64,000 nt of DNA from Botryllus schlosseri (Eukaryota): positions 5,706,001-5,770,000 of the forward strand of contig CM119373.1 in NCBI GenBank assembly GCA_051294905.1, given 5' to 3'. The notes beneath the pieces were generated by a model. It did not search any database. It was given only the letters and a program-made list of their open reading frames with translations, and was not told the origin of the DNA. Within the stretch, counting starts at the first letter, position 1; each line of letters starts with the position of its first letter. This document shows, piece after piece, positions 1 through 64,000 of the stretch. The translations under genes and the position numbers were made by a program.

Positions 1-666
1 ATTTCGAAGCAAATTATTTTTTGTGTGATTAGTGTCATAATATCTTTAAATGTGTGATGGAAGGTAACATGAATTGTCAAGGCTGAAATTGTATTCATAC
101 GTCTCTACATATAATATTGTTAAATAAGGTAATTTTTTAAACGACATGCATAGTAAATCCGATGAATATAACACACCTTCATTCAACAAATTCGTGGATT
201 TCGTTTGGTCACTAGATCACAACTCTACAAGTGACAGATAACCGATTTCGTTTACAATGTCATCGCTCAAATGACATTAGCATTCGCGTTCAGGACACTT
301 TCAAATATTTGAGCGCTTCAATATGCCATGGCCATGAACGTTACTGAAAAGTTAGATTAGGCTGAATATATACTATATTTCAACTGCACTAATAACACTG
401 GGCAACAATTTTTAACGAAGAATTTGTTGACTTTGATTTTGCACTTGGTTTAAACTACTTTTGGTATGCTGATTTCAAAAATGCGGCTGGTTTTCTTTCA
501 TCACGTCAAGTTTTTGATCTACGACATATGCCCAGAACATGCAAATATTCACGAATATTACTTTTTCATAGCATATAGAAATCCACACTTTTATCATATA
601 ATAAATTATATAGCCAATGGATCAATTAAATTATTTAGAAAAAGAGATACTGGTATCGATCTAGGC

Positions 667-1077
667 CAGTGGTTCCCAACCCTTTTCGACTCATCGCCCC
701 CTTTTCATGCTCAACGCCGATCATCGCCCCCCCCCCAAATTTTGTGAACCAAAAATATACAAACGGTGTACAAACTGTAATCACCGGCGGGTTGACTATA
801 AAAAAATAAAAGGTCAAACTTTCCGTTCGATGTCGGATTTTACACTTTTGCAACTGAATTTTGGTGGGTTGACTAAAAAAAAGGTCATTTCTCCAACTTG
901 ACTCCAATATAGCCGTTTTAACGCGTCATCGCCCCCCTGTCGCCCCCTTTGCTATGTTCACCCCCGATCGCCCCCTTTGTCCATTTTCGCCCCCCTATCG
1001 CCCCCTTTGTCATTTTCGCCCCATAGACCGCCAAATCGCCCCCTGGGCGGCGATGTCGCCCACGTTGGGAACCACTG
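667..1077. mobile_element. hAT (Buster/Charlie-like) MITE
   Basis: TIR CAGTGGTTCCCAAC / GTTGGGAACCACTG; TSD ATCTAGGC/ATCTGGGC; internal TCGCCCC-based tandem repeats. Confidence 0.9.
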
Positions 1078-1773
1078 ATCTGGGCCGATGCTTTCACCCA
1101 TTTTTGGTTAGAGGATGCAGTCATCCGAGGATATTTCAAACACATACGTGATGCAAACTGTAGTTCATGGCAAGAAAAATAAATAATACATTCACTATCA
1201 GTTATAGGTCCAATGCTCCATTGAGCTTATCTAGTATGACTTGAAACTCATACAAGCTCGATAATTTGGATCAAGATTAAGATCTTAGGGGTGGCAGGCC
1301 TAATGATGATTCAGAACGTAGAGTAGTCCATAACGAAAGTTGGATGATCTGACATAGGCTTTGAGACTTGGAAGAGAAATATGCGAAACTTTTAGCATCC
1401 TTGCGAATTGAGAAAAGATTACTTGGCGACAAAGCGAAGATATCTCACTTTCGATCATGAGAAACGGCGTTTTCATCGTAGGGCCACTTTCATTAGATTT
1501 GTGTATTGCCGTGATACTGGTATCGGCGTGATGTTGTTATCATGAATTGCTTGGAATCCCGATTTACAACTAGCGTGAATGGCAAATGTCTATTCGTAGC
1601 TCAAAAAGGTTCCTAAATTGTGACATTCTCCTAAATGGCAACGTCTTAGGTGCAGTGACTATTGTACAGAAACATTGAATCGTTGCAATAACACAAGCAC
1701 GATTGGGATTGGATCATATGTGTCAGCTTTAAAATATTGAGTTTATTAGTGGTCAGAAAATAAGAATGCACAT

Positions 1774-2391
1774 TAGGGCTGTTCAAAAATAACCTTTTTT
1801 CCTGAATCTTGCGAGTTACTTGATTAAATCGTTAGGTTGCCTTGAAAAATGACGCACACCAAATTTGAATTCATTCCAACCAATATTCGCGGATTTCGTA
1901 GAGTTTGAAAATTTTGAATTTGCCTAAAAATGCCCAAAAAAAAATTTTTCAAATTTTTCTGCCAACCCTATGAAATTGTTGCGCTGTCTTCAAAAACGAT
2001 GCAAAACAAATTTGACTCAATTCGAAGCCATAGAAGTGGAGTTATTTCAGTTTTTCTTTGATAATTCTGGGATTATCCTTGATTGGTGGATCATCCCAGA
2101 ATCATCATCAAAAAACTTGAATAACTCGGCTTCTGCAGCTTGGAATTGAGTCAAATTTGTTTTGCACCGTTTTTGAAGACAGTGCAACAATTTCATAAGG
2201 TTGGAAGGAGAATTGAAAAAAAAAATTTTTTGCATTTTTAGGCAAATTCAAAATTTTGAAACTCTACGAAATCCGCGAATATTGGTTGGAATGAATTCAA
2301 ATTTGGTGTGCGTCATTTTTTAAGGCAACCTAATGATTTAATCAAGTAACTCGCAAGATTCAGGAAAAAAGGTTATTTTTGAACAGCCCTA
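1774..2391. mobile_element. Palindromic (foldback) hATm-type MITE
   Basis: The whole element is an inverted repeat with ~300-bp arms; TAGGGCTGTTCA termini; perfect 8-bp TSD ATGCACAT. Confidence 0.92.
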
Positions 2392-2439
2392 ATGCACATG
2401 TAACGCTGATACACATGTGCCATTGCCATAACTTTATGT

Positions 2440-2969
2440 CGGACAGCAGACATTCAAAAAAGCTTAAATATCTAAATAATTTCCCGGAAAACCTTGGCAT
2501 AGTCAGCTATAAGCAAGGAGAAAGCTCCCCAAATATATGAAGATGATGGGGAGAGATACCATAGTAGATTGGAGCTTACAGCTTACGAGCTGACTATTGC
2601 TCGAGTATCAAACGAGACATTCCACAGAATCATGAGTTATCAACGTAAAGTTGGACCCTGAAATTTGCACTTTATTTGTCCCGCAGAAGCAATATCAGTT
2701 TGACTAAACCAAATAAAGCAGTGCAAATGTTTATTTGGAGTCTATTGATTTTTTTTTTCAATTTCTTGTGGTTTTTGAAACGTTTTATACGATAAACACA
2801 AAATATTAAAAGTAGTACTTTTATGTGGGCTATGAGACAATGGGATGGGTGCCTACCCAAAAAACCTGACGTGACAGAGGAAAACGGAAGTCATTTTTGA
2901 ATTCAGAGCTCAAAAGTTAGTCGAAATCAATTGTCTGGTCAAATTCAACAAAAATTGTGTTTATCAGTG
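2440..2969 (+). mobile_element. Degenerate 3' end of a Chapaev3-like DNA transposon
   Basis: Relic peptide FPENLGIVS.KQGE...ERY...ADYC..IKRDIP resembles, from recall, the Chapaev3 transposase C-terminus (FPENLGAVSDEQGERFHQ...ADYCW); ends in CAGTG followed by TAA. Confidence 0.55.
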
Positions 2970-5706
2970 TAATATATGGTTTTCGATCGGAATATGAAAC
3001 TATTCTAACCAGGTAAAACAGTTGTTGAATCAACAGTACTAATATCGGGGATATATACGAAAACATATTGTGAGATGTAGGTTTAGGAATTTGATAAAAA
3101 GAAACGGATTTAAGTGAACATCATGGAAGAAATCAGTGCAGATAGTTTGGTAGAGTCTTTTCGCAGGTCACACCAAAATACTTCGAGTTTTCCATACGAC
3201 CTTTGGTTCAAGGGTTTGAGACAACTAAGCTAGATTATGCCGAAGCATCCACATTATGATTGAAATTGTAGATTGTTATCGATATCACATAGATACTTCC
3301 AACCCCTATCAAATACATAATTGCATAGATTTGGTCTATCCCAAGCTATGAATGAGAAATATCTAAATAATGTGTAAATGTTGAAGGTACGAATAAATTA
3401 TTCTTTATACGACATATACAAACTCCTGATCACACGAGTTTATACACAGCTCATGTCGCTACTATTGCGTTGAAGCTTTCAATTCAATGAAAGTCTGCAT
3501 CTGCGTAGCCCGTGCACAGTAGGTTACTTCTGATCCCATCCCCACTCGCTATCATTGTCAGATAGATTGACTCACCATCGATGTTCTGTTGAGGTAAACA
3601 TTACAAACATTCAGCTTTTACACGTCAGAAATTTGCGTACCTGGTAGTGAGAGTTTTCATAAATATTGTTATTCTATTGCGAAGAAATACAAGGACCCAA
3701 CTATGTAACATATATATATATATATAAATGTTGCATTACTCCTCGTTCAACTTACTATGGTATATACTTTGCATACTGCCCATGCGCCAGTCTGACCTGC
3801 AAAATATGCCTAAATCAGTACTGTGACGAGTGAAGCAGGGGACTGAGCTTTCAAAACTGAGTTAAGCGGGTATACAATTAGCCAAAATAGTGTGTAAGTG
3901 CTCATTCACAACGTAAAGCTGTAGTACAAGAAAAGGAATTTACCCCAGATTTATACTGCGGTATAAACCATAAACACAACATTGGAATTGCAACGATGCT
4001 TTTCAAATTATAGTCTAAGTAAAAATTGAGTACGACGGAAGGTAGGCACAGATGGCCTCTGGAATAAATGCCAGTAGATAGGTAGGATTTATCACAATGC
4101 TTTGAACCAGACTCCAGACTTCCCATCTAAGTGTTGGAGGTTTATCCAGTCTATGTAGCTATGGAATCAAAAAAATAAGAAATATCGGCCTGGTGTAAAT
4201 AACCATTGTAGTTGACTAATACCATGTATACCACAAACAAAGAATGCTTTGAACCATGCATGTATCGCAACCGTCTCTTCCACGAAGTAACCAATAGAAT
4301 TAAACTATCGTGATTGAATATATAAGGAGAAAGAAAAGCGCTAATTGACAATGAAGATTGACTCAAATTTACCCTAGATTGAAACGTGCAAATACGAGAA
4401 TGCTGTTCAGTTGCTTAACAAGCCAGGTGAAATATACGATTGACTCCAGAATTCTAAAATAGGGTCAGCTTGGGTGTACCGACTTGTGTGTTCGCTAATT
4501 ATATACACGCGTTACGATGAACTGCAGCTACTTTTGTAAAGCGTCTAAACCCTCACCCAATGGACAGAAAAATAATAATTTCCCAGTATGTCTTTCCGCA
4601 TCTGCATCGGGTGGTATCCTCACTTGCTAAAGTTTAGCTTCGCATCAAAGGTGTATATCTTCATTTCATAAATGCGTACATCTAATCGGCATTCAGTCTA
4701 TCGCCAAACTTGAGTGCGATTAGCGGCGTTATAATTATAGGCCTACTGAACGTTTCCGATTATTGTGGATCATCACGGTACAATTCACAACGTCTAATTC
4801 GTTTCGATGTGCTTTCAAGCTGGATAACTCACCGGCTTGATATTTACATACATTTGAATCATATATCTATATTTATATAGCATTTTCATATTGAAATATA
4901 GCCGTATATTTTCGGCTGACACTCGTCAGGGGGGATCGTCGAGAAACACTGGAAATATTCGGGTTCATTTCAATATTATTCAATTGCATATTGAAGTTCT
5001 GTACCTCCAAGAAGCTCTTCATATTTATATTTATCAACAGAGGTTTTCGTAGGGACACTCCTCAATGTCACCGTCAGTTATACTACGAACATGCGAAAAG
5101 TTTGATTTAATAAGAATCGGTATTGCTAATCGGCGACGCTAATCAGAGCAGAATTTACACAATTACAATAGAGAGATGCGAGAGGAAGTATGCTATGTTT
5201 GTATTACGAGTTGAATGGGTCTTATGCTTGATATTAGCCCTTATAGAGAATGTATGACTCGAATGCACGTGTCATTACCGCAGGCCTATTATATTGCTAT
5301 GTGATTGTTGTCAATGACTGCAACCGACTCTTCGAATTACACCAATATGTAATACCAAACAATAGTGCAGATATAATAGCCTAGAAATTACTGCATTGGT
5401 GAGAATAGTCATAAGTTCTGAAGCAGATATTGTGGGCGTTGTGAGGCAATTCTAATAACTCTACATCACTAATTTATTAATGTTCCGTGGCCACGAATTG
5501 AGGACCGTTCAGCCTCCAATAAAGCACATGGTTATGAAATCGTACCCATTAGCGTCACGGAAATGTGGAGGAACTGATGCGCTGTCGTGCACAATACACG
5601 TGAAAAAATTTTCCACAGTGCAATTGGTATGAATCTAAAACATTATCACTATAGTGGTTCGTAGAAAATTAGCTATGCATAACTCGAAATATCTATATAT
5701 ACTCAC

Positions 5707-5761
5707 CACCAATATAGAGAAACAACGCGACGATTTCATAAATTGTCGCCTTCTGGCTCAT
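5707..5761 (-). CDS. Signal-peptide-like first exon (MSQKATIYEIVALFLYIG) of a possible third gene
   Basis: ATG, hydrophobic stretch and GTGAGT phase-1 donor; resembles 59083-59143. Downstream exons were not confidently found. Confidence 0.35.
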
Positions 5762-6063
5762 CGTTGAAGATTTCTCGCACTATAAAACTATATAACGTAT
5801 ACAATGGAAGCAACTTCTTTACCGATGCATTAATCGGTGCAATGTAGCATGAGGCAGCTGTAACGCTTCCCGTCGTGATTAAGCCTTCAATGGAATGCCA
5901 CATAGTATGATCTCTGCTATGACGCTCGTGTCGTCCGCACGGGATTCGGTATTTAGTATAGTCGTTTGATCAAGTTATTCGTCATCAATGATATAATACA
6001 ACGTCTAGTCATCATGAATGCTTAGGCTTATCAATAAAGATTCTAGCCGTATCTAAAAACTAC

Positions 6064-6147
6064 TGATCCGGCTCCAATCCGGCTCCGGCAAGAATTAACA
6101 AAATCCGGCGGGATATCCAATCCGGCTCCAGTCAAAGCCCCGCCCTA
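6064..6147. mobile_element. Solo right end of a MITE with ATCCGG subterminal repeats
   Basis: Repeated ATCCGGCTCC ending in CCCGCCCTA; no partner end found. Confidence 0.45.
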
Positions 6148-8383
6148 AAATGTATACGATAAGTCACAAATAGCTACTGTACAACGTAATAAATCTATAT
6201 TTAAAAATTGACAATGTTAGCTCGCAGTTCACTCCGCCAAACACAAGAGGCCAATTCCATCAGCGCGGGTCCATAATTACGGAAGAGAAGCAGGTGAATG
6301 TAACTTATCCCCTGGTCATGACAGCAGACAAATCTTCACCTAAAGGTATTGGAGATAATTTGGGAAGGGTTACAATAATGTCGCTGTAATTTCCTGAATT
6401 TGCCGCGAACGCTGCGTAGTGATCTTTCCATGAGTGAGAAAATGTGTTTTGGTAGAGGTAACACCTTACAACTAGTTATTGCATCCCCTCATTCTAAAAG
6501 TTGTCAACTATTGTCACCCTACCGACTTTAATCCAACGCCTTTAAGTCGTACTTCAGCATTTATCCGTTCATATCACTGGTCATTCCAGATCCAAACTAT
6601 AGCTTCCTACATTAAATGCAAGCCTTCGATCACAAGCGTTCTGCTTAGGCTAATGTTCGAGAGAAGTCATGTACCATTTGGTGAAACATATTGTTGAGCC
6701 CCCAAAACTTACTCACCAAACCCATAGGGCTCGAACGAATATGATTATGATAACGAAACACTGAGATATAAAGGGCAGTATTTAGCTAGTTAAGTCGGGT
6801 TTTAATCTTTGCTTGTTATTAGAATATCGTGGCGGCATTCTTCAATATAATATATCCCACGAATGACCCATGATCCTCACTTCCCGAACATGTCAAAAGG
6901 CATGTCATGTTCGACGGTCTGACTCGCACGACACCAGTTGCATAATTTACGACACTTCCCTCACATAATTTCGAATCACCGATATCGGATTAGTGTGGCA
7001 TAATTTTAATTCATGTCAAATCGATATGATAAAAGGATGAAATGTCCCCAATGTACCTAGATTGGGGACCAAATGAAAATAATATATCTCTCGTTGTTGA
7101 CGCTTTCGATGACAACACCCAACCGCCGTAGCATTTATTTCTACAAGAGCGATAACATGCGTCCTGATGGGCAGACCGGAATAAAATTGCTATGTCCTTT
7201 ATAATAAGTAGCCTATATATAAAATTACTCAAAACATAATCTCTCGGTACTCGCCTCGGATCATTACCTTTCTCACTCAATCCAGATTCGTGAACTCGCG
7301 AGTTGCGAGTCGCAACATTGAGTTATGCCCTAGTCGTGGTGGGCACTGGAACTCATAATCATAACATCACAGTATAGTAATAGAAGAACACGAACTAGGG
7401 GATACGGAGTGAATGGTGACGCGCTCGGGTAGTGGGTACACACAAGGTAGAGCGTTTACTTGTTCGCGCCAGTATTTGATTAGTGGACTTTAACGTTACT
7501 ATTCAGTTCATCAAGCTTAATGCGCCATTTTGAAGGGCTAGAATGTCGAATATATTGATTACATGACTCTGTTCTTTACTCAAATAAAATAGATATAGCG
7601 ACCATAGCTTCTATCACGCCCGTGCACTGCCACTTTTGTACGGCGGAGATGGTGCGAAATTGTCCGAATATGATATCGAGTAAGGTGTTTGCATGCACAA
7701 AATGAAGATTACTCGCCAATTCATAATAATCGTCAGTTAGCCCGTTAGATGGCACTATTGTGATATGTCAATGGGTAGATGTAGGCAGTCACTTGTTCCC
7801 GCGAAGTATAGACCTGATTTTTCCAGGAAAACCGTAAAATCGTATTTATAGATTTGATTTGATATGGACGAGTGCCTTAAATCCATATCCACACAGATAG
7901 GTAGTGGTGAAACACGTAACGCTTTCAACGATGCGACGACCAACAACAAATATTGCACCAAAATTGAAAAACTGATTTTTTAATGAACATTATGTCGTCC
8001 ATGCAGCCTGGTCATTTTTATCTAGCAGCTCATCCTGAATTTATTATGAATTTATTATGGAATAGTGGTTATGTGTATCACAGGAGAAAATGGATTTCTG
8101 CAATCATTTCGAAGTCATCGTGGATGACCTTACTACTCCTATTTTTCACGTTTCCACACTGCCCAACAAAACATCTATAAGTAGCAGTATGTTTGTAGCA
8201 GTATGCTAATGGCAATTTAACAATTAAAATGAGTTCGCACAGTAGTATATTTCATCTCAGACGGCCAGTTCGTTGATGTGAGTCCAGGAGTTTTAGGCTA
8301 CCAGTAATGAAGCGAAACTGCCTAGCGATTTTCCTAATTTAAATAAATACAATTTAGGTTATCAACCATTTTGTAAATTTAAA

Positions 8384-8446
8384 GGTCTCGCGGACCCCCT
8401 GAAAATGCTTTTCGGACCCCCAGGGACCTCCGGTTGAGAACCACTG
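8384..8446. mobile_element. Solo right end of a hAT MITE
   Basis: GGACCCC repeats ending in GGTTGAGAACCACTG. Confidence 0.55.
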
Positions 8447-9382
8447 CTAAAGTTGCACAAACGAATTATATCATATGAGGAATTGCAATAGTGATGGCCA
8501 TAGTTTTGAGAAATAGATATCGATCAAATAATCATACGATGAGGAGAATAAAATTCTTGTTGTTGAATGGATTTCGGCGTAAATATTCAAGTGCGAAGGC
8601 ACGATATGCATATACTATCAATCCCCCTCTTTTCCCGAACCTCCTACTTGAGGATCGTTCAAGTCGTTGAACTACATGCTAACTAGAACTCATGTTGCGG
8701 GTGGCATATCATTCCCCATTTACACGTCGCTGGCTGCACAATTATCCCTGGCATCTGACTTTTGCCCACCACCGAGCCGAAAGATTTCGAGGCTCCGCTC
8801 TTTCCTTCAGACGTTTGAGGTGTAAATAAGGTCAATTTCCATACATTTATTTGGGCAGTGTATCATGTACAAGATATCATGTACCAGATTATCGTTCGCA
8901 GTAGGTCACGATGTTCCTTTTATAGCTACCACATCCGTCAGTAACAGTCTAACGAAATAGAATAATATGGAGACTTGCATTATAAGCATCTCGTGGAAAG
9001 TTTATAATATCCTACGATAATTGAAAAATTTGTAAAAATATAAAAAATGGAATTGGAACATTCAAAAGCTACGCATCTTTCCTTTACCGCATACGAAGAA
9101 GGAATGGTTGCCATACTAGTACAAATATTTGTAGGCAACAGAAAAGTGAAACGTACAATTCTCGAATATTCATGCATGATATTATTTCCGAAGTTTAGAC
9201 ATTCGAGATGCGATTTTTCCATACGTTTTAACACAAAGTAAGAAAAATTTAACGACATCCTAAATATTACTTCGTTTACTCAGGGAACTAGTAATTGACT
9301 AATGAACTTTGATGATATACTCATCTGGAAAATTTAATTATTAAAATACATGCGTACACTTTATGGTGATGCAATCGCTATT

Positions 9383-9501
9383 TTACTGCGCAGTAACAGA
9401 ACAACAATACACATGTCCCAGCCAGCTTTTTACACTTCCGTCTGACCGCTCACCCCAACATGGAAGGCCGTACTTAGGTCCGTAAACGATGCATGTTTTC
9501 C
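9383..9501 (-). CDS. Gene B terminal exon (KTCIVYGPKYGLPCWGERSDGSVKSWLGHVYCCSVTAQ*)
   Basis: 119 nt, TTTGTGCAG acceptor, phase 1, ends in TAA; completes the Cys-rich domain with a terminal V-Y-C-C. Confidence 0.75.
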
Positions 9502-12500
9502 CTGCACAAATAATAAAATGGTTAGCATATACTCATTTAAAATCAAATAATCATTCCAACAATATCTGGAATATTTTCCTTCGGTCTTGCGGCGCTGAGA
9601 CTTCTTAGAACTTAGGTGGAATGACAGTTGCACGATAACGAGCGATATTCTTTTTGACAGAGTATTTTCTCGTTAGATCAACATGCACTAAAATGTATAC
9701 TCTAGGTGAGGGGTTCCCAACCTTTGGGTCATGGCATCTAGGTGGCGATGAGCCTTGTTCAGGGGGCCATGCGAATTTGGTTTATTATTAAGGTTTGCAA
9801 CCTTGCTCTAAGTGTTATGTAATGACGTTTTTCTATCATTTAACTTGCTGATCCATACAAGTGATGATACATTCGAGGACAATTAAATGTAGTTGATACA
9901 TTTCATTTGTTTGATGTTATTTTGTTCTCTTCATTCTCTTCATTTTGTAATAATTGATAAATTATTGGCATCAATCAGGTTCTGCTGATGCCCCCGAATT
10001 TAACTCCGACACTTAGTATTCAAGTATGTCTATTCACCGTAGACTATCTATGTTCTCACTAGCCCTCTCTCTCTCTCTCTCTCTTCTCTCACTCTCTCGC
10101 TCTGCCTCCCTTTTTTCTACGAAATAAACGCAGCAGCCCATACGATAATTGCTTGACTTGACAGTTAATTACATCGTTATATCTGAATGTCAACTTGACG
10201 TTGTCCAGCGTTTCCCTAATACTGAGTGAAGCTCCAATGATGGGTTTTAAGTGGTCTGTGTACTGTTTATATTAGAAAATTTGGTATTTATTACTATCGC
10301 ATTTGTATGATATTATTTCAAATCATACGTGACATTCCATTGTTTCATGACTACTATATTATAACTAGGGCCATTTTTATATGACCTTAAAAAATCAATT
10401 ATATGACTTTATTTTTGGGAAAATATGACTTTATATGACTTTATGCAAAAATCGTGTATTTTTACATGTAACCAACGTCACTCATGGAACTGACGAGTAA
10501 AACATGAACAACATAACAGTAATACGCATCCATTTTTATTTTAAACCACTTTTGTAGTAGTTTCATGTAGTGTGGAATGTTGGAGTCTTTAAAGTTACGA
10601 TTTGGACGTAAAAATGACTTTAGTAAGGAAAATGAGCGCTCCACAGACGCTGATGTTGGTTGACACTTTTGCAGTTTTGCATACAGCGCTGGTGAAATGT
10701 CTTGTCTTTGTAGCTCCATAATTTGTTTCACATCGTTTTTGTCCAATCGCTTCTTAATGTAATTTTTGAGCTCAAGCGGGTCTTTTCCGAATTCGAGGGC
10801 ATTTAGATCAGCATGAGCCTCCTTGATAGTGTACGTTACATTTTCAGTATCAAGTTTGAAATATTGTTTTAGTGGAGGCATATTTCTGTTAACTCGTCAA
10901 CTTTGGATCGTTCACTGAATCTTTGACGCTCTTTACAATAACTCCTTCAGCTTCCCATGCGTTGACTATTTCTTTCACTTGTGGAAGTCTCTGAACTTCA
11001 AATGACGTCCCACTTCAGTGCACAGAAGTAAAACAGATTGTGTAGCAACACAATGCAATGTGTGACCTCATAATGCAATCTGTGACCTCGTAGGTCTGCG
11101 ACTGTAATGTTATGTAGGCTAACCTTACAGTTTGTCTTCGTTCAATCAGAAATTGCCTTACTTTATTAGTGCGTAATTGCTTCAATTGGCACTTTTTATT
11201 TAAAGTATACAACAATATGACTTTATAACTCAAATATGACCTAACCAGGAGAATATGACTTTATATGACTTTATAACTTTTTTAATATACCCCATATGGA
11301 TGCCGTTTTTGCGTTAAAATTGTTTTCACGACTTACTGATGCATAGAAAAAAATATGACTTTAATGACTTTAAATGGCCCTAATTATAACACTGACAAAA
11401 AAACGCTGTTACGATATAATTTTTATGTATTGTGATCGGAGTGGCGCAGCGTTTAATGACGGTTTATCATACCACCATTCAGTCCATTCTAGGTTTTGCA
11501 TAACTTTAAGTGAGAAACTAGCAATTTTTACGTGCAAATACTTGGTCGAGATCAAATATACAAATGTAATATTTGGAGCGCGGCGAATTGTGTTTACGGG
11601 CCCCAGGCAACTTACTGCAGATGCATAGGCTAATATAGATTTGCATAAAACGGCCTTTGAAGAAATAGCCAGTTGGAAAGGGTGACTTCATATCAAATTG
11701 CACTGAATGATAAACATAAGTTTCACGATGATTCATACTGTTACCTGATGCGTTTCCTATCTGTATCCACTCGTTGTTGTGATCTTGAATAGCTATCCAA
11801 TGGTCACCTTCTAGCACTCCATATACAGGCGTGCCTAAGTTACATACTTCTATGGCTGAACAAAGTCTTTTGCCTTGATTACCGCATTGAGACTTGGAAC
11901 TGCCATACGTAGCAGTCCCGCCAATGTTTACATGAAGTATCGCTGCAAATGATAAGGAATTTCGACATTGAAATTTCTTCAAGCATACAAATAAGGTGTC
12001 TTGTTCGCTGAAATCATATGCTGAGCATCGTGAGTTATTGCCCAGTAGCCCGAAGAGATAAGCTATTGCAGTTGAAATGTAACTAATGCCTAAATCTGTC
12101 TCAGACTGGATCGAAATGTTTTGAACTAACGCATACATATACTGGCGCTGTGCGAAGTCCAACCAAAACACTATAAAATCGATGATGTTTAATTGTACCC
12201 ACAAAACAAGTCCGACGCTCATATGAACGAGAAGTATACAACGTGGTACTATACATGCATTACTCACATGCTGCAGGCTTAGCGTCTGAATCAACTCCGC
12301 AGCCTTGTTCAATTGATGACTGATTGCGTGGAGAGTGTGAAACCGTTGAGAATGTTTTCATCGTAGAATCTAAAATAATGCCAGCATTAAGCCTCCTATC
12401 TCGAAGGTATTTGCTTTCCAGTTTCCCGCCCCTATATGTTACGCGGTGTTGTCATGATCCATGGATTCGCAGAAGCCAGCAATATTTAATATTTTTATAA

Positions 12501-15500
12501 GCTTATCCTTATTTCTATATACTTCCATGGAAAATCAATTTTATTATACGATTGAAATATCCAATATTATTCGTTATTCTTATATGTGGTGGAGTGATGA
12601 CCTGCGTGTGGATTCGATATTTATTGAGGAAGCAGTCTCTGTCCTGATTGGGTAAACTTAAATCGCTTGTTTTGACTAATGCTATGGTATGTTACATTCT
12701 ACCCCAAGTTAATCACTTCTGAGTTGGAGCCTTCGCAGTAGCGCGGCTACCTGTCAACAACCTTTTAGGACTTTTAGGATATTAATCTGACTTTGCTGCA
12801 GTCACTAGAATATGTTGTTAAACATTACCAAATATCAAAATTTATCCTATATCTTCTCCAACAATCGTTTAATGACCTAACTACTAAGTTTGCAACTTTT
12901 TGGCACGATTTGCGCGATTATGCTATATTAGTGGTTTAAGCGTGGTCGATATCGCCCCCCCAGCGGCCGATTTTGGGAAACAAGTGGGCGCAAATACCGA
13001 TATAGATGACTGGGGAGTGATAGGGGGCAAACATCCTAGAAAATTTTAGATATTAGTAATGAACACGGTCAAAAAATGTACATGAAGACGGCTTGTTCTG
13101 CATATGACGTGAAAAAAGGTTAACTCGACGTAAAGTTGACGCAGAAAACGGTTTTCTGAGCACCTACTACCTCGGAAAATGTACTTTTTTTGTAAATTCT
13201 CCAGGGATTAGAGTTAGATGAATAAACTTCTCGATTAATTTCCTCTTTTTTAAATTCGAAAATACGGAAGGGGAAAAAGCTGGGAAGCACTGTGCTAGAT
13301 GGCCATGTTTCCAGTCCAGTGTGAAGACTGAAGATTGATCCGGAGAGATATCATTTTATAGAATACTTACAATCGTTGTTATGGCTGGTAGCTGTTGACA
13401 CTGTAGCTTCTATTAAATGCGTTAAGTTGATAGTCACGTTAATTGTAATCATTCTTGATATCAAACTTTGTTGTTACATAGCATGTCAAAATTATGACTA
13501 AATTATTTGGTAATATATATATATTGCACAGCACGCAAGGTTTAATATTGTATTGGACACTATAGTTTTGCGTGTTTGGTATAACAAGCTTCAGCGATAG
13601 CAGCAGTTTTGAACGCCTATAGTTTATTATAGTTTAGTTCATATTTTCTGTATTTCGGATATCATATGATGAAATAAGTAAGTACCAGACATTAGACACG
13701 ACTGCCGATAAAATCAGGAGAGTTCGAATCTGAGCTCATGAATATTTTAAAACATGTGAATTGGAACGACATATTTGTACAGGATACTGGAGACGAGATG
13801 AATTACTACATGCGTGTACCAATGATTGAATAATATGATATACGCAACTTTGAATAAGGAGGCCTATTCCGAATCTCTGTACTTGGTAGAATCACTAAGA
13901 GGCACTGTAATTCGGAAGCATGGTGTTTACTTGGACATAACACGCATTTGTAATGGCAAATAGAAAATAAATAGCAATTTTAGGAAATTCTACTATAGAC
14001 AAATGTTAAATTATGCTGTAGGCCTATACTCACCAATGATATGTTGAGCAGCAGTGACCGAAGACGTAACGTTCATAAACTCAGCTGTACTGGATTCAGT
14101 GTATGATAACGTCAACGGCCCTTGGTGGTAGTAAAATATTAATGAACTTGAATTGATACAATTTTTCATATGTGGATATCAGCGTCGCACACATCATGCC
14201 AAAATTACCCATTCCACTTCGTATATTTGCCCACATAATTGAGGTCAATTGTAATAATTATGAGTTCTCCGCGTTTGATATAGTAAATTTTCACGATAAT
14301 ATCCATTTCGCGTCTAATTCTACGGCGTATATACTGTCGCAAGGACTAAATACTTTGAGGTCTACTTACCAATATAAGATTTGGCAGCATTTGTCAATGT
14401 CATAACTTGTACCGAATCGATTGTGGAGGCATCACTGTCGATTCCTTTTGATGGCGCTGAACATTATTAAATTGCTATGATTGCTAGTACCAAACTATTT
14501 CTGCACCTAATGTCAGAATGATTAACGATATAGAACTATATGGACAGGGACCATGGTAGATACGGTTAGGCACTGTAAGGCTTGTTAGACACATAGTAAG
14601 TTCTGAAAATTGTACGAAGTATGCATTTACTTGTATGGTGATTTTTGTAGCGGAAGGAAATGTGTACGTAATATATTTACGAAGATCATCTTCATCAACT
14701 GTGGTGACTGTGATTACGCCTATTGAATTCGATTTAGTTGATATCACGCATGCCAGTTTAGTTTTTATATTCATATCAACGCTATGAGTATATACCATGT
14801 TAGAATATGATTCATTGAGTTGATTATACTTAACTATAATCTATGTAATGAATGTGACAGTATTAATATAATTTATTACATGGATCAGGAGCCGTTTGTA
14901 TGAAGCATGTTAAAATATATATATGTATGTCAAAATATTACGAACTGGCGTGCCAAACAGTGTGATAACTTCAATATTATTCGAAATTATAATGAATTGC
15001 CTGTCTTGATATACCTAGTCTCGACTCATATAACTTGGACAATACACATATTGACTCGACTCGCATTCCTCTGAAGGGGGGGGGGGTGCGAAGCTGCGGT
15101 CAACAGAAAGCTTTTCTCCCGCTTCTCGCGATTTACGTCCATTTGTTATTACTCCGTCTATAGTCCGGATTTCGTATTTTAGAATTATCTCATAACCTAT
15201 CAATAGCTTCCATACCATGAAATTACCAGTCGGGATTGCTAGCATTCTGGTTGCATTTTGTGATATGACGATAAGTTGGGCGCGAAATTTTTCACTTTCG
15301 TGAAGGGGGACGTGTCTATAAAAGTTTGAGAACCACTGCATTACATGTTTGAGTTTCACACACAGAACACGAGCGTGAGCTCCAAGTTTACGCGATCCTG
15401 AGATATAACCCTAATGATGGAGTCCACGAGGTAGAATTAAGTCAGTGATATAAAACTCCTTGTGCTTTGTTGAATGCGTCTTAGGCGTAGTGTCAATTAT

Positions 15501-18500
15501 GTCTTGACTTCTATAGTGAATTTTGATGCGTGTGTAAAGCAGAGTTGGATCAATTACATTATTTCAGTTCAATTACAATTACAATTACAATTACTTTCAT
15601 GCATGTTACAATTACATTACAATTACAATTACTCCATGCTAAAAATATCAAATTACAATTGCTGCTGTTGAACATGTAATTGAATAATCATAAATTCAAC
15701 CGTGCTCCTTGACAACCGTAGCGTCGTATTTAACAACAATTCAAGTCTAGTTCAGATTGTGTAGTAATAAATGCGTTTATGTGCGTACATAGTATGATAT
15801 GTAAGATGTCATTGTGACGTAATATAAGCGTGTTTTGTATGCTCGGTAATTATGGCTCACGTAATTGGAAAAGTAAAATGTTATTTACCTAATTTCCTAT
15901 GGGTTAGGATTAAGGATAGGGTGCAGTATGTCGTTGAAAAAGTATTATAATATATGCACGTGTTGGATTTGCGTATAGTATATAATTAAAGAAATAATAT
16001 TATTTTTATCGAGGGACGTAGGAATTAGGATGAGGAGTAAAAACAAAACCGTGCTCTGTCAGATAAGACGTTATATAATATCCAGTGGTCTGGTTAGTTA
16101 GCCTGACGAAGTAACGATGCAGCATCGTGATCTGAAATCGTATTGTAGATTGCCAACCCACGGATAGATGCGCAAGATGTGAGTCACGGATGAATGCACC
16201 GACAAACGTACTGCAGAGCCGGCTAAAAGCAGCAAACTTTGTAGTCCTAGAGCTGGCGATCCATGCGTCCAAATTTGATGCATCTGGTCTTAATCGTAAG
16301 CTATTGATGTACTAATTCCGAAAATACAAAATAAAATCTCGTCAGGGCAATGTAACTGCTCCAAAATAGCCGTTTAAGGCCGACTGTTCTGAAAAGTGAG
16401 AGCGCTGCAGCAGCATGACCACAACAATACCAATTACGCCCAGCGATTGTTCAGAACAATGCCGATTCCCAGACTTTCACGACTATTTTGGGATGGCACC
16501 ATTGCCTGGAAATATACTTTTATTGCGGAATCAGTGCGACACTAGCTTTCGATTAGGACCATACATATCAAATTTCGACGCTTGGATCGCCAGCTATGGG
16601 ACTATCAATTCTGCTGCTTTTAGCCGGCTCAGCAGTTCGCTTCTCGGCGTATTCAATCATGAGTCACGTGTTGCGAATCCATCCGTTGGTTAGTAATCTA
16701 AAAATTGTATACAATGGCAGCCGAGGCCAGCATAGCGGTGAAAATTAAAAAAAATTCGCCCGCAAGGGCACAGTCAAGGGCTTCCGCGAATGAATCCACC
16801 AAATTCCTTGTCGACATTTAAAGAGAATGCATTATAAGTCAATTATTTTATGTTGTGCTTATCAGGTTTCAATAGCAATTTAATGTAATTGAAATTGTAA
16901 TTGATCAAAATTTTTGTCAAATTACAATTACAATTACAATTACACAAAATAAAAATGCTTCAATTACAATTACATTACAATTACATTGAAAAATGTAATT
17001 AATTACATTCAATTACAAATTACAATTGATCCAACTCTGGTGTAAAGTCCTGCAATATCGACTTACCAGTATCTGGTTCCGCTGTAGCTGTCAATGTCGT
17101 AACTTGTACCGAGTCGGTTGAGAGGGTATCCCCATGGAGTACCGTGGAAGAACCTGTATATCAATTTAATGGTAATAGTTGCTAAAATGAAAGTTTTGCC
17201 TACAGCTCGATTTTAGAATTGTCCAAGATATATATCAATTTGAACAGGGATCATAGTGGTCAAGGTTGTAAGCGTGTAGGGTTGCATGTTGGCAATGGTC
17301 AGTTCTAGCAATAGGTTACTATGAATTATGGTTTTATTTTTACGATGAACTTAGAAAACGAAAGAAACGTCTACGCAAGCTCTTTACGAATATCAAGCTC
17401 ACCAGCAGTGGTGAATGTGGTAGCTTCTATCGAATCAGACGTGGTGGAATCGCTAGGCGTTACCGTCGATATCTCTGAAAATCAATTTGGTTGTTTTATT
17501 CGTATCAAGACTAAGAGAATTCCTATCTTGTAAATCATGCATTAAATTTAATATATATGTTTATAATCTGTATAATGAATAAATACTTTGCTGATCATTA
17601 ATCTCGCGAGTTCAGTATACTAAACTCGCGAGATATTGCCAATTTTGCGTTGGCCACAATATTCAATTTTACTATGCAATGTATTCTACGTGTTCTACTT
17701 ACCAGCATCCGGTTCCCCAGCACTGGTAGATGTGGTAACGTCAATCGAATCAATTGTGGTGGAATCACTATATGATTCTGTCGATAAATCTGAAATGTTA
17801 ATCTTGAATATACGTTACTGTTGATAAAAAGTTTGGGATATATCGGCATTTACCAATTTGTTACATACATATTGATTTATTAATTTCCTTCGACGTGATA
17901 TTTGCAAACTATGCAAGCTCAATTGCATGGATATTGAAAATACAATAAACAATAGGTTCGAGATGATACGAAAATGGTGTAAAAGTGGGCCTATATATCA
18001 GGGCTGTGGAGTCGGAGTCGGAGTCGGTGGAGTCGGAGTCGGGGTAATTTTCGCTTGATGGAGTCGGAGTCGGAGTCGGAGTCGTGAAAACTATAATAGC
18101 TGGAGTCGGAGTCGGAGTCGGAGTCGGTGGGAAAATACTGACTGGAGTCGGAGTCGGAGTTTGTGAGAATGACCCTGACTTCGACTCCGACTCCGACTCC
18201 AACTTCTCTATCATGAAAACATTTGCTATCAAAGAATTTTCCATAGAATTTTTATGTACCACCAATCACTGTATTAATAACCAATTAACCATACAGATCA
18301 GGTGCGGCCAGCCCGTGGCACGCAGGCCAAATTTGGCACAGGAGAAGGTTATGTTTGGCCTGCGAGGTAATTCTCGAAATTATATTTGACATCAGGTACA
18401 ATTGCAAGGCCAACCAAAATTTGATTAGCATGACCGCGAAATTTGATGATGACTAAAACAACAGTTCTGACGCATTGACGTATCCAGGGGCCAGCCACAT

Positions 18501-21500
18501 TTATCCCAGATCTTTGTATATGACCATAAAGTAGAATATTTCATAGCAGATTTATTTGACTTGAAATTTTTCTCGGTACTTCGCATGATTCATTGTCACT
18601 AGATTTCTTGCATTCAGTATCTGAGCCCACTTCTGAAAATTTTAAATACATATTATTCACAGAGTTGAGTCTAACTATATTCGCAATTAGGAGATAACGT
18701 GTCGTCCAACATGCGGCTTCGCTTGTGCACTCGCAGCGAGATCGTTGACAAGACATTTGCACAAAATGATAGAGGCATGTTCATTGTTCATTGTTCACTG
18801 ATACCGTCGATTTTGCTATGTCTAAATGTCGAATAATCCTGTCCTTGCCAAATGAGCCCAGTGGTATACAGATGCGACCCCCAATGTATGTTAGCGACAT
18901 ATTTATTGATATAGCCTTATTCAGTCGTTATCTTGCAAAAAAATTTCGCGCTTCGCGCGACCAGGGCCTGATTGCGCACTGCACAGTTGCATGACATATT
19001 GTTAGCAATTTTAGAGCGTATTAATATAAGTCTTGTTTGCAATGTTCCCTAATTAGGTTCGCTCCTATCGACGACTAAAATAAGGTTATCAACATTCCAG
19101 TTGCCCGCGTAATTGTTCGTAAATCTCAGGTGTCGCTTTCGCCGAAAAAGTTGCCCACCCCTGATATAGATAAAATTAGACATTACTTGCAAATTACAAC
19201 TCAGTTGCAGAGGGAAAGAAAATCGCAAGATGCGTTTTCGCGATGCGGTCAAAATTTATGCAATTTTTGGAATTATACCATGATACTGTGACAGAGCAAA
19301 TGCATCGGCTGGTTTTGTAAAATTGTAAAATTGATGTAAATATGACCAAACGATGCTTCCCACTCGACAAAATTAAAATATTTGTAGTGTAGCTTAGCTG
19401 TTTGGGTCGAACAAATGATTAAGAAAGACTGCAAGTCCCAATCCTTGAATACTTGATTAAGTACATGTAGACTAGACATAGGCTGTGGTCTTTGACTACT
19501 TAACTAAATTCCATTCATGACCAATGTATATTAGTAGTAAGAGTGTGTGTGCTTGTAATCAGGATAGTGTGCAATGACAAAATTAGTAAGTTCAATCTCT
19601 TTATTAGTTGCTGACTCATACACAAGAGCTACACTTGGATTTTTTATCTACATTTTTATTATACAGGATTGGATATCTGCCATATTTGAATGATTCATAT
19701 ATTTCAGGATATTAGAGAGTCCATGTTATAAAAACTTGAAAAAGGAAGGATATTTAGCAAATCTTTCTTTCATGTTAATTGCATAGTGGATAATTCGAGC
19801 TGTTCCACAATGAAACAATTTAGCATGCCACCGTTAATCATATGTTTGCATATGTTTAATGGTTGTATGATAGTCATTCAACCGACAATGTGGCATATAA
19901 TTTTCGAAGTAAATCGGTAATAATGCTGGAGTCGGAGTCGGGAGTCGGAGTCGGAGTCGGTACGTTTAAAGACCCAGGAGTCGGAGTCGGAGTCGGAGTC
20001 GGTACGTTTAAAGACTCAGGAGTCGGAGTCGGAGTCGGTATATTGAAAATGTGTGGAGTCGGAGTCGGAGCCGGAGTCGGTGGTAAAATTTACCGACTCC
20101 ACAGCCCTGCTATATATACAAGAGACACAAATTGCGACAGTGGAGTGGGACACCTGGTACTTATATCCGTTGTGCGATATACAACGTTAAAATGGAATCT
20201 CGAAACACGAATAATCTCGTCCCTTGATGCTGATTTGTTCACTGAATGGAAAGTAACGAAACTGAGTTTGCATACCTTTATTTTGCATGTATGAGATATG
20301 AGCCCATTAGAAAAAAAGCTTTACTCTGCATCCACTTCCTGTCACCTTCCATCATGCTCACAACAATGTTTACACAAAGGGGCTTAATTTGCATTGTGTG
20401 TATTCAACACGCAGTTCACTTATTGTTACCCGTCAATACTTTTGAATGGGATTCCGCGCATATTCGCGATTGTAATAGTTTCCCGATCACCTATGCGGTA
20501 TGTGTATTGTATATGTATTTCTGAGCGCATATCAATTCAACCACAAGGCCATAACATTAGGGTTACCATACGTCCTCTTTTATGAGGATTTGTCCTCCTT
20601 TTTCAGGTTTTTGAAAATGTTCTCCGATGACGCCTACATGTCCTCCTTTTTGGCAATTCGTCCTCCTTTACAGCTTTTAGAGCTAAGATAGTGGATAGAT
20701 TCGAGTGAAAATGGACATAAATGACGCCAAATTGGAAATTCGTGGTTCGAACGAAAGTGACGACCGTAAAGTGTGCAAGAAAAACTGTAATTATGGAGTT
20801 GAGCCGGAAAGTTGACCACGAAGTGAAAAAAATTTACCATTTTTCAGGATTTTCCTCCGGTATTCTAAGTTTGAAAATTTCCCGATTCCAAACTATGGTA
20901 ACCCTACATAACATCAATAAATGAAGCAAAACAAGGGCAGCATTACTTTGCAATATAATGAAAGTCCGTATTTCTGAAATTGGTTCATGATAAATTAATT
21001 AGCAAACTTCGATATGCGAATGAGTAAAATGAGGCCGAATTAAATCACCTAACCCCGAAGACATCTGAGTTGGATTGAAGTACGCGTGCTCACAAAAGAG
21101 ATAAAGAAGATAATAATGGACAAAAGAAGCAAGTCAATGACCAAATTTCTAATATATCAATCCTTGAAACAAAAAGACAAAAAGGTTGGGAACCACTGGT
21201 GTATAGGCTTCATAATGCAGCTTTCTAGCGAAAATCAAATATATTGACTTGACTGCGACTTTTGCCAACATTTGACCAGATATGTAGCCTACGTTTTTCA
21301 TAAAAAACATACGAGTCTGGCCTGCCATTCAAATTGAGGTAAACATGCTTGGCAAAGATAGACCGTTCGGCGCCCCGTAATTAAAAGACGACACGCGTGT
21401 AAGCGAAGGAATATAGTGAGGTCTGCTGTCTGCAATCATATGGTATATTTCGGACACTGTGAGGTACGCATATATCGATTTTACATGTGGTCCTTGGCCA

Positions 21501-23618
21501 TGTGGTCATAATGGCTATCCTCATTACTCGTCGGTTATGGGCTAATAATTGTTGATGCGGCAGTGAAACGTTGTCCGTTCTCTGAGGTATAATGCATAAT
21601 TGTTTTTTGTAGGAAAATATACCCAGTAGAGTAGGTGATTCTGTGTAACATTACCTGATATCTTAGCTTCACCACTTTTTCGCTCCACAAGTTTCTGCAA
21701 GCTTGTCACAACGCTTTCAAGAGATCTACCGGACTGTAACTTTGAAATCAATAATTATAAATACCAAGGGAACGTCATTACTTCCGCCTATTACCGGTGA
21801 CACTATTTTAGAACGGCAATACATTCTGTTAAGATTAAAATAGTCAATGTTTGTCGGGAACGCAGCGAATCGAAAGAGGTGTGATACGTAAACTTGAACT
21901 GAGTAAGCGTGAGTGCCCTAATTTAAGGAACGCTATACTTGTATCTGTAATGTTTTCCTTCATGCCTATGAATTCCTAACAAATCCCTTCATGTCCCCCA
22001 TACACACCTCGCATTTTCCAAGCGTAATCCAACGGCCATTGACGTAGCTCCGACTGCAGTATCCGTCTGAACGTACAAGAAGTATAGCGTCTCTAATAAT
22101 ATGAATAACATTTTCAACATTCGCGCTCGAGTCAAATCTCGAACGAAGTGATAGGTTGTAGTATATAATTTGGATAACACGATAAGTAACTGCACATTGA
22201 TTCGACTACAATATGCAATTATATGCAGGCCGATCTCTGAACAGGGAACACGTACATCTTCCACAAAACAAGCCCTAAATAACATCTGGAGCAACCCAGA
22301 TTCGTTCACTGCTTCGCTGACTTGGTTCGCTACGTGTCACGCTAGTCGACTTTTCTATCCATACCGCTTGGACCAGGATACCTAAACAAGCGGGTCGAGG
22401 ACATTTTATGCGGCCAGCCTCGAAAGCAAGTACGGCAACAATTTTATTTAAATATTTACAAATGTGTTTTTTTCGTGCCGGGCCTCAATTGCTGCATAGT
22501 AAATCGCATTTACACCATGAGTGTGGAATGTCATTCTGTAAGTTCGTGTCAAATAAGATTTTCTCGCCGACTTGGAAATACATTAAACATCCCATTATGC
22601 TGCGGTCTGCGACGTCATAAAATGCTAGATAATTTTTCCTCGAAGATATTCGAGTTTGATAACCCTGTCGGATAATTTGTCTTATATAACTTATCGTGTC
22701 ATAATTTGGGTTATGGATCACACATGGTCGATTTCAGGAAAGGCACCCATATGGATAGACTTATAGATCATCAGCGAAATACTTCTGCGTCTCTATTCAA
22801 ATGGTTATATATTAGAAAAGCCAACCCAATACTACTACGACGGTTTTCGCAACCGAACGGCTTACATTCACATTTTCAGATTGTAAATTATTTTCAAATA
22901 GTTCTTGATTACAATTACATCATTTCTACAAGTGTAAATGTCATATATACTAACCTGGCAATGAAACCCATACTCTATATATGAAAATATCGTTTCAAGA
23001 ATTGCTCTAATTAGTTGCAACTATGGGATCAACTCTACGTTAGACGCTATGAGGGATGTTGGATTCTTGAAATGCGGTACCGATAACCTTTCATTTCAAT
23101 AGGCGTACTTCCAGTCGTTTTGACTCGTCTTAATGATCGCTACTTTACCTACCTTTTGATTGATGAGTAGATAGCAATTAATTAATGTTATTTGTGCTCA
23201 TGAATTAGCGATGATTTCTGCGAACACCTCCAACCACTAGCCGTGTATGTAATGTATACAGAGGATGTCATTTACGCAATGTCTATTATGCGAATTGATT
23301 GTTCGTGAGTGGAACTTCGAGTTCATTAACTGTTAATTTATGATAATATCTGCAGATAATACATTCTGCAACCTCATGTTGGCACCATCTCCAATCTTAA
23401 TCAAGGCGATATGATGTAAAAAGAACACAGTTCAACTTCAAGTAAATGCTGTAGCGCCACTTTTTGTGGCGAGGCGACTCCGAATAACATTATAAAGACA
23501 CGAAAACAGAAATACTTACAGTGCTCTACTTACTAGATGAGCCGGATATAGTCATGATACGGGCATTCACTATCACTGTCGCTGTTACTGTTGCGAAGAG
23601 CAGCGGGTACAGGGCCAT
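9383..23618 (-). CDS. Gene B: 11-exon secreted modular protein (signal peptide, Cys-motif exon, helical neck, Ser/Thr-rich mucin-like stalk, C-type-lectin-fold-like head), 353 aa
   Basis: Hand-built model. Exons (minus strand): 23618-23534, 22066-22008, 21733-21655, 17789-17703, 17474-17403, 17153-17067, 14456-14370, 14120-14034, 12369-12268, 11942-11745, 9501-9383. Every intron is GT-AG, all phases are compatible, and the total is 1062 nt with a single terminal TAA. Exons 2-3 have clear paralogues in gene A. Confidence 0.75.
10064..10098. repeat. (CT)n microsatellite
   Basis: Imperfect CT run. Confidence 0.8.
10366..11382 (-). mobile_element. Internally deleted hAT transposon in the last intron of gene B
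   Basis: TIR TAGGGCCATTT / AAATGGCCCTA; perfect TSD ATTATAAC; ATATGACTTT subterminal repeats; carries a transposase C-terminal fragment. Confidence 0.9.
10540..10960 (-). pseudogene. hAT transposase C-terminal fragment
   Basis: ORF 10462..10881 contains PTSASVERSFSLLKSFLRPNRNF, a hAT dimerisation-domain-type ERSFS motif. Confidence 0.8.
11745..11942 (-). CDS. Gene B head domain, first exon (ILHVNIGGTATYGSSKSQCGNQGKRLCSAIEVCNLGTPVYGVLEGDHWIAIQDHNNEWIQIGNAS), C-type-lectin-fold-like
   Basis: 198 nt, phase 1-1, TTTGCAG acceptor and GTAAC donor. The C-x3-G-x-RLCS-x2-E pattern and Trp spacing resemble lectin-fold helix 1/2. Lies inside ORF 11518..12312. Confidence 0.75.
12268..12369 (-). CDS. 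Gene B linker exon (STMKTFSTVSHSPRNQSSIEQGCGVDSDAKPAA)
   Basis: 102 nt, phase 1-1, TTTTAG acceptor and GTGAGT donor, open frame. Confidence 0.65.
12929..13292. mobile_element. Degenerate hAT MITE
   Basis: Decayed TIRs TAGTGGTTT / GGGAAGCACTG; TSD TGCTATAT/TGCTAGAT. Confidence 0.65.
14034..14120 (-). CDS. Gene B stalk exon (PLTLSYTESSTAEFMNVTSSVTAAQHII)
   Basis: 87 nt, phase 1-1, weaker CCAAG acceptor and GTGAGT donor. Confidence 0.65.
14370..14456 (-). CDS. Gene B stalk exon (PSKGIDSDASTIDSVQVMTLTNAAKSYI)
   Basis: 87 nt, phase 1-1, TTCAG acceptor and GTAAGT donor; shares DSVQVxTLT with 17067-17153. Confidence 0.75.
15075..15338 (-). mobile_element. Truncated hAT MITE, same family as 54670-54944
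   Basis: Ends in TTTGAGAACCACTG; its reverse complement matches 54670-54780 (AAAAATTTCGCG..TTATCGTCATATCACAAAATGCAAC). Confidence 0.65.
15540..17039. mobile_element. Non-autonomous hAT element with (CAATTA)n subterminal arrays
   Basis: TIR CAGAGTTGGATCAATT; perfect TSD GTGTAAAG. Confidence 0.92.
17067..17153 (-). CDS. Gene B Ser/Thr-rich stalk exon (SSTVLHGDTLSTDSVQVTTLTATAEPDT)
   Basis: 87 nt, phase 1-1, TACAG acceptor and GTAAGT donor. Confidence 0.8.
17403..17474 (-). CDS. Gene B Ser/Thr-rich stalk exon (ISTVTPSDSTTSDSIEATTFTTA)
   Basis: 72 nt, phase 1-1, TTTCAG acceptor and GTGAG donor; similar to 28942-29013. Confidence 0.8.
17703..17789 (-). CDS. Gene B Ser/Thr-rich stalk exon (LSTESYSDSTTIDSIDVTTSTSAGEPDA)
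   Basis: 87 nt, phase 1-1, TTTCAG acceptor and GTAAGT donor. Confidence 0.8.
17999..20109. mobile_element. Non-autonomous hAT element with (GGAGTC)n subterminal arrays
   Basis: TIR CAGGGCTGTGGAGTCGG; perfect TSD CTATATAT; contains nested MITE 18299-19163. Confidence 0.92.
18299..19163. mobile_element. Nested hAT (Charlie-like) MITE
   Basis: CAGGTGCGGCCAG / TTGCCCACCCCTG ends; TSD ATACAGAT/ATATAGAT. Confidence 0.8.
20558..20906. mobile_element. hAT MITE with GTCCTC subterminal motifs
   Basis: TIR TAGGGTTACCATA; perfect TSD CATAACAT. Confidence 0.9.
21655..21733 (-). CDS. Gene B exon 3, helical/coiled-coil-like neck (SGRSLESVVTSLQKLVERKSGEAKIS)
   Basis: 79 nt, TACAG acceptor and GTAATG donor, phase 0 to 1; paralogous to 30936-31014. 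Confidence 0.8.
22008..22066 (-). CDS. Gene B exon 2 (GYCSRSYVNGRWITLGKCE)
   Basis: 59 nt, TTCAG acceptor and GT donor, phase 1 to 0; near-identical peptide to 37249-37307. Confidence 0.85.
23534..23618 (-). CDS. Gene B exon 1, signal-peptide-like (MALYPLLFATVTATVIVNARIMTISGSS)
   Basis: ATG, a hydrophobic stretch, and a phase-1 GTAAGT donor compatible with the next exon. Confidence 0.6.
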
Positions 23619-23740
23619 CCTGATGATCTCGTACGCTCAACACTACTGTTTCGTTACAACTCATTTTCGGCGAAATACTGGGAATCAAGGAAGTTGATCG
23701 TTGAGTCAACACAGCGAAGGGTTTGCTGACTGACGTATCC

Positions 23741-24032
23741 CCTTACACCAGTAGTTGGAAGTAGCATGCTGTGTATTGCAAACAAGCCTCATTGACATTA
23801 TGAAATGCCGCATTATAATGTTAACGTTAATTTGTTCCTCTTCCGTATTGGTAAACCCAGAAGAATCTGTTCATTCTGTACGCCATATTAAAGTACCCCT
23901 ACACCGGTAGTTGTAAATAGCATGCTGGCATTACAAACTCGTCAAGCTTATAAAATGCCGCATTATGATGTGAAAGTTAATTTCTTCCTCTTCCGTGTTG
24001 GTAAATCCCAGAATAATCTATTTATTCTGCGC
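23741..24032. repeat. Diverged tandem duplication (~155-bp unit) just upstream of the gene B start codon
   Basis: TACACC.GTAGTTG..A.TAGCATGCTG...AAATGCCGCATTAT.ATG...TTCCTCTTCCGT.TTGGTAAA occurs twice. Confidence 0.8.
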
Positions 24033-24603
24033 ACAATGGTTAACCTTAGGAGCTAGTGAAATGAGTAAGAATATTTTAGTCGTTCAATATGTAAATCATT
24101 ATTTATCTACTTCACAAGTAGTGAGATAGCGTATAGCAGTACGATGCTACGATCTACAACACCAATAGTTTAGTGGTTGGAGACCGGCCGATGTCAACTT
24201 CTGAATCCCGTCTCAAGTATATTGGAAGTTTATATAGACTTCCCTAGTAATTTGATCTGCGTAAGCGAGGTTTTGAAACATCCTAGAAGTGGGCCTTGCT
24301 ACAAGTCGGCTGTTCCGGAATCAAGATCAATAATATATCGGCCTGGTGTAAATGAACATAGTAGTTGAAATGCATCAGGCATGAATGCCACAAACAACAA
24401 CGTTGATTTACGAAGTCGATTTTAGTAGACACGGGTGGTTGCAATAGCTCAGAAGTGCACGATGGGCGACCCGCAACTGGCATCGTCACGTGACTATTTA
24501 CGAACACCCATCAGCGTAAATTTATGAACGTTTTCAATAATACAATTTTCAACAATAATCCGGCTCAAGTTCGTAGTTTTCACCCACAGACCTAATTCCA
24601 TAT

Positions 24604-25213
24604 CAGGGGTCGCCAACTCAAAACGGCACGCGGGTAACTTTTCAAGTTTCGCGGAGGCCGCGGGCCGCAAGAATGCAAAATCGAGATTAAATATGCCACA
24701 CCGTTCAACAATCGCGTTATTAAAACTTAACGTTAGAATATCGTTGTGCTTTTCAACCTGGGCGACGGGCATAGTTAGTAGTTACCGCAAAGGGAATAAT
24801 ATTATACTAAAGAAATACAAATACAACAAAAAGTAACATGATCATCAATTTTATTCCTAATTGTGTGCCACCTATACGATATCTGACAACGCTTTTCCGT
24901 GATTAAGGAATCGTCATCGAGGCTAGCAAGACAGGGCTCTAGCTGCAAGACTATCTCGCAATGCAATCTTGTGAAGAAGCCCAAAGTCGCTTTAAAAGTT
25001 TTTCGGTCTTGGCAGTATCTGGGCCATTGCACTTCAAGGCCATAAGCGTATTCATATCAGATGATTCTTTCTCGATGGAATGCTGTTGCCATCGCCGAAG
25101 CCGTTTCAGCCTGTGAGGTTCAATGATGTTCGGCACAAGGCAATAGCTTTTTGAACAACAACAATATTTTAAAACTAAAATCAGATCGCGGGCCGCGTGT
25201 TGGTGATCCCCTG
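24604..25213. mobile_element. hAT (Charlie/SPIN-like) MITE
   Basis: CAGGGGTCGCCAAC / GTTGGTGATCCCCTG ends and GCGGGCCGC subterminal motifs; TSD decayed. Confidence 0.75.
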
Positions 25214-26711
25214 CCCTAGATGCAATCAAAGTACATTACGTTATATAATATATATATCCATGACTTATCCTATCCATGATAATATTATATAGATAGGACC
25301 GGCCCATTTTCTAATTTTGTGTGTATGAATTGGCAACGATTATGTGATGTGGGTAATTCTAGGCTTTCCTATTCTTCAGCCCGCGCTATTTTTCCACATT
25401 TCGGGAGCCAAATGCCAAAACCGCTAAAAATGAAAAAAAATGATAAAATAGGGCATTTGAAAATATGGATATTTATGAAAGATTTTAAGAAAAATGTTAA
25501 TAAGAATTTGCAGGAATTTGTATAAAGCGACAAAACACGTGTGTGAAGTAGAATTCTATCAAAGGGGTCCACGGAAGGTAAATGAAAAGGCCAAGAAGTC
25601 TAGTGAATAAATCTGGATTGACGACCAATCTGTGGATTGAGCAATCCAACAATTAGGAAATAGATGATATCCAGCGATTAGGAAGTAGATAATAGCTGCA
25701 CGCCAAAGTAGTAATCAGGATGTTTGGAATCGGTGCTAGCTGGCGCAGATTTTAAGCCGCGATTATTAAGTATTTTGCTGTGGTCAATGCTCATGCATTT
25801 TATTACATCATGTAGCCGCCAGGCGCGGCCCTGACTGCATTTACCTCAATGTGCATTTTGCTGAATTCCATTCCCATTTAACTGGCAATTGAAAACTGTG
25901 TGCATGTTCATTGTTAAATAACTTATTGATGGTGCCTGGTTTTGCAGTAGGGACATAGTTTTATCAATGAACAGACATGGTGCAAAAGGCCTCCAAATCT
26001 ATACGTACCATACACACATATATACGTTCAATCCTTTCCTAGTTTTTCCTTGCCGGGTGGATAATTTTTCATATTATAAATATTGATTATTATTAATGTT
26101 ATTAAAGTTACACATGATTTGTTACAATTGGTTGGGTAATGAAGGCTGCGATCCAAATGTGTCAGAAACCCTTTTGAATCGTTAGCATTGGTAGCTTAGC
26201 AAAATTGTCCCATGCTCAACCGTCGCTTTTCATTGCGCCGCATGCACAAACATAGGACAACGGGCTTGAGGTGAGGTGGTATTGCATGACTTTATTGTAT
26301 ACACAGAAAATATGTTACACGCGACGAATCTCGTGTATTGTCTTCGATTTCGTGCCCCATGACGTCACGACTCTTTCATTGTAACGCAACAGTTAACGGA
26401 TATCCTCGTATGGCTCTTTTGATGAAGGTTCCCTACCCCTGACATAATAGAAGTCGAGATTCATGGAGATCCGCTACGCCAATTATAATATAACTGGGCT
26501 TTCACAAACATTTCGTAAGCTATAGAAAGTTAGGCTTCGTAGCTGAAACAAATGCTGATCACATACCATTTTGAGTCCCTTCTTCTCCCGTTAACAGCAG
26601 AACAAAATTACTCAACACAACTTCAGGCCGTATTACATATATAAATAAAAGTCCTAAGTTGTCATAAATAGGACTTAACGTTTTTACCGTAAATTCAACA
26701 TGTGCTGCGAT

Positions 26712-27361
26712 TCATTTGATCGATGTGGGACATGTGATATTCCAAAGAGCTGACACACTTCCTTTGATCAACGAATTTCGCGCAATAAAATTAATAATAG
26801 AATCGCTCTCGTAACTGCACCCGCCTGATTTAAATAAATCATCAGTTTCTTGTTCATTAAGTGCTTTGTTCCAAAGTTGAAAATCTTTCATTTCGCCGAC
26901 GAATACATGATCGCCAATAATAGCAGATCCACTTATTTTAGGTTCTTGCAAATTCCCTAAAATCAATGTTCCATCGCCTGCAATAGGTTTGGTGATCTGC
27001 CTCGTCCCTGTAGAGCTTAACGAGCCGTTGATGAAGTACTGCAATGCTTCTCCTGACATAACAATGCATACATAGGTCCATTGTCGAATTCTGAGTGGAG
27101 TGGACGAATACATTGAAGATGTTGTTTCTTCTGTGATGAGAACATGTATTTGGTACTGACGGAGATCTATTTGAAGAGTTTCGCAATCATTTGATTCTCG
27201 TGTACAGTAGCTGACAACGGCTCGTATTTCTGAATTGTCCATTTCTTCTGGTCGCAACCAGACGCATACCGTGAAATTCTGCAATTCCGGAACGTTACCA
27301 CTGTATTGAACGTAATCAGTGTGTTGCGTACTTGGGAAATTGAAATGCGTTGATTTACATA
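26712..27361 (-). CDS. Pentraxin (PTX / LamG-like concanavalin fold) domain, terminal exon of gene A
   Basis: Pentraxin-type motifs: FNFP, LQNFTVCVWLR, VVSY, WTYVCIV (the HxCxxW-equivalent position is diverged), YFING, GTLILG, FVGEMKDFQLWNKAL. TTGCATTTCAG acceptor at 27362-27364; 650 nt = 2 + 216 codons, ending in TGA. Confidence 0.9.
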
Positions 27362-30300
27362 CTGAAATGCAAGAGAGGAAATTACTCATAGATGATTTGA
27401 AAATCATGGGAATGGGTACTGCTTTATTACAGTTTGCGACCACGTGGGTCAGGAGTGCTCATCCTAGTATGCTATTTTGCTGTGTGCTGGCCTAAGGGAC
27501 AGTTAGTAAATTCGCACGGTATAATCAGTTCCTCCAAATAACTCCCGACACGGAAAACATTTTAAACTGATATCATTTACTTTGCTACTCAATCATCAAG
27601 TCTTTCGGCGGTAGTATAACCAAGCATTGGGAATTTTAATGGCAATGTTAGTAATTTATATAATGAAATTGTCACTTCCGAGAAGGTTCATATCTCTCGG
27701 ATGAACATGACCACATTGTACCTTTCAAATCTGCATAATACAGATGTAGAGCAATATTTATTCTTCAGCCACCAAGTCTATTAACGGAATTAAGATCCAT
27801 CGAATCCGCTAACATCGTTCTGATTTACGTAACTCTTTGGTGATGTCGTGGCTATACATAATGTTCTGTAATTTACTGAGTAATCCAGCGCTGGTATTGA
27901 CTATGGAAAACAACAATCCTGTCGAAAATGGGTTTTACGCATTTTTACAATTTATCAGGCCAGCCCGCCAGACGATTTCATCCCGCCAGCGAGACAATTC
28001 TCAGTAGATTAAAAAATGAGGGATTATTTGAAGAAAGAATTTTTTCTAAAAATCTAAGCATTTGTTAGACACTTGCTGAATACTATAAGCATTTTTGAAT
28101 CTACTCAGCATATTTCTAACAAATGCTTAGATTTTTAGTAAAAAATACTTCGAATAAATCCTCAAGACAGTTTATCAAGTTTGTTCATTGTTCATAGGCC
28201 ACATTACAACCCTCTACAGCGCTATTAGGAACAAGTCGATGACATTGACACCCAATTCTGAGAAGGCATAAACGTGCACCCATTGAGTTAAAATTGTTAT
28301 TGACAAATGGACTGAAAACTAGATAACCATAGACGCGAAAACGCCAATGCGAAACCGGTATATGCAGGATACATAGGGAATATAATATGTCCTTAGAAGT
28401 ACAAATCAAATATATGCGGTCGCACTGCTGTATCATTTCTGACTCAAAAGGTCCCCGGCCTCCAGAGAATCCCGAATCTTGATTTAATAGTATATAACGG
28501 TACTCAAATAGCCAGTCACCGTATATCTTTAGCCAATTCGGCTGTTAGCAAATAAAGCTGTTGCTAGAAATAAACCTCTATGGTTCTTAATACAATGCAA
28601 TATGCTAATATAGGTTTGATTATAATGTATTCAATGAAAAACGAGGACATCGATTTCGAGATAACATTTTGGACCGGTCCGCGAGTGATCTGAAGGTTTG
28701 AAACCAGCCCGCGACGAAAGTTGTTAGGTGGTTTCTGGCTTGGAAGTCATTTCTGACGTCGCAAGCTAATTTTCGTTTCGTTTCGTTTAGTTTACGACAC
28801 CATGATGCAGCAAATGTTATCATATTGATCACCTAGTGAATTCGATCTTAGAAAGCGAACTTCTGAATTGCTCGCATATCGAACAAGGACGCGAATCCCC
28901 ATCTCTATCGTATGAGGCCTACAAATCATGATTAGACTTACCATCGGATGTCGAGGTCGTCAATTCCGTTGAATGAATTGAGCTGGAATCGCTACTGTAG
29001 ACCGTCGATAACTCTGGAATGTCAATTTCCGTCATGGGGCAACTGTGAGTCCTTAGGATATCGATACATTAAATCAATCTCCAATAAATCAAATCAATGT
29101 GAAGTATAGTCATTAGGGCTGTTCAAAAAACCTTTTTACCAAATCTCACTCGCCTAGTGACTAAATCGTCAGGTTGTCCAAGAAAACGATGCACACCAAA
29201 TTTGAGTCAATTCCAACCAGTCAAGGCCGTGCAATCTTGAATTGAAATTTTTAATTTATTAATAATAATTAAAAAAAATTCTCAAATTTTTCTGTCAACC
29301 CCATGAAATTGTTGAGCTGTCTTAAAAGACGATGCAAAACAAATTTGAGTCAATTCCGACTTGTAGAAGCGGAGTTATTCACGTTTTTCGTTGATAATTG
29401 TCGGATTATCCTTGATCCGGGGATTATCAACGAAAAACTCAAATAGTTCCGCTTCTACTAGTCGGAATTGACTCAAATATGTTTTGCATCGTCTTTGAAG
29501 ACAGCTCAACAATTCCATGGGGTTGACAGGAAAATTTGAGAATTTTTTTTTTTAATTTTTATTATTAAATTAAAAATTTCAATTCAAGATTGCACAGCCT
29601 TTACTGGTTGGAATTGAGTCAAATTTGATGTGCATTGTTTTCTTGGACAACCTGACGATTTTGTCATCAGCCGAGTGAGATTTGGAAAAAAAATTTTTTT
29701 TGAACAACCCTAATAGTCATGAATGAAACAAGGTTACTGATTTTGCCGCGATCTTCGGAATAACGAAAATAGCTTTTTTAAGATACGAACATAATCTCGT
29801 TTTCGACTATTTGCGGACTTTTCCGGAAGCCCTTATTAGGGTGGTCCTTATAAAACGAATTTTGGAAAGTTGTTGCTCTGAGCCTGCCAAAATGTTCCTT
29901 TGGGATAAAAAACACCCTTTGTGAAATATTATTGATATTCATTAATGTTTAGAGGAGGCTCAATGGATCCGAAATTCTACCCATTTGCAATATAAAGCAC
30001 GTGTAGTCACTTCTATAGCTGCTCTCTGATCGACGTCTTAAGCCTAGATTCCGTTGCGTAGGTATTAGTTGCTCAAAGACTGGGGTGACATGATGACCAA
30101 TAGCAATTGCCGTTACCAAGTAAGGTCAGCTTCAGGGTATTAGGGAGCTTTTTAGCGTTGTTGATCAGAAACTAGATGTCGACGGACAGTGATTATTGCA
30201 GGCCGATACCGACACCGATCATTGAAACACTTAAACGGGCCGAACAAACAAGCAAACTGAAATCAGATAGAATTCCTGCTGAATTGTGAAAAATCGTTGA

Positions 30301-33300
30301 AATTTAGGCTGTTCAAAATGCAAAACGTGGTAAAGAATTGCAAATCAGTCAAGTAGGGGTAGATTACAATGCGGGAACCACATATTTTCTCTGCATGCTC
30401 ACCAACTGAACTTGTCATCCTGCAAGTGTAAATCTGTGCAATTTCACTGAGGGCAGATGAGGCTGACGGGGTTAAATACTTCCTTTCTACTTTGGCTATC
30501 ATATTGTATTTTGAACTATTGCTCTTCCACAGTGCAAGTGCGTCATCTTTTTTGCCTATTTATTAACGGTTCTGTGAGGTATATGTGTATTCCGTCATCA
30601 ATATCCCTATTGCCCTGCGTGATGTCAGGGATGTCACTGTGTGGTGTGAATCGTAAGCACGACCAGTTCATTGGATCAGACGTTGACTGATTGGCTACTG
30701 CGAAAAAAAAACGAATGAGAAGTGCCGATGTCACGTATCGTCCTTTGCGTCATCGATTTCTTGAGATTGAGAACACGGAGCATTGAATTTCAATTTTGTT
30801 TTGAAATTTTCCTGATTTAAGATATCGCCCACGATACTAGCCTTCGTAGGCCGATATCGATGATCGGAAAAGTTCCATAGTTTGAACTCGATAATCGGCC
30901 AGATTGATAATAATAGTTCGACTTTTAGTATTTACCTGACTGCGCTGCTTCAGCATTTTCGTGTTCCACACGTTTTTTCAAGTCATTCATGATACTTTCA
31001 AGAGATGATTCGTCCTTGAAAAGATAGACCACATTGTTCCAGATCACCTTATCCACGAAAAGGGGTGCATGTTGCCTTCGCGTCTCGAATATTCGACTAG
31101 GACATTGTCCTATCGTATGAGTTCAATGGATCTTCATTTCAATACCATTAGAAATTATTTGAACCTTATTGAAGCCTATCAGTACGCTTGGAACGTAAAA
31201 ACCGTACGACACAAGATTGGAGCACATCGGTGTGATGGTCACATGGAAGATTAAACTAGTCGAACGGATAATATTGGAGTGTTTTTATCATGTTGCAAAG
31301 ATATTTCAACAATTTCTAGGTGAGGTAAGTCACTGAATCCGACGATAGCATCCGCTTTTCCGAATTGGCCATATCTTTAGAAAATTTTATCGGTAAGCCT
31401 ATTCAGAACAAAGACCATGCACTAGGCCATCATACGACAAAATAAATAGAAGTAATATTGACAAAATTGAGACCGGAAGTTTTTCATTGTAGCCCACTGA
31501 TATAATCGATGACTCTATTTTCGTAAGTTGGAACGGGAAGATCAGCTATAATTGCTACAGTCGAATAATTTCAAAAAGGACACGAATGTACACTGTACAG
31601 GTTCATTATACGCATATGATTCCTTGAATAATAAGGATCAGAGCAGTGTTTCTTAACCCGTACCCCATTTAGCTGTCCTTAAACAATATATAGAGTTATA
31701 TGTGTGTTGATAAGTTACTCGATGAATGCGAAACATTGAAAAAGTCATGTAATTGCAACAATATCTATAACATATGAACAATGAGTTCGTCAGTCAATTT
31801 ACTATGACTTTGAGCTGCTTCTTGTCCCTTATCATGATCGTGTTGATATGAGGTTTGGCGATCGATGTCTAGTAGCTTCCGCATCCATCAATACGCTGCA
31901 CTATGATATCATAGTTAGAGGTTGTCAATACTTTCATGCAGGTCCGTAACTATCGCACCCCAAACCCCCAATGGGGGCCCGAGATCGAAGTAGGCCCAAA
32001 ATTATTTCATGAATAAACATAGAGTAATATTTTGGAAATTTATGCAACATTAAGAAAAAATTCGCGCCGCGCGCGAATTAATATTGCCAAATATATTTAT
32101 TATTGGGTACCCTTCCCCAACAAGAATACGCATAATTTATAGAAATGGGCACTTCGTCGTCGGCCATTACTGCACCATGACGGATCAGCACATAATGCAG
32201 TTATAGGCCATGTAACATGCGACTCGGATAAGTGTGCCCGAACGATCAGCAGCGAGAAGACCTTAGCCGAACAGGAAGGCTCTTGTGCTGACATATATGT
32301 TTGATTGCCCAATGTCCATAGGCGCCTAAATGACTGACGCCAATTGTTCCCGTCCTGGCGATCTGAACCCCACAGGACAAATGCCATCCCGCAGGGAATG
32401 ATTATTTGCAAGTAAAGAAATACCATTGTGAAATAGTGTGCGTCCTTCATTTCAGTACGCTTTGGCGATTTCAATATCTTTTGACATAGCAGATATAGTA
32501 GGGTTACCGCGCGTCCTCTTTCAAGGGGATTCGTCCTCTGTTTTTACTTTTTTGAAAATATCCTCGGGGGACGCCCAAACAGTGGCGTAGCAGCCACTTG
32601 GCGGTTCTGGCTCTGCGCCAGGGGCGGCAGGCTCCAAGGGGGCGGCAAAATGAGGCAGCACAGTGAGAGAGAGCTATGGTATTCTTTTTCGCCTACACCA
32701 CGGAGATGCTTTGACGACGGTGATGCGATACGGAATTTATAGTAAGGTCATCTAGTCTGCACCCCCCTTTTTATCTCCTCAGTGATGTCTGAGCGCCTAG
32801 CGGAATAACCGCGGATACCAGTTTTCGAGTCTTTGGTCTGACCCGGCCAGGGATCGAACCCACGACCTACCCATCAAGAAGCCGGACGCATCACCATTAC
32901 ACTATCTCGTCCGGCACAGTGTACACAGCCGGATAAGAAAAGCGTAATTGGTAGTCATATAGCTGGCGTCCCGTGAGCTAAAATTTAATCAAACAGGTCT
33001 CAATCGAAAGCTAGTGTCGCGCTGATTCCTGAAACACGAATTAATATGATAACATAGCGATGGAACCACTCCGAAATAGCCGTCAAGGCCGATTGTTCGG
33101 AGAGTTCGCAGAAAATGGAGAATGCCTGGCAAACAATCAGAAGATCCTGGCCTCAGTGTTGTTGAAGAAGTTAGACGATGCATGTTTCAAGCTTTGGACA
33201 GATTTAAACTTGCAGCTGAAACTAGGTTTACCGACATGCTCCACTTAAATGATATGTTTTGATTTTTGAATTCCCACGCGCTACAGCAAAGTGAAAGTCA

Positions 33301-36300
33301 CAATTTATTCACCTGCGATTTTATAGAAGCACTTATGACGTCGAGATGGACTTTTTAGAGTTGGCTGCGAAAATTGTCATGCCTTATATACCTTCGAATT
33401 AGGGACCATATAAATCAGAAGATTGCTAGCTTTTCGTACAAACCAATATGAGGCCTCTAGGACGAACACAAATTAAGATATGATCATGCAAAGTTGTTCA
33501 ACTTGAGATTTTAAAAGGGTTAAGAGACTGATGCCGAGCAGTGAAACCACGTTTGATCGTATAGTGCAACAGCGTTTGATGTTTTACAGTGGTTAGTTAA
33601 TGCAAAGCTACTTGACTCGACACCATATTTATGCTCGTGTCTGAAAATTTATCTTACCATTGGTGTTTCAATTACGAGCTGTTTGAGGAGCTTCTCAAAG
33701 CTCAAACTGCTTAAGTCTTATTTACGTTCTACCATGAATGATGATCGGCTATCAGCTCTATCCATTCTGTCTATAGAAAAAGACCACGTTCAAAAACTTG
33801 AATTTGAGGATATTATCGCTGATTTTGCGCGGCTATTGATTTTCTATTTGCACAATACATTCGTTCGCTATTTCTTGTCTTTATTATTCTTGGCCTTATT
33901 AACGTTGAGACGGTGAGGCTGAGACGCGGCATATTGTTTGTAATTATTTTTATTGATAAGATTGCTTGAACATGAATCTATGTCGAAATTTGCTGCGGTC
34001 TACTTATGGGGGGCGGCATTTTCAGCGAGAGCCAGGGGCGGCAGCACATGCTGCTACGCCAGTGCGCCCGAATGTCCTCTTTTTTGAGAATTTTGGTTCA
34101 AAATTGGCAAAACTCGTCCGTGATATACTAAATCAGCACTGAAGTAACGCTCCGGCGGCTAAATGTGGAGCTGAGCCGGTCAGCGGACCTTTTTTTAGTC
34201 AACGAACCGATAATGTGAAAGTATAACTGTAATTCGGGCGGAGTTCACGAAATAGCATCATGTAACAAAATCATAATGCCAACGCATCCGCTAGATGATG
34301 TTTAATTAATATTTAGGGGTCCTACCTTTTCCAACACACCTCACTCAGCTCTTGCGGTAAATCTGATAACGTGAGCAGAGAGAGGATAAAAATTGATGCT
34401 AGTATATATGCAATTCCAGATCATATTGACGGATTCAATCATGAACTATACAAATTTTTCACGCTTCGAGCTTATAGGTGGAGTAAGGTGACTCACTAAG
34501 CAGTACATGACATGTAGCTGCCAAGTAGCGTCCAAAAACGTGTAAGCTGCGGGGCGTCAGGTGGACAAAGCCCCCCTACCCCCAACCCCACTCCCAAAGT
34601 TCGGTTTATCCCCCACGGGGGGCTCAAGACCAAAGTTTTTAGTGGGGAGCCTGACGAAGTGTTGTTACGGTTTCATGCCTTCTGCTTTCACGAGTACCCA
34701 ACTACTACTCGCTCAGGCAATGTGTTTGAGCCACTTCTACGTCCGCTTAACCGTTTTTAAGCTGAGATAGCCGCGTTTCACCTTTAGGATTGTGCAAAGC
34801 GGAAACTAGTTTTGGAACATGCTTCCATTACTTGCATGAGTGAAATTGTCAAAGCATCTCGATGAAAGAGCCCGTGTATAGCAGTAGCAGGATGTATTTT
34901 CGGTAATTACACCTATTGATTGTGTCTATGCATGGTCATTTTGCGTCAGTCACGAAGATCCACCCTTCGGTTTGGTGTGTGGTGTGCCGTTTTGACGGAG
35001 CAGAAGTGCCGCGAGATAAGGTCATTGTTTTTTTTAAGAGTCTTCGAACTATGTCAAATCACTATTTTGCACCAGATTCCAGTAGCCTTTTTAGTCATGA
35101 CCCTCCGAAATATCGCATTCAGGGTAATCATAGTGTTAGGATCGTAACTTTCGCACCTAAACCCCGCAGGTAGTGGGGGCGAACATTATTTTGTAAATCA
35201 ACATAAATTTGCATTGCAAGAGAATGGCATATTCCTCACATTCGCATCATCTCGCTGAGATCGTTTGGAATTGGGGTGTGCATTCTGAAGCAACCCTCCC
35301 AGTGCAGGACTATAATGCATTGGCATTTCAGCGTATGAGTAGGCTGGTTTTGAGCGTGTGGCTTGAAAATGGCTTAAGGTGTACAATCACGGGCCCTAAA
35401 TAATTGAAGTCATCGGTTTCACCGGTAAATATGGTCACGTGAGCTGACAAAAGGGATACAAAATTAATATTATTGCATACACGTCTAAATTTTATTGACC
35501 AAATCGTTCAATGACTTTTAAAAGTCGTCGTATTCACAGAGAGGCCGTGAGTCGAACACAAATAAATGTGTAATACGCCGATAGAAGGTGTTCGCTGAAT
35601 CGAATGTGTAAAGATTCGTGACGAACTGGGCACTGGCCTGTAAGATATATGGGGTATGGGGGTTAACGCTTAAAATGGTGTTGGGCATCTTATAGGCCAA
35701 TGGTCGGAAACCTATGGCTCGCAAGCCATACATGACTCTTTTGGGTATGGGATATGGCTCTTTGGCATATATTTTAATTTGTATTTACTCTTATCGATAT
35801 TGCAGCAATCTGTTGGTAAATTTTCTTAGCGGCCAGAATAATTTATTAATAAGTTTAAATTGTTGTAGCGCCAGCGACCAACATCCCTCGCGAATTCGAT
35901 GTACCCGGCATCGCGCGCTGCGTAGTCTTGGGTTGCACCATACGTTGGTTGAGCAGACACGCCGAGAAATGAACTGCCTTGGAAGTGACATTCCCATTCC
36001 AAATCCAAATTACAAACAACGCATCGCTATCCACGTCCAAATTGATTTGATAAGTTGCTTTCTAGTACTGCATGCCTTTAAAATGTACGCGTGCCGTGCA
36101 ACGTTTATGTTACCGTGGAATTGAGAAGTCGATCAGTATTTATGTTGGGAATCACTCCTATATTTATATTAGATTTATATCAGTTATTATAAATTTTGAG
36201 CTATTTACGATGAATTGCGCTACCACAGGATGATTAGTAGCATACGATTTCAAGGACTACTCCAAGCCGTTTCGACACCTTTCTATCTTTATATCGTATC

Positions 36301-37307
36301 GCAGTTTTGTGGTGTTTTAAAATTATGAAAATATTGATTCGAGTTTTTACAGAGAAAATACGGTGCCCACGACGAATCCCATGTAATGAGATCGAATTAG
36401 TACTACCACGACGTCACGAATTTTCAATTGTGACACAGCAATTGACTGATATGTATGTCTTTTTGGGAGTTCAAATGAAAAATATAGGGCTAACATGGCT
36501 CTTAAGCCGTAAAAGGTTATAGGCGTGCAGGACCACAATTTGGGGGCCTGACGGGTTTCGTTTCGGTCTTGCGCAGTGCCTTATTGCAGCGAACTGGTTG
36601 AGAACCACTGGATCAAAGTATGCTATCCATTGACAAATCTACGTTAAATCTTTCTTGAGTAATTGTCACATTTATGTTATCTTCTTCTATTTCAAGAAGT
36701 TTCGATATATATAGGTACTTCTACGCTATCTAGTCTACCTTAGTCGTCACACTGACAACATTGACCGTCTCTGATCATATAAGAGAGCGAGAGAGATATG
36801 ATATTCTTTTTCGCCTGCACCATCGACATGCTCTGACGACGGAGTTGCGATACGGCCCCATGAGGTCATCTAGTCTGCCCCCCGTTTTTTTCTCCTCCGT
36901 GCTATCAGTGATTGCTGAGCGCCTAGCAGGATAGCTGCGAATACCAATTTTCGAGTCTTTGGTATGACCCGGCCGGGGATCGAACCCACGACCTACCGCT
37001 CGAGAAGCCGGACGCATAACCATTACACAATCTCGCATCACCACATCTTTCAATACTAATACTAAATTTACTTGCTGCGTATTCATCATATATAGGTTAA
37101 GCCTAAATAGCGTATAATTTCACACTACATGTCATAACCCGTGGTTTAACGATTCGAACCCCAAGAGGTACATTTTTTGCCGGTTAAGGAAATCTTGATT
37201 AACCACTGACATGGGTATCTTATGAATCATGTACCATCTTTCATTCACCTCGCAATTTCCAGTAGAGATCCATCGTCCATTGACGTAGCTTCGACTGCAG
37301 GTTTGGC
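26712..37307 (-). CDS. Gene A (paralogue of gene B): Cys-motif exon, neck, one Ser/Thr exon, pentraxin/LamG-like domain; 5' end uncertain
   Basis: Exons 37307-37249, 31014-30936, 29013-28942 and 27361-26712 are all GT-AG and phase-compatible. Adding candidate exons 59143-59083 and 58505-58485 gives 942 nt (313 aa). Confidence 0.75.
28018..28163. repeat. Imperfect inverted repeat (~62-bp arms), probable MITE relic
   Basis: CTAAAAATCTAAGCATTTGTTAGA mirrored by TCTAACAAATGCTTAGATTTTTAG. Confidence 0.75.
28942..29013 (-). CDS. Gene A Ser/Thr-rich exon (LSTVYSSDSSSIHSTELTTSTSD)
   Basis: 72 nt, phase 1-1, TTCCAG acceptor and GTAAGT donor; homologous to the gene B stalk exons. Confidence 0.8.
29114..29712. 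mobile_element. Palindromic (foldback) hATm-type MITE, relative of 1774-2391
   Basis: ~295-bp mirrored arms; TAGGGCTGTTCA / TGAACAACCCTA termini; perfect TSD ATAGTCAT. Confidence 0.92.
30936..31014 (-). CDS. Gene A neck exon (DESSLESIMNDLKKRVEHENAEAAQS)
   Basis: 79 nt, phase 0 to 1; same length and SLES..L.K.VE pattern as 21655-21733. Confidence 0.8.
32666..32915 (-). mobile_element. tRNA-derived SINE
   Basis: A box (TAGTGTAATGG) and B box (GGTTCGATCCC), central ACCAAAGACTCGAAAA..GG..TA motif, (CT)n tail, ACAGTG direct repeat on the flanks; second copy at 36782-37040. Confidence 0.85.
33630..33830 (+). pseudogene. hAT C-terminal dimerisation domain fragment
   Basis: CLKIYLTIGVSITSC.RSFSKLKLLKSYLRSTMNDDRLSALSILSIEKD...FEDIIADFA. 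Confidence 0.85.
36782..37040 (-). mobile_element. tRNA-derived SINE (second copy)
   Basis: Collinear with 32666-32915; GGTTCGATCCCCGGCCGGGTCATACCAAAGACT. Confidence 0.85.
37249..37307 (-). CDS. Gene A Cys-motif exon (QTCSRSYVNGRWISTGNCE)
   Basis: 59 nt, CTTTCAG acceptor and GTGAAT donor; paralogous to 22008-22066. Confidence 0.85.
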
Positions 37308-39788
37308 CTGAAAGGGTTGAAAGCCTATTTAACTCAAATCGATTCAAATGCCATAACTGGTGCCATACAATGTACCGGTAACAAACCGGTTTTCAAATAT
37401 CGGTAATATCGGTAAAATCGGTATCAGTAAATATCGGTATAATACAATAAGATGTGGATGCGAAATGTTGTCGAAGAGGTGACGGAAATTTTTTGACTTG
37501 AATGCATGAACCTATTGATTCACGTAGGCCTACTAGTTTTAAGGAGTCAATCAATGCTCAATATAGAACAGACCAGGGCTAAATACGGTCCGCGACGGGA
37601 TTCAGAGCGGCCTGTAATAAGCTCCTTGGAATTTTGAACATTAAATTTAATTTCGAATGGTTATAATGAGTGGGCAAAAACCCGAACCCTAACTAAAAAC
37701 TGAACCTGAAATGCGTGTACTTTTAAGCCTGTGACGAACGTACAGAACCTATACATACGTCGTATACGTATTCCATATTCAAAATAAAGTAAAACATAGT
37801 TAGGTATATTAGTGACGTGCGGTGAGGTTCATGGCTGGTGAGGCACGCCCCCCCCCCACATAAACACACACACAAACACGCACGCACGTAACAATAGCAA
37901 CGGGTATAGAGACCCTCTCTTTGCACACTGATAGCCGTTGCAATTCCATATTCTACAATACATGTAGGACTGGTCGCTATTGTGCTAAATGGGCAAGTTT
38001 AGATGGATAGTAATTACCTTCTCTTCAAGTACAGGTATAAATTACTCGAAGCACATGAAAAGAGCGTCCTGTTACTAATTTTTTCAGTAAAAAACACTAG
38101 TTTTGCCGAATTTCGAAAGAAAATGCACTAGGACACCAGGTCCAGACATGGGGTGATTACTTCATGAATGTAATCGATTGCGATTACGATTACTTCCGAA
38201 TGACGCGATTACGACTACGATTACGATTACAGCAAAATCAGCAAGTAGTCGATTACGATTACGATTACATTGGAAAAGTAATCACGATTACTCACGATTA
38301 CATTTATTTTGCATCTTAGAGATTACATTGGAAGACAATATATGGATTGCGCTGAAAAGGCCTAATGAGATGACAAACTTCCTTGAAAAAGATGCGTCAT
38401 TTGCTTGTTACGTCATAATGTACATATTGCCCATTTTTATAATGGACGATTAATCGCACCCAGCGATTTGCATTCTTGCCAGGTCAATGACTATGGTACC
38501 CCATATTTCCCAATAGGGTGGGAAGCGAGCTTGAAAGGGACTGAAAAGTATTTCGTAAACCAACATAAATTATAGAGTATTTTCGAGATATTTAATTAAC
38601 TTGAAAATTGTGTTTTTTCAAGTTGTAAAATTATGCCATATTTGTGTAATGCTTTCGAAAAAACATGTTGTATGAGCCTACGGACAATTGCCGCTCGATT
38701 TAGCCGACATACATCGATATAGGTGGGTTGGAACCCCTCAAAATAGTCGGTTCAACACTTATATTAAAGATATTTCGTCAAAGAAGCTATATTTACCCAA
38801 TATTTTCAATTGTCAATGTCAATTCACATTCGTGACGTCATTGCCTAAAAAAGAAACAATAAAAAACATGTTTTAAACAATGGCCGTCTTTTAAACATGT
38901 TTGCTTTAAATTGATTTTTGTTTTAAAAGCAGCCCTAATTTATAGTAATAGGGATTTAGGTTCCAATCAATAACGTGACACGACACACCAAAGACATATG
39001 CAGTTTCAACCAACACGCGACTTCACGAAGTGTGCTACTAAAGAAAGACCTTGGCCCAAACCTAGGGTATGTGCCCATTGTCAATCGCCGCGCTGGGTGG
39101 GCGTGACTAATAGTTTGGTCCTTCCAATCTGAGCCCACAATGCAAATGCCACTCCTGGGCACCCACAGAGCATTAAAGACATGACAATTTGTGTGTGCGT
39201 CTAACGAAAGTCTGCTTTTAGTCTGCTACGTTTTGGATACAACAATATCTTTTGATTATATAGCATACCGAATGCCATGAATCAACAACATACACCAAAT
39301 TAATTATAACAAGATACCAGACGTAAATCTGACCATCGGGTGCAGAGAGAGGATTAAAAATTAATAATAATATAATGCAATTACCAATGTTATTGACGGC
39401 ATTCAGTCTTCAACTTGAAAATATCACCCTATGGGGCCAAAGACCAACGTTTGGACTGGGAGACGAATTGCTGTTTTGGTTCTGATTCTAGCTATATCCC
39501 ACGCTAACATGATATATAAGCCCATCGCTATGACGGCAGGTCCCTATGTTGAGTAAAGGATAGTAAAATAACGATTGGCGCCCGTTTCAAGTAGAGTCAT
39601 ATGAGAATAAGATGAAGAGAACATAAAACTCTGCTTTCAACTTAATACAGATAATGTACTACAAGCGGCCGTTACGAAAAACGGCAAAAACGGCTCGGTT
39701 ATGATATTAAACAGTAGCTGTTGATGTTTACTGCTTCGTATTATTTGACGAGTACAAAATTTCAAATCTTTGTCCGGTGTACGTACAT

Positions 39789-42700
39789 TAGGGTTGTTCA
39801 GAATTGACCGACTTTCAAAAAGTCTAGGTTTTCAGTCCGTTTTCCATGCCTTAAACCTTAAAAACAAATTCTGGCAACTTTTTTTTGTAATTCATCCCCT
39901 GCATCCGTGTGCACATTGCCGTTTTCTCATGCACCCAAAAATTTCTTCGGAATTAGGGGATTCCCCCGTAGTCAGTGACTCGACAGGAATGGCGTGTGTT
40001 CTCATTGACGTGACGCGTATGTTCTAGCGGTGAGCACGGCTGTGAAACGGGGATCATTGATTAGTCAGGTGCCTTGCTGCTTTGTTGTTGATGGACTGTG
40101 TTTACGATTTAGGTGCAGGACTTATCAGGCGGCGTTTTGACTCATGCTATTAGCGAGTTTAGCGCGTGATTAATGAACATAGTATTAGAGCAGTATACAA
40201 CTATTTGATGTAATAGACCTGATACTCTTTTCCTTTCTACTGGGATAGAAACAAAGCTTGCAAATGTCTATACCAGTGACTGGGGAAAACCGCCAGTCGG
40301 TTGCTCTAAATTATTTGTTATATCCCAAGATATCAATATACTGGTATGAGTTTTTCCAATTTAGGAATAACTATATTCGATAATCTATAACTGTATCTAA
40401 TCTGGCTACTCCTGTGCAAGTTATGTAGTATGTGTTCGACCTAAAACTCTAAAAGAACTGAAATGTTTTCCACTATTCTTTGTTGCTTGACTGAGTTTAT
40501 GTATATCTGTTTTTCTAGGATTAGCTGTAGTGCGAAATGTCTGAAAAAAAAGAGAATCGTCATCTAGTGCAGCAGTAGCCTACCGAAGAAAACTAGAAGA
40601 ACACGATCGCAGACACAGCATTTCTTAGTTGGGCCATCTGAGGAAGCCATTACGGGATCGAAGTTGCCCACTCTGAGGCAAGTTATGCAATATGTGCTAC
40701 CTGAGAGAGCATTCATTTTTAAAAAATGAACCAGTCAAGTCACACATCCAGATCGCAGTAGATGAAGTGGTCGGTTTTTGGTTACTTGCTGGCATAAAGA
40801 CTATCACAAAAGTCAATGCCACTAAAAGATTGGAAACAGTATGGAAACAATGGCTGTCACTAAGGAAAACTGCAGGCCGGCAACATGTATCAAAAAAACA
40901 AAGCGACTTTGAAGCCAAACTGAGTAAGCTATAAGATATAGGAGCCCCTGACGCGATAGCGACAATTGAAGCAAGTAGACTTCTTTCTGACGATAAAAAA
41001 CGTGAAGACATTGCATTTTATCAGGATCAAAGGGGTCCGAGATTAGCAACGATCGGTGGCAAAGATAAAGTGTTGAAAGCGAAAATCATGCAACAAAAGA
41101 GACGGACCATGAGTGCAAGAGAGTCTGCACCAGCATCAAGTAGCGAAGGTGAATTTACAGAGAGCTCATCTATATCTTCACAGGTAGCTGACACTTCTCA
41201 CAGCACTGATTTTGAACTTGCACAGTCGACATCTGGTCATTCCGCTAAATTTGTGACTCTAAAAGCTCCTGTAAACCTATTCAGCGACGAAGACCTATGC
41301 CAGGTTTTTGATCGCTTGAAAGTCAGTGATAATGTCGCTACCATGATAACTGCAGCACTGATTAAAGCTTGCGATGGCAACCCTAATGACTTCCATCTTT
41401 CAAGATCTGGGACCTATCGACGACGCATTGCAAATCGTTTGAAAATTTCCGAATCTATCTTTGAAAAAATATCCACCAATCCACCAGAGCACATTGCATT
41501 GCACTGGGATGGAAAGCTCACTATGAGTCGTCTAGGATATCAATTTGAGGCCTTGGCAGTGCTCGCATCGTCTGCGTATTCCGGCGCATTTAAGAAAGGG
41601 AAACTTCTTGGCATTCAAACTCTGGAAAGTGCTACAGGAAAAGCACAGGCTGATGAATCATTTGAACTGCTGGAACTTTGGAATTTAACAAAATCTGTTA
41701 GAGCTCTTGTGTTTGACACAACATCCTCAAACACTGGTAAAAACAAAGGTGCGGTTCCGTTACTTGAAGAATTGATTAACAGGAAAGTTTTCTACAATGC
41801 CTGTCGCCATCATATTTATGAACTTGTCATTCGAGAGGTTTGGAAGTGTTTGTTTGGATCGACAACCACAGGCCCTGAAAACACGGATTTTAATACCTTC
41901 AAGAAGAAGTGAAAACATATTGATAAATCAAGAAGCTATAAAACGCTGAAGTTTATTGAAGGCAGCTGGTTGGCGACGAAAGCTGATGAAGCAAAGCAAG
42001 AAATAATTCCACTGATGGAAAGCAGAAAGAAGTCTTGATAAGAGATGACTACAGAGAATGTGCAACAGGCACCTTGGCGATTTTGGATGACAAATATGTT
42101 GATCATCGTTTTCGCAAGCCTGGTGCTACTCATAGCGCTAGATGGATGAGTCAAGTCCTGTACTGTCAAGAAATGTTCATGTGGAGTGAGCAAATGGACT
42201 ATTCTGAAGAGTTCATTGAAAAGTTGGAACGAATCAATACATTCATTGCTTTGTTTTATGTTCCAGCTTGGTTGAAAACTGGTATTGCATGTGACGCACC
42301 TTGGAATGATCTCAAATTCCTTCATGACATGAAAAACTTTTCATTATGCGATCTCACTGTTGCTGATGTGGCATACAAGAAATTGCGAAAACATCATTGG
42401 TATCTAACTGAGGAAATGGTGGTATTTACCATGTTCTCGGCTAATTCAAAGATTACTGACAAACTGAAGGAAGCGATGGCTGCTAAATTGATGAAAATGC
42501 CAATCCCTGAAAAATTTCGCTGAGGTATGCCTCTCAGTCTGATCTCTGTCTCTGAGTCAATGAGTATGGTCGATTTGATTGGGCCAGAATCGTGGTTTCT
42601 ATTTGATGCTATACATGTGGAACATGATTGGTTGAGTCTTCCAGTTTCGGAATGGCATACTGATCCGGATTTCGTGACTGCTCAAGAATTTGTGAATACT

Positions 42701-43398
42701 GTTGAAGTAGTTAATGATGCAGCAGAGCGTATGGTAAAATTGAATACCGACTATGCTGCGTTCATAACGGATGACAAAAAGCAGCGAGCGAGCCTCCTAC
42801 AAGCTGTGGAAGATCACCGGAACAGATATGCAAATTTCTCGAAAGCAACCATTTCATCCACCTGATTTATGTAATATTTTGCCAAGTTGATCTCTTTCTT
42901 TGCCTTATTTTTTCGTTTCCTGTGATGTTTATTATGTGGCTGTGAGTGGATGTTACATTTACAGTTGTATTCTTGCACATGGGGATCCAGGAAATTGATG
43001 AACAGTGCCGGGTAGGTTTGAGGGGTGTAGGATATGTGATCCAACAAAATGACTATCAGTTTTAGGTAGTTTTGAGCAGTTCTAAGGCAGTGTGGGACAT
43101 GGAAATGATATCCTGAACTAGGAATGCCTTATATAGTGGGGTTTTGTAGCACTCCAAACCGCAACAGCTGCATAAATCCATGTTATATGTCAATTTAACT
43201 AGGCTAGGAAAAATCGTGACACTCATATTTTAGGGGAATCCCCTATTTTCAGCTGCTATTCTTCCAGCTCAATGTGCACACGGACGCAGGGGACGAGTTA
43301 CAAAAAAAGTAGCCAGAATATGTTTTTAAGGTATAAGGCATGGGAATCGGACTGGAAACCTGGACTTTTTGAAAGTCGGTCAATTCTGAACAACCCTA
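39789..43398 (+). mobile_element. Full-length hATm-type DNA transposon (3.6 kb), inactivated
   Basis: Long imperfect TIRs starting TAGGGTTGTTCAGAATTGACCGACTTTCAAAAAG; perfect TSD ACGTACAT; transposase relic inside. Confidence 0.95.
40537..42865 (+). pseudogene. hATm-family DDE transposase pseudogene
   Basis: Motifs ITGSKLPTLRQV, LHWDGKL, VFDTTSSNTG, ACRHHIYEL, HSARWM, HHWYLTEE, VVNDAAER. In-frame stops at 40932-40934, 41910-41912 and 42521-42523, plus frameshifts near 40550-40590, 40695 and 42015. Confidence 0.9.
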
Positions 43399-44562
43399 AC
43401 GTACATGCGTACTACATGGGCCTACTGCTCGCCAATCAGTAACGGTCAGACTGCGTCTAACTAAGCATAACCAAACATCAATACACAAGTTACTATTTTA
43501 AACTAGGCAAGTGGTGATTAATTATCCTGCTGCTGTGTACTATATGGCGTGTGGAACGTGTTGATAAGCTGATAAACAGCACGGCGGGTGTTCTTACAAT
43601 CACACTAATGTACTACATCGGATATCTATTTACTGTGATTAATTGTTACGCAATGACTAGCAAAGCTAATAGGCTACTTCTGACGTAATAATGAGCAATT
43701 GCATTTGAAAATAAGACGTTTGTGCTATCCCGTAACTGGTATAACATCTCTTCCTTGTTCACGAATATTCAGTTCATTTCATAGTCCTTGTACAAATAAA
43801 AAGTAGTCGTTCTTTCACAAAAAAATCGATTAGATATGGGAAGTAGTCGATTACGATTACGATTACTTCGGAATGTTTTCGAATGTAATCGATTGCGATT
43901 ACGATTACTTGAAAATGCTGTAATCGTCGTAATCGATTACGATTACTAATCGTGATTACCCCATGTCTGACCAGGTCAAGTCAAAATACACTAGATCTAG
44001 TGTAAAAACATGTAGGAGTGTCACCACTGACCACAAACAACGACAACGCAGCCTATATGTAAGTATAGCTATCAAATACCACAATTAAGGGTTCTAGTTA
44101 TTGCAGTCGAACACAGCATAAAGGACATAAACAACGACAATGCAGCCTATGCAAGTAGCTATCACATACCACAATTTAACGTAGCTATGGATGGAAAATA
44201 CATAAGAGCTACATAAGTAAGGGAATGTATTGGCTCCGCATTGCGTATTGGCCGTCGCTACTATATAATTCCTACAAGACTGTTGAATTCCGAAATCGAT
44301 AGCGTGTTTCACTGCGCTTCGATTGTCCATTTGTTAGCGAATAGTGCATTAGGCGGATTCGTTTGTGCCTCACCTGGCTATTGTTTCTCTGCGATGGCAT
44401 TGTCTGTAATTAAGCCGAATGCCAGCTTCATTGGCGATTTGGGGGGGTTCTGGTGCTCTGGCACTGTTAATATTTGGATTTTCGGAATCAGCCTGACGAT
44501 AGCAATTGATTGATGCCAGTTATTATGAATTCCGAGCTATTTACGATGAATTGCATTGTCGC

Positions 44563-44797
44563 AGGTGAGGCACGACCCGCCCTGTGCCTCACCTTTCCTT
44601 TCGCGCTGTATTTTTGAACCATAATTATGCAAATTGATGATGTTGGGTGAAAAAATGTTCAAATTTAGTTATTTAGGAACATCGATGTACAATAATAATA
44701 ATCATCGACTCATGGAGGGTTTTCACGATTTTCACTTTCCCACCCATACGACAGGTGAGGCTCTGCCTCACCTGCACCATTGGACCTCACGTCACTG
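44563..44797. mobile_element. Small MITE relic (GGTGAGGC/GCCTCACC motifs)
   Basis: Ends in CCTCACGTCACTG; a related left-end fragment TAGTGACGTGCGGTGAGG lies at ~37810. Confidence 0.55.
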
Positions 44798-45949
44798 AGG
44801 TATATGCGGTAGAATGGTGCGCTTTTAATTATCCACGTGTTATTGCAGCAAGTGCAGTATGGGTGCATGCCGCAACCTTATCAATAGAAATACACATCCC
44901 AAAGGTTTGAAATTCGATCCGCGGTATAATTGTGCTCAATAGAGTTCGTTCAGCAATGAACTTTAATGGAGCATAGAAGGTTCCCGTTCAAACTACTCGA
45001 ATAAATTTAGAAGTTCCGCCACCGAGAACCTCGTGTTGCATCAATATTTGACAACGTAATTCAACGCCGTGCACTGCACAATGCGCAGTATTAATAACAA
45101 ATCAGACACTGACAAGTGACACCGACGGAATACGAGTGTATAAAGCAGACAGGAATTAGTAGCCTATACAGATGATAGCAAACGAGAAAGCACGCATCTA
45201 ATCAGTAATTCATCCACCTGCGTACAGCACAATGGGGTTCCAAGTCTGACATCAAGAAAATTGTTTGCTCATTATAACGACGTTTAAGCTGCATTGTTGC
45301 ATTTCCAGATAAAACTTGGCAAAGTCTTGTCAGAGTAATGAATATGTTCAGTTTGCACAGGAAAGACTTTCAATTCGCAGACATACACAAACACACTGTC
45401 CCATTTCGCGCTCCAAGCCTCCAAATTAAGGAGACCATCACGGACTTAACTCAAGAATTATTTTGTGAACGAATATGGGCTCAAATACAATTTAATTAGG
45501 GGAAGGAGAACCTGAATAATTCGCTTGTCTGGTCGAGAGAGAAGATTGTGTTTCTCAGCGCCAGCGTGTCGAAATCGACGCCGTAAACGAGGTTGCTTCG
45601 ATTATCTGATTACCAATAATCACGGATTACAATTTATTGGGGCTGCGTCACACCGCTACCCTGTAACTCGGTGCCTATAGCCGTAACGATTCAAGTTGCA
45701 AGTCTCCATTTCCATATTCAAGTTCAAATCTTGTTTGTTGCCATTGATTATTACATAAGGAATGACAAGGTCTGTTCTTCAAACTGGTACGTCATACGTT
45801 TCCAATTGTGGCGAGATATCGTAGCGGTATAATCCACTGCTGCAACACCAATGGGTTGCGGGTTCAAGTTCGACAATTGCTTTCAAAGGTATCTTTGAAT
45901 TACTAATTACAACTATAATAGGATTTTTATGTACCATCAATCACTGTTA

Positions 45950-48407
45950 AGGGTTGTTCAGAATTGATCGACTTTCAAAATGTCGTGGTTTTCAGTCCGA
46001 TTCCCATGCCTTATACCATAAAAACATATTCTAGGTACTTTTTTTCGTAATTCATCCCTTGCATCCGTGTGCACATTGAGCTGGAAGAATATCGGCTAAA
46101 AATAGGGGATTCCCCTAAAATTTGAGTGTCGCTATTAGGACTAGGCTAGTAAAACGTCATATATAAGCTGGTTTTATGTAGCTATTGCGGTTGGAGTGCT
46201 ACATAACCTCACTATAGAAAGTATTGTCAGTTCAGGACACCATTTTCATGTCCCACACTGCCTTAGAACTCCTCAAAACTGCCTAAGACTGATAGTCATT
46301 TTGTTGGATCACCTATCCTACACTTCTCAACCCTACCCGAGATTGTTCATCAATTGCCGGGATCACCACGTGCAAGAATACAACTGTAAATGCATCATTC
46401 ACTCACAGCCACATTATAAACATCACATTGCTCAAAGGAAACGAAACAAAAAGGCAAAGAAACAGATCAACTTGGCACATTGCATTGCACTGGGATGCAA
46501 AGCTCACTAGAAGTCGTTTCGGAGGGAAATTTGAGGCCTTGGCAGTGCTGGCATAGTCTGCGTATTCCAACGCATTTGAGAAAGGCAAACTTCTTGGCAA
46601 TCGAACTCTGGAGAGTGCTACAGGAAAAGCACAGGCTGATCTGTCATTTGAACTCCTGGAACTTAATAATTTAACAAATAATGTCAGAGCTCTTGTGTTT
46701 GACACAACACTATCAAACGATGGAAAAAATAAAGGTGCGGTTCTGTTACTTGAAGAATTGATAAACAGGAAAGTTTTCTACTTTCTACTTCTGCTTGTCG
46801 CCATCATAATTTATGAACTAGTCATCCGGGGAGGTGTGGAAGTGAAGTGTGTTTAGATCTGCGACCACAGGCCCTGAAAACTCAGATTTTAATACCTTCC
46901 AAGAAGTGGAAAGATATTGATCAATTAAGAAGCTCTAAAACACTTCAGTTTGATGAATGCAGCTGGTTGGCGATCAAAGCTGATGAAGCTAAGCAAGAAA
47001 TAATTCCACTGATGAAGCCATATAATGGAAAGCAGAAAGAAGTCTTGATAATAAATGACTACAGAGAATGTGCAACAGGCACCTTGGCGATTGTAGCTGC
47101 CCAATATATTGATAATCGTTTTCGCAAGCCTGGTGCTACTAATAGCACTGGATGGATGAGTCAAGTGCTGTACTGTAAAAAATGTTCATGTGGAGAGAGC
47201 AAATGGGCTATTCTGAAGAGTTCATCAGAAAGTTGTCCTGTTTTATGTCCCAGCTTGGTTGAAAACTGGTAATGCATGTGACGCACAGTATATTGATCTC
47301 AAATTCCTTCATGGCATGACAGACTTTTCATTGTGCGATTTCACAGTTGCTGATGTGGCATATAAAAAGATGCGAGAACATCATTGGCATCTCACCGAGG
47401 AAACGGTGGTATCAACAATGTTCTCGGCTAAACCAAAGATTCCTGACAAAGTGAAGGAAGCGATGGCTGCTAAATTGCTGTAAATGCCAATCCTTGAACA
47501 ATTTCGCAGAGGTAGGCTATACCTCTGAGTCTAATCTCTGACTCTGTCTCTGAGTCAATGAGTATGGTTGCTTTAATTGAACCGGAATCATGGTTTCTAT
47601 TCAATGCTATACATGTCGAACATGATTGGTTTAGTCTTCCAGTCTCGGAATGGCATACTGATTCGCATTTCGTGACTGCTCAAGAATTTGTGAGTAGCGT
47701 TGAAATAGTTAACGGCGCAGCAGAGCGTTTGGTGAAATTGAATACCGACTTTGATGCTTTCAAAACAGATGACAAAGAACAGTGAGCGAGCCTCTTACAA
47801 GCCGTGGAAGATAACGGCAACAGATATGCCGATTTCTCTAAAGCAACCATTTCATCCGGACCTGATTTAAATAGTATTTGCCAAGTTGATCTGTTTCTTT
47901 GCCTTTTTGTTTCGTTTCCTTTGAACAATGTGATGTTTATAATGTGGCTGTGAGTGAATGATACATTTACAGTTGTATTCTTGCACGTGGTGATCCCGGC
48001 AATTGATGAACAATCTCGGGTAGGGTTGAGAAGTGTAGGATAGGTGATCCAACAAAATGACTATCAGTCTTAGGCAGTTTTGAGGAGTTCTAAGGCAGTG
48101 TGGGACATGAAAATGGTGTCCTGAACTGACAATACTTTCTATAGTGAGGTTATGTAGCACTCCAACCGCAATAGCTACATAAAACCAGCTTATATATGAC
48201 GTTTTACTAGCCTAGTCCTAATAGCGACACTCAAATTTTAGGGGAATCCCCTATTTTTAGCCGATATTCTTCCAGCTCAATGTGCACACGGATGCAAGGG
48301 ATGAATTACGAAAAAAAGTACCTAGAATATGTTTTTATGGTATAAGGCATGGGAATCGGACTGAAAACCACAACATTTTGAAAGTCGATCAATTCTGAAC
48401 AACCCTA
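45950..48407 (+). mobile_element. hATm derivative with two right ends (528-bp near-perfect inverted arms) flanking a 5'-truncated transposase relic
   Basis: 45950-46477 is the reverse complement of 47879-48406; the interior 46478-47868 is homologous to 41490-42865. Confidence 0.92.
46478..47868 (+). pseudogene. Truncated, decayed hATm transposase
   Basis: ORF pieces 46847..47272, 47259..47483 and 47558..47785 match 41900-42865, with many stops and frameshifts. Confidence 0.88.
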
Positions 48408-50098
48408 CTGTTGGTATTAGTAACGATACAGATCAGGGGCGGTCAAACCGTGCGCCTCAGGTCAAATGTGGCCCGCCAGAAGGTTTTGCATGGCCTGCGA
48501 GGTAATTCTCGAAATTAGATATAACATCAGGTAAAATTGCAAGGCCAACCAATATTTGATTAGCCTGGCCGCGATATTTGATGATGACTAAAACATCAGC
48601 TTCGACGCCTTGACGTAACCAGGGGCCAGCCACATTCATCGCAGATCTTCGTACATGACCCTAAAGTAAAATATTCCGTAGCAGATTTATTTGATTGGAA
48701 AGTTTTCTTAGCACTTCGCATGATCTATTGTCACATTTCTTGCATTTAGTATTGTAACCCCTCCTGTAAATTAAAAATACGCGTAATTTATAGAATTGAG
48801 TACAACTATATACTCGCAATTAGGATATAAATTGTCGTCCGACAAGCGACTTCGCTTGAGCGCTCGAAGTGAGATCATAGGCGATTAAACATTTGCACAA
48901 AATGACAGAGGCATGTTGACCGATACCGTCGATATTGTTATGTCTAAAACGCCGAATAATTCTGCCCTTGCCAAATGAGCCCATTGCTATACAGAGGCTA
49001 CCCTAATATATGCAATTAATGTATTTATTGATCGAATTCTTTTATTACCTTTGAATAAATTTCGTGCTTCGCGCGACCAGGGCATGACTGCACATGCACA
49101 GTGCACACTGTACAGTTGCACACGGAGTTTTCATGACATAATTCTTATCAATTTTAATGCGTTGTCATATAGGTCTTGTTTTCAATGTTATACCTAATTC
49201 GGTTCGTTCCTATCGGACGACCAAAAAAAGGTATCAACATTCAAGTTGCCCGCGCAATGGTTCGTAAATCTCATGTGGCCCTTTGACCGAAAAGGTTGGC
49301 CACGCTTCACATAGATAAAATTGGACATTATTTGCAAATTTTTTCAGTTGCCTACGTGAAGAAAGAAGCAATATGCATCTTCGCGATGCTGTCACAAATT
49401 GATTCAATTTTTGAAATTATACCATGCATGACAGAGCAAAAATATCGTCTGGTTGTAAAATTGATGTAAATATAACCAAATGCTCCTTCTCACTTGACAA
49501 AATATTTATAGTGTAGCTTAGCTGCTTGGATCGAACAAATGATTCAGAAAGACTGCAAGTCCTAGTCCTTGAATACTTGGCTCAGTGCATGTAGATTAGA
49601 CATATGTTATTTGACTACTTCCTAAATTTCGTTTATGACCAATGTCTATTAGTAGTGAGAGTTTGTGTGTGCCTTTAATCAGTACAGTGTGTAATGAGAA
49701 AATTAGTAAGATGCATATCTGTATTAGTTGCTAACTCATACACAAGAGCAACAATTCGATTGTTTTATTTTTTTTTTAATTATACAGGTGTTTGAATGAT
49801 TCATACGTATTAGGTTATTAGAGAGTCCATGTTGTAAAAACTGATGAAACATGAAAAAAGAAAGGATATTTATAAAGGCAATCTTTCATGCATTGTGAAT
49901 TCGAGTTGTGCCGCAATTAAACAATTTTGCTTGCCATCGTTAATCATATGTTTGCATATGTTTATTGGTTCTATGATAGTCATTATTTAACCGTCACTTT
50001 GGCATATAATTTCCGAAGTAAATTGGTAATGCTGTTCGAGTCGGGGTCGGAGTCGGAGTCGGTAGGTTTAATAACTCAGGAGCCGGAGTCGGTACGTT
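48408..50098 (+). mobile_element. Second, diverged and truncated copy of the 17999-20109 composite (including nested MITE 48434-~49308)
   Basis: Collinear with 18275-20000, including the nested MITE after the same ATACAGAT site; ends in residual GGAGTC repeats. Its left continuation lies at 45918-45948, before the hATm insertion. Confidence 0.85.
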
Positions 50099-50189
50099 TG
50101 AACACCACTCACTTTTCCATGGCCATAGATATGATTGAGTTACCTGCTGGGCTCACTTAATTGAAATTATTCGGAAAGAACATGATATG

Positions 50190-51625
50190 TACAACTCACG
50201 ACTGCTGCGGCGACGTATGTCTGCGCAATAAGTTTCGATTCAACTAAATAGGGTTGTAATGTTGTTGTTTTTAATACGTAAGAAAGTCCGACAGTCGTGC
50301 GATCGTCAACAGCCACAAAGCTGTGAAATCGTTCGACTGGCATACCCAATTTCGTGAACCGAAAAATTACGACGAGCTGTGACAAACACGTAATGTCAGT
50401 TCTTTAGTCAGACTGAATAGATAGAAATCCAGCGTCAACAATCTCGGAAAACAAATGCTGTAGATAGATGTGATACATCGAATCAAGCACATCATTTTGA
50501 ATAGTCTTTGAAGTACTTTTAGCTACTGTTGCGGTGTCGAGATGTTCGCGCAAAATTCTATCCATGGAAGCCGTGTATTTAATTAGATCCAAAAATACCC
50601 CCTTTAACAAAATATATTGGTATAACGCCATTTTAATAATATTCAATAAGGAGTTGGTAAACCTTACGAAATTCCCTGAACTGAGACCCGATAAGACCTT
50701 TGTGAGTCGTACATTTTGTCGTGTGAACGTAGATAACAAAATATGAAAACGTACGACGTTTGGTGCATGTACTCTCTCGTGGCTATGAGAGATATGCGTA
50801 TGTAATACTACGTAGAGATATTCATTCATTCATGATTCGCTGATTCGGAAGTCCATTGCATTGCCGTACGTGATTCAATAAAGTTAGAAGTCGTGGAGAC
50901 AGAAACAAAATATATTCGTCAGTGTACGTCAGCCAACAAGGCCGTGCGGCTTGGTTACGCCGGTCCGTCGAACGCAAGGGAACACGCAGCGAATTGTAAA
51001 CGCAACCTTCTGGAGTCAGATTACACAACTATAACATCTAAAAACATTCGCTCTGCGTTATACCCCCCTCCCCCTATGGAGAGAGCATTCCTTCTCATCG
51101 TGGCCTCGAAGGGGCAATTCATGAACTCCAATAAATTTATTGGCATCAATTACCCGAGAGAGAACATGCCTATTCTTATTTACAAGCTCATTATGCTTGC
51201 AGACAGATACGCTATAACTTTCATTGAGCTGCGACATTACTCTGCCAAACAATTTATATTTAACTTCACTAGCCATGTGCACTTGGTATTTTTGGTGTGC
51301 TTTCACACGCTCTGACAAATGCTTCAGATCGCGATAACCAATTTTGTTCCAACAAGAGCCACTGCTTCCGGTACAGGCACTGTCGAATCAAAGACAGTAA
51401 AAGCAAAACAAGGCGTTTTTATCCTCGCTATAAGTGAGCCATTCATTTTTATCAAAATACACTGAAGAAAGGGCACGAATGCGTTTTCCATCGGCGTACG
51501 ATTGGATCAATGGACAATTTGTAGGCTGATACGGACCTAGTCGCTTTACCTCTAATTTTTGCTCTAGAGGCAGCTGCCTAAACGGCGTACGGAGCAAAGA
51601 TTCAACACGATTTATGTTCGCATTT
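50190..51625 (-). pseudogene. hAT transposase relic, N-terminal half (TTF-type Zn finger + DUF4371/ZMYM1-like)
   Basis: WLTYSEDKNALFCFYC, GYRDLKHLSERVKAH, LPLRGHDE, GVFLDLI, TSKTIQND, SIQSD*.TDI..LSQL.VIFRF; contains stops and a ~450-bp insertion at ~50610-51070. Confidence 0.85.
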
Positions 51626-51814
51626 GACCTGACTACTTATCCGCAGAAATGGAAATGACTATAGCTCGAGAGATTGCGTAAACCTAACTGGAAAGGTCAA
51701 CGAGTTCGGACACATACGCAATTGTTATCTCATAGATTGGGCATGACATATTGAATCCAATACATCATTCTGAAGAACTACGGATAACAGCCTCGAAATT
51801 CGGTCCCGGTACAG

Positions 51815-53706
51815 CAGTGGTTCTTGACCTTGCCGCCAGCGCCCCCCAAGGGGCGCTAGCGATCTTGAAGTGGGCGGAAACGCTCAGGGGGCGATATGGG
51901 GGGCGCTGGGCACAGGTGGGCGATAAGGGGGCGCTGAAGAAAAATGGCGTCGCCGTAGATGATGTGGTAGTAGGACACATCCTTAATGAGTATTCAGAAC
52001 AAATTAAAATTCCACAAAATATGTCAAATCCCGAAATGTTACGCGATACGCGACTATATTTGCTATATATGCTACATATGTTTTCATAAATGTAGTGGGT
52101 TATTATAATTCATAAAAAACGAATTACGCGTACTTTTAGATCGCCAATTTCCCGTTCTTTATAACACTGCCGTCATGCTTGCTAGGGTTATTTTCAACAA
52201 AATGTTTCGAATTAGGTATTATATCCCGCAGCACACAGCGTGTGAAAATCGAAGAATGAGGCACTGTATATCACGTTTGATTGAGAGTGAGAGCCCCTTG
52301 TACATAAAATAAGTTTTGAAGATTTGTACACGAAATGAATAACTAAATATACTTGTATTTGAGAGCTACAAAGTTAAATCGTCAGAATATTTCTTCATCG
52401 TATCATAAAGGATGATACTATCTCGTGTTGTGGTTCACGACCTCACATGAACGTTATGTAATATGAGTTGCTTTGTTTGGAATACATATATATTAAAATA
52501 AATAACTGGGTACAGTACTAAATTCAATGTGAGCATATATATTCATCCGATTCTCAGTTGACTTACTTATAGTTACACAAAGCACTACGACAAAATCCAA
52601 TACCACTAATTTCCCCGTATTGCCAATAGCCGATGTGAATTCGGGAGGGTTCGAACCACAGGGTATGGGACCGTACCCGATTGTTGTTATAACAACCTTG
52701 ATGTGACCCTGAATATACCACATACAATTATTATATGATTTATTATAGTCGAATGGTCCTCGAGCGCGATTAAAGCGCGAAATATTTCCAATACCAAAGT
52801 TCCAAAATGACCGACTGAACTTTGACCTCTTACCAAGACCGAAACTGCTGCAACCGAAACCCCCAATCGGTTAGCTCGAATGGTGCCCTAAATTATTTCG
52901 GTGAATGAACATAAATCAAACATCATTTTTTGACGACTCCCCCACGGAAGAATACGCATAATTATAGAAAATATAAATAGGCATTTCGGCGGCGGCCATT
53001 ACCACGCCACGATGCACGAAGACATATGAAGTTCCGTTGAATATGGGACTCCGAGAAGTGTGTCAAAAAGATCGTCAGCGAGAAAACCTCAGCCGAAGAG
53101 GATTGCCCTTATGTTGAGCGTCAACTTCGATGTATATAAGTCTAATTGTCCATAGATACTTAAATCAATCGTGCCGAATTATCATGTCGTCGCAATCTGC
53201 ACCCCACAAGACAAATAACATCCATCAGAGAAAATTATTTGCCAGTGACAAAATACCAATTTTGAATCGTGTGCTTACTTTAGATTCATGCCTTATAGAA
53301 AATATTGGCCCCTAGGGCGATCAGGCCACATAAACTCACAAGACAAATAACATCCATCAGAGAAAATTATTTGCCAGTGACAAAATACCAATTTTGAATC
53401 GTGTGCTTACTTTAGATTCATGCCTTATAGAAAATATTGGCCCCTAGGGCGATCAGGCCACATAAACTTTGTTGACTATCGAAATCACGCAACGGGGTTC
53501 TTCGGGGCGAAGCCCGCATGAGTTTGGTTTATCACGCTATGGGTGCCCAAGACAATCGTGTTTATGGGGGCTGACAAAGTGCTGTAACGGCCCTCCCTCT
53601 CACCCATTGTCTTAATTACATTCCTTACAATATTGGGGTGAGGGGGCACTGGAGCACGATAATTTTTGAAAGGGGGCGCTGGAAGAAAAAAGGTTAAGAA
53701 CCACTG
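51815..53706. mobile_element. Non-autonomous hAT element (1.9 kb) with internal cargo
   Basis: TIR CAGTGGTTCTT.ACCTT / AAGGTTAAGAACCACTG; perfect TSD CGGTACAG; GGGGGCGCT subterminal motifs. Confidence 0.88.
53205..53468. repeat. Perfect 132-bp tandem duplication
   Basis: 53205-53336 is identical to 53337-53468. Confidence 0.95.
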
Positions 53707-54010
53707 CGGTACAGCATAGGAGATTTTGGCCTTGAAACTGGAGACTGTCACACGACACATATGGCTTACGGTCTATAGTGTCTATATTAGGGTTGGATTA
53801 TCCGGATAACGGTCAACCGGTTAACCGTAGGTTTTTTATTATCCGATATCCGGATATAAATCTGCCGGTTAACCGGATAAAATAGTATCGGTAATAATGC
53901 GTTTTACACTTTTAGGAAGCTTCAATAACTCGTAATATCAGTGTTGCGCGCGGCCAATTAGCGAGAATCGTGTCGCCAATTAGCGAGATACGTCAATGCA
54001 GTATGTAACG

Positions 54011-55123
54011 CAGGGGTGGGCAAACTTTTGAGCTCGCGGGCCGCATTCAACATCTAAATCCGTTCGCGGGCCGCATTATATAAAATTAAGATTATATGGT
54101 GAGGACGTGGAGATTATATATGTTCCTATTTAAAACAAAACAAACATTGCTTTGATGATATCGTACACACGTCAGAAACATAGTGGCGAGATTTCATAGG
54201 CTGGTCGACTTCAATAACCAATTTGTCAAAATTATACAGATGAAAGTCGTTTGTCCCGATTCTTAGAACAGGATTGCAATTTAAATATATGAGCAGCGAT
54301 CTGTTCATAGATTTACTAATTCCACTTTTGGCTCAGTTCCAGGACACAATACTGACAGCATCATAACCATGTTAGCTTCAAACACGCATCTACGATGTGT
54401 AGATAAAATATAAATACCCAAATTCTACGCATACAGAGAACGAATCTACTTAAGACACGCGCAAATCGTTTATATACGCACATCGCTGAACTAATTAAAA
54501 CTGCAATGAAGTGGCGAATATGAAATCCCACTCGTCATCCGAATTATGTCAATCTCGTTTAGGATTTCTGCGATGTTTAGCAGTTGAAACCTTTCAAACT
54601 GCGTGCGCCTTGAGATCGGGCTGTCGCGCCAGAAATTAATCATAAAGTATGGAAGTATTTACCTCAGAACAGTGGCTATCAATTTTTTTGAGACTCGCCC
54701 CCCCCCCTTGTGATGGTGAAAAATTTCGCGGCACCCTTATCGTCATATCACAAAATGCAACTAGGGTGCTAGCAACCTAACAGATAGTTTGATGGCACGG
54801 AGGGTTACGAATGTGGCTCAGGAATTTTTAAATATGAAATTGTGACTAAATACAGAACAATAATGATGACGTGAATGAGAATCGCGCGGAGCGCTAAAAA
54901 ATTTTTCAGTGGAGAGAGGGCGTACCCCAGTTTTAGAAGCACTGTCTTCGAATTATCATGGTGAAATATACTAAGAAGAAGTTTAATGAAGTCCCTGCAT
55001 TAATTCGATGTTTAGTACGGATTTTATCAATATTTTTAAAAAGTTTCTTTAGACTCTCGCGGGCCGCACAGAACGGTGTGGCGGGCCGCATGCGGCCCGC
55101 GGGCCGTAGTTTACCCACCCCTG
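54011..55123. mobile_element. Nested Charlie-like MITE
   Basis: TIR CAGGGGTGGGCAAAC / GTTTACCCACCCCTG; TSD ATGTAACG/GTGTAACG. Confidence 0.88.
54670..54944. mobile_element. Innermost nested MITE (family of 15075-15338)
   Basis: CAGTGGCTATCAA / TTAGAAGCACTG ends; TSD decayed. Confidence 0.7.
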
Positions 55124-56666
55124 GTGTAACGCGACGCAATCTCCCGCTGTGAAGATCGCCAAATTAGGTCATTGATTGCCGCGAACTCGGCTATCGTTGC
55201 AGGCCTGATATTTCGAGTCTTCAACAAGCCTATAGTTCCGCTGGCAGAATCACATCTGTAATAGGCTCTGTGGACTTTATACCATCACTGGCCTACATAA
55301 TCACAACTGCATTGGCTTGGTGCTCACGATATTATCGCCGGCCTACACAATTGCATCTGCAATAGGCATGGTACGAACGATATCATATAATCGCTGGCGT
55401 AACCATCGAGTTTCGGGCCTGGCATGCGTTGACTCCTATCTCTTGGTGACTTGGAGACAATATGCCGGTAAGACTATTATGATCAGCGATTGTGATTAAT
55501 GAGTGACATCGTGAAACTTAATGACATCGAATGTTCGCATTTCGCAAACATGTTCGCGCGTGCAAGCGTAATTAATTTCCACTGATACTAGATTCGAAAA
55601 AAAAATCGAAACCCCCTCGTTTTATTTAAAACACCCCTCCCTCCCCCTCTTATTTTCGGTTCGCTACGGGCCTGATCATGTGAATTTCCCATGGAGGAAT
55701 TAGAGCGAGCTATCATGTCGGACTCAATTCCAGTATCAACTACTCGTCCTTGCAGTACTGGACACCTAAACAGAAAAAGGGGCAAAAAAGAAGCGCTGCT
55801 TACTATATTCAGCCCATTTTTTGGAAGCAGAAAGGGCATTTAATACGTGTGGACTCATTGTTACAAAACTCCAGTCCCGGCTACAGGATGCCACTATTGA
55901 TGCAATGTACTTATAAGGAGGGAGTTGCAGAAGTAGTGAACATTACATTTGCGTGATTTTTCTCGTATTGGCTCGTACTGCGCGTGTACGTATAAATCTA
56001 CAATAACACTGCGTAACGATTTTGCGATCCATTTTTCATGCAGACCTCGTGAAATCGATTATCTCACTTAGCATTCATTATCTGGTTAACCGGTTAGCTA
56101 AATTCCAAATATCCGGATATATCCGTTATCTGGATAGTAAAAACTATTGATATTCGAACTAACCCTAGTCTATATGTCTGCTACAAAATCGCCTTTGGAA
56201 AATATATCACCGAATAAATACGTGGATGAAAGCCGTAAACGTAGTACACTGTTACATGACATCATCGAGAAGTAGCCTCATGTCCGTTTTCGGTATGTTA
56301 CAATGTCAAAATTAATACGAACACACCAACACCGAATATTGCGTAAAATTTACTGAAGAATAGGCTGATCAAGTGATCAGCTGTTAGCTGCCATCAAAAA
56401 CGAACCAGCTATCGCGCTTGAAAGGGGGTTGTAATGGTACGCAAATGGCCTGATAAGTCCATTACAATCAGTAACAATCAAATGATTATTAATTCCATGA
56501 TTCCAATATCTTTGCCAACAATTTCGACAATAATATAAGCAGTCCAGGATAGACGACAATGTCTTCTTAAAGACTGAAAAAAACAGACTCTATACTTGCG
56601 ACAGATATTACCTGAAAACAAGTTATAGCCTACCTCATCGGATGAATTTGGTTTTTATCATACAAT

Positions 56667-57957
56667 CTGGGTCGTAACTGCCGCACCCCAAACCCCCCAA
56701 TTAGAGGGGGCTGAGCTCAAAGATGGCCAAAAATTATTTCGTGAAGTAACATAAATTATAGAGTATCTTTTGAAAATTTATGCAACGTTTCGAAGATTTT
56801 TCGCTCTGCGCACGATTTCAAGTTGCCAATGGCATCTTTATTTGGGGGTACTCTTCCCCCAAGAAAAAATACGCAAGATTTATAGAAATGGGCATATCGG
56901 CGTTGGCCATTACCGTGCCACGATGCACCAAGACATATGAAGTTTTAGGCCATGTGATATGCGACACCAAGGAGTGTGCCAGCATGATCAACAGCGAGAA
57001 AACCTTGGCCGAAAAGGACTGCCCTTATGCTGACCGAAAACTTCGTCATATATACAAAATACGCATAGGTTTAATTAGGCGCCTAAAATACTGGCGCCGA
57101 ATGTTCCTGTCTTGGTAATCTGAATCTCACAAGAAAAATACCATCCCGCAAGGGAAAATTATATGCCAGTGAAGAAATACCGATTTGAAATCGTTTGCGT
57201 ATTTTAGTTTAGTAGCCTACGTTTGGGCGATTCTATATTTTAGATATAGCAGACAGGGGGTCACGAAATAACAACTTGTTACGAAGTCATACCAACGAGC
57301 CCTATCGTTTCCATAACACCTCACTCAGCTCTAACGGTAAATCTGATTACGTGAGCAGAGAGGACAAGAAAGTGATAGCAATATATATGCAATTCCCGAT
57401 CTTAATGACCGATTTTATAATGAATTATCGAAAATATTCGCGCTTCGCACTGGCTCACTAAGTAGTACAACTAATTACGTGGCAAAAGCGAACAACGCGA
57501 TGGGGGTAGGTTTGTCACCCTATGGGAGCCCAAGACCCAAGTTTTTTTGGGTGGCCTAACGAAGTGCTGCTTCGTCCCTGCAAACGAGTATACGCCCGAA
57601 TGTGTTTAATTTTTATTGAGGGGTCCTACCTATTCTAACACAACTCACTCAGCTCAATCTATAAATCTGATTACGTGAGCCGAGAGAGGATAAAAATAGA
57701 TGGCAATATGTATGCAATTCCTGATCATATTGACCGATTCAATCATGAATCATAGAATTTTTTCGCGACTAGCGCGTGCAGACAAGGAATGCTGATTCAG
57801 CTCACGGCCCCAATGTAGATGATAAGTACCGATAAACAATGTATAATCTGATGGAGGTCTGGGGAGCGACGCCGCTCCGAAGTTTCGTTTATCATCATAT
57901 GGAAGGCCCAAGCCCAACGTTGTGGGGGGGGGCTGACGAAGTGCTGCTACGGCCCTG
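56667..57957. mobile_element. Old CAGGGCCGTA-type element with a duplicated right end
   Basis: Homologous to 31939-32490. Two tandem right ends (57305-57580 and 57620-57957) finish in GACGAAGTGCTGCTACGGCCCTG-like termini. Confidence 0.65.
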
Positions 57958-58484
57958 CATACAATAAACAATCAAATCAAGATCGATCCCGTACACCTGT
58001 TAGTTTTTTGCATTAATCACCGATGCATTCTCTCTATACCATCCTTTATTCGCTGACTATCTATATGTATAGTGTAATTCGTCATTGCTGTTGTGCGATT
58101 GCTGGAAAGCTCACAGCAGACAGTCACTAAATATTTACAAATGTAAAACGAATCATTTCGCGCCATGCTGACAGTGGTATGAAATTGAAATGCAAAGAAT
58201 TGCAGAAAAGATGTAATGATGACGTGCAAAGTGCTATATATAAAGATATGTTCATAGTGCAGAACCTATCAAGGTTCGTTTGCCACCTCAAACCTCCGAA
58301 ATTTTGAGTTACACACACCGAACGCGAACGTGTGGCTCACGTTCACACCATCCCTACAAACTATCATACCCTAATTGTTTACCACATCTTTTAACATTAC
58401 ATCTTCCTAGTGAAAATTATTGCAATTACATTTATGATCGGTGCATGTTTGTACGACACATATCGTTTCAGTCTATACAATTAC

Positions 58485-58505
58485 CATCTTGGGATTGAGA
58501 TCGAC
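58485..58505 (-). CDS. Candidate 21-nt micro-exon (G-RSQSQD-G)
   Basis: CTTAG acceptor and GTAATT donor, phase 1-1; a similar micro-exon is at 62138-62164. Confidence 0.35.
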
Positions 58506-59082
58506 CTAAGACATGACGCATTCGCGAGCATGGCGTTCGCGGATACAGATGATGTCCTCATTAACTATTCGTGTGCTGCCAATCTTCAATAGTAATTCAG
58601 AACATAAGCTTAAAGACAAAACTCGGGCAATATTTTTGTAATAAACGTTGATGAATTATTCTCCGACGGCTCAAATTGGCGGGTTAAAAGATTTGATAAG
58701 CCTTCATTACAAACAGAGGGCTGTATGCGGAAGTAACTGATCCGCGGTATAATAATACTAAAACATACCATTGCCAATTCACTGGAATCCAAAACCAAAA
58801 TTTACCTGACAGTATATTGCAATTGCGATTATAGAAGTGATGAAAACTTACTATATCCAGTGTTTTTCTGCTTTGAATACCGCGTCAGGTCAAAATAAAA
58901 ATATTGTCGCAAATGTTTACCCAGAAATATTGCAATTGAATAGTATATTCATATTAAAATGAACCCGAGTATTTTCGGCTGACACTCGTCAGGGATAATC
59001 GTCAGCAACTATAGTACAGATTTGAAAAGCACATTGTGTATGTGGAAATATTGCAATACAAAACATCAAAGTGCGTGCTTAC

Positions 59083-59143
59083 CTTTAGCGAAGATAAACA
59101 ATACGGCGAATATATAAATCATGGTTGTTGTCGTGGCCACCAT
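59083..59143 (-). CDS. Signal-peptide-like first exon (MVATTTTMIYIFAVLFIFAK); candidate exon 1 of gene A
   Basis: ATG, hydrophobic core and AG|GTAAGC phase-1 donor; the link to gene A is inferred from phase only. Confidence 0.5.
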
Positions 59144-59740
59144 CTCAGTCTGTCTAGTCAAAATTATGCTAATGCAAAGTTTGAGTCGCAGACTACTAAT
59201 TTACTGTTCCGTGTATAAACGGAATAATGTATAAAACGAATGCTACGTATCCTTTCAATGCCAAAGCCCTAAATAGACTGCCACAAATTACGTTACTGGC
59301 CTGGATCGTACCGTAACGTGAGTCATGTCACCACGGCGCGTTTCCTCGGTTGTTACCTACAGTCCAAATATTCGTCAACGATACATAAATGACAGGATTT
59401 CAGATGATTGCGTTGGTCGGGTGACTCTCACGCGGTGCGCGACAAGCGTAGGTTCTAATGTTCGTTTTATGCCAGAAAAAGAATTGTGACTGCATATAGC
59501 GAATCTACATTGACACGGTTCCCGCGCATTTAATTGTTCTGATCAAATACGTTGGATGTGTCAAACTCGTGGCCCGTGAAGCTATTTTATCTATCCCGCG
59601 ACAGTGATTTAAAATTAAAATAATCGAAAACTTGTGTCACTAAAAAATACATTTGCACCATAGAGTCCTATATGCGCCTCGAAATATCAAATCTTGAAAT
59701 CGGAAACGCGCAGTATGGGCCTGAGCAGTTAGCTTTAGCA

Positions 59741-61111
59741 CAGGGGTTCTCAACCTGGGGGGCGCGCCCCCCTTGGGGGGCGCGGGAGGCTCTCAGGGGG
59801 GGCGCGAGAAATTGACGAAGTCACTATAGGGGGGCGCGAGAAATTGACAAAGTCAGTATAAATTGTACGTGTCCAAACATGTGTTTCACACCCATTATGA
59901 GAAGACGATTAATGAAGATGAAATTTATTACATATTCAAGAAAGCTTGCAAAATACAAACTCTAGCAACCGCGCTCAGCGGAGTATAGTCTGATTTCAAC
60001 TTGATTTGAGCAAATTTTTGAAATTCTTTGGAGATATAGAGAGCAATTCCCATGTGTAAGTCATTCATTGCTTGATAGCTTTGACAGTAGCCTAGAGCTT
60101 GGCGCGCTGGGCAGCTCTTGTTAGTAGCTTGCGAACTGCACTGCCTAAGACAGACTTAGATGCAACATAGGTTGCCCGGTTTCGCCCTCAATTAGGCTAT
60201 AAATCAACACAATTTAATTAATTTCCAAAACTGATCAAATTTGGCTTGGCAGGACAGAACGACGCCTTGCTCTCTGTACTCACGACCAGCATCAGGATTA
60301 GTCTCAGGGTGACCTACCTTGAAATTAATTAATGGATGTCTGTTCAATGTTTTTTGTTATTTTCAAACAAGTTTGGAGAAATTTGTCATGTAAAAGACTC
60401 AACAACTGGAATGCCGATTCAAAATTGGCGTAAGATATACCTTATATATACTATTAGATCAGGGGTGGGCAGCCTGCGGCCGTAGAAGGGAATTTGAGCG
60501 GCGGTCGACGCCTAATTCAATTAGTAGGCTATATGTTGGCGGCCGTAGACATGCAAATTGCAATTACGAATTCACTCCCGCATTTTCGAGAGATTTTAAT
60601 TCATCTTGAAATTTTCTTCGCCCTCCGCGCAATTCAACAAGACTTCATTTTTCGATTTTAATGCAGTAGCGCCCGTCTTAATCTGAGCCGGAATGGGAAT
60701 TGGCAAGAAATAACAATTCGTTCGCAGCCCTGAAAAATTTTCGCGCTCCGCGCGACAATATGCACCTCCCGGCAACTATTCATAACATTGCCACTCGTGA
60801 TTTCGTTGCGTACAATAGGCCATTGTGAAAAGTAGAATAGTCCGGAGTTCACCGGGAATGGATATGGACAGTTTACCATAGGAATTTTGTGTCCAGATCG
60901 TTCATTGCGGCTATGCCCTGGAATGCGGGCTTACGCTACCCCGTACATAAGTAATCGAAATGCGGCCATGATTATCAAAAACGTTGCCCACCTCTGTATT
61001 AGATGATGTGCTCTTTTCGACATGACGATAAATGCAAGGAGGGTCAGGGGGGCGCGATTTTTTTGACCATCTCTAAGGGGGGCGCGAGTCAAAAAAGGTT
61101 GAGAACCACTG
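59741..61111. mobile_element. hAT (Buster/Charlie-like) non-autonomous element
   Basis: TIR CAGGGGTTCTCAACCT / AGGTTGAGAACCACTG; perfect TSD CTTTAGCA. Confidence 0.92.
60460..60996. mobile_element. Nested Charlie-like MITE
   Basis: CAGGGGTGGGCA / TGCCCACCTCTG ends; perfect TSD TATTAGAT. Confidence 0.9.
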
Positions 61112-61330
61112 CTTTAGCACATGGTTTTCGGGTTCGATTCAAACCGAGCTCGATCCGCGCCCACATTTCCTCCCGAAGTGTTGGAGGCTTATCTACATCG
61201 GCTCCCCTCGTCCGTCCGTGTAAGTGGTGTCTTCAAAAGACTAGATGTGAGTCGTGCTATATGATAATCAAAATCAGCCGGCTGTGAATGACTATTGTAG
61301 TGAAGAAAAAAAAACAGTAAAAACCACAAA
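61112..61330 (+). mobile_element. Probable tRNA-derived SINE split by the 59741-61111 insertion
   Basis: B box GGTTCGATTC at ~61130, A-box-like TGGGCCTGAGCAGTTAG at ~59715 before the insertion, and an A-rich tail at ~61305. Confidence 0.5.
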
Positions 61331-61679
61331 AAACAGCGCATAAACAATGATAATAATCGAGCATATTAGAAGAGCAATAAACGTTTCAAATCCACGCGTG
61401 CAATCAACTTAGCATTATTAGGAAACATGACAATTGGCAGATTAATAAATAGTGTCATTTTCGCCCCAGTTGAAGCATACCTCGATGCTACAGAATGTTA
61501 TCATTGTCAGAGATTTGACTACATAAACTGATACCGTCGAAGATACTACCTCCGTAGCATATATATTATGTGAATTCCATCTGGGATCACCATTTCATAT
61601 TTAGATTTGTTACTCTATGTTCTGACTTTGTGGTGAAAATAAATATATGTTGTTCATTTATTTATTTAACACATACAAC

Positions 61680-61945
61680 CAGAGATGGTCAGTAACGGAG
61701 TACTGCTACTTTTTGAAGTACTTGAAGTAGATTATTCCTACTCACACTACTTTTTAAGTAGTTATGATTCTACACTACATCTACTTCTACTTGACAGTTT
61801 TCAGTTTTGTGGCTAAAAATGAGCGTAGAATACTTACTTACATGCTTACTTGTGAACCAACACTCCTACTTCTACTTGAGTAGAAATTCCGGCGTTACTT
61901 CTACTTCCACTTGAGTAGCGACGGTGACTACTTTGACCACCTCTG
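61680..61945. mobile_element. MITE with (CTACTT)-type arrays
   Basis: TIR CAGAGATGGTCA / TGACCACCTCTG; TSD CATACAAC/CATGCAAC. Confidence 0.85.
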
Positions 61946-62137
61946 CATGCAACAGCGGTGTTTATCGCCTATTACGGTAATGTACACCACGACAATGATA
62001 TTTGTAAGATTAAGGATTTTTGCTTCCGTATTCTTTCTGAACTACTTCCACACTCGCGCGCTCCCAACTTCAGTCTCTCTCTTTTCCATGAATCCGGATT
62101 TGTTCTTTGCTGCCGACTTCGTCCTGGCGCGGCTCAC

Positions 62138-62164
62138 CATCATACTGGGCTTTTTGAGACACTC
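62138..62164 (-). CDS. Candidate 27-nt micro-exon (G-VSQKAQYD-G) of a further paralogue or relic
   Basis: TATAG acceptor and GTGAGC donor, phase 1-1; lies downstream (minus strand) of a segment near 63100-63300 that resembles 58850-59083. Confidence 0.3.
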
Positions 62165-63682
62165 CTATAGCAGTGAGGTTGGCGATGAGGAGCCAAGATA
62201 AACCTCCGACACATAGAATTTGATTCGAACCGGGACTCGTACCACATAAATCTATGTTACTGACCGACTCACCGAAGTTAAGCTTTAATGCCCTACCATG
62301 GTTTCTCATTATCGAAAAGACACGTGTAATCATTCGTGGATGGATAGAAATCGTGTCGCCACCATGATGTCTACATAAAAGCGTTTCTAAGCACACCGTG
62401 TATTGTTTTGATGAGCTTTAAATCATCAATAGACCTCGACTATAGAGCTGACACAAATAAGGGAAATACCAGCGATGCGTGAATGCAACGGCAGCGTTGC
62501 TGATGTTGTTTTGGTATGCATGATTATCGACTACTTGGATCACTTGACACGTGGCCGATGTTCTTTATTATGAATCAGATCTGTTCCATAGTAACTGGGT
62601 CAACATTCGTTCTATAGGATATTGTATAAATCTGCTTACGTTTAATTCAGATGTCGCGGAGGAGCCGAGATGGACCTCTGATACTTTTGGTAGGAGGTTC
62701 TTATCATCAGCAGCAACGTTCGCTATATAGATACGCGGAAGTTGATTACGCGAGAAATAATTGCAGTCGCTATCACCACACGCCGCGTACTTCCCGAAAC
62801 GATTTCACATAGATCAAAACGTCCCGCCGTAGTTCCAATATAACCAAACAGCGCACCAAAATGTTATTAGGTTACTATCGTGCAGCTTCCACGGCTCTGG
62901 CACCAGGCAGTTGTTTCCGTATACCGCACATTAAATCCCGTAAATGTTGGTCGAAATCATTCATTGTATCGTGTCCATAACGCAATTGAGACCAGATTGA
63001 AATTGGGTATGATCGTAAGTGTGTCGAAGCTCGAGGAGGCGGCTCAGCGGTTCGGGATTGAGCCCTGGGGTTATGCTAAGAATTACTAAAGACACCTGAC
63101 CTGCCTATCCTGGGTTTTTTGCTTTGTAAAAGTGAGCGGAATCACTTATTTAAGATAGTTACAATTCATTATTATAATCATATTGAACGGAATCCGAATA
63201 TATCCGGTTAGCACCCCTCAGGGGTAATAGTCAGCAACTATAGTGAAGAATTGGAAAGAACATTGCATATCAACAATCGTATGAAAAATATAACGTCACC
63301 AGCATGAAATTCCGAATAGCAGAGCTTTCAATCTACTTCTTGTAAATGGTACACGAACTCCTTTTGTTGGCACAGGTTTGGCTAGTGAATTTTCATAAAA
63401 GTCGACTCCAAAGTACACAAATGAAAGTGTAAACGGTCCCTCCAAACGACGTGAAATCTGTCGTTTCGATAAATTTTCGCGCAGCGGGACTATCCAACAG
63501 ATGTGTGCCAATGGCAGAATTTATGACCTTGTCATTGCTCAGCATCATGGTTGAGCGGATGAGTCAAGGGAGGGCTTTTCAATGACGGTGATGCGAGTGG
63601 TCTAATCTCTAATGAATCTAGGGACAGTGGGATACACTGTTTTAGTTGTTCCTGCAAACGCTTTGACGCTCTTCCCACGTAC

Positions 63683-63770
63683 TAGGGCTTGGCAAAATCG
63701 AGTAACTGAGTGATTTGATTTTGAATCACGCAATATGCTTCGAGTCGAGTCGAGTAATCGAGTATTACTC
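63683..63770. mobile_element. Left end of a hAT-like element with CGAGT repeats
   Basis: TAGGGCTTGGC followed by TCGAGT repeats; right end not within the window. Confidence 0.5.
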
Positions 63771-64000
63771 ATTATGACGTCAACACAGAATGTAATACGT
63801 CAAAGCTCAGATATGTACCGTTTATGCCACCACAAAGAATACAATGCCTGTTATCGATCTCATAAAAGCTCCTTGGGTATTTTATCGACCACACCGATTT
63901 CATTCCACTTGGTGACAATTTTGTGGGATAATCATGACTTCGGGAATGTGCTACGTCCAGTAACCTTGGTAGCTTTGTACTATATGTTTCGCTATGCTAC

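What the first reader, a model, noticed from the sequence alone, without database searches (positions are those of the whole stretch)
9383..37307. Tandem paralogues share an N-terminal module but carry different head domains (pentraxin vs lectin-fold-like)
Seen in sequence: two adjacent minus-strand genes share exons of identical size and phase. These are the 59-nt CSRSYVNGRWI-x2-G-x-CE exon, the 79-nt SLES..L.K.VE neck exon and homologous Ser/Thr exons. Gene A then ends in a pentraxin exon, whereas gene B ends in an unrelated two-exon Cys-rich domain. Every junction after the neck is phase 1, so the heads are interchangeable. Established knowledge: collectins, ficolins and long pentraxins use an N-terminal Cys/coiled-coil oligomerisation region plus a C-terminal recognition domain. 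Inference: this is a collagen-free, exon-shuffled family of secreted pattern-recognition or mucus proteins with a constant scaffold and swappable heads. The ORF track does not show it.
Basis: partly seen in the sequence, partly recalled or inferred. Interest (0 to 1): 0.75.

Follow-up and report, generated by a model that had tools for sequence, protein, structure and literature searches.

The report
Movable hairpin-helix cassette on sea-squirt lectins
Two neighbouring genes of a probable sea squirt carry the same short two-cysteine-plus-helix piece in front of unrelated end domains; the piece sits before at least nine kinds of binding domain across the genome and likely serves as a collagen-free assembly or docking part that evolution has moved between secreted immune-type proteins.

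Summary
The 59-nt Cys exon and 79-nt helix exon precede a pentraxin exon in gene A and a DUF7495 head in gene B. The Cys exon occurs at about 147 places in this probable tunicate genome. Of 107 loci read, the downstream head was fibrinogen-type in 70, C-type lectin 11, pentraxin 6, F5/8 3, DUF7495 3, intelectin-type 2, EGF+lectin, VWA and AbfB 1 each. Cassette relationships do not follow head type: B's closest leader belongs to a C-type lectin gene, A's to a VWA gene.

Refinement: gene A looks like a plain pentraxin gene that took the cassette into an intron, since its two closest pentraxin paralogues lack it. Phase-1 joints are not universal: fibrinogen-type genes use phase 0.

RNA confirms four of B's introns but no joint into either head; one run covers only B's leader. 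A's chain has no RNA support. Oligomerisation, an immune role and a lectin fold for DUF7495 are inferred. This scan found the same cassette earlier on other DNA of this genome; nine literature searches found no description.

The parts
59083..59143 (-). Gene A: probable signal-peptide exon (20 codons, phase-1 donor), of the type used by two cassette-less pentraxin paralogues
   Evidence: link to 37307 inferred, no RNA
38605..38937 (-). Last intron stretch upstream of the cassette that is collinear with the cassette-less paralogue on C161 (upper bound of the replaced segment)
   Evidence: blastn 76.6% over 359 nt
37249..37307 (-). Gene A: 59-nt Cys-hairpin exon (phase 1 to 0)
30936..31014 (-). 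Gene A: 79-nt amphipathic helix (neck) exon (phase 0 to 1)
28942..29013 (-). Gene A: 72-nt Ser/Thr exon (phase 1-1), homologous to B's stalk exons
27690..27960 (-). Intron stretch where collinearity with cassette-less pentraxin paralogues resumes (lower bound of the replaced segment); no sign that it is an exon
26712..27361 (-). Gene A: terminal pentraxin exon with stop
   Evidence: Pfam PF00354/PF13385; faint RNA depth in 1 of 4 runs
23534..23618 (-). Gene B: coding part of signal-peptide exon (phase-1 donor)
   Evidence: RNA joint 22066/23534 in 3 of 4 runs
22008..22066 (-). Gene B: 59-nt Cys-hairpin exon
   Evidence: both flanking joints seen in RNA
21655..21733 (-). Gene B: 79-nt neck exon
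   Evidence: RNA joint 21733/22008 in 2 of 4 runs; downstream joint not seen
17703..17789 (-). Gene B: Ser/Thr stalk exon 1 (87 nt, phase 1-1)
   Evidence: RNA joint to 17153 (3 reads, X4)
17403..17474 (-). Gene B: Ser/Thr stalk exon 2 (72 nt); skipped in the 3 reads seen
17067..17153 (-). Gene B: Ser/Thr stalk exon 3 (87 nt)
14370..14456 (-). Gene B: Ser/Thr stalk exon 4 (87 nt)
   Evidence: RNA joint 14119/14369 (4 reads, X4)
14034..14120 (-). Gene B: Ser/Thr stalk exon 5 (87 nt)
11745..11942 (-). Gene B: DUF7495 head exon 1 (198 nt, phase 1-1)
   Evidence: PF24325 8.7e-9; 12 reads at 11903 in X4
9383..9501 (-). Gene B: DUF7495 head exon 2 with stop
   Evidence: homologous second exons beside other DUF7495 exons

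Best explanation
A two-exon cassette (a Cys-x6-G-x-W-x5-Cys motif predicted to be a disulphide-closed hairpin, then a two-heptad amphipathic helix) stands in front of at least nine unrelated binding domains in this genome, was likely spread by exon shuffling, and likely acts as a collagen-free assembly or docking part of secreted recognition proteins. Shown: the exons, their copy number, the heads beside them, signal exons upstream, and that cassette kinship does not follow head type. Inferred: shuffling ran both ways. In B's lineage a whole leader (signal + hairpin + neck) kept its place and the head changed (DUF7495 here, C-type lectin in its closest paralogue). In A the phase 1-1 block hairpin + neck + Ser/Thr exon replaced the stalk exon inside a plain pentraxin gene. 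Predicted, untested: the helix bundles chains into oligomers that raise avidity, the Ser/Thr exons form a glycosylated spacer, and the invariant hairpin binds a shared partner such as a MASP-type protease.
For: 138 hits plus 9 more by eye. Heads at 107 loci read: FBG 70, CTL 11, PTX 6, F5/8 3, DUF7495 3, intelectin-type 2, EGF+CTL 1, VWA 1, AbfB 1, unassigned Cys exon 1, none found 8. Head on the cassette's strand in 67 of 80 loci, on the other strand in 0 of 80. Neck exon at 79 of 88 module hits, some duplicates; hydrophobic columns 5, 8, 12, 16. Third codon positions vary most (0.29 vs 0.19 and 0.12). Tree of 116 columns: B + CTL gene 100/98*, A + VWA gene 98/74, an F5/8 gene inside the FBG clade 96/83*; CTL cassettes as one clade rejected p=1e-6, PTX p=0.03. 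B and the CTL gene share exons 1-3 at 80-84%. 10 of 10 other DUF7495 loci and 4 of 4 C5 PTX/CTL loci show no cassette within about 9 kb. A's pentraxin is 80% and 63% identical to two cassette-less genes that share A's signal exon and a Thr-rich exon missing from A. Signal-like exons upstream of 10 other cassettes. Collagen-free Halocynthia GBL with an N-terminal coiled coil works with MASP (PMC8605247 passages).
Against: No RNA joint from stalk to head in B, none at all in A; A's pentraxin bin has depth in 1 of 4 runs only. Run X8 has 14 reads on each of B's first two introns but depth 0 on the stalk bins and 0.2 on the head bin, unexplained. Outside the window, cassette-to-head links rest on adjacency, strand and phase; the AbfB locus lacks a found neck. 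An earlier scan note reports a nearby lectin gene expressed without its in-frame upstream exons. The tree rests on 116 columns, shows a long-branch warning, and the clade tests were run after a first tree was seen. The helix is only about two heptads. In 46 of 55 FBG genes the neck ends in phase 0, so they are not freely swappable. A's pentraxin departs from the recalled CRP calcium-site motif.
Confidence: 0.6

Rival explanations
1. The shuffling is real but the cassette is a secretion, folding or sorting aid (a conserved pro-piece, perhaps cut off), not an oligomerising or effector-docking part.
For: It always follows the signal exon directly; signal exons of the A/B clade are themselves conserved; conserved leaders before variable cargo are known from peptide precursors (recalled).
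Against: Heptad-patterned helix kept in 79 of 88 hits; long Ser/Thr spacers after it (139 aa, 40% Ser/Thr in B) fit a retained anchor; the same heads are encoded with signal exons and no cassette.
Confidence: 0.2
2. The cassette exons in A are a stranded partial duplicate inside a pentraxin intron and are not spliced in; several apparent head links elsewhere are just neighbouring genes.
For: A lacks a family-type signal exon in the 30 kb upstream; its closest paralogues have no cassette; no RNA joints for A; cassette-FBG genes are compact and dispersed, as if often copied.
Against: All three exons in A keep canonical splice sites, frame, both Cys and the Trp, with only exon-level likeness left to relatives; the paralogues' own stalk exon is gone from A; 67 vs 0 strand bias; B is spliced through leader and stalk.
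Confidence: 0.13
3. The working product is often a short headless peptide (signal + hairpin + helix), for example a cationic hairpin defence peptide, with heads as optional extras.
For: X8 covers only B's first three exons; no head found at 8 of 107 loci; many motifs are basic.
Against: 99 of 107 loci have a head or Cys exon in frame-compatible position; X8's pattern could come from a divergent allele or library bias.
Confidence: 0.07

Closest known systems
Halocynthia roretzi glucose-binding lectin GBL (Sekine et al. 2001; seen only through passages of PMC8605247 and PMC5465252)
   Same: Ascidian, secreted, no collagen, N-terminal coiled-coil region in front of a C-type lectin domain; works with MASP and C3.
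   Different: One protein with one head; whether it carries this hairpin exon could not be checked (sequence and paper not held). Here one cassette precedes nine head types.
Collectins and ficolins (MBL, ficolins; ascidian ficolins of Kenjo et al. 2001, paper not held; 25 MBL and 54 ficolin genes in Styela clava, PMC7540406 passages)
   Same: Order of parts: signal, Cys-bearing N-terminus, helical neck, CTL or fibrinogen head; expanded in ascidians.
   Different: No Gly-X-Y collagen in A or B; the two Cys are spaced for an internal hairpin (predicted); extra heads (pentraxin, DUF7495, VWA, F5/8, AbfB); most fibrinogen heads lack their first exon.
Long pentraxins (PTX3, neuronal pentraxins; recalled)
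   Same: Unrelated N-terminal helical part joined to a one-exon C-terminal pentraxin domain.
   Different: N-terminal part is about 45 aa plus Ser/Thr spacer, has no Pfam or PDB match and is shared with non-pentraxin genes.
DUF7495 (PF24325)
   Same: B's head matches over the curated cut-off; 39 hits in this genome.
   Different: Function unknown; only 3 of the DUF7495 loci examined carry the cassette.

Membership tests
Collectins / ficolins | Gly-X-Y collagen region | tested here: not met
   None in the 319-aa model of B or the model of A
Collectins / ficolins | C-type lectin or fibrinogen head | tested here: not met
   A ends in pentraxin, B in DUF7495; met by 81 of 107 family loci elsewhere
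Collectins / ficolins | Helical neck with heptad pattern | tested here: met
   Hydrophobic columns 5, 8, 12, 16 in 75 necks; sequence pattern only
Collectins / ficolins | Trimers and higher oligomers; MASP binding | not testable with these tools
Long pentraxins | C-terminal pentraxin domain behind an unrelated N-terminal part | tested here: met
   PF00354 5.7e-14; exon chain predicted, not seen in RNA
Long pentraxins | Pentraxin signature HxCxS/TWxS and calcium-site residues (motif recalled) | tested here: inconclusive
   A reads TYVCIVMS at the signature and LGNLQE at the recalled LGQEQD site: Cys kept, others changed
Long pentraxins | Homology of the N-terminal part to PTX3/NPTX N-domains | tested here: not met
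   No Pfam hit for hairpin or neck exons; no PDB hit under E 0.05; short queries limit power
Halocynthia GBL type | Collagen-free coiled-coil N-terminus plus CTL head | tested here: met
   Architecture met by 11 cassette-CTL loci, not by the two window genes
Halocynthia GBL type | Sequence homology of the N-terminus; MASP association | not testable with these tools
   GBL sequence not returned; primary paper not read
DUF7495 (PF24325) | Profile match over cut-off | tested here: met
   36.1 bits vs 27
C-type-lectin-like fold (for B's head) | Structural match to CTLD/Link fold | tested here: inconclusive
   Model of a paralogous one-exon domain pLDDT 58.6; best Foldseek rows TSG-6 Link module E 0.6; VIA Z at most 2.6; Atlas Lcl_C/InvE_AD at 0.75

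The most novel reading that the evidence does not exclude
The hairpin-helix cassette is the ascidian stand-in for collagen: a portable adapter that turns any secreted binding domain into an oligomer able to recruit one shared effector (such as MASP, through the basic residue at the hairpin turn), and it is still being moved into and out of genes, so that a single animal fields over a hundred complement-linked sensors with nine or more recognition folds.
Probability: 0.25. Interest if true: 0.85.

Novelty: new variant of a known kind. Interest (0 to 1): 0.62.

Why it matters
Vertebrate lectin-pathway sensors couple two head types to collagen. A tunicate family that couples nine head types to one 45-residue collagen-free part would show another way to build a wide innate repertoire in the closest invertebrate relatives of vertebrates, and would make a long-open point testable: how collagen-free ascidian GBL engages MASP. 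Gene A and its cassette-less paralogues offer a natural with/without pair for that test, and the locus is a clear case of a symmetric exon block entering an existing gene.

Tried and rejected
Whole-frame Pfam scan failed on stops. Word-based protein searches: none for the DUF7495 exon, one unnamed pentraxin, three unrelated FBG proteins. Profile search of 1.84 billion representatives gave one true hit, an unnamed read-through of cassette DNA, and five repeat-type chance hits: no named protein, but 19 columns have little power, so the range outside this genome is open. PDB sequence search, phage DNA search and Atlas search of the cassette gave nothing usable. No RNA holder was listed by index. 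A 63-nt phase 1-1 form of the hairpin exon was considered and rejected: necks start in phase 0. The 72-nt candidate exon 27900-27829 was rejected as conserved intron. Family-type signal exon for A not found in 37310-68000. ORF clustering was too noisy; one script timed out. Single-sequence fold of the CTL exon was unusable (pLDDT 37). Structure searches for DUF7495 gave no significant match. Complex prediction of the neck was not available, so there is no verdict. A second read lay gave no data. The pentraxin tree failed on a script error, so A/C161/neighbour order rests on pairwise identities. Look-ups of earlier findings by relatives, words and sequence gave nothing.
Full report
SETTING. The window is G000:C3:5706001-5770000 of a 495-Mb, 219-contig genome. 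Three GH6 hits point to a tunicate (recalled: among animals GH6-like genes mark tunicates). It lies in a pentraxin-rich stretch of C3, about 4.07-5.85 Mb.

OBSERVATION. Gene B reads, by coordinates: signal exon 23618-23534, hairpin 22066-22008, neck 21733-21655, five Ser/Thr exons (139 aa, 40% Ser/Thr), head 11942-11745 and 9501-9383; 319 aa without a stop. The head is Pfam DUF7495. Gene A reads hairpin 37307-37249, neck 31014-30936, Ser/Thr 29013-28942 (homologous to B's stalk exons), pentraxin 27361-26712, also in one frame.

RNA. Four bulk runs, 6-13% of each read, were laid on 8700-28600. Joints seen: 22066/23534 (X8 14 reads, X4 2, X6 1), 21733/22008 (X8 14, X4 1), 17151/17701 (X4 3; skips the 72-nt exon), 14119/14369 (X4 4). 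X4 has 12 reads at 11903 in the head exon. Not listed (threshold 3 reads): neck to stalk, stalk to head, head to last exon. X8 covers exons 1-3 but has depth 0 in the stalk bins and 0.2 in the head bin; this is unexplained and counts against a fixed leader-head link in that sample. The pentraxin bin has faint depth in X4 only. A's other exons were not covered by any lay, so A's chain is a prediction.

THE FAMILY. The 19-aa hairpin exon gave 138 hits; a second, divergent query added 9 by eye. I read 107 of these 147 loci. In the first 80, 73 have AG and GT at the same offsets. A neck exon starting in phase 0 follows at 79 of 88 module hits, a few being duplicates. Both Cys and the Trp are invariant in 85 rows (partly by how rows were picked), Gly10 and Gly16 nearly so; third codon positions vary most; the neck has hydrophobic residues at 5, 8, 12, 16. 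Heads within 10-20 kb downstream: fibrinogen 70, C-type lectin 11, pentraxin 6, F5/8 3, DUF7495 3, intelectin-type 2, EGF+CTL 1, VWA 1 (5e-8), AbfB 1 (8e-10), an unassigned Cys exon 1, none found 8. Pentraxin is under-counted: eight more hits lie 3-24 kb before a pentraxin exon by coordinates alone. Heads lay on the cassette's strand in 67 of 80 loci and on the other strand in 0 of 80. Signal-like exons were found upstream of 10 other cassettes of 19 queries, some with under 1.5 kb available. The neck ends in phase 1 in 18 of 20 non-fibrinogen genes, in phase 0 in 46 of 55 fibrinogen genes, where it runs straight into the second fibrinogen exon.

SHUFFLING. A tree of hairpin + neck DNA (41 rows: all non-FBG rows with a neck, FBG thinned to 20, rows without a neck left out; 116 columns) joins B with a CTL gene at C3:4.61 Mb (100/98*), A with the VWA gene (98/74, unstarred), and nests an F5/8 gene among FBG genes (96/83*). 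One clade of CTL cassettes is rejected (p 1e-6), of pentraxin cassettes weakly (p 0.03); the groups were tested after an earlier tree had been seen, and a long-branch warning stands. B and that CTL gene share exons 1-3 at 80, 80 and 84%, while B's head is 72-77% like DUF7495 exons of other genes, 10 of 10 of which show no cassette within about 9 kb. That is a head exchange behind a kept leader.

GENE A IS DIFFERENT. No family-type signal exon exists in the 30 kb upstream. A signal-like exon at 59143-59083 matches two other places, each upstream of a pentraxin exon: the next gene on C3 (L125) and one on the small contig C161 (L163). Their pentraxins are 63% and 80% identical to A's and 72% to each other; both lack hairpin, neck and A's Ser/Thr exon, and share a Thr-rich exon candidate that A lacks. 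Intron likeness to L163 runs down to 38605 and resumes at about 27900, so about 2.2 kb with that exon corresponds to 10.6 kb with the cassette in A. Since A is closer to L163 than either is to L125, one gain in A is simpler than two losses; this rests on pairwise identities (the tree script failed). The block enters and leaves in phase 1, as symmetric exon shuffling requires (established). C161 may be another haplotype.

MECHANISM. Shown: parts, copy number, heads, phases, discordant kinship, part of B's splicing. Inferred: secretion; shuffling in both directions. Predicted only: a disulphide-closed hairpin with an NG turn, helix-driven oligomers, a glycosylated spacer, a shared partner. The heads are mostly domains known to bind sugars or microbes (established for CTL, fibrinogen, pentraxin, intelectin, F5/8), hence an immune or barrier role is the best guess. 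A conserved Lys in collagen binds MASP in MBL (recalled); the hairpin turn has Lys or Arg in 70 of 85 rows, a lead, not evidence. DUF7495's fold stayed open.

KNOWN SYSTEMS. Closest in working principle is Halocynthia GBL: no collagen, N-terminal coiled coil, acts with MASP (PMC8605247, passages; PMC5465252, passages). Styela clava has 25 MBL and 54 ficolin genes (PMC7540406, passages). PMC3269628 passages list ascidian lectins without this part. Kenjo 2001 was not held; Sekine 2001 was seen only as cited. The window genes fail the collagen test and are not collectins or ficolins. Searches that found no description of the cassette or of DUF7495; subscription papers and supplements were not seen and may bear on this. 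No named protein carries it.

EARLIER SCAN NOTES. One note describes the same cassette 202 kb upstream with the same closest system; I had reached this reading before the look-up and it is no independent support. Others cover stalked pentraxins, ficolin-like genes and EGF-lectin genes of this genome; one warns that in-frame neighbours were not joined in RNA.

VERDICT. Real, extensive and apparently undescribed in the literature searched; a new variant of the modular secreted-lectin design. Shuffling about 0.85, assembly or docking role in immunity about 0.6-0.7 given that; interest 0.62.

Noticed in passing
61 FBG loci among L011-L090: Most cassette-fibrinogen genes lack the first fibrinogen exon (Pfam positions 3-45): the neck exon ends in phase 0 and the next exon begins VFQRR, within 700 nt of the hairpin in 48 of 58; only 1 of 61 has the first exon within 10 kb. 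The cassette may stand in for that subdomain. The genes are compact and scattered over all large contigs.
   Followed up: partly
window 21655-23618: Run X8 shows B's three leader exons spliced (14 reads a joint) with next to no depth on stalk or head: short isoform, divergent allele or another downstream partner.
   Followed up: partly
window 17403-17474: This 72-nt Ser/Thr exon is skipped in the 3 reads that span it, so stalk length may vary by splicing.
   Followed up: partly
L163/L164 (C161:4500-23821): Small contig with two pentraxin genes 80% and 73% identical to genes of the C3 cluster; may be a divergent haplotype lacking the cassette.
   Followed up: partly
L018:1-5614 and L094:8368-9999: Long ORFs (623, 560, 243, 246, 297 aa), some envelope-protein-like by eye with only weak Pfam rows, next to an IS1595-type transposase (2.5e-11), downstream of a cassette exon on C9; looks like an inserted virus-like element.
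   Followed up: partly
L014:1-5970 and L048:1-5200: A shared large mobile insert with ORFs over 1100 and 560 aa inside two unrelated cassette genes.
   Followed up: no
L136/L157 and L137 (C7:24.72 and 24.89 Mb): Cassette genes with intelectin-type heads (phmmer to intelectin-1, 9e-7).
   Followed up: partly
L027:1051-2794: FBG-clade cassette with a 380-aa Pro/Thr repeat stalk followed by a Cys-rich exon with no Pfam match.
   Followed up: partly
window 40935-48411, 18286-19990/48421-50092, 50407-51636, 10465-10896: Repeated transposon-like stretches (84% and 78% copies, inverted 531-nt repeat) fill the introns of A and B.
   Followed up: no
C3:25.0-25.2 Mb, C13:4.09-4.20 Mb, C9:8.3-8.6 Mb: Clusters of DUF7495 exons, often two per gene, 39 hits in all; no paper holds the term.
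   Followed up: partly
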